A stretch of DNA of 49,448 bases, counting the filler, from Jimgerdemannia flammicorona (Eukaryota), in NCBI GenBank assembly GCA_003990765.1. It is 2 parts of 2 records of this genome, joined end to end, with 100 filler letters (N's around TTAATTAATTAA, not from the genome) between each part and the next. Parts side by side here need not be neighbours in the genome. Positions count along the whole stretch, not along the records: positions 1 to 24,676 come from RBNJ01000942.1; positions 24,777 to 49,448 come from RBNJ01000943.1. The stretch is one strand, 5' to 3'. The position numbers were made by a program, and so were the translations under genes. Every line of letters begins with the position of its first letter. Within the stretch, counting starts at the first letter, position 1. The notes beneath the pieces were generated by a model. It was not told where the DNA came from and made no database searches. It saw only the letters and a program-made list of their open reading frames with translations. Below, piece after piece: positions 1 to 49,448 of the stretch.

Positions 1-17
1 AAAAAAAAAAAAAAAAA

Positions 18-1275
18 CAGGCCATAATTTCTTAATTTCTATAGGATTGATAAATCTAATTTAGATATTTCTTGGCTATCTTACTGTAGATAACTATATC
101 ATCTATATAGATCATTATCTATTTTTCTATATCTTCTTTGAAAACTTATTGAGGTATTGCATATACTGAATAGTATTTGTAGATAGATATAGGTTCTATC
201 TGAGATAATGAAGGCTGACTTTTTACTGACTTTTTAGTAAGACTATTTAATAGAATTCTAAGTATAAATCCAAGATAGTGTAGTATTATACTTTATCTTC
301 TAGTATCACTAAGATATCACTAATGAGAAATAGTAGTTAGCAATCCTTCTTAGTAACTTTATTGAGTTTTCTGTAATCTGTATAGAGCCTTAGGACAAAT
401 TCTTCTGACTTACTCTTTTCTTTAGAATTAGTACAATTGGTAAGAATCAGAGACTAATGATCTCTTTGATAATACTAACTTCTTCTATCTGCTTAATTTT
501 CTCTTTGAGCTATTTATAATATGCTGGTAAAATTGATCTTATCTTTTGATAGATTGACTCAGTGTCTTCTATATCTATATTATAATAATAGTATAGTCAC
601 TTTCTCTTGATATCCTTGAAATTAGTAGTAAAAATATCCTCAAATTCATATAGTAGCTTTTTGAGTTCCTTTTTGAATAGAAATTTATTTTCAATAGTAT
701 AGCTATACTTGTCTGTGATTTCCTCCTTCTTGTGGTCTAATTCAGTAATCTTAATACTAACAAAACTCCTCTTTCTATAGATCTGAATTCTCTTCTTTCT
801 CTTTTCATTTTCTCTAGCTTTCTGACTTTCAAAATCTTAGGTTATAGTATTAGAAAGATCAGTATTTATATAAGTTAGCTCTTCTTCTTAACTATAAATA
901 GAATTATGGAGTTAAGGTTCCTAGTAATGAGTAGAATTTCTCTAATATATATAATCTGAATCAATGACTCTTCCTTCAATTGAAATTTCACTCTTAACTA
1001 GACTGTTTCTTATTTTAAATATTCTAATATGGTCCTTGGAAATAGTCATCTATAGTCAGTTGTAAGTAGAGTTGTTGTCTGAGGTTTGAGAATTATCTTC
1101 TCAACTATAGTAATATTTATTCTGACTATATTTTCTAATCCATATTCTGATAAGACTATATTAGGATAAATCTTCTAAATCTTGACCTTGATTTCTTCTT
1201 TGTTATTACTATCCTTTAGAAGGGCTAGTGATTTGTCCTCCTGGTCTTTCTTTCTTGCTGCTTCTATCTTCTTTA
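18..1275 (-). mobile_element. Degenerate Gypsy pol relic (dUTPase-RT), related to family A
   Basis: Reverse complement is collinear with A ~3950-5200, e.g. RT YIDD region 'atctatatagatgatatagttatctacagtaag' and a dUTPase segment at ~770-1190. Many stops; ends approximate. Confidence 0.85.
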
Positions 1276-1370
1276 TAATAAATTATATTGTTGAAATATT
1301 TTAGTTATAGTAACTTGATATATAGTAGTATAGCTTGACTATATCATCATTGTAAATGTCATCAATATGT

Positions 1371-1861
1371 TGTGATGATTGATCTGAATTAGTAATATGA
1401 ATCAGGGGAATAAGACATTTGATTGTGGTATCTGAATCTGATTCCCAAATATAGTATAATACAGATAGCAGTCATTTCACAAATGTTAAAGTTTTCATGA
1501 ATGTTAAACTATTTACAGATGTTAAACTCTTTGATGATTGTCAAAGATTTAACAGATGTCAAGAATTTAACACTTATGAAAGCAATGACTCATATATAGG
1601 AAACATAGTCATAACTTAGCCATCTTATAGCTAGCAAAACTTGTGTAAATAACCTAGTATCTTAGAGTGAATAAAGCCTCAGATCGAAATAGTTCAAAAG
1701 TAAAGAGATAGCAAAGGAACTAGTAAGCCTGCAGGCAGATATACTTCAAACTCACCCACCCTCTCCTGCAACTCAAAGGACTCTATGAGAGTCAGAATGG
1801 TCAAGTTTTCAAGATACAGAAATCTGACGTACTTTCAAGAGTAAGTGTCTGCTACATTACA
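1371..1861 (+). repeat. 5' LTR of A (491 bp)
   Basis: tgtgatga...ttaca; direct repeat of 7635-8124. Confidence 0.95.
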
Positions 1862-1935
1862 ACTTAGTGCCTATTGTCTGATGATTCAAGACGAATCTCT
1901 CACTTTCAAGCTGAACAATGAACAATTACCACTAC
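1862..1935 (+). promoter_or_regulatory. PBS and conserved leader of A
   Basis: act-tagtgcctattgtctg directly follows the LTR and matches B1 10858 (act-tggtacccattggctgg) and B3 40471. Confidence 0.75.
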
Positions 1936-1981
1936 CTGAATAACTATACAAACTGAGCCCCAATACCCAGACAAGATGGAT

Positions 1982-4900
1982 ATGAGACCACCAGTATTCC
2001 ATGAATATACCTCAGATGAATCAATCATCACCTTCATTGATGATTTCGAGCAGTACACTGCTGTAAGGACCCTGACAGCAGTACAGCAAGTAGCCCTTAT
2101 GCCCTTTAGTCTATGAGGCCCTGCAAGAGCAGCATTTATAGCTGTAAACCATGCAGGAAATGATGCCGATGCTACACTGTTAGCACAGAAGACCTGGCTT
2201 CAAAATATCTACTACACAGATGAGATCAAGCAAGCTCTAAAGGATCAGCTCAATACAATATACCAAGGAATGAGCAAAGATCCAAACACATTCTATACAA
2301 GAATCCGATACCAGATAATCCTCACAGATTATACTAATACTATCTGAGACTAAGTAGCTGAAGTAATCTTCATGAAAGGAGTCCACCAGAAATAGCCATG
2401 GCCATCTGCTTATTACTAGTAATTCTGGATCTGCCACAGAAGGTCACCTATGCTCAGTAATACTGGATAGCCAGACACCCACAAGACCATACAATGGAGA
2501 GGATCACAGGAGTTAGAATTGAAGCACCCAAGGCAAGTAGTGTGATCCCTACCACAATGATCAATTGAAACACACCTCAGCCAAAAGCTACAGAGAAGCA
2601 AAAGAGCAGTGACCCTTTGGAGGAACTTACCAAGAGGTTTGTGGAAATGACTGCCCACCTGGGAGATGTGGTAAAGGAGATCAGAGGAAGGGACTGCTGC
2701 CCTGTTCAGAAGTTTGCTGCTACCTCAGATAAGAAGAAAGGTACCTGCTATATCTGTGGAGAAGAAGGCCACTACTCCTATGAATACATGAGTGAAACCA
2801 AGCACAAGGCCCAACCAAGTAATACTACTAGAAACAAGGAGTAGGCCAACACAATTACCTTCGAAGAAATTGGAGATTCTGAAGAAGAAGAATAGGAGGC
2901 CTATCCTGCCTAGACCACTAAGAAGAATGTTCACAAGGAACCCTACAAGAGACCACTGGGAAGACCCAAGAAGAATCCAGTGGAAAAACAGATGGAAACC
3001 ACCATGAAAAGCCAAGTTGAAGAGGTGGACCAAGATATGGAGCTGGAGCAAGCAGTTCAAGATATTATTTGAGGAACCACTCTAGCTAGTGAAGGAGAAA
3101 AAGAAAAGAAACTTTGCAAGACCAAGACTTTTAAGTATGATATCTTCAAGGACCTCAGTCAATAAAAGGTCAATACAACTTTTGGTCAGCTTGCAGAAAT
3201 CCTGATATTCAGACAGCAAATGAGGTTCAGACTCACCGAAACAACCAAAGAGCAAGGATGGAAGATAACTGAGGCCAATAATGTTCAAGAGAACTCAGGA
3301 GAAGAAAGTGAAGACAATTGCAAAACCTCTGCCTATGCAATATGCCAAATTGAAGATAGAATCTTTGAAGCCATCATTGATACTAGAGCAAGAGGATGTC
3401 TTCTCAGCAAGAAGGCAGCAGACCACCTAGGTTGGGAAATTGAAGAAGTAACTAAGTTGGTATTCATTACAGCAGATGGCACAAGAGCCACCTCTCTGGG
3501 AAAGATCTGAGATGTCCCCATCAAGATTGGAGGAGCAACTATCCCAGTAGATATAATCACAACCAATGCTACAAACTATGATATCCTTATTGGCAATCAA
3601 TAGCTTCACAAAGCCAGAGCAGTAATTGATCTCAATGCTCAGAAGATGCAAATCACCTATCGGGGATAGAAGATACAAATTCCCATCAATATCAACAAAG
3701 GAGTCTTGCCTGACATGGAGAAAGAAGAGAGTGAGCAAGAGGAAGCTTATATGGTAACTATCCTGAAGAAGAAAGTTGGATAGATGAGTGAAGAAGAATG
3801 GTGCAAGAAGATCACAGAAGGCTATACACCACAAGGAGTCTGTCCTCATGGAATCAAGATGTACTGTATGGAGCATATTAATGATTGCTACCAGTGCACT
3901 ATCAGAATCAAGAAGACCCACCAGGAAAGAAGACAGAAAGCTCTCGAAAAACAGGTCAGGAAAGAGAAGGAGGAGGAAGATGATGAACCACCAGCCCTCT
4001 TGAAGGACAGTGACAATGAAGAAAAAATCAAGATCAAGATTCGAAGGATCCACCCTGATACAGTTTTGCCAGAATACAAGTCAGAAAATGCAGCTGGAAT
4101 GGACATTGGCACAGTAGAAGAAGCTGTACTGGAATCTCAGACAACCACCCTACTTGCAACTGGACTAGAGATGACTATCCCAAAGGATCATATTGGGATC
4201 CTCAAGACAAGAAGCAGCCTGGCCAGAAGTGAAGTTACTATCAAAGGAGGAGTCATCAATTCTGACTATACTGGAGAAATCCTGCTCATTGTTAGGAATC
4301 ACAATCCTACAATCTCATTTCCAGTCAAGAAGAAGGACTGGTTGGTGCAGATGTTGATCTTTCTGATCCTATAACCAAGGATCATAGAAGTCAAGAATTT
4401 GGAGGAAATGAAAAGAGGAAAGAAAGGATTTGGATCCACAGGAAGAGGTGTATTTCCAAGATCACTGAACTGGAGCATAAGAAGGAGGAAACCACAAACA
4501 AGCATAGCTACACCATTAGAAATGAATTCCCACTCAAGGAGGAACTCAAGAAAATACTCTATGAATTCAAGGATGTTCTTGTCATGGATTTCAAGGATAT
4601 CAAAGGAAAGACTCCACACTACTATCATGAGATAGATATTGGAGATACCGAACCAATTTACCAGAAGGCAAGATCTGTCCCACCAGCCTACTGAGAATGG
4701 CTTAGAGAAGAAATCAAGCAGATAGAAGAAGCTGGTATTATCAAAGAAGCCAGCAGCTCCTGGTCTTCACCAGTTGTACTAGCTCTAAAAAAAGGAAGCA
4801 AGCCTGGAGAATTTGCCCCAAGACTCTGTGTTGACTATAGAAAGCTCAATGTGGTTATTAAGAAGGATCACTAATCACTGCCCCTCATCAGTGACATCCT

Positions 4901-7130
4901 TATAACATTAGGAGATGAAGCACAGTACTACAGCACCTTGGACTTATACTCAGGATTCCACCAAATTGGACTCACAGAAATGGCAAGTGAAAAATCAGCC
5001 TTCATAACCCCAGATGGAACCTACATCTACCTGTGAATGACATTTGGGATGTGCAATACACCAGCAAGCTTCCAGCAAATGATGAACAAAATCTTCCACT
5101 ATAACATAGAAAGATGGATGATGGTTTATATTTATGATGTAATCATCTACAGCAAGATACCTGAAGAACATCTACAGTATATATGGCAGATAATGGAGAG
5201 ACTAAGATAACATGACCTTTACATCAAACCCAAGAAGTGCAAGTTTGCAGAAATTGAGATCTCCTACCTTGGCCATATTATCAATCGAGATGGAATACAC
5301 ACAGACCCCCTCAAGATATAAGCAGTAGCAGTATACCCAAGACCCACTACTGTTACAGAAGTCCAAGCCTTCATGGGACTTACCTCCTACTATTGTAGAT
5401 TTATTAGAGAATTCTCCAACATCACAGATCCAATCTATGAACTCAATAAGAAGGACACCAAGTTCCAGTAGACTGGTAGACAACAAAAAGTATTTGATGA
5501 ACTCAAGATCAGACTGACCCAGGCACCCATCCTCAGATGACCCAATTGGACTCAAGAATTCATTCTGCAAACAGATGTAAGTGTATAGGGGCTAGGAGCA
5601 GTTCTAGATCAAAAGGAAGACAAAAAAGATTATGTCATTACATATCTTAGCCATAGAACCCAAGGAGCTGAAAAAGAATACGAATTCTACAAGCTGGAAT
5701 ATCTCGCAGTTATCTGGGCTGTGGAAAAGTTCCACTACTACTTAGCTGGAAGACACTTCACCATCCAGACAGACCACTTGGCTCTTACCTGGCTACTGAC
5801 AACTGGACAACCCAAAGAAATCTATACTAGATGGATAATGAAGCTACAAGCCTATAATATAACCATTGTATACTGCCCTGGAAGAACAAATTCCAATACA
5901 GATGCTCTCTCACAGATACTCCAAAATACTGCCAACCAACAAATCAATCATGAATAAGGAACTCTACTATAAAATCATCACATACCTGAGACAGCAAAAG
6001 ATGCCCCAACATCTGAAAGAATAGACACAAATAATTATCAACAGAACATGGAAACAATTCGAAACCGATGGAGAAACACTGAAGAAAGAAAAACTACTAG
6101 TCATACCAGAACATAAGAAGGAGCAAGCAATGAAATCAGTACATGAACTCAGCCATCTAGGAGGAACAAATACATACAACAAGGCAAAAATAATGATATG
6201 GTGGCCAGGAATGGAGAAAGATATCAGACAATTTGTCAAAAGCTGTGACAAATGCCAGAAACAGAAGTAAGACCAACAAAACCAAGCCCCAGGATCAGCA
6301 CACATAGAACCAGTACCATTCACTCACATAGTAATGGATATAATTGGCCCTCTACCCTTGACCTTGACTGGCAACTAATATATCATTATCATCATAGACC
6401 TTTTTACAAAATGGATAGAAGCAGGACCCCTCAAGGAAGCCAATGCACAGTTAATCACTGATTTCTTCCACAAAGAAATCATCTGCTGATTCAAAACTCT
6501 AATGCAAGTAACTACAGATAGAGGAACAAAATTCATGAACCAGTTCTTTAAGGTTCTCCACAAGAAGTACAAGATCCAGTACATTCAGACCACAGCCTAT
6601 CACCCTTAAGGAAATGGACAAGTAAAAAGAACCAACAAGACCCTCAAGAATATTATTGCCAAAATCTGTGATAACTATGAAAACTGGGATCACTATCTGC
6701 CAATAGCATTATCTGCTCTCCAAGATATCAAATCACAAAGTACCCACTTTACTCCTCAAGAGATGCTGTTCAGAGAAGAAAGTTCTCAAGAAACCCTATC
6801 ATCTAATAGAGATGCTGTATGGAAACATATGGATGGAGAAATATGGAAACTACACTGAATCAGGAAGAGAGCTGAAGATTACATAACCAAGGCACAGATA
6901 CTACAATAGAAGAATGCAGAAAAGACCCACAAACCCTTAGAGATTATCAAGATAGGAGACAAAGTTCTGGTGTATCAGAATATAGTAGAAGCTTCATAGT
7001 CACAAAAACAGAGCCCAAGTGGGAAGGACCTTACCTTGTGCAAGATATTAAAGGGACCATCTTTTGGCTACAAAAACTCTTGGGTACAATCATCCTCACT
7101 ACTATTTACTGAAACTGACTCAAGAGGTAA
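1982..7130 (+). pseudogene. gag-pol of A: Gag with zinc knuckle, protease, Cys module, dUTPase, RT, RNase H, integrase
   Basis: CYICGEEGH knuckle; AIIDTRA (decayed DTGA); dUTPase motifs AAGMDI, RSSLA, GGVINSDYTGEI, RGKKGFGSTG; RT LCVDYRKLN and YIYD (decayed YIDD, ~5126); RNase H QTDHLAL; IN motifs. Many stops and frameshifts. Confidence 0.93.
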
Positions 7131-7131
7131 C

Positions 7132-7593
7132 ATGGCTAACCAGAGGAGTACTGCCTCAGCTCTCAAGATCACTAGTGCTGCACAGTGAGCTATAGAAAGA
7201 CAATAGTGTACCACTGAACTGCCTGCCATAGAGGAATCCTTTAACAGTATCCAGAGCATAGTCCAGACACACCTGTCATGAATTTCACACTTCAAAGCCT
7301 ACCAGAACCGAACTGAGTTTCAAGAATACTTCAAACTGGGACAACTACTGAATTTGCAGCCAGAGATGGGAAAAGAAGACTGGATTAGAGATTGCCAGCT
7401 TTCCCATGCTCAGATCATGATTGCCAAATGAATCAACAAGTTGTTCAAAGATAACGAGCCAGCCTTAGCCCACTTTTGAAGAGTAGTTCTAGAAGATTTC
7501 AGATATATCAAAAGATATTACTGGGAGAACGTAATGACACAAATTGCATAGTACAAGAAGATACAAATCATAGAAGCATGGGAGTTTGAGTAA
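7132..7593 (+). pseudogene. Accessory ORF of A between integrase and PPT (~153 aa, unknown function)
   Basis: One frame with no indels: MANQRSTASALKITSAAQ*AIERQ*CTTELP...RTEFQEYFKLGQLLNLQPEMGKEDWIRDCQLSHAQIMIAK*INKLFKDNEPALAHF*RVVLEDFRYIK. Internal stops are 4 TGA and 2 TAG, each one transition away from a sense codon. Confidence 0.7.
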
Positions 7594-7624
7594 ATAGGAT
7601 GTTTCAGGGATGAATCACCTATTT

Positions 7625-7634
7625 AGGAGGAAGT
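7625..7634 (+). promoter_or_regulatory. Polypurine tract of A
   Basis: aggaggaagt immediately before the 3' LTR. Confidence 0.8.
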
Positions 7635-8124
7635 TGTGATGGTTGATCTGAATTAGTAACACAAATTAGGGGAATAAGACATTTGATCACAGTACCTAAA
7701 TCCGATTTCTAAATATAGTATAGTGTAGATAGCAGTTATTTCACAAATGTTAAAGTTTTTACAAATGTTAAACTATTCACAGATGTTAAACTCTTTGATG
7801 ATTGTTAAAGATTTAACAGATATCAAGGATTTAACACTTGTAAAAGCAATGACTCATATATAGGAAACATAGTCATAACTTAACCATCTTATAGCTAGCA
7901 AAACTTGTATAAATAACCTAGTATCTTAGAGTAAATAAAGCCTCAGATCGAAATAGTTCAAAAGCAAAGAGATAGCAAAGGAACTAGTAAGCCTGTGGGC
8001 AGATATACTTCGAACTCACCCACCCTCTCCTATAACTCAAAGGACTCTGTGAGAGTCAGAATGGTCAAGTTTTCAGATACAGAAATCTGATGTACTTTTA
8101 AGAGTAAGCATCTGCTATGTTACA
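7635..8124 (+). repeat. 3' LTR of A (490 bp)
   Basis: Direct repeat of 1371-1861. Confidence 0.95.
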
Positions 8125-9239
8125 ATGTATAAAAGTATATAAGCTAGTATTAATAAACAACTCTCCTCTCTCTCCTTTTCTCTACTCTTTTAAGTATTTT
8201 ACAATAAAATATTATGAGCCTCATTAGCAAAAGCAGATAACAAAGATACTCCTCTAATATATATATTATACTATATATATATCAAACCTAACAGATATAT
8301 TAAGTATAAGCCTACCAAGTAGTATAAGTAGAATGAGATCTAAAATAGATACTGGTAGTATAAGTATATCTAATACAATAGTTATAACTATGATTATTCC
8401 TGCAATAGTATCAACAATAATAAAGAGAATTATTCTTATCTTTAATAGTAAGGATTATACTATATAGATATACTATATAAAGTATCTCTTAGAAGAATGT
8501 GATCTGGAGAACTGCTGGAAGTTACAAATATAAATAATAAGATATAATACTATAAAAATTATAGAGTACTAAGAAAGATTATATTTATTCTTTCAAACAT
8601 ACAAATAAAACTTACTATAAATGCTATAATAGTGAATAAAGCCTGGAAGATCTTATACAATTATCATTAATAAGTATTTACATTAAATAGATTTCACCTA
8701 AAAATACAACTATTTAATCTCTAAATGAAGTCTAAGAAGAGTATCTAGGACTATACCAACTATATCAATAAGCTGATAAATTAAGTAAATTCTCTTTCTA
8801 TACTGGTAGATACTATCAAGAATAAAGACAAGGTTCTAGCCCTTATGTATAGTCTTCCTAAGATATATAATATGGTTATTACTACTATGAGAGAATCTAG
8901 TAAACTATTGAACTATAAGCATATCATTATGAGTCTTTTAAATAAGAAAATGAGGCTGGGTGGCAATAACAATAATAAAGATAATGAGAAAGCCTTCTAT
9001 AAAGCACATAGATGAGACAAAGATAAGCTGAATAAAGGATAAGAGTAAAAGCAGTATAATAGTCAGTACAATGGTCAATAAGCCAAATTTAATAATAAAT
9101 ACTTCTACTGTAATAAGTAAGTAAGACTGCAATTGAAAGAAAAAGAAAAAAAGCAGTCAAGGGTAGGTAAATATAGTAGATACTAATAGCAATAAAAGTA
9201 GCAAAGATCTATTCTTTACAGAAGCAGTAACCTATCTAT

Positions 9240-10857
9240 TGTAACAGTAACTCTAGAATAATGATATCAGTATAGGAGATAGTCTTTTCTTGCAAGCCAC
9301 CAGATTGGAGCACAAGAAGATCATATGGTATACAAGATAAGCAATTATAACCAACTGTGAGTCATTGTGACCACAGTATAGGCATCTTGAGAAATATAAA
9401 AGAATGATCAAGAAACCACAGTAGCAGCAACTTAATAAGATCTATCAATTCCAAAATAGCTCAAAGACTTACTACAAATAAAATGCCTGCTGCTCACCAA
9501 ACCTCAAAGTTAAGGAACCACCAAGATACCTCAGTCAAAGAAAGGATATTTCAAGACATTAGAAGAGCCATGAGGACCTGTATAAGAAGGATTCCTAGTA
9601 TTAACCTAGGTACTACAGATTCTTATTACTATATCCTCTACCACTATGAAATGGAAATAAGGATCACCATTGCTCCTGAATGTCTCCAAATGTGGTAGGA
9701 GTATGAAATAGGAAATCTCCTCTACTGGGAGTTCCTACAGGCTAGCCCTCAAGAGTTACAAGATACCACTCCTATAGATATATACAGCTAAGAAGATCTA
9801 TCAGATCTTCAGGCATGCACTATGGTCAATTCCCAACTTGGAGTATATTAGAGTCTCAGACTTCAGAGATCTATCAGCCTGCTGTATTAATGCACTAGAA
9901 GTTAGAGTGGCTACAGAAGCCCAGTCCACTATCACTCTCAATAGTAATGAAGTAGAAGACTTCTGGTATTCCATCCTCTAGGACAACCCAGACCAATTTC
10001 TGCAAAGATTGATCTCAGTATTCCAAGGTCCAAGTATCTAGGTTAGATCTCTCCAAGACCCCACATTTGTCCCCTATTTTATGGAAGAGAACCTTATAGA
10101 TTGGAGAGCTCCCAATTTTTCTGCTGAACATAATGATATTATTAGCAATGATGTCATTCTGCATAATATATATAAAACATATGATCTATATAATAATAAT
10201 GAGATGGACAAAATATTTGCAGACCTCATCTCCTCAAAGACATCCTGACCTCAGATAAGGATAAAGCTTCTATAGTCCTGAACATTTTGCTCTAAAGTCT
10301 CTTGATTATACTGAATTATACCAGCACTCTTTTCCTATATAACAGCTGTTCCTCTATCAGTATTCTGATGTGACTCAGAATTATTCCAGCACTCTTTTCC
10401 TGTGTAACAGCTGTTTCTCCACTGGCATTCTGATATGACTCAGAATTATTCCAGCACTATTTTCCTATACTACCAAAATTATATCAATATCCTGAACCTG
10501 TGCAACCATCAGTATCAATACTGGAACTTAGTAGTTTTCTATATTCTGGTATTTTATTTTAGTTATTGGAATTTATATTTAGCTTTATATCTTAGCAATC
10601 ATTGAATTATATTTTGTATAAATACCCCTCTTATTTCCTCTAAAATAAAGTTAGTTCCTCTCAGTACAATATATACAATTCCTTACAAGTAATCTAAGAG
10701 ATAACAAGACAGTTTAAAGATAAGAAGTTTGAGGACTATAAGACCTTGGGAAGGCACTCCAATAAGAACTTACTTATAACAAACTTGAGTTAGTCTAAGA
10801 GATATATCTTGAAGAGAATCTGATGTATTTGAAGGACTCAGAAACTACTATGTGACA
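9240..10857 (+). repeat. 5' LTR of B1 (1618 bp), containing a decayed ORF at 9483-10295
   Basis: tgtaacag...tgtgaca; repeated at 16537, 20972, 36480, 38897 and 46142. Confidence 0.93.
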
Positions 10858-10983
10858 ACTTGGTACCCATTGGCTGGTAATTCAAGATGAATCCCTCACT
10901 TTCAAGCTGAAAAATGAACAACTACCACAACAACTACCCTGACTACAAGAGTCATCCCTGCAAGAATTTAAGATAAGATAGAA

Positions 10984-13900
10984 ATATATCTCTCTACATT
11001 CTATAGATATACTACTGAAGAGTCAATCCTGACCTTCATTGAAGACTTTGAACAATTTGCTGCTGTACAAGTTCTTGGTGTGGATGCACAATTGGCTCTT
11101 CTACCTGTCAGCCTCAGAGGACCTACCAGAGACAAGTTCAATATAGTCACTATTACTAGTAATAGTGCAGCCAAACTTGCCAATATAAAGGCCTTACTCA
11201 GAATAATATACTATACTGAAGAGATCAAGCAAGCTCTCAAAGATCAACTCAATACTATCTGTCAGAGACTTAGTGAAGATCCCAACTTATTTTATATCTG
11301 AATCTGTCACTAGATTATCTTAGCTGGCTATGATGATGCCCTCAAGGAATAAATAGCAGATTCAACCTTCCTCAAAGAAGTTCACTCTGAAATTGCCCTA
11401 GCAATCTGGTCTACTCTAGCTATACTAACTCTTGATCAGAAAGTAGTCTTTGTACAGAGATATTAGACTGCCAGACACTCTGCCAAATACTTAATGGAGA
11501 AAATAACTGATATCAAGATAGAGCTATCAAAGCCAACTAGTATCATATCTGCTATAGTTGTAAACAGACAACTATCCCCATCTACCCCCAAGGTAGCCAA
11601 AGCTGACCCAGTGGAGGAACTTACCAAGTAGTTCACCAAGATGACTGCATACCTTGGTGATGTTGTTAGAGAAGTCCAAAGTACCAATAGGAGACCAGTG
11701 TAGAGATTTGCAGCTGCTATAGAATAATGTAATATTACATACTTCAGATATAGAGAAAAAGGCCACTACATATGCAAAGAGCTGCATGACCAAAATAAGA
11801 TACAAAGCCCAACTAAGCAATGCTAGTAGAACCAGAGAACAAATCAATATAGTAGTCATCAAGGAGATTGATGATACTGATAATGAAGAATACTATGAGG
11901 AGCTCAAATTCTACCCTGCTACTGAAGGTACCAGAACTAGGTCCAAGCCCTAAGACAATAAGAGCAATAGCAAGCCAGTTGGAAGATCAAAGAAGACAGC
12001 TATTACTATCTAAAGTAAGATCCAATCTGAGGAGATTGATCAAGATATGGAGTTAGATGAAGCTACTCACCAAATCATTGAAGACACTACTCTAGTCTCA
12101 GGAGAAAGCAAAAGTAAGAAGGAACAGAAGCTGTGTAAGACCAAGATCCATCAGTATGATATCTACAAGGATCTCAAGGAACAGAAGATCAATGCTACTT
12201 TTGGACAGCTAGCTAAAGTCCCTGCCTTCAAACAGCAGTTGAGAGTAAAACTTGCAACTACTGCCAAAAATCAAGAGTACAAGATTGTAGAAGCTCACAA
12301 TGCACAAGAAGAATCCAAAGACTCAGACAAAAAATCTGAAGACCAGTACAAAACATCAGCCTATACTCTATATCAGATTAAAGATTGTATCTTTGATGCC
12401 ATCATTGATATTGGTGCTGGAGAATGTCTCATGAGTAAGAAGACAATTGACTGTCTAGGCTGGGACATTGAAGAGTCTACCAAGATGGTCTATGTTACAA
12501 TAGATAGTATACAAACTACCCCCCTTGGCAAAATCTGAGAAGTCTCTATTAAGATAGGAGGAGCCACCATTCCAGTAGATGTGATTGTTACAAGCACCAC
12601 CAACTATGACATTCTTGTTAGCAATCAATGACTTCATAAGGCCAAGGCCATTAGTGATTCCAATGCCCAGAAGATGCAGATCAACTATAGAGAAAGAAAG
12701 GTACAAGTCTCTATCAATATCTATAAAGGAGTTCTATCAGATATAGAGGAAGGAGATGAGGAGGACACAGAAGTCTTCATATACTCAGTGAATAAGAACA
12801 AGAACAAGATACCCAAGCTCACAGATGAGCAGTGGTACAACAAGATCATCAATGGCTATGCTCCTCAAGAAAGATGTCTCCATAGTACTAGGATGTACTG
12901 CTCTGAATACCTGAATAACTGCTGGTCCTGTATCAGTGAAGTCAGAAAAATCCACCAATAGAAATATAAGCAAGAAGCTGCCAAAGTAAAAAGGAAAGTC
13001 AAAAAAGATGACCAGCCCCCCAAGCTTCAAGCTGACAGTAATGATGAGGAGGAATAAGAACCAGATATCACCCTTAAGGTCAAGAAGTTCTATCCCAAAG
13101 CCAAGATCCCAGAATATAAGACCAAATAATAGACCTTGCTAGCATTCAAGATGCTACTCTTGAACCACAGACCACTACCCTACTTGGCATTGAAATTGGA
13201 GTCAAGTTGCCAGAGAACCATGTTAGAATTATCAAGACCAGGAGCAGTCTGGCCAAAAGTGAAATCTCAGTTAAAGGAGGAGTAATTGACCCTAATTACA
13301 CTGATGAGATCTTCCTCATAGTTAGGAATCACAACCCCACTACCCCATTCAAGGTCAAGAAGCATGACAGGATTGGCCAGATACTGATCTATGAAATCAA
13401 GAAGCCTAAGATCACTGAAGCCATTAAACTCATCAAGACCAAAAGAGGAGAACAAGGCTTTGAATCTACTGGAAGAGGAACCTATGCCACCATCAAGATT
13501 ACTAAACTTGAGCATAAGAAAGACAAGAACAATAACAAGCACACATACCATTGGAGAAAACTTTCCCCTAGAAGAACAACTTCACAAGATCTTGCACCAG
13601 AATGAAAGAGTACTTACTACAGACTTTAGAGATATCCATAATCAAGAACCCAAGTACTACTATGAAGTTAACACTAGTGACACCAAACCCATCTACCAGA
13701 AAGCCAGACCCATAACATCTGCCTATAGAGAATGGCTGCAAGCAGAACTCAAGAAAATAGAAGAAGCTGGAATTATCAAGTAAGCTATCAGTCCCTGGGC
13801 TTCACCCATTGTCCTTGCCCTGAAGAAAAGAAGCAAGCCTGGAGAGTTTACACTAGACTCTGTATTGACTACAGAAAGCTTAATATAATTACTAAGGAGG

Positions 13901-16225
13901 ATAGACAACTCTTGCCAAATATTCAAGAAATCCTTACCACTCTTGGAAGCAAAGCCAAATAATATACTATCTTAGATCTGTTCTCAGACTTCTATCAGAT
14001 TGGTCTCACTCAAGATATCAGTGAGAAATCAGCCTTCATCACACCTGATGCCACCTATATCTACCTACAAATACTATTTGAAATGTGCAATACCCTAGCA
14101 AGTTTTTAGTAATTGATGAACAGAGTCTTCAGTAATGAGATTGGAAAATGGCTCTTTGTCTATGTTGATGATGTGATCATCTTCAGCAATACTATATGGG
14201 AATATATCAATCACATCAAGTTAGCCCTCAAGAAGCTCAAGGAGCATGACCTCTACATTAAGCCCAAGAAATGTAAGTTTGTGGCTCAGGAAATTGCCTA
14301 CCTAGGACACCTCATCAACTAGACTGGAATCCACACAGACCTCATAAAAATCAAGGCTATTGTAGTCTACCTAAGATCCAGAATAACTACAGAAGTCCAT
14401 GCCTTTCTTGGACTGGCCTCCTACTACAGAAGATTCATTAAAAGATACTCTAACATTACAGTACCTATCTATGAGCTACTGAAGAAAGAGACTAAATTTG
14501 AATGGACCAAGGAATACCAAGAAATCTTCAATGAACTCAAGACCAGATTGACCCAAGCACCTATCCTCAGAAGACCAGATTGAAACCTAGAATTCATCCT
14601 ACAGACAGATGCAAGTGCTATAGAACTTAGAGCAGTCCTAGCTCAGAAGAAAGATAGATATAAATATGTCATCTCCTATACAAGCTGAGATACTCACAGA
14701 GTAGAACAGAACTATGAGTCATGTAAGCTCAAATACTTAGCAATAGTTTAGGCAATAGACAAGTTCTACTACTATCTAGCTAGGAAATACTTCACTATTC
14801 AAATAGACTATTCTGCTCTTGCCTAGCTATTCCACACTCTGAACCCCAAAGGAATATATACCAGATGGATCTACAGACTGCAAGAGTATGACTATACTAT
14901 CAAGTACTGCTCAGGAAGAATTAATACCAATGCTGATATACTCTCAAGGATACCCTGAAATACCCCCATCAAGACTATTCAACATTAATAAGAAGTTATA
15001 CTATGGATTAATCAGCTATCTTAGGCAGTAGCACCTTGAACTCTAGACAATCACCATCATCAACTGGACTTAGAAATAGTTTGAACTAGACAACACTATA
15101 CTCAGAAAAGGAGAAAAGCTAGTAATATCTGAATATAAGAAGTATTAAGTAATGAAGGAAGTATATGAGCAAGGACACTTAGGAGGAATCAATATATATA
15201 ACAAGGTAAGAAGAACTATGTGGTGGCCCAAGATAAAAGAAGACCTGCACCAATTTGTCAAAGGGTGTGATAAGTACTAAAAACAGAAACAAGATCAATA
15301 AGACCAGGTACCCAGGTTATCAAAAATTGAGCCTATCTCCTTCCACCACATTGTAATAGATATTATTGAGCTACTACTAGTAATACTATTAGAAAACCAC
15401 TATATTATAGTTATTGTAAATCTCTTTACCAAATAGATAGAAGTAAGAGTATTACAAGAAGCTAATGCCCTCTCTATAGCTGACTTCCTATACCAAGAAA
15501 TCATCTGTCACTATAAGACACTGAAGCAAATCATAACAGACTACAGTACAGAATTTGTCAATGGATTCTATGAGATAATATGTATATCAGAAATACAAGA
15601 TCCAGTACATCAAGACCACTTTATATCACTTTCAAGGAAATGGACAGACAGAGAGAACCAACAAGACCCTCAAGAACATTCTGGCAAAAATCTCAGAGAT
15701 ATACAAGAATTGGGATAACTACCTCCCAACTGCCCTCTCTATCCTACAAGATATATAGTCACAGAGCACACACTTTACCCTAAGAGAACTACTCTTCAGA
15801 GAAGAAGATTCTGATAGAACCTCAGCCACAAATCTAGACCTAACTTGGAGATAGATTGATGCAGAAATCTGGAGACTATATCAAATCAGGAATAAGGCTG
15901 AAGATTATGTTATCAAGTTACAAGTACTGACAAGGAAGAATACAGAAAAGAATCACAAGACCCTAGAACCCATCCAAATCAGAGAAAAGGTCCTACTATA
16001 TTAAAATATAGTAGAAGTCTCATAGTCATAAAAACTGGAGCCCAAATAAGAAGGACTCTTCTATATGTAAGATATTAAGGGAACTATCTTCTGGCTTAGA
16101 AAAATCTCAGAGACTATACTGCCTACTATAGTATACAGGAACAGACTCAAGAAGTATTATGAACCTATATAAGAGAAGCAAAACATGATGACCACTCATA
16201 AGGTTCTAGTCCATGAATCATAACA
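10984..16225 (+). pseudogene. gag-pol of B1 (Gag, PR, Cys module, dUTPase, RT, RNase H, IN)
   Basis: AIIDIGAG protease; KTRSSLA/GGVIDPNY/RGEQGFESTG dUTPase; LCIDYRKLN; YVDD at 14161. The start ATG has decayed to ATA (intact in B3 at 40597). End approximate. Confidence 0.92.
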
Positions 16226-16536
16226 GCATGTTCCATAACCAGCAGACTATCTGTCTGAACCATTCTCTAAGGGATACCATACTAGCAACTACTCATCTAT
16301 GAGACTTTTGAAGCCAGAGGAGTTTGAACCATCAACTGATTGATCAAGATCAGAATCAGGCCCTTACTCTATATGAAGGGAGTGACTCTTCACCATTATA
16401 CCAAAATATATAGGGAAGATGCTAGCCCATAAACACCACTTTTTAACCCCTTATCAGAGGTTTTGGGATCAGCAAATTTTTCAGGACTGGATCAATGAAT
16501 AAGGATACTCAAGAAGATCCTTATTTAGGAGAAAGA

Positions 16537-18166
16537 TATAACAGTGACCCTAGAATGATGACATTAGTACAAGAGACAGCCTTTCCTCACAAGCTACTAG
16601 ATTAGAGTACAAGAAGATCATACAGCATATAAGATAAGTAATTATGACCAACTGTGAGTCATTGTGACTACAGTACAGACATCTTGAGGAATATAAAAGA
16701 AGAATCAAGGAACCACAGTAGCAGCAACTCAATAAGACCCACTAATCCCAAAATAGCTCAAAGACTTACCATAAATAAAATATCTGCTACTTACCAAACC
16801 TCAAGGTCAAGAAACTACCAAGGCACCTTAGTTGAAGAAAGGATATTCTAAGACATCAGAAGAGGTATGAGGACCTGTACAAGAAGGACTCCTAGTATTA
16901 ACCTGGGTACTGCAGATTCTTATCATTTTATTCTCTATCACTGTGAAATGGAAACAAGGATCACCATTACTACTGAATACCTTCAAATATAGCAGGAGTA
17001 TAAAATAGAAAACCTCCTCTGCCGGGAGTTCCCACAGGCCAGCCTTTAAGAGTTATAAGATGCCACTCCTATAGATATATATGAAACAAGGACAGCTAAG
17101 AAGATCCATCAGATCTTCAGGTATATACCATGGTTGATTCTCAACTTGGAGTATATTAGAGTCTCAGACTTCAGAGATCTGTCAGCCTGCTATATCAATG
17201 CACTAGAAGCCAGGGTGGTTACAGAAGCCCAGTCCACTATTACCCTCAATAGTGATAAAGTAGAAAACTTCTAGCATCCCATCTTTCAGGACAACCTAGA
17301 CCAATTTTTGCAAGGATTGATCTCAGTATTCCAAGATCCAAGCATCCAGATTAGATCTCTCCAAGACCTTACATTTGTCTCCTATTTCATGGAAGAGAAC
17401 CTCATAAATTAGAGAGCCCCTGATTTTTCTGTTAAATATGATGACATCATCAGTGATGACATCATCCTATATAATATATGCAAAATGTATAACCTACATG
17501 ACAATGATGAGATAGATGAAATATTTGTGGACTTCATCTCCTTCAAAGATATCTTGATCTTGGACAAGGATGAAGTCCCTATAGTCTTGAACATTTTGCT
17601 CTAAAGTCCCTTGATTATACTGAATTATACTAGCACTCTTTTTCTATAAAATAGCTATTCCTCTATTAGCATTCTGATGTGACTCAGAATTATTCCAGCA
17701 CTCTTTTCCTATATAACAGCTATTCCTCCACCAGCATTCTGATGTGACTCAGAATTATTCCAGTACTATTTACTTATACTACTGAAATTATATCAGTATT
17801 TTGAATCTATACAACTATCAGTGCTAATACTGGAACTTAGCAGTTTTTTATATCTTGGTATTTTATTTTAGTTATTGGAATTTATATTTAGCTTTTTATC
17901 TTAGCAACCATTGAATTATATTTTGTATAAATACCCCTCTTATTTTCTCTAAAATAAAGTCAGTTCCTCTTAGTATAATATATATAATTCCTTACAAGCA
18001 ATCTAAGAGATAACAAGACAGTTTAAAGATAAGAAGTTTGAGGACTATAAGACCTTAGGAAGGCACTCCAATAAGAACTTACTTATAACAAACTTGAGTT
18101 AGTCTAAGAGATATACCTTGAAGAGAATCTGATATATTTGAAGGACTCAGTAACCACTATATGATA
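16537..18166 (+). repeat. 3' LTR of B1 (1630 bp), containing a decayed ORF at 16780-17604
   Basis: Direct repeat of 9240-10857; termini decayed to tataac...atgata. Confidence 0.93.
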
Positions 18167-18687
18167 CTATATATAGAGGGATATTTAGTAGCAAATTTGG
18201 GAAATACTTTTACACTGATGAAAAATATTGATATAAGTATCAGTACCAATATAAACTATATATCAAGTACTTATATATATAGTAAAGAAGTCTGGCTTAT
18301 AGATTCCAATATAATATAGTATATAATAGTATACTATAAGTAGACTATTAGTCTATAGTTATTACTAATTATACTAGTTCTAAAGAAAAGAGGCAAGCTA
18401 GGAGAATTTACAGAAAACTCAATAAGATTACTAAGAAAGATTACTAACTACTGTCTCTTATTAGTGATATTCTAATAATACTAGAAGATAAAGTACAATA
18501 CTATACTATTTTAGATTTATACTTAAGATTCTAACAAATCAGTCTTAAAAGGAAACTAGTAAAAGATCAGTCTTCATTACTCTAGATAGAATTTATGTCT
18601 ATTTATAAATACTATTCAGAATATATAATGCTCTAGTAAACTTCTAGAGAATAATAAATAAGATATTTTATAATAATAGAGAAAAAT

Positions 18688-19032
18688 TAGTACTCTTAAA
18701 CAAATTGAATCAATATAAATTAAATTAAATTCAAATTGAATTAAGGCCTGATTTAATTTGAAATATTTATTACAAATTCAAAATGTAATAACTTAATAAA
18801 AATATATCCAAATTTAACATTTTTTATTGAATTAGATTCTCTATTATAAAGTATATTGAACAAGTAAAAATTTATTAAATTTAGATATATTTTAGTTAAG
18901 TTATTGAATTTTGAAAAATTAAGTTCAAAATTAGACTTTAAATTAAATTGGACATTAAATTGACTCTTAATTCAATTTGAATATTTCAAATTAAATCAAA
19001 TTAGAGATAAATTTAATTTATTCTGAGCACTA
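18688..19032. mobile_element. hAT-like MITE (345 bp)
   Basis: TIRs tagtactc...gagcacta; perfect 8-bp TSD AGAAAAAT (18680-18687 / 19033-19040); AT-rich, partly palindromic interior. Confidence 0.85.
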
Positions 19033-19078
19033 AGAAAAATAGATAATATAATTATCTTCAATAAGATAGCTTAGGAAT

Positions 19079-19622
19079 TAGTACTCTAAATAAGTTAATT
19101 CAAATCAATTCAAAATAGCTTATAGATAATATAATTTGAAGAGAATTCAATATATTAATATCATTATTTTGATTTCCAAATTAGATAATTAAATATTTAT
19201 ATCAATAACTTGATGAAAAATTATCCAATTTTGATAATTATATTATTATTCAAAAGTTCTTAATATGGTCTTTCTAATGATACTAAGAATATTAAAATTG
19301 AATGATGTATTACTGAGTTAACAAGAAAAGCATCTGACTTATTGATTTTAGAAATTTCTTTAAAAGAATATCTTTAGTAATAACTTGATAATGTGTCATC
19401 TGTTTTTAATATTCTTAATATCATTAGAAAGATCTCTTCAAGGACTTTTAATTAATATTATAATAATCAAAATTAGATAATATTTTATTAAGTTATTAAT
19501 ATAAACATTTTATTATCTAATTCGAAAATCAAAACAATAATATTGATATATCAAATTTGGACCACTTATAAGCTACTTCAAATTAATTTGAATTAATTTA
19601 AATTAACTTATTCAGAGTATTA
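19079..19622. mobile_element. hAT-like foldback MITE (544 bp)
   Basis: TIRs tagtactctaaataagtt...aacttattcagagtatta; 8-bp TSD ttaggaat / ttagaaat; long inverted arms; similar to 36959-37486. Confidence 0.85.
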
Positions 19623-20971
19623 TTAGAAATATCTAAACTATATCTATCAAATTCTATAGAAATTGAGAGAGTATAATCTAAGTTTATAGAAATCAAGATC
19701 TTCTATCTTGGATATATTATTAATTAGATAGAAATCTATATAGACTTTATCAAGATTTAAGCTATAATAGTCTATCCAAGATCTACTATAGTTATTAAAG
19801 CTCAAGCCTTCATATATAAGACTCACTATCTATTATAGAAAATTTATCAAAGAATTCTCCAACATTGCAGGCCCTATCTATGAACTATTTAAGAAGAATA
19901 TTAAGTTTAAATAGACTGATAAACAGTAATAAGCTTTTGATTAACTAAAGATCTGATTAATCTAAATATCTATATATCTTAAGAAGATCTGACTAGTCTC
20001 AAGAGTTTATCTTATAGACAGATATGAGTTCAGTTGGACTAGAAGCTGTCCTTATATAAAAGAAAGATAAAGTTAAATATGTAATTATATATCTTAGCTA
20101 AAGAATCTATAAAAAAGAAACAGAATATAAATACTATAAGTTAGAGTATCTATAGTTATCTAGACTATAGAAAAGTTCCACTTCTACTTAGCAGAAAGAT
20201 ACTTCACTAATCTATCAGTTCTCATTTAATTGTTGATCATAAGTAAGCTCAAAGAAATATTTGCTAGATAGACTTATAAAGCTATAAGCTTATTATATAA
20301 CTATTATATACTATCTAGAAAGAACTCATACTATAATGAAATTATATCTCAATGTTACAAAGGATTATGTCATCAAGCTGACATCATCAGATTTGTGTCA
20401 CCAGTAAGATTATATACTAGAAAACTCAAAAATATTAGTGAGATTATAGTAATTTTATACTAATTTCAGCTCTTTTCAGCTAATGATATCATAGTAGTCA
20501 TACTAGTCTCTGCACTAGTTTAGTATATACTCACTGACATTATTATGAATATACCTCAGAAATAGACTAAGAATGCTAAAAATAGCATAAGACTAAATTA
20601 GTCTATAATATTATAGGAACTAGAGTATATTGAAATTAGCTACTAATATTATTAGCCTCTTGATATTACAAGCTAGTAAGATCTTCAAAACTAGTGACTT
20701 CATGAGCTAAACTAGACTATGATAAGCTATGAAATCATAGTTACTATATACTAAAATAGTTTATTTGGTAAATAAATAAAAGATTAGCAATTGGCTCTAG
20801 AGAATAATTAACTAAATAATAGCTATATAAATATATAAATGTACTCTCCAAAAAAACAAACTAAATACAAATAAATTATACCCTCTTTCTCTAACATATT
20901 TACCATATACTCTGGAATACTATCTTTAATTATTAATATCAGTTTATCTAGGAATATGTTGACTTAGACAT

Positions 20972-22535
20972 TGTAACAGTGACCCCAGAATAATAACATC
21001 AGCACAGGAGACAGTCTTTCCTTACAAGCCACCAGATCAGAGCACAAGAAGATCATACAGCATATGAGATGAGCAATGATGACCAACTGTGAGTCATTGT
21101 GACTACAGTACAAGTATCTTGAGGAATATAAAAGAAGGATCAAGGAACTATAGTAACAGCAACCAACAAGACTCACTAATCCCAAAATAGCTCAAAGACT
21201 CACTATAAACAAAATGCCTACTGCCTGCCAAACCTCAAGGTCAAGGAACCACCAAGATATCTCAGTTGAAGAAAGAATGTTCCAAGACATCAGAAAAGTC
21301 ATGAGGACCTGCTCAAGAAGAGCTTCTAGTGTTAACCTGGGTACTGGTGACCCTTATCATTATATTCTCTATCACTGTGAAATGGAAATAAGGATCACTA
21401 TTGCTACTGAATGCCTCCAAATGTGGCAGGAGTATGAAATAGAAAACCTCCTCTGTCAGGAGTTCCCACAGGCCAGTACTCAAGAGCTACAAGATATCAC
21501 TCCCATAGATATATATGAAACAAGGATAGCTAAGAAGATCCATCAGATCTTCAGGCATACACCATGGTTGATCTCTAACTTGGAGTATGTTAGAGTCTCA
21601 GATTTCAGAGATCTGTCATCCCACTGTATCAATGCACTAGAAGCCAGAGTGGCTACAGAAGCTCAGTCTACTATCACTCTTAATAGTGATAAAGTAGAAG
21701 ACTTCTGGCATCCTATTCTCCAGGACAACCTAGACCAATTTCTGCAAGGATTGATCTCAGTATTCCAAGGCCCAAGCATCTAGGTTAGACCTCCTCAAGA
21801 CCCCACATTTGTTCTCTATTTTGTGGAAAAGAACCTCATAGACTAGAGAGCTCTAGACCTCCTTCTCACCACTGAATGTAATGATGTTATCAGTAATGAT
21901 GTCATCTCATGTGACATCAAAGCATGCGAAACATATGACCTATACAATGATGATGAATTTTCAGACCTCATCTCCTTTGAAGACATTCTGACCTCTAATG
22001 ATAAAGCCCCTATGGTCTTGAACATTCTGCTCTAAGTCTCTTGGTTATACTGAATAATACCAGCACTGGTATTCTGAGGTGACATAGAATTGTTCCAGTA
22101 CTAACATTTGATGTAATACTGAATAATACTAGCATCGGTATTCAGATGTGATACCAAATTATACCAGCATCTTGAACCTATACAACCATCAGTGCCAACT
22201 TTGGAACTTAGCAGTTTTTTCTGTCCTGGAATTTTATTTTAGTTATTAGAATTTATATTTAGCTTTATATCTTAGCAACTATTGAATTATATTTTGTATA
22301 AATACTCCTCTTATTTCTTCTGAAATAAAGTTAGTCAATTCAGTATAATTCACACACTTTCTTGCAAGCAATCTAAGAGATAACAAGACAGTTAAAGATA
22401 AGAAGTTTGAGGACTATAAGACCTTGGAAAGGTACTCCAATAAGAACTTGCTTATAACAAACTTGAGTTAGTCTAAGAGATACATCTTGAAGAGAATCTA
22501 ATATATTTGAAGGACTCAGCGACTATTACATAACA
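20972..22535 (+). mobile_element. Solo LTR of family B (1564 bp)
   Basis: tgtaacag...ataaca with TSD ACAT (20968-20971 / 22536-22539); no PBS or PPT alongside. Confidence 0.92.
21214..22035 (+). pseudogene. LTR-encoded accessory ORF of family B (273 aa), best-preserved copy
   Basis: The 189-aa ORF continues in frame through two TAG codons (21781 and 21844; CAG and TGG in other copies) to ...MVLNILL TAA. TATAAAA lies ~87 bp upstream. Confidence 0.8.
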
Positions 22536-24199
22536 ACATATATGACCTTGAGTAGTATTTATATACTACTGATGAAGTTGTATCTAGAATGCAATAGATC
22601 ATTAGATACTTTATGACATTATGAAACTATCAAGTAAGTAGACTTATTGTTAGAAATAATATAAATACTACAGAAATATTAGATAAATATAATATCTCTA
22701 TATTTAGATAGTATATTTTACTCTATATCTATCAATTGTTTAGAAGAATGTTCTTTATCATTAGTAGAGTATAAGATATTACTCTTATTGAAATTAGTAG
22801 TCTTAATGATATATATACTATACAAATAGAGTTATACCTTATAAATGACTTTAATCTACAATATCATTAAGATGATGATGCTTGGTCTTATAAAAATAAG
22901 ATCTTAACTCTATTATTGGTCTCTTTTAAGAACTAATTACATAAGTTACTATCTTTACTAGTATCTGGTCTCCTGGCTACCCTATTTTTTCCAATATTAG
23001 ACTAGTTCCTAACTGGTCATCTATATTATCTGAGACCACAAGATCAGAAGCTAGCTCAGAAGAGCTAACCTATTTCTTATCTAGTATAGAGGTAGATAAA
23101 AGGCCCCTAACCTCTTATATAGAAGTCTATCACTACTTTATAATGTAATATATTATATCACAAAGACTTAGTCAAAATCTAGAACAATTATCTCATAGTT
23201 AATATATACATATATAAAAAAAAAATTATAAAATAGCATTATTATAACTTAGTAATAATACTATTATAATATAACTTTTATATCATTTCTAGCAACCTTC
23301 AGTCTTATATATTTTAGCCAATAGTTAGTCAATATCCAAAGACCTTCAAAATATATAAATACCTCCAGAGAAGTAACTCAATAAAGGACAGAATATTCAA
23401 TTCAAAAAAAGAGAACAATTAAGACTTAAAATTTATAATATATAAATAAGTTCTTAAATAACTTTAAATTAAAAGACTATATTTAAAATTAGATATTCTA
23501 AACTCTATAAATACTTGAACTCTGAAAAATCTAAATATAATTCTCAGAACCAGACTATATTTAAAAAGGATATACTAAAAGACTTAAATTAATTCTTAAA
23601 GTCTATAATTACCAAATTATTATCTAAGTCTATTAGAAGGAGACTAGATTAATTAAGAGTATAACAGATAATATTTTGATATTAAGACAGCTGTCTTCTT
23701 AAGCTAAAGATATCTGACATAAGTGTCTTTAAGTTATTAATATTGAGAATTATTAACTTAAAGAGTATAATTACTATAATAGTAAAGATATACTATTATA
23801 AATACTAATATAGATATTTTCTTATAGATATTCCAAAGAACTTGTATTAGTATATATAAGAAACTTACTATAAAATCATCATTTATTTGAGATAGTAAAA
23901 GATATCTATAATAATTTTACAGTTATATCTTAGTCTTAGTACTTTTTTACATCTTTTCTCTAGTCTTTTCTTGTCTTTTTCTGAATATTCTACTATATTC
24001 TTTTTGAATGCCTAGAAATATTCTCTTGGCACCAAGATATTATTAGAACATTTTTGTCTTTTCTAAATACCAAGTATCTCATCTTAGCTAGTTATAAAAC
24101 CTTTTGAAATATTATAGAATTCTATTAGTCATCTTTGCTAAAAAATTTCTTAGCTTTTCTCTTCTTTTCTAAGATCCTTCTAGATCTTTCCTTCAGATC

Positions 24200-24660
24200 T
24201 TATATAAATATCCTTGTTCTCTACTTAAATAAAGCTCAGAATATTTTCTTTCAGAATTTTTTCAAAAATACTTAAACCTATATCAACCTTCTTACTATTC
24301 TTCTCACAAATATATTCTACAAGTCTCCTATAGATTTCCCCTCTAGGTCCCCACCTCTGTCACCAACCATTCAGAATGTCCAGCAATAACTACTCTTATC
24401 ATGCAATCTGTACCCTAAGCATCAAGTGCTGCTCATCCTCAAATATATAAAGCCAATGTCTGATAAGCCTAACCCAAATAGCCAGAGTCCATCTAAAGGT
24501 CAATTACTCATCCTCAACTCCTCCCACCAGTCTATATCAGAGATCATCCCACCTCCTACCCTCTACTCTCTTCAAAGGTCACAGCTCTATCTAGTCTTTG
24601 ATGACTCTTCAGAAATCTTCCAAAACCTCACACTCTTCCAGCTAATGCTCAGAGATCTGT
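24200..24660 (-). repeat. Unidentified coding repeat R, degenerate copy
   Basis: Minus strand reads YIFEDEQHLMLRVQIA**E*LLLDILNGW*QRWGPRGEIYRRLVEYICEKNSKKV, homologous to 24777-24986 and 33733-34340. Confidence 0.6.
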
Positions 24661-24676
24661 ACTTTTTTTTTTTTTT

Positions 24677-24776
24677 NNNNNNNNNNNNNNNNNNNNNNNN
24701 NNNNNNNNNNNNNNNNNNNNTTAATTAATTAANNNNNNNNNNNNNNNNNNNNNNNNNNNNNNNNNNNNNNNNNNNN
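24677..24776. other. Artificial assembly linker
   Basis: 44 N + TTAATTAATTAA (stops in all six frames) + 44 N = 100 bp. Confidence 0.97.
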
Positions 24777-24986
24777 CCCTAGGGGGGCCCTCCCTCCCTA
24801 CCCCTTCCCTGTGAAAGACCACTTTGTCGAACACTATCCCCACCCTCCCACCACTCTGCTCACATATCTTCATCACTAAACCTCGGCGTCGTCCTCCCTG
24901 AGGTCCCCAACCCACCCACCATCCAGTCAGCAGGTCCCCCACCAGCTCCTCTCACCGTAACACCTTTGCACCAAGCCCCAGCCGCT
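24777..24986 (-). repeat. Repeat R, younger CpG-retaining fragment
   Basis: KRLGLGAKVLR*EELVGDLLTGWWVGWGPQGGRRRGLVMKICEQSGGRVGIV. Confidence 0.6.
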
Positions 24987-25195
24987 TTTGGTCCTAATTG
25001 GTAATGTTCTGTTTGTATAGATCTTGTATTCTGTGACTTCGTATTGACTCAGCTTTGTGTGCTGTGACTTCGGTTTGACTCAGCTTCATGATCAAGCAGG
25101 TGATTTCCAGATTTGTTCAGAGGTCGCGTGTGATTTCAGTGGCTTGTTCAGAGGGTGACGTGTAATTTCAGTGGCTTTGAGGTTGTGCGCTTACA
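24987..25195 (-). repeat. Truncated 3' LTR of C
   Basis: Near-identical to 33524-33732; begins tgtaag on the minus strand after the PPT (25196-25209). Confidence 0.9.
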
Positions 25196-25620
25196 ACTCT
25201 CCCCTTCTTAGCTTTCGACGTCCTCGTCGGGGCCTTCTAATTTGTTCTAGTATTGTTACACCATTTGGGAGGTCAAAAGTCCGGTAAGGTCCATTTTCTC
25301 AGAAAGTGGTATGCTCGTAGTACAGTTGCCTAATGCGTTGGATTCACACGTTAAAGGGTCGTGTGTTCAATGCCGTGCGCCGGAAGTGATTCTGACATCA
25401 TTCACTGCTGGAGAATTTCCTCTAAGGAATCTTTTTAAATGTCTACACCTTGTTTCCCACCAGTGGTACGGGGAGAATAGGCTTGCTTTCAGTTTTGCTA
25501 TTTTTCCAGAGGGTCGGTATTCTTGTCTTATTTTGCTGAGTTCTTGGTTTGGTTCACAATAATTATAATGTTCAGGAGGGTAATATATAGTATGTATAGA
25601 TGGGTGCAGAGTTTTTGATT

Positions 25621-28600
25621 CTAGTTGTTCAAGGAATCATATTCCTGAACTAGGTTGGTAGCATTCTGGAGATTGGTCTTGGGTTCCCAGGTTGCATCGT
25701 GGATCGGGTAACCTTTCCATTTGACAAGGTACTCAGGATGGTTCTTATTGTCACATTTGTTGAGAATTTGTTCAACTTCGTACTCTTCTTGGTCATTAAT
25801 GATGACAGGTGCAGGTGGTTCAGTGGTTCAGTTTGGGAATAGTTCGTCATCATTGTCATTGTATCGCTTGAGATGTTGAACATTAAAGACTGGGTGAATC
25901 TTAATGGTGTCTGGTAGTGCCAGTTTGTAGGAGGTTGGAGAGACTTGTGTAATGACTTCAAATGGTCCAATGAACTTGCTATTCAGCTTTGTGGATGGTC
26001 TGTGCTTGAGGTTGTCAACTCGGTATCCTCTGATGTCTAGTAGGACTTTTTCTCCTATGTCAAAGGTTTCTTCTCGGCGATGTTGGTTAACATACTGTGA
26101 CTGTTGTTCTTGAGCTCGTGATAAATTCTCAATTGCGATCTGGCTTAGATTGCGCATTCGGAGTAGGAATTCTTCAACTGCTTCAACTGTGGAGGGTTCT
26201 TCAGTAGTTCGGATAAGTGTCAAAGGGGTGTTCAGGTTTTGTCCAGTATTAGTGAAGAATGGGGTCATTCCAAGAGAGGCTTGCTTGCTGTTGTTGTAGG
26301 CAAACTCAACTGCGGTAAGGTGTTCATGCCAATCATCTTGTCTATAGGAAATATAGTTCCTTAGCATTTGTTCCAGAGTTCGGTTCATTCTTTCGGTTTG
26401 GCCATCAGTTTCAGGGTGAAAGGCTGTGGATAGTGCAAGTTTCATTCCAAGGTGCGCATGGAGGGCTTTCCAAAAGTGACTGGTGAATTTCGGATCTCGG
26501 TCACTAACAATGATCTTGGGAAGACCATGATAGCGGAAGATGTTATCAAATAAGAGTGTGGCTATGCCTGGTGCTGTTGCAGTAGTGGTAGTAGGTACAA
26601 AGTGGGCTTGTTTGCTGAGATAGTCCACAAAGACAACAATTGCATCCTTCCCATTCTTGGTTCGGGGTAGTTGTACAATGAAGTCCATAGAAATTTGTTC
26701 CCAATTTGCGGATGGTACCAGAATAGGGTGAAGTAAGCCGGGTTTTGCTAGTGTTGAGGACTTGTTTCTTTGGCAGGTATCACAGGAAGTGATGTAGGTT
26801 TTGAGTTGATCTGCCATGCGGGGCCAATAGAAGTTTCGAGAGATAGCTTCATAACATTTATCGAATCCTAAATGTCCAGCTGTAGGGGCATCATGACATT
26901 CGAATAGGATAGTCCTTCGAAGGTCTCAGTTGTTCGGAACATACAGTCTGTCCTTGTAGTAGATAGCATTGTCCTTGAGTTGGTATTGGTTGTACCGGGT
27001 ATGCTTGTCAGCATCATCGTTGTTCAGGATTTCTCGGAGTGCTTGAGCTTCTTTATCATCTACATATGCTGCGATGATTTGTTCCATGATAGTGTTGGTA
27101 ACTATGGTCAGAGTTTGGATAACCTCTTCGATTGGTGGTCTGGAGATTGCATCGGCAACAATATTTTCCTTGCCAGGGTGGTACTGAATTTCATAGTCAA
27201 AGTTGGTGAGGACTTTCATCCATCTGGCTTGCTTTCGAGAAAGGGTAGCCTGGGTCTTGATGTTGACTAATGACTTGTGGTCAGTCAATACGGTGAAGTG
27301 TGCTCCTTCTAGATATGGTCGCCATTTGATCAGAGTGTCTACGATGACTAGCATTTCTTTCTCGTGAGTTGCATAGTTGATTTCAGCATCATTGAACTTG
27401 CGGGAGTGATAGGCCACAGGGTGTCCTTCTTGCATGAGTACTGCTCCAAGAGCTAGGTCAGAGGCATCAGTAGTGACTTCATATAGTAGGGCAGGATTTG
27501 CCGCTTGAAATACTGGTGTGGTTATCAGGGCATCTTTCAGTGCTTGAAAGGCGGTATCTTGTTCGGGTCCCCAATTTACAAGATTGTTGAAGTCTTTCTC
27601 TTGTTTCATGGTCCAGGGTTGTTCTTGCTTCTTGTTGTGCTTGGTCATTTGGGTGAGGGCGGTAGCGATTTTGGCAAAGTTGGCGACAAATCGCCTGTAA
27701 TAGTTTGCTAATCCCAGAAATGACTGGAGGTCCTTCAGCTTCTTTGGTCTGGGCCAATCTTTGATTGCAGAGATTTTGCTGGGGTCCACTTTGATTCCAT
27801 TCGGAGTGACAATGTGTCCAAGGAATTGAATTTCCTTCAGAAGAAATTCACACTTACTGAGTTTTGCAAAGAGTCTGTTTTCTCGGAGTTTCAGTAGTAC
27901 TAGTTCAAGGTGTTCAAGATGTTCTTCCAGGGTCTTGCTGAAGACTAGGATGTCGTCAATATAGACAACAATGAATTTGTCCAGGTATGGATGCAGGATG
28001 GTATTCATCAGTGTCTGGAAGGTTGCTGGAGCATTAGTTAAGCCAAAGGGCATAACCAGGAACTCAAAGTGTCCATAGCGAGTTCAGAAAGCTGTCTTGT
28101 AGATGTCTTCTTCTTTCATGGCAATTTGCCAGTAACCATTTCACAGGTCAAAAGAGCTCATGAATTGTGAGTTGGTAAGTCTATCAAATATTTCATCGAT
28201 CCTCGGTAGTGGGCAACAGTTCTTGATGGTCTGTTCATTGAGATCACGGTAGTCAATGCACATTCACAGGTCTCCTCCTTTCTTGACAACAAAGAGGACT
28301 GGTGCACCATAGGGTGATACGCTGGGTCTGATGAATCCTTGTTCTAGGAGTTCGTCGATTTCCTTCTTGAGTGCATCAATTTCTCTCGGAGACATGTGGT
28401 AGATTGACTTGAAGGCTGGTTTGGCATCTGGGATAGTCTTGATTGCATGGTCTACTGCTCGTTTGGGAGGTAGGCCTTTTGGAAGCTTCTTTGGGAATAT
28501 GTCTCGGAATTTCTGGAGTAGTGGTCTGACATAGCTGTCAACTTTAGAAAAATCCACTTCAGAGTTCTCGGGTTCTCCTTTGGATGGTCGGATGGAGATG

Positions 28601-30753
28601 GCGAAGAGAGGGCATTTCTTGACCAATTTCTTGAGTTGTAGTTTGTTGATGTGGGTGATCTTTGGTCCAGGGTCACTAGAGTTGAGTGGGTCCTTTTCAC
28701 CTTGTAGTTTGAAGTTGTGGCGTCCTTTCTTGATGGTTAGAGAATGGTTTACCCAATCGATCATGGGGTTCTCTTGTTTTAACCATAGAGTCCCAAGGAT
28801 GATTTCGTTGTCAGGAAGTGGTACAATTTGGAGAGTAACATGTACTTGGTAGTCACCAATTCGGAAGGGTAGATTGCGGACTTCTTTGCTAATAACATGT
28901 GAGGTTCCATCGGCTGTAGCAACTGCTTGAGTTTGCTGTACTGGGGAGGTGAAGACCTTGAGTCTGTTGGCTGTCTCTTCATTGATAAAGTTGTCTGAGG
29001 TGCCACTGTCTATCATAATCTTGACAGGTGCTCCGTTGACAAAAGCCTTAAGGGTGAGCAGTTTGTCTGATCCAATGCTGGTGATTTCAGTTGTAGGAGC
29101 TTTCCTTCTGTTGGTTCTTCTTTGAGCCAGTTCATTGACACAAGAGAAGCAATCATCGATCATTCGAGAAGAGTACATTCCAATGCCATGAGGGCATCGG
29201 CCACTTGGTACATATCCATCTTCTATCTTCTTGTAGAATTGTTCTTCTTTGCTCACAGTAGGTTGGGCTGGGGCCTTGTTTGATGAGCCAAATCCTTTGG
29301 ATCCTTGGATAGTAGGTAGTAGTTCAGGGACTTCCTTAACTGTCAGGGTTGACTCGATTTTCTCGAATAGGATCTGAGCGATGCAGAAGCCAATAGGGAT
29401 CTTGAAGGGTATCCAACTGTGGTTTTGAATGAGGACAATAATTTCGCCTGTATAATCTTCGTCAATGACTCCTCCTTCTACTGAGAGTCCTTTCAGTGCT
29501 AGGCTGCTGCGACAGCATATTCTTCCAACATGTCCTTCAGGGATTTGGATACTGATTCTTGTATAGACTTGTTTGACTTCTTGGTTGGAAACTGTAGCTT
29601 CTTCGGCTGCATACAGGTCATATCCGGCTGCTTTTTGACTTCCTTTAGTTGGGGCCTTAGCCGTTTGTCTTAACTTGACAAAGTCTAGTGTTCTGGTGGT
29701 CAGGTTGTTGAGGTGGTGCAGAGTGGTAACAGTTGCTCGTGTTGCTGTTCGGGGTTTTCGGTTGGGGCAGGCACTGGCCATATGTCCTGTCTTTCGGCAA
29801 TAGAAGCATGCTCCACTTCTTCGAAGTTCGTTCCTTTCGCCTTCAGTGAGTTTCTTGAAGGTACTTGGTTGGCTGAGTTCATGATTTCTGGGTGTCCAAG
29901 AGGTGGATGTAGAGGGAGCTCGGGATGCTTTGTGCTTGGGTTCTTCTTTCTTGGTCCAAGTCCTTTCCTTGTTGTTGAATTGCCTTCGAGGCAGAATTGG
30001 TCCAGCTGTTAGGATTTGCTTGACCATAGTCTTGATTCTTACCAGGCACCATTGTTGGTGATCGCAACCAACTGGGTGGCCTTGTTCTCGGATTTTTCTA
30101 GTAAGCCATTCAGGCAGAGCATCGAATAAGTGGTCTACTCTTGTATCATTTCATGCTTCGTCATTGGCAATGTATCCTAGGCCAACAGTGTTCAGGAGTG
30201 ACTCGAGTTTTGTACAGAAGGTTTCAAATTCTTCTTTGCCATGTACATCAAATTTGAGGTTGTGGAGTTTTACTCGAGATTCAGCAATCATTGTTTCGCT
30301 GCGATATTGAGCAATCATGAGTTGTTTGAGTCCAGGGGCTGCAGGATGGACTCCATATCCTGGGGCATTATTTGCTGCATTCTGAGCAACTACTGCAGGT
30401 CGGGTATCCCATGTGAGGGGTTTTTTAGGAAGGGTTCGCCACCATTCTTCGGCAGGTCCTCGGAAGAATGTAACAACTCGGCGGACATAGGCTGTAGTTG
30501 TAGCAAAGAGTTGTTCCAGGGTGTGGTCTTGATTGTTTGTCAGAACGCGGTCAGCAACTCGTTCATTAGTCCATTGATTGGCTTCAAAGTTGGTGTCAAC
30601 TATACTAATGAAGCTTTGGACTTCTTGTGCAGTACCATTGAAGGTAGGTAGGCTCAGATTTTTGGTAGGTCGGGTTTGTTCGGCTAAGGCAGTAATGGTT
30701 GCTGCCATTATAGCTACTTGTGCTATGAGGTCTAGAATCTGTTGGTTCGCCAT
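25621..30753 (-). pseudogene. gag-pol of C (~1710 codons): Gag, CCHC, dUTPase, Cys module, PR, RT, RNase H, IN, chromodomain
   Basis: Four listed ORFs share one frame, with TGA stops at 30151, 28264, 28141, 28084, 26926 and 25828. Motifs: CFYCRKTGHMASAC; AAGYDL/GGVIDEDYTGEI/GSKGFGSS; IDSGT; YIDD; TDASD; HHCC; MDFI...DRD...E; GPF; EYEVEQIL...YLVKWKGYPIHDATWEP. Confidence 0.96.
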
Positions 30754-31657
30754 GTTGTTTACTTGAGGCGGTTGGACTGCTGGTAGTGGTGTTACTGGTA
30801 CTACTTGAGATACTGGTGCAGAGTGTGATGGGGTTCTTTGGGTCTGTGTAAGTTGCTGGAGTAGTAGTTGTGGGTCTGGAGTGAGGGCTTGATAGATAGC
30901 TGTTTGTTGCTGTGTAGGTGTATTCTGTCCTGATGGATGTGTGTCTCCTTCGGTGGTATATCCAGGATTGAATTCAGTGAGATACTCCTCCTCTTCTTCG
31001 GTTTGGTCCCTGTGTAATTGGGTTTGCTCGGCGTCAAAGTAGACAGAATCAGTTGTATATCTGATTTCAGACAGACTTAATTCAAAGTCAAGTTCAGGTT
31101 CGGTATTGGTTTCAGGTTCGGGTAGAGCTGTAGCAGGGCCTGCTTCAGGTTCGGGGTCAGGTAGTTGATGAAGGATTTCTCTTGCTTCTTCCTTAAGAAT
31201 ATGGCGGGCCTTGCTGTTCTGGAATCAGTAGTATAATGCGGTCTTGGTCCTGGTACGGTGATAGTCGGTAGAGTTGAGCCACTTGGCTACAGAGGCTTGG
31301 GCTTCATGAGGAACTAAGACTAGAAAGACTGCTGCTGGTTGTCCTAGGTCGCTCGGATTTGTGGAGCTGACAAAACTCTTGTTGAGAAGAGTAAAGAAGG
31401 CTTCAATAAGACCTTCTTTGTCTTGACTTGCTGGGTGTAGTGCAAGGAGTTCGGTGAATAGGGTTTCGCCTATTTGCTGGTTTAATCAGAGTACTTCCTT
31501 CTTTGAATGAAGTTTATCCCACTTGTTGCAGGTGTGGAGGTCAAATTGTCCTTGTACGTCAGGTTCAGAGGTTGGGCTTTATACCAACTTGTAGGAATTC
31601 TCAGAGGGGTTTGTAGTGGGGTGAGGAAGCGTCTTGAAGCGGAATTGGATTGTAAAC

Positions 31658-31668
31658 CACTGCTACCA
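31658..31668 (-). promoter_or_regulatory. PBS of C (tRNA-iMet type)
   Basis: Minus strand ...cttaca act TGGTAGCAGtg. Confidence 0.8.
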
Positions 31669-31671
31669 AGT

Positions 31672-33732
31672 TGTAAGAGGGTTACTTTTTAGGGTAACCA
31701 TTACGTAGTTCTAGAAGGGTTTTCTGGAAGTTCTGGATATTCTGGAAGACCGTTTTCTTATGGTCAAGATCAATTTCATATGGAGTACGTCCTCTACGCT
31801 TATTGATTTCAAGATCGGGTTGATGTCTCAACCAAAGTCCTTTTCCAGACTAGTTCTGGATGTTCAGGATTTTCCGTATTTCAGGAAGTTCAAGAAACTA
31901 AGACCGGCTTAGTTGAATCAGCGTATTGCTGCAGACAATACCCAATTAGGAAATTTCGTGATGGGGTTAGGAGTAGGACCTAACAGAGAGCGGATTTACT
32001 TAAGAGTGGTTTGTGGGTTATGGAATAGGTTTATTTGCTATTCATAATATTGCTATACTAGGAGTATTTGTGTGAAGGGTATTGTGGGGAAGTATTCAGG
32101 AATGTTCTTGTCTGTTCGAGTCTGAGATTCTGAGGTCTGGGGGAGGGGGTATTTATACTAGTGAGGGGCTATCTGGACTATGCTGAATATGGATGTAGCA
32201 CTAAGTGCCTTGCTGAGTCAGAATGCAGTCACATAGTACAAGTGTGATCTGATATGTCAAGAGATCGTCTGACTGCTGAGTCAGTTCACAGTCACGTCAT
32301 ACAAGGCTAATCTATCTATACTATGACTGCTAGACTATTTATAGGTTTAGGCACTATCTGGGTAGTCCTCGATGACATCACCATCGATTGCATCATCTCT
32401 GATGAAGTAGTCATCTAGGAATAATGGTTCGCGGATTACTTCTCCTTGTTGGCTGAGGTAGTAATATATTGGAACTTCATCTCCATCCCACAGAATAGCA
32501 TCGTCTGTTTCATATGCTGGATAAGGTGTTGGTGGGCGAAGGATGGGTGTACTGTCTTTGCTTTCATCGGATTTGCTATCTGCGTACCTTCTATAGATTA
32601 CAGCACTATGAGTTGTGGGGTTGTAGTAAGCTGGCGGCTGTGATTCAAGTCGCTCGTACTCAGGTGGTGGAGTGGTTGGTTCAATCTCGAGAGTTGTCTG
32701 AAGGTATAGGTTGTGTTCTCCGGTCTCTTCATTGTAGTTGAAGTAATCGGGGGTGAACGTGGGTTGGTATTCGTGCCAGTGGTCATTGTCCCAATAAGTC
32801 TTATATACAGTTATGAACTGTTGTAAGTTCATTGGCAAGGTTGGCGGAGTGATCAGGGTTGGCAGAGATCCTTGGCTAGAGGTCATGTCGGCATCAGAGG
32901 GATCATTGTCTTCTGCTTCGTCTTTATCGAAGTGGATTATATCGTAGACGTCCTTCATAGCGTATCCGACTTGAGGCATTTGCAGAATGTGGTCATCAGG
33001 GTGCGGGAAGGTTCTGTCTGTAGTTTCGACATACTCGAGGTACTTGTGGTTGATTTCTTGTATCATGTCATCGATTTGGCTGTAGGACAGGGTAGCAACC
33101 ATTTCGCTGGTAGTGACTCGGAGGCGGGGAATAAAGGTGTTGTACTCATAGAAGAGTTCTCGATGTTTGTGGGCGATGAGCTTCTGGTGTTGAGACATCT
33201 GGGTAATGTCTGTATCATGGTGGTATTCGACCATGTCTTCCAGGAGGCAGCCGATCTGGTAGTAGCTTGAGATTTGTCCGATTCAGTGGGCCTCGCTAAG
33301 CATGTTCAGGGCGTTCCATCAGGCTTCCACGAAGTAGAGGGGGGCCAGGCTATGGATATTCATGAGGGGCAGAGGGGGTGTAGCTCGGTTGATAATGGCA
33401 TTCCAAATGTCAGCACGGATGCGGTTGTAGATCTCGGTGGTCATATTTGTGTGTTTGGAAGTTGTAGTTGTTGTTTGTTTTGGTTCTCTGATTTGACGCG
33501 TCTCAGTGCTCAGTATATATGCATTTGGTCCTGATTGGTAATGTTCCGTTTGTGTAGATCTTGTGTTCCGTGACTTGGTATTGACTCAGCTTTGTGCGCT
33601 ATGACTTCGGTTTGACTCAGCTTCGTGATCAAGCAGGTGATTTCCAGATTTGTTCAGAGCTCGCGTGTGATTTCAGTGGCTTGTTCAGAGGGTGACGTGT
33701 AATTTCAGTGGCTTTGAGGTTGTATGCTTACA
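31672..33732 (-). repeat. 5' LTR of C (2061 bp)
   Basis: TGTAAG...CTTACA termini. The start matches the 3' LTR remnant and the end abuts the PBS. TATAAATACCCC at ~32146-32157 (minus), the same motif as in B LTRs. Confidence 0.85.
32347..33444 (-). pseudogene. LTR-encoded accessory ORF of C (365 aa)
   Basis: The 295-aa ORF extends in frame to an ATG at 33444 through two TGA codons: MTTEIYNRIRADIWNAII...EA*WNALNMLSEAH*IGQISSYYQIGCLLEDMVEY. CCAAT (~33535) and TATATA (~33515) lie upstream. Confidence 0.8.
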
Positions 33733-34340
33733 CAATCTCCCTAGAGGGGCCCCTCTCTATCTTTTCATACTTGAAAGATACTCTATTACTCACTACTCCA
33801 ACTCTCCTACTACTCTACTTATAGATTTTCTCAACCAAACTATATCACCAACTACCCTGCAGGCTCCAACCAAGCCACCAGCCCATCAAAATGTCCTCCA
33901 ACAGTCCTTCCCATCTCAGCAACCATACTCTCAATTCTAGTCTCCTCTCACTCTCAAAAACAAACAACCAGTGACCTGCCAACCCCACCCATATAACTAT
34001 AATCCAATCTAAAGTGAGTCACTCTGACTCAATCCCTCTCACCAATCTATTCTACAAATTCTCCCATTGGCCCCTCATATCATCTCCCCTATGCACTATA
34101 TCCAATTGATGCCCAACCACTAACCAGAAATTGCCAAGCATTATACACTCTCTCAGCCAATGTTCAGATGTCTGTATAAAATCTCCTTCCTGCCCAATAT
34201 TATAGCACTCCTCACAGTCAAAACTTCTCCCCTCAACTAGATGGTCTGAGCAAAAGTTGAGCATAATATTCCTCTACAACATATATCACCAAACTACCCA
34301 GTACTTTGGTAGCAACCATCACCTGACCTCAGCACTCTAG
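33733..34340 (-). repeat. Repeat R copy flanking C
   Basis: FESERRLELRVWLLRWEGLLEDILMGWWLGWSLQGSW*YSLVEKIYK*SSRRVGVV. Confidence 0.6.
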
Positions 34341-34344
34341 GTCC

Positions 34345-37300
34345 AGACTGGCCTCCTACTATAGAAGATTTATCAAAGGATACTCCAATATTGCAGCACC
34401 TATCTATGAGCTACTGAAGAAGGAGATCAAGTTTAAATGAACTATAAAATATTAAGAAAACTTCAATGAACTCAAGACCAAGTTGACCCAAGTATCCATT
34501 CTCAAAAGATCTAATTGGAATCTAGAGTTCATCCTGCAGACAGATACAAGTACTATAGAACTTAGAGTAGTATTAGCTCAGAAGAAAGATAGACATAAAT
34601 ATGTTATCTCCTATGTAAGCTGAGATATCCATGGAGCAGAACAGAACTATGAGTCATGTAAGCTTAAATGTTTAGCAATAGTCTAAGCAGTAGACAAGTT
34701 TCACTACTATCTAGTCAGAAAATATTTTACTATTCAAACAGACCATTCTACTCTTATCTGGCTATTCCACACTTTGAATCTTAAAGAAATATATATCAGA
34801 TAGATCTACAGACTGTAAGAGTATAACTATACTATCAAATATCACTCAAGAAGAACCAATTCCAATACTGATATACTTTCAAGAATACCCTAAAATATCT
34901 CCATCAAGACTCTTTAACATGAATAAGAAGCTATACTATGGATTAATTAGCTATCTTGGGCAGTAGAAGATGTCCAACTATCTTGAACCCTGGACTATCA
35001 CTATTATTAACTAAACTTGAAAATAATTCAAACTAAACAATACTATACTTAGAAAAAGAGAAAAACTCATCATATCTAAATATAAAAAGTATTAAGTAAT
35101 AAAGGAAGTATACAAACAAGAATACTTAGGAGAAATCAATATATATAATAAGGTAAAAAGAACTATATAGTAGCCTAAGATAGAAGAAGACCTGTATCAA
35201 TTTGTCAAAGAGTATGATAAGTACTAAAAACAGAAACAAGATCAGCAAAACTGAGTATCTAAATCAAATCTATCTCCTTCTACTACATTGCAATAGATAT
35301 CATTGGATCACTACTAGTAACTCTATCAGGAAATTATTATATTATAGTTATTGTAGATCTCTTTACTAAATAGATAGAAGCAGGAGCATTACAAGAAGCC
35401 AATACTCTCTCTATTGCTGACTTTCTATATTGAGAAATCATCTACTACTACAAGATACTAAGAAAAATCACCATAGACTACAGCATAGAATTTATTAATA
35501 GATTCCATGAGATAATGTATCAGAAATATAAGATTTAGCATATCAAGACTACTGTATATCACTCTCAAGAAAATAGATAGATAGAAAGAACAAACAAGAT
35601 CCTCAAGAACATTCTAGCCAAAATCTCAGACATATATGAGAATTGGTATAACTACCTCCCAACTACTCTCTCCATCCTATGAGATATATGGTTACAGAGT
35701 ATACACTTTATCCCAAAAAAACTGCTCTTTGGAGAAGAAGATTCTGATAGAATCTCAGCTACAAATCTAGATCTAACTTGGCAACAGATTGACTCAGAAA
35801 TCCAGAGACTATACCAAATTAGGAAGAAGGTAGAAGATTATATCATCAAGTCACAAGTACTAATAAGAAAGAATATAGAAAAGAATCACAAGACCCTAGA
35901 ACTTATTCAAATCAGAGAAAAGTTCTTACTATATTAAAATATAGTAGAAGTCTCATAGTCATGAAAACTGGAGCCCAAATGAAAAATACCCTTCTATATA
36001 CAAGATATATATCAAGAGAACTATCTTCAGGCTTAAAAAACTCTCAGGAACTATACTGTCTACTATAGTACACAGGAACAGACTTAAAAAATACTATAAA
36101 TCTATATAAGAAAAGTAAAATATAATAACTACTCATAAGATTCTAGTCTACAAATCATAATAGTATATTCTGTAACTAGCAGACAATCTGTCTGGACCAT
36201 TCTCTAAGGGATATAGTACTAGCAACTACTCATCTATAAGACTTTCAAAGCTAGAGAAGTTTGAACTATTAACTGATTAGTCAAGATCAGAATCTGATCT
36301 TTACTCTATATAAAGAGAGCTACTCTTCACTATTATATCAAAATATATAAGGAAGATACCAGCCAATAAACACTACTTTTTAATCCTCTATCAGAGGTTA
36401 TGAGATCAGAAAAAATTTTCAGACTAGACTAATAAATAAAGATATTCAAAAGAAGATTTTTATTCAGGAGAAAGATATATGTAATAGTGATCTCAGAATA
36501 GTGATATCATCATAGGAGATAGTCTTTCATTAGATTAGAGTATAAGAAGATTATATAGTATGACTCACCCAGACTATAAGATAAGTAATGATGATCAACC
36601 TTGAGTCATAATGACCACAAGATAGATATCTCAAGGAATATAAAAGAAGAATCAGAAAACTGCAGTAGCAGTAACTCCAATAAGACTTACAAAAATCTGA
36701 AACAATTCAAAAGACTTACTATAAATAAAATGTCTACCACTTACCAAACTGTAAGGTCCAGGAACTACCAAGGCTTCTCAGTCCAAGAAAGGATGTTCCA
36801 AGACAGCAGGAGAGCTATAAGGATCTGCACTAGAAGGATCTCTAGCCTTAACTTTAGCACTGATAACTCTTATCACTTTATCTTCTACTGCTATAAAATG
36901 GAGACAAGAATCACTACTACTATCAAATATCTCTGGATGTGGTAAGAATACAAATAGGTAGTGCTCTGAATGAGTCAATCTGGATGGATTTGAATCAACC
37001 ATTGTTTTGATTTCTAAATTAGATAATTAAATGTTTACATCAATAACTCAATGAATAATTATCCAAATTTAATGATCTTAATATCATTTGAAAGCCCTTA
37101 ATAAGGCCTTTCTAATGATACTAAGAACATTAAAATCAGATTATACATTGCTGAGATATTAGGGAAAATGTTCTATTTGATAAAATTTCCAAAATTGGCA
37201 AATCAAATAATTTCCAAAATTGGCGATTCAGACATTTTCCTTCATAACTCAGCAATGCATGATCTGATTTCAATGTTCCTGGTGTTATTAGATAGGCCTT

Positions 37301-38601
37301 ATTAAGGGCTTTCAAATAACATCAAGATCATCAGATTTGGATGATTATTCATTGAGTTATTGATGTAAATATTTAATTGTCTAATTTGGAAATCAAAACA
37401 ATTATTGATTCAAATCCATCTGGATGGGATTTGAATCCTATCTGAGTTGATCCAATCCAGATTAAATTGACTCATTAGGAGCACTATAAATAGAAAACCT
37501 CCTCTACTGGAAATTTCCTCAGACTAGTCTCTAAGAGATATATATAAGATACTATCTCAATAGATATATAGAAAAGGTAGCCAAAAAGATCCATCAGGTC
37601 TTCAGGCATATATCTTGATCAATTCCTAACTTGGAGTATATCAAAGTCTCAGACTTCAAAAAATTGTTAGTCTATTATATAGATGCATTAGAAGTCATAG
37701 TGACTATAGAAACCTAATCTACTATTACTCTCAAAAGTGATAAGATAGAAGAGTTCTGAAATCTCATCCTCAAGAACAATCCAGATCAATTTCTGTAAGG
37801 ATTAATCTCAGTATTTCAAGGCCCCAGTATCCAGATCAGACCCTCTCAAGATCCCACCTTTGTAGAAGAAAATATTATAGATTGAAGAGCTCTTGATCTT
37901 CTTGCTACTACTGCTGAATATGATGACATCATTATCAATAATATCATTCTGCTAATCAATATATATAAAATGAATATAATACTTACAGAAATGTTTACTG
38001 ATCTTATTTTTTTCAAAGATATCCCCATCTCTGACCTCTAGTCTTAATGATAACAATAAAGATGAAGCTTTGAGAATTTTGAACATTCTACTCTAATTTG
38101 TTTATATAACTATTTATTTGAACACTTGAATATTCTGGCACTCTGACTTTATACAACTGTCAGAAATTATTTCAGCATTCTGATCTTATACAACTAATTA
38201 TATGAATACTCAAATTTGTACTTATAATCTGACGTTTTCTATATTCAAATATCTTATTTGGTTATTGGATTTTATATTTAGCTTTATATCTTAGTAACTA
38301 TTGAATTATATTTCATATAAATACCCCTCTCATTTTCTTTGAAATAAAGTCAGTATTAAAACACTCAAGCATTCAAATATCCAACTACTCAAGAGCATAA
38401 AAGTTCCAGTCCTCTACTCAATTCTATGCAAGTAAATCTAAGAGATAACAGAATAGTTTAAAGATAAGAAGTTTGAGAATTATAAAACCTTGGAAAGATA
38501 CTTCAATAGAACTTACTTATAAGAAACTTATAGTTAGTCTAAGAGATATATCTTAAAGAGAATCTAACATACTTAGAAAACTCAGTGCCCACAACATAAT
38601 A
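34345..38601 (+). mobile_element. 5'-truncated family B copy B2 (end of RT, RNase H, IN, 3' LTR 36480-38601)
   Basis: Collinear with B1 from ~14411; PPT aggagaaaga at ~36466; LTR ORF 36730-38096 interrupted by a MITE. Confidence 0.9.
36959..37486. mobile_element. hAT-like foldback MITE (528 bp) inserted in the B2 LTR ORF
   Basis: TIRs tagtgctctgaatgagtcaat...attgactcattaggagcacta; degenerate 8-bp TSD caaatagg / taaataga; arms ~36985-37170 and ~37233-37420 are inverted copies. Confidence 0.88.
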
Positions 38602-38896
38602 GTAGTTATATTATAAATTTTATTATAACTTATTCAAACTTCTTAATAGAAATTAACAAAGACTAGAGTAAACTGATAAATACTTAATTATTAGACTTAT
38701 TATACTAGCAAAAATTACAACTAGTAATATAGTTCTTGATTTTCTTAATTATATTAAGTCAGCAGTATTTTCTCAATTCTAAGGTAACTAGTAAGTAAAG
38801 AGTTATAATATTCTTACAATATCTTATAGCAGAGTTTTATATTGTTTAATAGATAGACTATGTCTTAATAATAGATCAAGTTCTTCTTAATGATAT

Positions 38897-40470
38897 TATA
38901 ATGGTGACCTCAGAGTAATGATATTAGTATGAAAGATAGTCTTTTCTTATAAGTTACCAAATTAGAGTACAGGAAAATTATATAGTATGACTCATCCAGG
39001 CTACAAGATGAGCAATAATGACTAATCATGAGTTATTGTGACTACAAGATAGATATCTTGAGAAATATAAAAGAAGAATCAAGAAACTACAGTAGTAGCA
39101 ATCTAAACAAAGCTCACAGAAATAGTTCTAAAGACTTACTATAAATAAAATGCCTGCTACTTGCCAAATCTCAAGGTTCAGGAATCACCAAGGCCTCTCA
39201 GTCTAGGATAAGATATTCCAAGATATCAGAAGAGTTATGGAGACCTATACAAGAAGGACTCCTAGTGCCAATCTGAGTACTGGTGACCTCTATCATTATA
39301 TCCTCTACCATTATAAAATAGAAACAAGGATCACTATTGCTACTAGATATCTCTGGATATGGCAGGAGTATGAAATAGAAAATCTCCTCTACTAAGAGTT
39401 CCCTTAGACTAGTCTCCAGGAGATTCAAGATGTTATCTCTATAGATATATATGAAATAAGAACAGCAAAGAAGATTCATCAGGTCTTCCAGCATATACTA
39501 TGGTCAACTCTCAACTTAGAGTATACTAGAATCTCAGACTTCAAGGAACTGTCCACCTGCTACACCAATGCACTAGAGACTATAGTGGCTATAGAGGCTC
39601 AGTCTACTATCACTCTTAATAGTAATAAAGTAGAAAACTTCTGGTATCTCATCCTCCAGGACAATCCAGATCAATTTATATAGAGATTGATCTCAGTATT
39701 TCAAGGTCCCAGCATCCAGATTAGACCTCCCCAAGACTTCACATTTGTTTCTTATTTTGTAAAAGAGAATGTCATAGCTTGGAAAGCTCCTGCTGCTGCC
39801 AAACATGATGACATCATCTGTGATGATATCATCCCATGTGACATATATGAAATGCATGACCTATATGATGAGATAGATGAAATATTTGTAGACCTCATCT
39901 TTTTTGAAGACATTCTGTCTCTGACCTCTGGCCTTGATAGTGATAAAGATGAAGCCTCTATGGTTCTGAACTTTCTGCTTTAAGTTCTTGGTAACACCAG
40001 ATTCTATCAGCATCCTTTTCCTATATAACTATTATTCTTCTGGTATTCTGATCTTGTGTAACTCAAAATTCTTCTGGTATCCTTTTTCTGTACCACTGAA
40101 ATTCTACTAGTATCCTAAACTTAAACAATCATTTGTTCAGACAACTATAGTTTTCTATGTTCCAGTATTTTATTTAGTTATTGAAATTTATATTTAGCTT
40201 TATAACTTAGCAACTATTGAATTATATTTTGTATAAATATTCCTCTTATTTTCTTTAAAATAAAGTCAGTTCCAGTTCACTTATACTCAATTCTATATAA
40301 GCAATCTAAGAGATAATAAGACAGTTTAAAGATAAGAAGTTTGAGGACTATAAGATCTTAGAAAGACACTCCAATACAAACTTGCTTATAACAAACTTGT
40401 AGTTAGTCTAAGAGATATACCTTGAAGAGAATCTGATATATTTGAAGAACTCAGTGACCACTATATGATA
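38897..40470 (+). repeat. 5' LTR of B3, containing a decayed ORF at 39150-39983
   Basis: Direct repeat of 46142-47723; the ATG at 39150 is in frame with ORF 39687-39983. Confidence 0.92.
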
Positions 40471-40596
40471 ACTTAGTACCTATTGGCTGGTGATTCAAGA
40501 TGAATCTCTCACTTTCAAGCTGAAAAACTAATAACCCCTACAATAACTATTCTGACTACAAGAGTCATCCCTGCAAGAATTCAAGATAAGATAGAA

Positions 40597-43500
40597 ATGT
40601 ATCCCCCTACATTCTATGGATATACTACTGAAGAGTCAATCCTGACCTTTATTAAAGACTTTGAACAATTTGTCACCATACAAGCTCTTGGTATAGATGC
40701 ACTATTGGCCCTTCTATCTGTCAGCCTCAGAGGACCTGCCAGAGATAAGTTCAATATAGTCATTATTACTGATGCTAGTATTGTCAAACTTACCAATATA
40801 AAGAATTTCTTCAGAACTATATATTATACTGAATAGATCAAGCAAGCTCTCAAGGATCAACTCAACACTATCTGCCAGAGACTTAGTGAAGATCCCAACT
40901 TATTCTATACCTGAATCTGCCACCAGATTATCTTGGCTGGCTATAATGATGCTCTCAAAAAACAAATAGTGGATTCAACCTTTCTCAAAGGAGTTTACCC
41001 TGAAATTGCTCTAGCAATCCAGTCTACCCCAGTTGCTCTGACTCTTGATCAGAAAGTATTCTTTGTATAGAGATATTAGACTATCATATACCCTACCAAA
41101 CACTCAATAGAGAAAATAACTGGTATCAAGATAGAGCTATCAAAGCTAACCAGTATCATATCTGCTATAGTTGTAAATAGACAACTATTCCCACCTATCT
41201 CCAAGACAGCCAAAGCTGACCCAGTGGAGGAACTTACCAAGTAGTTTGCCAAGATGACTGTACACCTTAGTAATATTGTTTGAGAAGTCCAAAGTGCCAG
41301 CAGGAGATCAGTACAGAGATTTGTAGTTACTATAGAAGAATGCAATATTACATGCTTCAGATGTAGAGAAGAAGGCCACTATGCAAAGAGTCATATAACT
41401 GAAATAAGATACAAAGCCCAATCAAGCAATGCTACCAGAACTAGAGAACAAATCAATACAGTAGTCATTAAGGAGATTGGTGATACTGATGATGAAGAAT
41501 ACTATGAGAAGTCTGAATTCTACTCTATTATTAAAGATGCCAGAACCTGGTCCAAGCCCTATAATAAGAAGGGCAATAGCAAGCCAGTTGGAAGACCAAA
41601 GAAGATCTCAGCTATCACTATTCAAAGCAAGGCCCAACCTAAGGAGATTGATTAAGATATGGAATTAGATAAAGCTACCTACCAAATCATTAAAGATACT
41701 ACTCTAGTCTCAGAAGAAAGTGAAAGCAAGAAAGAACAAAAGCTGTGTAAGACCAAGATCCATCAGTATGATATCTATAAGGACCTCAAGAAACAGAAGG
41801 TCAATGCTATCTTTGAACAACTAGTCAAGATCCCTGTCTTCAGACAGCAGTTGAGAGTAGAACTTACAACTACTGAGTATAAGATTGTAGAAGCTCACAA
41901 TGCATAAGAAGAATCTGAAGACTCAGACAAAGAATCTAAAGATCAGTACAAAACATCAGCCAATACTCTATGTCAGATTGAAGATTGTATCTTTGATGCC
42001 ATCATTGATACTAGTATTAGAGAATACCTCATAAGTAAGAAGGCAATTGACTGCCTAGGCTAGGACATTGAAGAGTCCACTAAGATGGTCTATATCACAG
42101 CAGATAGTATATAAACTACCCCCCTAGGCAAGATCTGAGAAGTTTCCATCAAGATAAGAGGAGCTATCATCCCAGTAGACATGATTGTTACAAGTACTAC
42201 CAACTATGATATCCTCATTGGCAACCAATAGCTTCATAAGGCCAAAGCTATTATTGACCTCAATGCTAAAAAGATACAGATCAACTATAGAGGAAGAAAG
42301 GTATGAGTCTCTATCAATATCCACAAAAGAGTACTATCAGACATAGAGAAAGGAGATAAAGAAGACACAGAAGTCTTCATACACTCAGTGTATAAGAACA
42401 AGAGCAAGACACCCAAGCTCACAGATGAGCAGTAGTACAACAAGATCATCAATAGCTATGCCCCTTAAGAAAGATGTCCCTATGGTACTAGGATATACTA
42501 CTCTAAACACCTGAATGACTGCTGGTTCTATATCAGTGAAGTTAGGAAAATCTGCCAACAAAAGTATAAGCAAGAAGCTGCTAAAGCAAAAAGAGAAGCC
42601 AAAGAAGATGACCAGTCCCCAGAGCTTTAAGCTGATAGTGATGATGATGAGGAATAAGAACCAGACATCACTCTTAAGGTCAAGAAGTTTTATTCCAAAG
42701 TCAAGATCTCAGAATATAAGACTGAAGGAGCTATAGGAATGAACCTTACTAGCATTCAAGATGCTACTCTCAAACTACAGACCACCACTTTACTTGATAC
42801 TGGAATTGGAGCCAAGTTGCTAGAGAACTATACCAGAATCATCAAGACCAGGAGTAGTCTGGCCAAAAGAGAAATCTCAGTTAAAGGAGGAGTAATAGAC
42901 CCTAATTATACTGGTGAGATCTTCCTCATAATTAGGAATCACAACTCCACCACCCCATTCAAAGTCAAGAAGTATAATAGGATTGGCCAGATACTGATCT
43001 ATAAAGTCAAGAAGTCCAAGATCACTGAATCCATTAAACTCATCAAGACTAAGAGAGGAGAATGAGGCTTTAGATCTACTGGAAGAGAAGTCTATACTAT
43101 TACCAAGATTACTGAACTCAAGCACAAGAAAGATGAGGATCAGAACAAGCACACATGTATTATTGGAGAAAACTTTTCCCTAAAAGAACAACTTCTCAAG
43201 ATTCTGTACCAGAATGAAGGAGTACTTACCACAGACTTCAGAGACATCTACAATCAAGAACCCAAGTACTACTATGAAGTTAATACTGGCAATACCAAGT
43301 CCATCTACCAGAAAGCCAGACCTATACCACCTGCCTACAGAAAATGGCTGTAAGCAGAACTCAAGAAAATGAAAGAAGCTGGAATTATTAAGCAAGCTAT
43401 CAGCCCCTGGGCTTCATCTATTATCCTTGCCCCAAAAAAAGGAAGCAAGCTTAGAGAGTTTGCCTCAAGACTCTGCATAGATTACAGAAAGCTCAATACA

Positions 43501-45830
43501 ATCACCAAGAAGGATAGGCAGCCCTTGCCAAATATTCAAGAAATCCTTACTACTCTTAGAAGTAAAGCCAAATACTACATCACCTTGAATCTGTTCTCAG
43601 GCTTCCATCAGATTGGTCTCACTTAAGATACCAGTGAGAAATCAGCCTTTATTACTTCTGATACCACTTATGTCTACCTGAAAATGCTATTTGGAATGTA
43701 CAATATCTCAGCAAGTTTTCAGTGAATAATAAACAGAGTCTTCAGCAATGAGATTGGAAAATGGCTCTTTGTCTATATTGATGATATGATCATCTTTAGC
43801 AATACTATATGAAAATATGTTAACTATATACAGCTAGCTCTCAAGAAGCTCAAGGAGCATAGCCTCTATATCAAACCCAAGAAGTGTAAGTTTGTAGCTC
43901 AGGAAATCATCTATCTAGGACACATCATCAATCAGACTGGAATTCACACAGACTTTATGAAGATTGAGACTATTGCAGCCTACCCAAGACCCAGAACAAT
44001 TATAGAAGTCTATACCTTCCTTGGACTAGCCTCTTACTATAGAAGATTCATCAAAGGATACTCAAACATTGTAGCATCTATTTATGAGCTACTGAAGAAG
44101 GAAATCAAATTTAAATGAACCAAGGAATGCCAAGAAACCTTCAATGAACTCAAGACTAGGTTGACCCAAGCACCCATCCTCAGAAGACCAGATTGGAATC
44201 TCAAGTTCATCCTGCAGACAGATGCAAGTACTATAGAACTTGGAGCAGTCCTAGCTTAGAAGAAATATGAATATGAATATGTCATCTCCTATATAAGCTA
44301 AGATACCCATGGAGCAAAATAGAACTATGAGTCATGTAAGCTCAAATTCTTAGCAGTAGTTTGAGTAGTAGACAAGTTTCACTACTACCTAGCTGGAAAA
44401 TACTTCACTATTCAAATAGACTATTCTGCTCTCACCTGGCTATTTCACACTCTGAACCCCAAAGGAATATATACCAGATGGATCTACAGGCTGCAAGAGT
44501 ATAACTGTACTATCAAGCATCACTCAGGAAGAACTAATGCCAATACTGGTACACTCTCAAGAACACCCCAAAATATCTCTATCAAGACTATTAAATATGA
44601 ATAAAGAGCTATACTATAGATTAATCAGCTACCTTGGGCAGCAGAAGATGCTCAACTATCTTAAATTCTGAACTATCACTATTATCAACCAGACTTGGAA
44701 ACAATTTGAACTAGACAATACTATACTCAGAAAAGGAGAAAAGCTTATAATACCTAAATACAAGAAGTATCAAGTAATAAAGGAAGTATATGAACAAGAA
44801 CACCTAAGAGGAACCAACATATATAACAAAGTAAAAAGAAACATATAGTGGCTCAAGATAGAAGACCTGTGCCAATTTATCAAAGAGTATAATAAGTACC
44901 AAAAACAGAAACAAGATAAGTAAGACCAGACATCTGGGTCCTCAAGAATTGAGTCTATCTCCTTCCACCACATCATAATAGATATTATTGGATCACTACC
45001 AGTAACACTATCAGGAAACCACTACATTATAGTTATCATAGACCTCTTTACTAAATAGATAGAAGCAGGAGCATTACAAGAAGTCAATATTCTCTCTATA
45101 GTTGACTTTCTGTACCAAGAAATCATCTGCCACTACAAGACACCAAAGCAAATCACCACAGACCATGATATAGAATTTGTCAATAGATTTCATGAGACAA
45201 TGTATCAGAAATACAGATTTAGTATATCAAGACTACTGCATACCACCCTCAAGAAAATGGACAGATAGAGAGAACCAATAAGACCCTCAAGAATATTCTG
45301 GTAAAGATCTCAGATATATATGACAATTGGGATAACTATCTCCCAACTGCCCTCTCTATCCTATAAGATATATGGTCACAGAGTATATACTTTATCCCAA
45401 GAGAACTGCTCTTCAGAGAAGAATATTCTAATGGAATCTCAGCCACAAATCTAAACCTAACATAGAGATGGATTGACTCAGAAATCCAGAGACTATACCA
45501 AATCAGGAAGAAGGCTGAAGATTATATCATTAAGTCACAAGCACTAATAGAAAGAATGCAGAAAAAAATCACAAGATCCTAGAACCTATCCAAATTGAAG
45601 AAAAGGTTCTACTATATTGAAATATAGTAGAAGTCTTATGGTCATAAAAACTGGAGCCCAAATGAGAAGGACCCTTCTATATACAAGATATTAAGAGAAC
45701 TATCTTCTGGCTTAGAAAACTCTCAAAGACTATACTGCCACAGGAACAGACTCAAGAAGTACCATGAATCTATATAAGAGAAGCAAAATATAATGACTGC
45801 CCATGAGGTTCTAGTCTATAAATTGTAACA
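40597..45830 (+). pseudogene. gag-pol of B3
   Basis: MYPPTFYGY start; dUTPase ~42675-43090 (GGVIDPNYTGEI); SPWASSI...LCIDYRKLN; YIDD ~43774; RNase H; IN. End approximate. Confidence 0.92.
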
Positions 45831-46141
45831 ACATGTCTCATGATCAGCAGGTAATCTGTCTGGACTATTCTCTAAGAGATATGGTACCAGTAACTACTCA
45901 TTCATGAAACTTTCAAAGCCAGAAGAGTTTGAACTATCAACTGATTGGTCAAGATCAGAATCAGGCCCTTACTCTATATGAAGGGAGTGACTCTTCACTA
46001 TCATACCAAAATACATAGAGAAGATACCAGTTCATAAATACCACTTTTCAACCCCCTGCTAGAGGTTATGAGATCAGCAAATTTTTTAGAACTGGACCAA
46101 TGAATAAGGATGTTCAAGAAGATTCTTATTCAGGAGAAAGA

Positions 46142-47723
46142 TGTAATGGTGACCTCAGAATAATGATATTAGCATAGAAGACAGTCTTTCTTCATAAGCC
46201 ACCAGATCAGAGCACAGGAAGATCATATGGCATAACTCATCCAGATTACAAGATGAGCAATGATGACCAACTATAAGTCATTGTGACCACAAGACAGACA
46301 TCTTGAAGAATATAAAAGAAGGATCAAGAAATGGTATTAGTAGTAATCTAAACAAAGCTCACAGAAATAGTTCTAAAGACTTACTACAAATAAAATGCCT
46401 GCTACTTGCCAAATCTTAAGGTCTAGAAACCACCAAGGTCTCTCAGTCTAAGATAGGATATTTCAAGATATTAGAAGAGCCATAGAGACCTGTACAAGAA
46501 GAACTCCTAGCATCAACCTGAGTACTGGTGATCCCTATCATTATATTCTCTACTATTGCAAAATGGAAACAAGAATCACCATTACTATTGAATACCTCTG
46601 GATGTGACAGAAGTATGAAATAGAAAACCTCCTCTACCAGAAGTTCTCTCAGGCCAGTCTTCAGGAGATTCAAGATGCTATTCTCATAGATATATATATA
46701 TGAAATAAGGATAGCAAAAAAGATTCATTAGGTCTTCTGGCATATACCATGGTCAATCTTTAACTTAGAGTACACTAGGATCTCAGACTTCAAGGAACTG
46801 TCCACCTGCCACATCAATGCACTGGAGGTCATAGTGGCCACAGAGGCTCAGTCCACTATTGCCCTCAATAGTGATAAAGTAGAAGACTTCTGATATCCCA
46901 TTCTCTAGGACAACCCAGATCAATTCATATAGAGATTGATCTCAGCATTTCAAGACCCTAACATCCAGGTTAGACCTCTCCAAGACCCCATATATATTTG
47001 TTTCTTATTTTGTAGAAGAGAATGTTATAGATTAGAAAGCCCTCACTGCTACTGAATATGATGACATCATCAGTGATAACATTATCCTACATGATATATA
47101 TGAAATATATGATCTATGTGATGAGATAAACAAAATGTTCATAGACCTTATCTCCTTTGAAGACATCCTGTCTCCAACCTCTGACCTTGATAGTGATAAA
47201 GATGAAGCCCCCATGGTCCTGAACTTTCTGTTTTAAGTTCTTAGTAATACCAGATTCTACCAGCATCCTTTTTCTGTATAACTGTCATTCTTCTGGTATT
47301 CTGATCTTACATAACTCAAAATTCTTCTAGTATCCTTTTTCTGTACCACTGAAATTCTATGGGTATCCTAAACTTGTACAACTATTTGTTCAGACAACTA
47401 TAGTTTTCTGTATTCCAGTATTTTATTTGGTTATTGAAATTTATATTTAGCTTTATAACTTAGCAATTATTAAATTATATTTTGTATAAATACCCCTCTT
47501 ATTTCCTTTGAAATAAAGTTAGTTCCAGTTCACTTATACTCAATTCTATACAAGCAATCTAAGAGATAACAAGATAGTTTAAAGATAAGAAGTTTGAGAA
47601 CTATAAGATCTTAGGAAGATACTCCAATAAGAACTTGCTTATAATAAACTTGTAGTTAGTCTAAGAGATATATCTTGAAGAGAATCTGATATATTTGAAG
47701 GACTCAGTGACCACTATATGATA
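46142..47723 (+). repeat. 3' LTR of B3, containing a decayed ORF at 46395-47236
   Basis: Direct repeat of 38897-40470. Confidence 0.92.
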
Positions 47724-49049
47724 ATATATATATCCTTGAGCTTATTCAAGAAAACTCTAGTAGCAATAGTATCTTCTTTATAGACTTATTTAATTTGGTC
47801 TAGGAATTCTGATACTAAGGTAACTTTTATTATTGTGGCAAGGTCTGGATATATAGATAAGGTATCTGATACTATAAATATCTTATCAGGCTTATAGATG
47901 ATTGTTAGATTGAAGATTTGAAAGTTTTTAACTCTATATGACTTATTGATATAACAAAGTAGATTAGATGAACTTGAGAGATTAATAGTCAGTAATGATA
48001 TCAAATATAATACTTTCTAAATAGTATCTCTAGTAATCTAAGATATATATATAATTACCAATAGTTCTTTTTTATGAATAGCTAACTTCTATTCAGTTAT
48101 TGATAATTTTTATGACTCAAGAACAATAGGGCAGTATCCTTTTCTATCATCTTATAATATTAGTTATTGGTTGAATTTTGACCATAAACTTGAAGTCTGT
48201 TTTCTCAGATTACTGAGTATTCTTCTAAGATATACCAGAACTCAGCTGCTTTCTTGTAAAAATATTACAACTATCTCTATCTGAGCTAAAGATATTATAT
48301 ATAACTATTAAAAAGTATACTTAATATTATTAGTAAGTATATGAGATAGTAGTGAGTTATTATTCTATTGGTTAGTTTAATATTCTATATCTACTATATT
48401 GATAATTTTTTCAATATTACTGTTCTTTTTACTAAATATTGAGATTTATAAGATTTTAGTGAGTTTGTTCTATTCTGCAATTTGTCTAACTATTTCTATC
48501 AGTATTGCTAGCTATAGAGTAAGAGCTTGGATTTAACTATTAATCATTAGAGTTATTGATAGCAATACTATAGAAGTTGACTCTCTTGATGAGAGTTCTG
48601 TCTAATGTAATTGAGATACTATGTAACTTAAGATTACTTAGTTCTCAAAAAGGAGATCAAATAGATTTGCAAGGTTGGATAGTCCAAATATCTAGACTGA
48701 TAACTGGTCTTATTCAGATATCTGGAGTTCTTGACTCTCTTGATCACTAGGAATAACTGATTGGAATATTCCTAGGTCTACAGTTTCTTATTAATTGTAA
48801 TCAGATTAGTACCTCCTAGATCTTCCTCAGAGTCACTATCTTGATGAGTCTGATATCATAGTACTGACTTAGTCCTTCAAAAGAATATCTGATTCTAGTT
48901 AGATAGCTGATCCTGCTTCTTGTTCTGAAGTCTATAAGAGTAGATCTAACTATTTTTATTCTAATCTGATTATAAGTATAGAGATATTTTCTCCTTAGTA
49001 AAATATTCATCTTATAGACTAATCACCAAGCCTTCTGATATATCAAGAT

Positions 49050-49448
49050 ACAGCTAATTCTTCTAGAAAGATAAGCTCAATAGATGCAGATTTTTATACT
49101 CTTTAATGTCAAAATCAAGTACATTTCTAGAATCAAGAATGAAGTAGCTGATATACTTTTCTAGAGTACTCAGAAAGATGATCTTACTACAATTAGTAAT
49201 ATCATTACTAGCCTATTCAAAAAAGTCAAAAAAGCATATATCAAAGATACTAACATATAATAAATTACTAGACAAATCCTCAAAGAAGACAGCAATATTA
49301 TAAAAAAGATCTATAAGAATATATTTATTCAAAATAGATATATATATCTTAATAATATAAGAATCTGAATCTCTGATATCCTTATTCACTTACAAATCCC
49401 ATAAGAACTATATAATATACCTATAGCTAGATATATAAGTTTTGATTT
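49050..49448 (+). mobile_element. Degenerate Gypsy RNase H/IN junction fragment
   Basis: FNVKIKYISRIKNEVADILSRV at ~49102-49167 matches the YxPGxxNxVADxLSR motif. Confidence 0.55.

Follow-up and report, generated by a model that had tools for sequence, protein, structure and literature searches.

What is the short Cys/His module that lies beside dUTPase in a group of gypsy-type retroelements, and why does it occur on opposite sides of this enzyme? The window analyzed here (49,448 nucleotides from Jimgerdemannia flammicorona, two records joined end to end) is a nest of decayed Ty3/gypsy LTR retrotransposons. The initial annotation placed four module stretches in it, in elements A, B1, B3, and C. 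All four are present, with small corrections to their coordinates (Table 1). The peptides first given for A and C were exact, and so is that for B1 when read in the frame from 12770. A module HMM, for which 16 natural copies served as input, returned exactly these four matches in a six-frame search of the window (i-E <= 1). With the C polyprotein as the query, tblastn recovered A, B1, and B3 at 45%, 45%, and 40% identity (E 9.9e-11, 1.2e-8, and 7e-6, respectively). The elements bearing the four copies are all dead.

Element C is a Ty3/gypsy (Metaviridae) LTR retrotransposon of the chromovirus branch. This follows from its Pol order PR-RT-RNase H-IN, its LTR repeats, and the chromodomain after the integrase. 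The Pfam order on the minus strand is PR, RVT_1, RT_RNaseH, Integrase_H2C2, and rve, and the LTR cores are 94% identical over 212 nt. A single in-frame TGA separates the integrase from the chromodomain. The module is open and spans residues ~297-350 of ORF 28264-30150. The dUTPase is a match to the trimeric dUTPase family, covering positions 3-128 of the 129 in the PF00692 profile. The gag zinc knuckle, whose spacing was read in translation, scores 20.2 bits against a PF00098 cut-off of 20.8.

Pfam, together with PR and dUTPase HMMs, bears out both of the domain orders claimed at the outset: PR-module-dUTPase-RT in A, B1, and B3, and Zn knuckle-dUTPase-module-PR-RT-IN-chromodomain in C. The A and B elements share 64-70% DNA identity and cluster together in the PR and dUTPase trees. 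A and B are thus not independent of each other, and the window holds two lineages (A/B and C), as opposed to three. The A/B copies are hypermutated. The A protease lies in the frame starting at 1501, has in-frame stops (by eye), and shares its frame with the module. The A module is open, and ORF 3784-4374 is common to it and the dUTPase, in which there is one in-frame stop. The B1 module is also open and retains four of four putative ligands; a frameshift places it and the B1 dUTPase in different frames. The B3 module is decayed: it has two in-frame stops, and Tyr replaces two of its four ligands, the His and the final Cys. The dUTPases of A, B1, and B3 match by HMM but are decayed. Inspection of A and B1 by eye showed no chromodomain.

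Table 1. Positions of element parts in the window, with the evidence for each.
Feature	Position	Strand	Evidence
A aspartic protease	3325..3654	+	PR HMM i-E 1.4e-16; decayed
A module	3781..3936	+	module HMM i-E 1.8e-27; tblastn 45% to C, E 9.9e-11
A dUTPase	4057..4443	+	dUTPase HMM i-E 8.8e-33; Pfam PF00692 E 1.7e-16 (ORF 3784-4374)
A RT-RNase H	5016-5915	+	tblastn with C proteins, 33.9% identity
A integrase	6151-6756	+	tblastn with C proteins, 29.0% identity
B1 protease	12356..12682	+	PR HMM i-E 8.9e-10, also by eye; decayed
B1 module	12812..12964	+	module HMM i-E 1.5e-24; translation
B1 dUTPase	13132..13473	+	Pfam PF00692 E 4.2e-20; dUTPase HMM i-E 5.8e-30
B3 protease	41974..42285	+	PR HMM i-E 9.7e-11; decayed
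B3 module	42409..42564	+	module HMM i-E 1e-18; translation
B3 dUTPase	42697..43083	+	dUTPase HMM i-E 8.5e-31; tblastn
C LTR core (3' LTR on the element's strand)	24984..25195	-	212-nt direct repeat
C chromodomain	25624-25827	-	Pfam PF00385 (Chromo) E 1.8e-18
C integrase	25828-26925	-	Pfam
C RT-RNase H	26926-28083	-	Pfam
C aspartic protease	28726..29067	-	Pfam PF13975 / PF08284, residues 361-477; PR HMM i-E 2e-52
C module	29101..29262	-	module HMM i-E 2.6e-28; translation; AlphaFold2 pLDDT 85.2
C dUTPase	29275..29667	-	Pfam PF00692 E 2.6e-33, residues 164-290; dUTPase HMM i-E 3.6e-55
C gag zinc knuckle (C-x2-C-x4-H-x4-C)	29761..29811	-	Pfam PF00098 E 6.1e-4, residues 114-130
C LTR core (5' LTR on the element's strand)	33521..33732	-	212-nt direct repeat

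The module is a genuine domain, as yet without a name, within the pol polyprotein of a few Ty3/gypsy elements that carry dUTPase; their host is a soil eukaryote, probably a fungus. It is ~45-50 residues long, and its conserved Cys/His nature and the spacing C-x-H-x12-C-x2-C are as first stated. Across the 17 natural copies, the first Cys is kept in 16 of 16, the His in 14 of 16, and the third and fourth ligands in 16 of 17 each. Every exception is a Tyr, and these fall within three hit proteins. The H-to-C spacing is 12 without exception. The segment from C-x2-C onward has a net positive charge in 12 of the 14 scoreable copies; taken over its full length, the module has a net charge of just -4 to +5.

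AlphaFold2, run on the 17-row alignment, confidently predicts a helix, a Cys/His hairpin, and a helix-helix unit (pLDDT 85.2), with helices at residues 6-15, 33-38, and 40-54. The hairpin (22-23/29-30) bears C24 and H26, while C39 and C42 open helix 40-54. A model of the dUTPase and module together has identical secondary elements in the module. In a treble clef, one zinc ion is held by two ligands from a beta-hairpin knuckle and two from the first turn of a helix. The predicted layout of the module is alike, with two ligands in the hairpin knuckle and two at the helix N-terminus, although its C-x-H knuckle is unusual and it has no significant structural match to this fold. The module is most likely a zinc-binding domain in which the four putative ligands would hold one zinc ion.

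The initial annotation recognized no named domain here, and we likewise found no match in Pfam, PDB sequences, solved folds, viral predicted folds, or ESM Atlas clusters. Foldseek gave nothing at E <= 0.001, and the best VIA Z was 3.8, which is below significance. The module is not zf-CCHC (PF00098), from whose C-x2-C-x4-H-x4-C its spacing differs and to which it has no match at E <= 10; in P0007 and P0009, the two of the 17 members with a PF00098 match, it is the gag knuckle that matches. It is also not the integrase HHCC domain (PF17921 / PF09337), to which Pfam gives no match. The integrase N-terminal pattern is H-x3-7-H-x20-35-C-x2-C. One might suspect no functional domain here, but a Cys/His pattern that arose by chance or is left over from another zinc finger, such as a gag knuckle or an integrase HHCC domain, given the death of every window element that carries a copy and the sub-cut-off Pfam touches to RING_Vps8, zf-C5HC2, and DUF4379 (one of 17 members each). 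This reading was already disfavored and is very improbable. The copies keep 33-58% identity and a fixed spacing across two deep lineages and open metagenomic ORFs, the knuckle spacing is a different one, and the fold is predicted with confidence. In addition, hhalign of the module alignment against the zinc domain of C's own integrase gave a probability of 0.6% over nine aligned columns.

Does the module follow dUTPase beyond this locus? An exhaustive profile search of 1,835,955,588 representative proteins (E <= 1e-3) gave 16 matches, of which 14 are real; P0016 and P0017 were rejected as spurious repeat proteins. So few matches among 1.84 billion representatives indicate that the module is not a generic retroelement domain. 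The flanks are readable in 11 of the 14 real matches (P0010-P0012 are too short for any neighbor to show), and dUTPase stands beside the module in all 11, with dUTPase first in eight and the module first in three. The co-occurrence first noted in the window is supported, in both orders. The dUTPase was identified by Pfam in 10 of the 14 real matches and in P0019 by the dUTPase HMM (start only, i-E 1.1e-9), the latter confirmed by its cluster mate P0051. These 11 co-occurrences represent two, perhaps three, deep lineages in the PR tree and not 11 independent events. Protein libraries under-sample eukaryotic transposon ORFs, and module carriers that lack dUTPase could therefore exist.

The module also adjoins PR wherever PR is visible, on one side in C, P0003, P0007, P0008, and P0015, and on the other in A, B1, B3, and P0014. 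It is an invariable junction piece between PR and dUTPase in either order, and its positional tie to PR thus equals that to dUTPase. It could accordingly be a retropepsin flanking domain that regulates or positions self-excision or dimerization, with the dUTPase company as inherited history. The transframe region before the HIV PR and the G-patch after the betaretroviral PR are positional parallels. In the PR-first order (A, B1, B3, and P0014), the PR-to-module gap is a steady 41-47 residues, whereas the module-to-dUTPase gap varies from about 40 to 86. The PR tree has only two deep lineages, so that the association with dUTPase may reflect one or two historical events. We nevertheless consider a protease role unlikely. 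None of the 11 informative matches lacks dUTPase, and gypsy proteases without dUTPase are abundant in such libraries. Moreover, the lineages differ in the side of PR on which the module lies (N-terminal or C-terminal), and this fits poorly with a specific role in PR folding.

Our best explanation is that an unnamed zinc domain at the PR/dUTPase junction serves as a tether for dUTPase after cleavage; taken as a whole, it is on balance slightly probable. The protease would cut the polyprotein and leave the module joined to dUTPase. The module's zinc fold and basic last helix may then anchor the enzyme on nucleic acid or on the reverse-transcription complex. This would hold dUTP down at the place of cDNA synthesis, much as with the betaretroviral nucleocapsid-dUTPase fusion. 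That the tether works in this manner, with the module kept on dUTPase after cleavage and binding nucleic acid or the RT complex, is argued by analogy and is possible, if somewhat doubtful. That the module is a dedicated zinc-finger tether, from a new family of nucleic-acid-binding domains recruited specifically with captured dUTPase and shuffled between deep gypsy lineages, seems quite unlikely; if true, module and dUTPase would be a functional pair installable on either side of the protease.

The module could instead fold back on the dUTPase trimer and modulate its C-terminal arm (motif V) or oligomer state. In the C order, the alignment shows the Gly-rich C-terminal motif, a short variable linker, and then the module, and in M-PMV the C-terminal arm of dUTPase is described as changing its conformation under the influence of the fused NC domain (PMC1802613). 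In the joint AlphaFold2 model, each domain is confident, but the pTM is only 0.59 and pLDDT drops to 56-78 in the arm and linker (model residues 111-150), so that the domains look loosely tethered rather than packed. In A/B, the module sits at the opposite end of dUTPase, via a charged linker of 40-86 residues. Docking of this kind is decidedly improbable.

The initial annotation also proposed that the module was exchanged between lineages. It may have moved by recombination, or a common ancestor may have carried it and later swapped the PR/dUTPase order. The module tree does not unite the PR-module-dUTPase copies in one group (p-AU 0.009 against their monophyly); P0009, which is dUTPase-first, joins A/B at 82/86, and P0014, which is PR-first, is placed near C. 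The PR tree separates the same elements cleanly (100/100), and the path length from C to P0014 is 1.33 in the module tree versus 3.68 in the PR tree. The C dUTPase is 50% identical to that of P0025, a module-less element, versus about 36% to those of A/B. The module tree disagrees with the two deep PR lineages, but it has only 55 columns, with 12 of its 14 inner branches unstarred, and the dUTPase tree lacks resolution. The test does not reject one clade uniting all Cys/His-linked dUTPases (p-AU 0.059), and for the narrower set the result is only borderline (p-AU 0.035). States common to both lineages may be ancestral, the A/B copies are, as noted, hypermutated, and no pair has the high similarity expected from a recent transfer. 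Exchange between lineages is only hinted at, and recombination is rather unlikely.

The capture of dUTPase by retroelements is known, but only in the betaretroviruses is it understood how the enzyme stays where reverse transcription takes place, namely through NC fusion. If our explanation holds, a separate, conserved zinc module found with dUTPase in either gene order would be a second, independent solution and a handy annotation marker for dUTPase-carrying gypsy elements. The module adds a domain family outside current Pfam and PDB coverage. All its occurrences to date are in sequences derived from soil. Its practical importance is modest, as the family is small and the function is proposed by inference, and as an entry among the retroelement domains it is likewise a modest one.

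Within the deep PR lineage of A/B, the P0022 / P0038 family has the order Zn knuckle-PR-...-dUTPase-RT, with three tandem C-x-H-x7..10-C-x2-C units between PR and dUTPase. The ligand spacing is shorter than in the module, and the N-terminal helix motif is absent. The first unit scores 13.5-19.8 bits against the module HMM core, too weak for a claim of homology, and dUTPase lies about 180 residues from the last unit and about 290 from the first.

For fungal chromoviruses that carry dUTPase, the references are reportedly Novikova & Blinov 2008 and Riccioni 2008. These include PosPlaTy3-3, -4, and -5 and the Phanerochaete and Tuber Tmt1 elements, described with a trimeric-type dUTPase at the Pol amino-terminus or between PR and RT (PMC2864245). 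Both domain orders are thus already published, and the two placements are those seen here, C also having a chromodomain. Compared by description, the passages of that source on these elements give CCHC and HHCC motifs and no Cys/His module beside dUTPase (PMC2864245). The Juno LTR elements of bdelloid rotifers also have an accessory zinc motif adjoining a dUTPase located between PR and RT (PMC5408684). As far as its description goes, this motif is an extra Zn knuckle after dUTPase, in animal elements.

The closest working model is that of the betaretroviruses, in which a zinc finger is covalently joined to a retroelement dUTPase (M-PMV NC-dUTPase and MMTV p30; PMC1802613, PMC4531489). The M-PMV protein is described as a naturally occurring fusion of zinc finger and dUTPase with the ability to bind oligonucleotides (PMC1802613), and such tethering of dUTPase to nucleic acid is what the module may achieve. 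The NC-dUTPase-PR order matches the gene order of C (Zn knuckle-dUTPase-module-PR). In the betaretroviruses, the finger is gag's own CCHC knuckle, and frameshifting makes the join. The module, in contrast, is a separate C-x-H-x12-C-x2-C unit with flanking helices, is additional to the gag knuckle, and may stand on either side of dUTPase.

The C-x-H-x12-C-x2-C module of about 45 residues occurs four times in the window, in the Ty3/gypsy elements A, B1, B3, and C. A module HMM made from 16 natural copies was run on the six-frame translation of the window and found no copies beyond these four at i-E 1 or better. A tblastn search with the C polyprotein led back to the A, B1, and B3 sites (45%, 45%, and 40% identity; E 9.9e-11 to 7e-6). 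The four peptides lie within a few bases of where the initial annotation had placed them. The domain orders that it described were also recovered with Pfam and with HMMs for the aspartic protease (PR) and dUTPase. A, B1, and B3 read PR-module-dUTPase-reverse transcriptase (RT), and C reads gag zinc knuckle-dUTPase-module-PR-RT. In element A, the PR, module, and dUTPase share a common frame, and the module and dUTPase lie in the same ORF. The B3 module contains two stops, and two of its ligands are now Tyr.

Features of the window, with their positions and the supporting evidence
Feature	Position	Strand	Evidence or remark
Module A	3781-3936	+	module HMM, i-E 1.8e-27
Module B1	12812-12964	+	module HMM, i-E 1.5e-24
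Module B3	42409-42564	+	module HMM, i-E 1e-18
Module C	29101-29262	-	module HMM, i-E 2.6e-28
Element C, LTR cores	24984-25195 and 33521-33732	-	212 nt; 94% identity
Element C, gag to chromodomain	25624-31224	-	gag to integrase in one frame
Element C, internal TGA (first bases)	30153, 28266, 28143, 28086, 26928		five stops in that frame
Element C, sixth TGA	25830		between integrase and chromodomain
Element C, chromodomain			PF00385, E 1.8e-18
Open 311-residue stretch	32347-33282	-	gag frame
Solo B-type LTR	20974-22543		adjoins C
3′ fragment of a further B-type element	34346-38609		RT to LTR; adjoins C
44-N runs	24677-24720 and 24733-24776		at the record joint
dUTPase-like faint remnant	951-1085	-	dUTPase HMM, i-E 0.0099
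Gag-like faint remnant	48137-48511	-	tblastn, E 5.6e-7
RNase H-like faint remnant	48982-49248	+	tblastn, E 2e-4

The window (49 kb) is AT-rich, with a GC content of 21-45% in 2-kb windows, and is made up of dead Ty3/gypsy LTR retrotransposons nested in one another. Element C encodes, in order, gag, a C-x2-C-x4-H-x4-C knuckle, dUTPase, protease, RT-RNase H, integrase (Pfam), and a chromodomain. The related protein P0003 (95-97% identical to C) covers three of the stops in C and has Arg at two of them and Gln at one. An open stretch between the 5′ LTR and gag of C has no Pfam match; the 1.1 kb separating it from gag is full of stops. It may be a leader, an additional ORF, or an extension of gag at its N-terminus. 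The two N runs lie just outside the LTR of C. B1 and B3, on the plus strand with LTRs of about 1.5 kb, form a single family group with a solo LTR, a B-type fragment, and element A, which is more distant (64-70% DNA identity between A and B). The identity of A/B to C is 31-34% over RT-RNase H and 29% over the integrase. The solo LTR and the B-type fragment flank C, an arrangement suggesting that its insertion took place within or next to an older B copy, of which no 5′ half was found.

Decay of the copies consists almost entirely of transitions. B1 and B3 (compared over 9240-18200 and 38961-47731) differ by 755 transitions and 66 transversions, and 353 of the 601 remaining C/T differences precede A. 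The observed/expected CpG ratio is 0.00 in B1 and B3, 0.07 in A, and 0.50 in the younger C; it is 0.00-0.08 across B1, B3, A (2000-7000), and the AT-rich spacers (1-1900, 18200-20900, and 22600-24600). This looks like RIP-like hypermutation, methyl-CpG deamination, or both. Given this decay and the internal stops of their elements, all four modules in the window are relics. The case for a function of the module rests on open relatives elsewhere.

Such relatives were sought exhaustively with HMMER, using a three-copy profile against 1,835,955,588 representative proteins (E <= 1e-3). Sixteen proteins matched, and 14 of these matches are real. The other two, P0016 and P0017, were rejected as spurious, being repeat proteins in which a handful of profile columns match over and over. 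A Pfam dUTPase adjoins the module in ten of the 14. In P0019, the dUTPase starts about 80 residues downstream of the module (HMM i-E 1.1e-9), and its cluster mate P0051 backs this assignment (i-E 3.7e-27). P0010, P0011, and P0012 (157, 82, and 63 residues) do not extend far enough to show a neighboring domain and were left out. The dUTPase is therefore present in all 11 matches with readable flanks, as had been proposed. It precedes the module in eight (P0004, P0005, P0007, P0008, P0009, P0013, P0015, and P0018), with PR next after the module in P0007, P0008, and P0015. It follows the module in three (P0006, P0014, and P0019), and PR precedes the module in P0014.

The dUTPase-module-PR order of C recurs in four further copies: P0003 (a 95% copy of C and the sole match in a word-index search with the module), P0034, P0035, and L001. 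The last of these, a decayed C-like copy, was the one locus found in a metagenome scan with a 3-row alignment. All relatives of the module are of metagenome or read-archive origin. Pieces of the C family (28264-30150) occur in soil and root metagenomes and in sequencing runs from a single organism. They are abundant in that organism's runs and in several of the soil runs, and three runs cover all 30 bins. Run shares of these pieces are small (at most 0.25). The family is multi-copy, with 205, 1547, and 137 contigs in three runs. A 275-nt contig from an RNA library overlaps C at 28367-28641, which is outside the module, and so gives no evidence of module transcription.

Two word-index searches with the dUTPase of C (four longer matches and 11 of similar length) revealed a second family, which is absent from the window (P0022, P0023, P0038, P0040, P0043, P0045, P0056-P0058, and P0032). 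Its order is knuckle-PR-...-dUTPase-RT-RNase H, and three tandem C-x-H-x(7-10)-C-x2-C units separate the PR from the dUTPase. P0032, a member truncated at its N-terminus, has two units. Unit 1 matches the core of the module HMM weakly (13.5-19.8 bits), and the family may be distantly related to the module, which it would carry in multiplied form. The C-x-H-x(7-10)-C-x2-C regular expression found nothing in the copia-type carriers P0020, P0021, and P0027 or in P0029, which we tentatively assign to that type; by this regular expression alone, they are the only dUTPase carriers clearly devoid of the module. It was also blank in P0025/P0048 and in P0026. P0025 and P0048 have the dUTPase after RT, no Cys/His unit in 1133 residues, and no recognizable PR. 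In P0026 (PR-dUTPase-RT), no module separates PR from dUTPase, and the fragment begins at about the point where any module ahead of PR would have ended.

Judged from these sequences, the module is rare and is no generic retroelement domain, and it stands beside dUTPase wherever flanks can be read, within protein libraries that under-sample transposon ORFs. A known generic domain occurring independently of dUTPase, the outcome that would have spoken against the initial annotation, was not encountered in these libraries.

The module also matched no named domain, in agreement with the earlier failure to recognize one. Pfam at E <= 10 gave only sub-threshold touches on three module segments. Over 17 alignment members, no Pfam family recurred on the module; three zinc-finger families each touched one of the 17, below the cut-off. 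A profile search of PDB sequences had a best E of 0.86, which is not meaningful, and the ESM Atlas held no usable match. A search of openly readable main texts turned up no account of such a module. The module is not a homologue of the integrase HHCC domain (hhalign probability 0.6% against element C's own HHCC domain).

AlphaFold2 with a 17-row alignment predicted a confident small fold (mean pLDDT 85.2; pTM 0.62). The model has a helix at 6-15, a hairpin at 22-23/29-30 with C24 and H26 in its turn, and helices at 33-38 and 40-54. C39 stands immediately ahead of the last helix, and C42 lies in its first turn. From sequence and secondary structure together, the four ligands would be expected to cluster, and we infer that this C, H, C, C set would bind one zinc ion. 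The layout resembles that of a treble-clef finger. None of the structural searches confirmed this likeness. Foldseek returned 18 rows from the PDB and 65 from BFVD at E <= 10, none of them at E <= 0.001. Of 48,161 chains compared with VIA-align, 207 scored Z >= 2 and none Z >= 5; the top match (Z 3.8) and the homeodomain-like three-helix rows are at noise level.

The spacing of 12 residues between the His and the following Cys is the same in all 17 aligned natural copies. The first Cys is kept in 16 of 16 copies, the His in 14 of 16 (Tyr in P0008 and P0012), the third ligand in 16 of 17 (Tyr in P0006), and the fourth in 16 of 17 (Tyr in P0012). All of these exceptions are explained by G-to-A or C-to-T changes, the decay mode of these elements. 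Conservation extends to positions in the first helix and ahead of the hairpin (acidic-acidic-x-aromatic; an aliphatic; G-aromatic-x-P), and M-Y follows the His. Across open metagenomic ORFs, identity to the C module is 33-58%, with one outlier at 24%, which argues for purifying selection on the module.

The initial annotation had further proposed that the module was exchanged between lineages. Of that interpretation, the unnamed Cys/His module beside dUTPase stands, and the exchange is only hinted at. The PR tree has two groups, each with support of 100/100: one with C, P0003, P0008, P0015, and P0026, and one with A, B1, B3, P0014, and the three-unit family. Gene order tracks this split except in P0026, where PR comes before dUTPase inside the first group. 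The module tree (55 columns, mostly unresolved) does not reproduce it. P0009, with the C order and a C-like gag, groups with A/B (82/86); P0014, with the order of A, is placed close to C. A single clade of A-order modules is rejected (p-AU 0.009). Between C and P0014, the module tree has a path of 1.33 substitutions per site and the PR tree one of 3.68. This conflict could be explained equally well by shared ancestral states combined with strong constraint on so small a domain, and we regard exchange as less likely than not.

The dUTPase tree is weakly resolved (7 of 23 inner branches starred), too much so to separate one capture from several. The dUTPase nearest to that of C (50%) is in P0025, the module-less element in which dUTPase follows RT; those of A/B are at about 36%. 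A constraint that unites every module-linked dUTPase lowers the log-likelihood by 17.7 units (p-AU 0.035), and p-AU is 0.059 when the three-unit family and P0032 are included. Whichever history applies, the mirror-image orders would imply at least two rearrangements or captures and not a single insertion of a dUTPase-module cassette. PMC2864245 describes two dUTPase positions in fungal chromoviruses, at the Pol amino-terminus or between PR and RT, and suggests independent acquisition of dUTPase there.

The module is a genuine, undescribed accessory domain of dUTPase-carrying gypsy elements and probably binds zinc. It is conserved, has a confidently predicted fold, keeps strictly to the PR/dUTPase junction, and has dUTPase for company in every informative match. 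A regulatory or spacer role flanking the protease seems rather unlikely. Docking of the module on dUTPase appears less likely still; the AlphaFold2 model of the two together has no sign of packing (pTM 0.59; arm/linker pLDDT 56-78). We tentatively prefer, as a possibility ahead of these, that the module would stay on dUTPase after processing and would serve as a tether between the enzyme and either nucleic acid or the reverse-transcription complex. Of the 14 copies that could be scored, 12 carry a net positive charge in the stretch following C-x2-C, which lends weak support to a tether. In the A/B order, the module-dUTPase unit would mimic the betaretroviral NC-dUTPase fusion, which PMC1802613 describes as trimeric and able to bind oligonucleotides. 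In the C order, dUTPase would lie between the gag knuckle and the module. PMC5408684 offers a parallel in the rotifer Juno elements, which have an extra Zn knuckle after the dUTPase. Retroelement polyproteins with a captured dUTPase and zinc fingers are a known kind of system, and the module is a variant within it.

Follow-up and report, generated by a model that had tools for sequence, protein, structure and literature searches.

Accessory genes outside and inside the long terminal repeats of dUTPase-bearing Ty3/Gypsy elements in the fungus Jimgerdemannia flammicorona

The window analysed here is a stretch of 49,448 nt (filler included) from the Jimgerdemannia flammicorona assembly GCA_003990765.1, in which parts of the records RBNJ01000942.1 and RBNJ01000943.1 are joined end to end. 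The differences between paired LTRs are ~98% transitions, mostly CpA>TpA. Our best explanation of the locus, which we regard as probable when its parts are taken jointly, starts from a host fungus with RIP-like CpA>TpA mutations in its repeats and from a window that holds three dUTPase-bearing Ty3/Gypsy lineages, here called A, B and C.

Element A (1369..8125, plus strand) was recognised by its LTR pair and Pfam domains as a non-chromoviral Ty3/Gypsy element with the domain order gag(CCHC)-PR-dUTPase-RT-RNaseH-INT. Its LTRs (1369-1862 and 7633-8125) share 91% identity over 494 nt. The features of Ty3/Gypsy elements (Metaviridae), LTRs together with PR, RVT_1, RT_RNaseH, Integrase_H2C2 and rve in this order, were found by Pfam in both A and C, and in B the domains PR (weak), RVT_1, RT_RNaseH and Integrase_H2C2 occur in the same order with no rve match. 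ORF A (7132..7593, plus strand; 153 codons, six transition-derived stops) was delimited by translation and by comparison with stop-free relatives. Its ATG is located 2 nt past the pol stop codon (TAA, 7127-7129) in a frame different from that of pol, and it is followed by the PPT AGGAGGAAG (about 7624-7632) and the 3′ LTR. ORF A is internal, between pol and the PPT.

Element B is a sister lineage of A according to its LTRs, Pfam domains and nucleotide comparison; the gag-pol region of copy 1 (B1, 9242..18164, plus strand) is 64-68% identical to that of A. The B1 LTRs are 1.6 kb long (9242-10855 and 16539-18164), and the PPT AGGAGAAAG immediately precedes position 16539. ORF B is situated within these LTRs. 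The copy in the 3′ LTR (16780..17604, plus strand) starts ~240 nt into the LTR and ~610 nt past the pol stop, beyond the PPT, while the copy in the 5′ LTR (9483..10295, plus strand) is frameshifted via an 11-nt deletion. Directly after the ORF B stop, U3 contains a 65-nt tandem repeat in 2.4 copies (10313..10469, plus strand), found again at 17622-17778, and the motifs TATAAATA and AATAAAG are located downstream of the ORF. Lying past the PPT but before the TATA and poly(A) signals of the LTR, ORF B is placed like a U3-encoded accessory gene, a position taken by neither ORF A nor ORF C.

Further B sequences on the plus strand comprise a solo or orphaned LTR (20970..22540) with the ORF B copy described in an earlier, sequence-only reading of this DNA (21214..22035; 273 codons, two internal stops), a partial copy 3 (34346..38611) consisting of the 3′ part of pol and the LTR 36480-38611, in which a MITE-like insertion of ~529 bp (about 36959-37487) interrupts ORF B (36730-38096), and copy 2 (B2, 38899..47724) with LTRs at 38899-40471 and 46144-47724 and ORF B copies at 39150-39983 and 46395-47236 (frameshifted). 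All six ORF B copies in the window are damaged. A possible fourth copy, detected with a profile of A and B, is a heavily mutated B-like ORF remnant in a sequence of 25% G+C (22604..22909, plus strand), which scored 11.7-12.2 bits (E about 0.003-0.004 over about 500 segments, bias 3.4); its nucleotide similarity to the B LTR was not significant.

Element C (24984..33741, minus strand; LTR pair and Pfam domains) has LTRs of 221 nt (5′, 33521-33741; 3′, 24984-25203; 93% identity) and the order gag(CCHC)-dUTPase-PR-RT-RNaseH-INT-SH3-chromo. It had been read as a chromovirus with a different domain order, and Pfam confirmed both the order and the chromodomain (PF00385, E = 3e-16, plus SH3_Tf2-1), for which elements A and B gave no Pfam match. 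ORF C (32347..33444, minus strand; 365 codons, two stops), delimited by translation and relatives, is located between the 5′ LTR and gag; it starts 76 nt past the LTR and forms the first long ORF on the genomic RNA. A stop-rich spacer (31225..32346, minus strand), with about 17 stops in the gag-pol frame on read-through translation, leads from ORF C to the gag-pol frame (25828..31224, minus strand), which is open save for the stops separating its ORFs; the first Met of gag lies within ...NNMANQQILDL. The eight indel places listed for C in contigs of four runs are distributed over the spacer (6) and the leader (2), with none in the 1098-nt ORF C.

To judge from sequence comparison, ORFs A, B and C are real, conserved genes that are separate from pol. 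The existence of three extra ORFs with transition-derived stops had been proposed before; the peptides quoted at that time are encoded in these frames, and each in-frame stop that was checked is one transition away from a sense codon. The six stops in ORF A are TGA or TAG, with R, W or Q at those sites in intact relatives, and both stops in ORF C correspond to R in the relative P0002. All ten matches to ORF A at E <= 0.1 are stop-free relatives (65-78% identity), which keep the start (MAN...) and the end (...EAWEFE). For ORF B there are seven stop-free relatives (59-77% identity), including the full-length P0004 (271 aa), and for ORF C two partial ones, P0002 (91% identity, residues 1-128) and P0001 (64-65% identity, residues 115-364), the latter sharing the C-terminal end. 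Conservation is uneven along the A and B proteins, with 25 invariant columns at positions 35-85 of the A family and 72 in the B family, densest at positions 142-271. Such signs of selection are indirect, and as gene callers output open frames only, these intact relatives are an ascertained sample. The fixed differences between B1 and B2 number 22/13/35 at the three codon positions; this third-position excess is modest and recurs among the differences that the two B2 LTRs have accumulated since insertion (34/34/61), so part of it may reflect mutation context.

We found no Pfam family for six intact members even at E <= 5, and no match of the A, B and C proteins to Pfam or PDB sequences. An Env-like signal or transmembrane segment had been judged absent. 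In agreement with this, the 19-residue Kyte-Doolittle hydropathy peaks at 0.19 in A, 0.74 in B and 0.86 in C, and no Pfam family was matched; by these measures none of the proteins is an Env-like ORF3 of the errantivirus or Athila type. The acidic tails reported for B and C are present. In B, the N-terminus is arginine-rich (13 K/R in residues 1-60) and the net charge is +8 over residues 1-60 and about -25 over residues 121-270, and the C-terminal end is hydrophobic and Leu-rich (...ILNFLL). Protein C is acidic throughout. Protein A has neither an arginine-rich N-terminus nor a Leu-rich end, and the pI of its core, 6.8, is atypical of a nucleic-acid binder.

Accessory genes distinguish complex from simple retroviruses, and to our knowledge they are almost undescribed in fungal LTR retrotransposons. 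The assumption that fungal Gypsy elements normally encode only gag-pol holds for the most part but is not absolute, since an additional ORF with unknown function was described in some of them (Novikova et al. 2010, PMC2864245). Like A, B and C, those elements have an extra ORF of unknown function, some with a dUTPase at varying positions; the likeness to our ORFs is one of description only, as the text of that report that we draw on gives neither sequences nor positions (PMC2864245).

Profile comparisons identify ORF A and ORF B, which encode 153 and 271 aa, as homologous, orthologous accessory genes. Raw pairwise similarity among the three proteins is weak, with BLASTP values of E = 0.023 over 33 aa (A/B), E = 0.19 over 40 aa (A/C) and E = 31 at the register first proposed (B/C). 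With profiles built from the intact relatives, hhalign gave E = 9.1e-5 over 103 columns for A-B, a score matched by 0/130 column shuffles, and HMMER gave 13.2 and 9.9 bits, which none of 3000 residue shuffles attained in either direction; MAFFT independently recovered the same register. A helical core of some 100-130 residues would be common to the two proteins, and to it B adds the arginine-rich N-terminus and the long acidic tail.

The shared place of the two genes is visible in the LTRs. The whole 494-nt LTR of A aligns to the final ~494 nt of the 1.6-kb B LTR, with A LTR positions 1-490 corresponding to positions 70-563 past the ORF B stop, the motifs TATAAATA and AATAAAG falling within the aligned part, and the A LTR start aligning to the end of the 65-nt tandem repeat. 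The alignment score was matched by none of 200 shuffles for three of four B copies; for the copy B2_5 the alignment was weaker (8/200 shuffles as high). This correspondence between the A LTR and the last ~494 nt of the B LTR places the ancestral LTR start just downstream of each ORF. The two genomic positions proposed earlier become three in DNA (between pol and PPT in A, U3 in B, 5′ leader in C), of which those of A and B are one and the same in RNA. The PPTs of A and B are alike (tatttAGGAGGAAG and ttatttAGGAGAAAG), and a shift of the plus-strand primer site is the likely cause of the internal and in-LTR states. In A, the PPT lies downstream of the ORF, which so remains internal. In B, the PPT in use lies upstream, and one round of reverse transcription from it would put the ORF into U3 and hence into both LTRs; this location of the PPT would yield the 1.6-kb LTRs and the six ORF copies in the window.

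The retroviral accessory genes sag of MMTV and nef of HIV/SIV are located in U3 or overlap it. ORF B resembles them in its place, which is 3′ of pol, past the PPT and within U3, so that it is copied into both LTRs. It differs in its fungal host and in its unrelated sequence (no Pfam family). How the arrangement arose can moreover be seen here from the sister lineage A, in which the gene has stayed outside the LTR. A conserved orphan gene exists in two states in sister lineages, internal and inside the LTR, a clear natural example of an LTR taking in a gene that is then carried by solo LTRs.

That A, B and C form one family, as the sequence-only reading had it, stands for A and B, while C is marginal (hhalign E = 0.16 for A-C, 0.11 for B-C and 0.051 for A+B-C). 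We lean slightly towards homology of the N-terminal ~110 residues of ORF C with the A/B core. ORF C (365 aa) is a separate gene in the 5′ leader of the unrelated chromovirus, with an N-terminal region that is perhaps a distant copy of that core and an acidic, Pro/Tyr-rich remainder that is unrelated to B. The position recalls Ogre-type plant Ty3/Gypsy elements, in which ORF1 is located upstream of gag; like it, ORF C lies between the 5′ LTR and gag, the likeness being positional and ORF C belonging to a fungal chromovirus.

The prospects are about even that one mobile module occurs in all three lineages and was moved by recombination between co-packaged RNAs, linking the 3′ end of A/B with the chromovirus 5′ leader in either direction. 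The best alignments of A-C, B-C and A+B-C all fall into one register, Y.IG.LL ... IA.K...LF, to which hhalign always returned, and the A+B profile scored 10.6 bits against C residues 1-150 with HMMER (0/3000 shuffles), compared with at most 3.7 bits among 11 real gag-pol segments, and 8.5 bits against P0002 (3/3000). Across the HMMER comparisons with C, the real score was reached by 0-13 of 3000 shuffles; since one of the 11 real control segments reached 3/500 shuffles, the residue-shuffle null is somewhat too lenient. In a six-frame search of the window, C was the best match outside A and B after the doubtful remnant at 22604-22909. Moreover, ORF3 types are common to unrelated LTR-retrotransposon lineages in bdelloid rotifers, where dUTPase-bearing Gypsy-like elements carry varied third ORFs and the same ORF type recurs in unrelated retroelement lineages (Rodriguez, Kenefick & Arkhipova 2017, PMC5408684). 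In those ORF3s, as far as described there, domains can be recognised (Env-like, GDSL lipase, DEDDy exonuclease), whereas the fungal ORFs have none, and sharing is established here only for the sister lineages A and B. Against a common module, no test attains conventional significance when the search space is taken into account (hhalign 0.05-0.16; E = 0.15 within the window), the matches of A and B to C are not independent because A and B are related, the alignment had been picked by eye, and the reverse search was at noise level, the C-family profile finding A at E = 2.8 as its fifth non-self match. The C-terminal halves of B and C showed no similarity (480 and 612 of 3000 shuffles matched the real score).

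Somewhat short of even is the view that ORF C was acquired independently or arose de novo as a leader ORF, its likeness to A/B being a chance resemblance between helical sequences of similar composition. It accords with hhalign probabilities of about 1% or less for C against A, B and A+B, with 3/130 column shuffles matching the real score, and with the differences of C from A/B in position, length, charge and C-terminal region; the HMMER score, the gag-pol controls and the rank of C in the window speak against it. AlphaFold2 models were too poor for a fold search (mean pLDDT 46.2 for B with the A+B alignment and 32.1 for C), and in these low-confidence models both proteins are helical around the motif with the same helix order. 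Should the chromovirus ORF turn out to be related, modules would have been exchanged between distant Gypsy lineages within one fungus.

With regard to function, the accessory proteins would act in trans for their own element. Tentatively, the most likely role is that of a nuclear regulator of element expression, which would activate the LTR or control what becomes of the genomic RNA. Next, and rather doubtful, comes an adaptor by which a silencing factor of the host would be blocked; a protein that counters silencing or RIP would add a new kind of player to the genome defence of fungi. The VANC proteins of Arabidopsis VANDAL elements, which are DNA transposons, are anti-silencing proteins, and the VANC domain is represented in Pfam. 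None of the six intact members matched a VANC- or DUF-type anti-silencing factor in Pfam at E <= 5, and the likeness, a small transposon accessory protein with a possible action in trans on behalf of its family, would be one of functional analogy only. Reinitiation could serve for the translation of ORF A, given that 2 nt separate its ATG from the pol stop; to be translated, ORF B and the gag-pol of C would depend on an internal promoter or on an RNA that is subgenomic or spliced.

That the protein instead resembles Rev or CERV, serving to export or stabilise unspliced genomic RNA and not to activate transcription, appears quite unlikely. The arginine-rich N-terminus and Leu-rich end of B would fit, but A lacks both features, C is acidic throughout and no sequence similarity to known families was found. 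Elements with an extra ORF on a spliced mRNA also need such a factor, as in the Gypsy-type element Cer1 of C. elegans, whose own RNA is the target on which CERV, a novel lineage-restricted accessory protein, acts in trans (Sun et al. 2023, PMC10309623). According to that report, CERV comes from a spliced mRNA and its function was demonstrated, whereas A, B and C are known here from sequence alone. Returning to the nuclear regulator and the silencing antagonist, we consider it unlikely, when all parts are required together, that one ~100-residue helical domain moved between the chromovirus (5′-leader ORF) and the non-chromoviral dUTPase-Gypsy lineage (3′ ORF, in one sublineage in the LTR) and serves as a trans-regulator, either LTR activator or silencing/RIP antagonist, as a fungal counterpart of retroviral accessory genes.

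It is very improbable that these ORFs represent the tail of Pol or open frames without function, for although the ORF A frame stays open upstream into the end of pol and all six ORF B copies in the window carry damage, the pol stop precedes ORF A in another frame, relatives begin at the same Met, ORF B starts ~610 nt past the pol stop and beyond the PPT, and intact relatives at 59-78% identity keep start and stop.

The resemblance to a large uncharacterised Glomeromycotina protein family suggested earlier was not borne out: when 1.84 billion representatives were scanned in full with C using HMMER, two true relatives emerged, and the searches with B and A, which were word-seeded and less sensitive, so that distant kin may escape, found seven and ten, all close (59-78% identity). 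The family is abundant in the soil metagenome runs compared, one of which alone contained 4292 matching contigs.

Self-comparison and Pfam scans of the read-through frames resolved the window into nested LTR retrotransposons, among them three Ty3/Gypsy elements (A, B and C), each with an extra accessory ORF. Element A (1369-8125, + strand) carries a pair of 494-nt LTRs with 91% identity, and its domain order is gag(CCHC)-PR-dUTPase-RT-RNaseH-INT. Element B, with LTRs of ~1.6 kb, is present on the + strand in two full copies, B1 (9242-18164) and B2 (38899-47724), and self-comparison also placed a partial copy (34346-38611) and a solo LTR (20970-22540) on this strand. The gag-pol nucleotide identity between A and B is 64-68%, and the two are sister lineages. 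Element C (24984-33741, - strand) is flanked by 221-nt LTRs, 93% identical, and its order gag-dUTPase-PR-RT-RNaseH-INT-SH3-chromo identifies it as a chromovirus with a domain order unlike that of A and B, as the sequence-only reading had proposed and as the Pfam domains, including chromo, bear out. An older, heavily mutated A-like element lies at 18289-20311 and 23792-23904, with pol pieces that follow A positions 4694-5873 and 5880-6003 in the same order; it is broken up by ~3.5 kb that include the solo B LTR. At the left window edge there is an inverted A-like fragment (54-1233), ~70% identical to A positions 3986-5182. Two runs of 44 N each (24677-24720 and 24733-24776) are located just beyond the 3′ LTR of element C, and an Rfam scan of the window returned no family.

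The peptides quoted for the three ORFs in the sequence-only reading are all present, and its observation was confirmed in part, the evidence for kinship of C being marginal. Only 2 nt separate the start of ORF A (7132-7593, + strand) from the end of pol, and 40 nt lie between the ORF end and the 3′ LTR; pol stop codon, 2 nt and ORF A start codon follow each other in TAAcATG at 7127-7134, a layout compatible with termination-reinitiation. ORF B (21214-22035, + strand) lies in the B LTR, ~240 nt from the LTR start, and the window therefore holds six ORF B copies. ORF C (33444-32347, - strand) starts 76 nt past the 5′ LTR of the chromovirus and is separated from the gag-pol frame of this element by a stop-rich spacer of ~1.1 kb. 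Past ORF B and ahead of the TATA box, the U3 of the B1 LTRs contains 2.4 copies of a 65-nt tandem repeat (10313-10469 and 17622-17778), of which the remaining B copies carry fewer units.

Within the LTR pairs, ~98% of the changes over all pairs were transitions, mostly CpA>TpA, and the ORF columns had 123 transitions and 3 transversions in B1, against 127 and 2 in B2. CpG is nearly absent, with 2 instances in the B1 LTR pair and 0 in the B2 pair (both strands counted). This mutation pattern is RIP-like.

Stop-free relatives of all three ORFs were found in the databases, and the in-frame stops of the window copies align with R, W or Q of these proteins. For ORF A, 10 proteins with 65-78% identity have the same first and last residues; for ORF B there are 7 proteins with 59-77% identity, of which P0004 is full-length (271 aa). 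For ORF C, 1.84 billion representatives were scanned in full with HMMER, and 2 relatives emerged: P0002, which covers residues 1-128 at 91% identity, and P0001, which covers residues 115-364 at 65% identity and has a coinciding C-terminus. Conservation along the ORF proteins is uneven, as would be expected of folded domains. Contigs from 4 sequencing runs (3 soil metagenomes and 1 organism) span the 5′ LTR, ORF C, the spacer and the gag start; of the 8 indel places listed in them, 6 fall in the spacer, 2 in the leader and none in ORF C. The fixed differences between B1 and B2 at codon positions 1/2/3 (22/13/35) are weak evidence, since the post-insertion differences of B2 are skewed likewise. 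Several further candidates were set aside. P0003 (E = 3.6e-5 to C) was judged spurious, being a repeat protein with six matches to one short C stretch, and L001, the sole metagenome contig match to the B profile (30% identity), was seeded by the search pattern and on inspection is no relative. None of 21 pattern matches of the C profile in metagenome contigs was confirmed, and viral contigs searched with B, A and C queries gave no match.

The claim that ORFs A and B belong to one family was borne out by HMM-HMM comparison. From the mutated window copies only, the similarity is weak (BLASTP E = 0.023, hhalign E = 0.033); with profiles including the intact relatives, hhalign gave E = 9.1e-5 over 103 columns. 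The real score was reached by 0/130 column shuffles and by 0/3000 residue shuffles per direction, and MAFFT independently produced the same register, at ~20-24% identity. The surroundings of the two ORFs also correspond. The whole A LTR aligns to the final ~494 nt of the B LTR, from ~70 nt past the ORF B stop, and this alignment takes in the common motifs TATAAATA and AATAAAG; with four B copies tested, its score was reached by 0/200 shuffles in three and by 8/200 in one. The ORF A and ORF B genes are syntenic. The polypurine tracts (PPTs, the plus-strand primer sites) of A and B are alike, but element A has its PPT after the ORF, whereas in B the PPT precedes the ORF. This is most simply read as a shift in where plus-strand synthesis is primed, which within a single replication cycle brings the ORF into U3 or takes it out. 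ORFs A and B therefore have one common position in the RNA. Genes lying in U3 are exemplified by sag and nef. No remnant of an A-like ORF was seen in the 370-nt pol-to-PPT spacer of B. A proposed second, truncated B LTR at 22541-23800 is without nucleotide support (it scored 427, where the null had a mean of 402 and a maximum of 445).

For ORF C, which had been assigned to the same family by eye, the evidence is marginal. The best alignment of every C comparison falls at the register of the sequence-only reading (motif Y.IG.LL ... IA.K...LF), with hhalign E values of 0.16 (A), 0.11 (B) and 0.051 (A+B); the real score was reached by 3/130 column shuffles. In HMMER the A+B profile scored 10.6 bits on C residues 1-150, reached by 0/3000 shuffles, and 8.5 bits on P0002, reached by 3/3000, with the residue-shuffle null being lenient, as one control segment was reached by 3/500 shuffles; the 11 real gag-pol control segments scored at most 3.7 bits. 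In a six-frame search of the window C was the top match outside A and B (E = 0.15), except for a doubtful remnant. In the reverse search the C profile detected A at noise level only, and for A and C, profiles built from the mutated window copies alone yielded nothing above noise. B and C are unrelated in their C-terminal halves (480/3000 and 612/3000 shuffles reached the real score), and a 'PTF.P.YF' motif seen by eye in both was not significant. On balance we lean slightly towards homology of ORF C to A and B. The remnant, at 22604-22909, is a possible fourth B-like ORF, highly degraded and set in DNA with 25% G+C (A+B profile E ~0.003, bias 3.4); comparison at the nucleotide level gave it no backing.

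Pfam contained no family for the three read-through ORFs, nor for 6 intact relatives at E <= 5. Searches of PDB sequences reached chance level only (best E 0.77 with the A+B profile, 0.14 with the C profile), and the ESM Atlas held no usable match for C and P0004 (feature scores <= 0.83, TM-scores <= 0.33). AlphaFold2 models, with mean pLDDT of 46 and 32, were of low confidence and unfit for fold search; helices were predicted around the motif. The A protein comprises little beyond the shared core. The B protein is basic and arginine-rich at its N-terminus, with a C-terminal half that is strongly acidic, and the C protein is acidic and Pro- and Tyr-rich, in line with the acidic tails noticed in B and C earlier; likewise, no transmembrane segment was found in the A, B or C proteins. 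The function can therefore only be inferred, and our preferred candidate is a regulator that acts in trans on expression of the element itself; the main alternative would be an antagonist of host defence. Ogre ORF1 and VANC are further precedents for accessory ORFs. In the accessible parts of the literature, ORF3 modules held in common are documented for bdelloid rotifer elements (PMC5408684), a role in genomic RNA export was shown for a new accessory protein of Cer1 (PMC10309623), and some fungal Gypsy elements are drawn with additional ORFs of unknown function, with dUTPase reported at varying positions (PMC2864245). These parts hold general precedents and no description of the present ORF family; Additional file 1 of PMC2864245 may list comparable ORFs.

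In the LTR of the partial copy, ORF B is interrupted by a MITE-like insertion of ~529 bp (36959-37487) bounded by ~22-nt terminal inverted repeats, and a related copy at 19160-19556 shows similarity in both orientations. The element C region (31000-33800) is very abundant in soil metagenome runs and was seen in the runs X1, X2, X3 and X5; X1 alone yielded 4292 contigs at >=85% likeness, and the listed pieces were all 112-469 nt long, as expected of a high-copy repeat. The element was also found in root metagenome runs. The MITE-like family also inserts into element C in other samples, since its terminal repeat forms a loose end at 31770 in an X5 contig.
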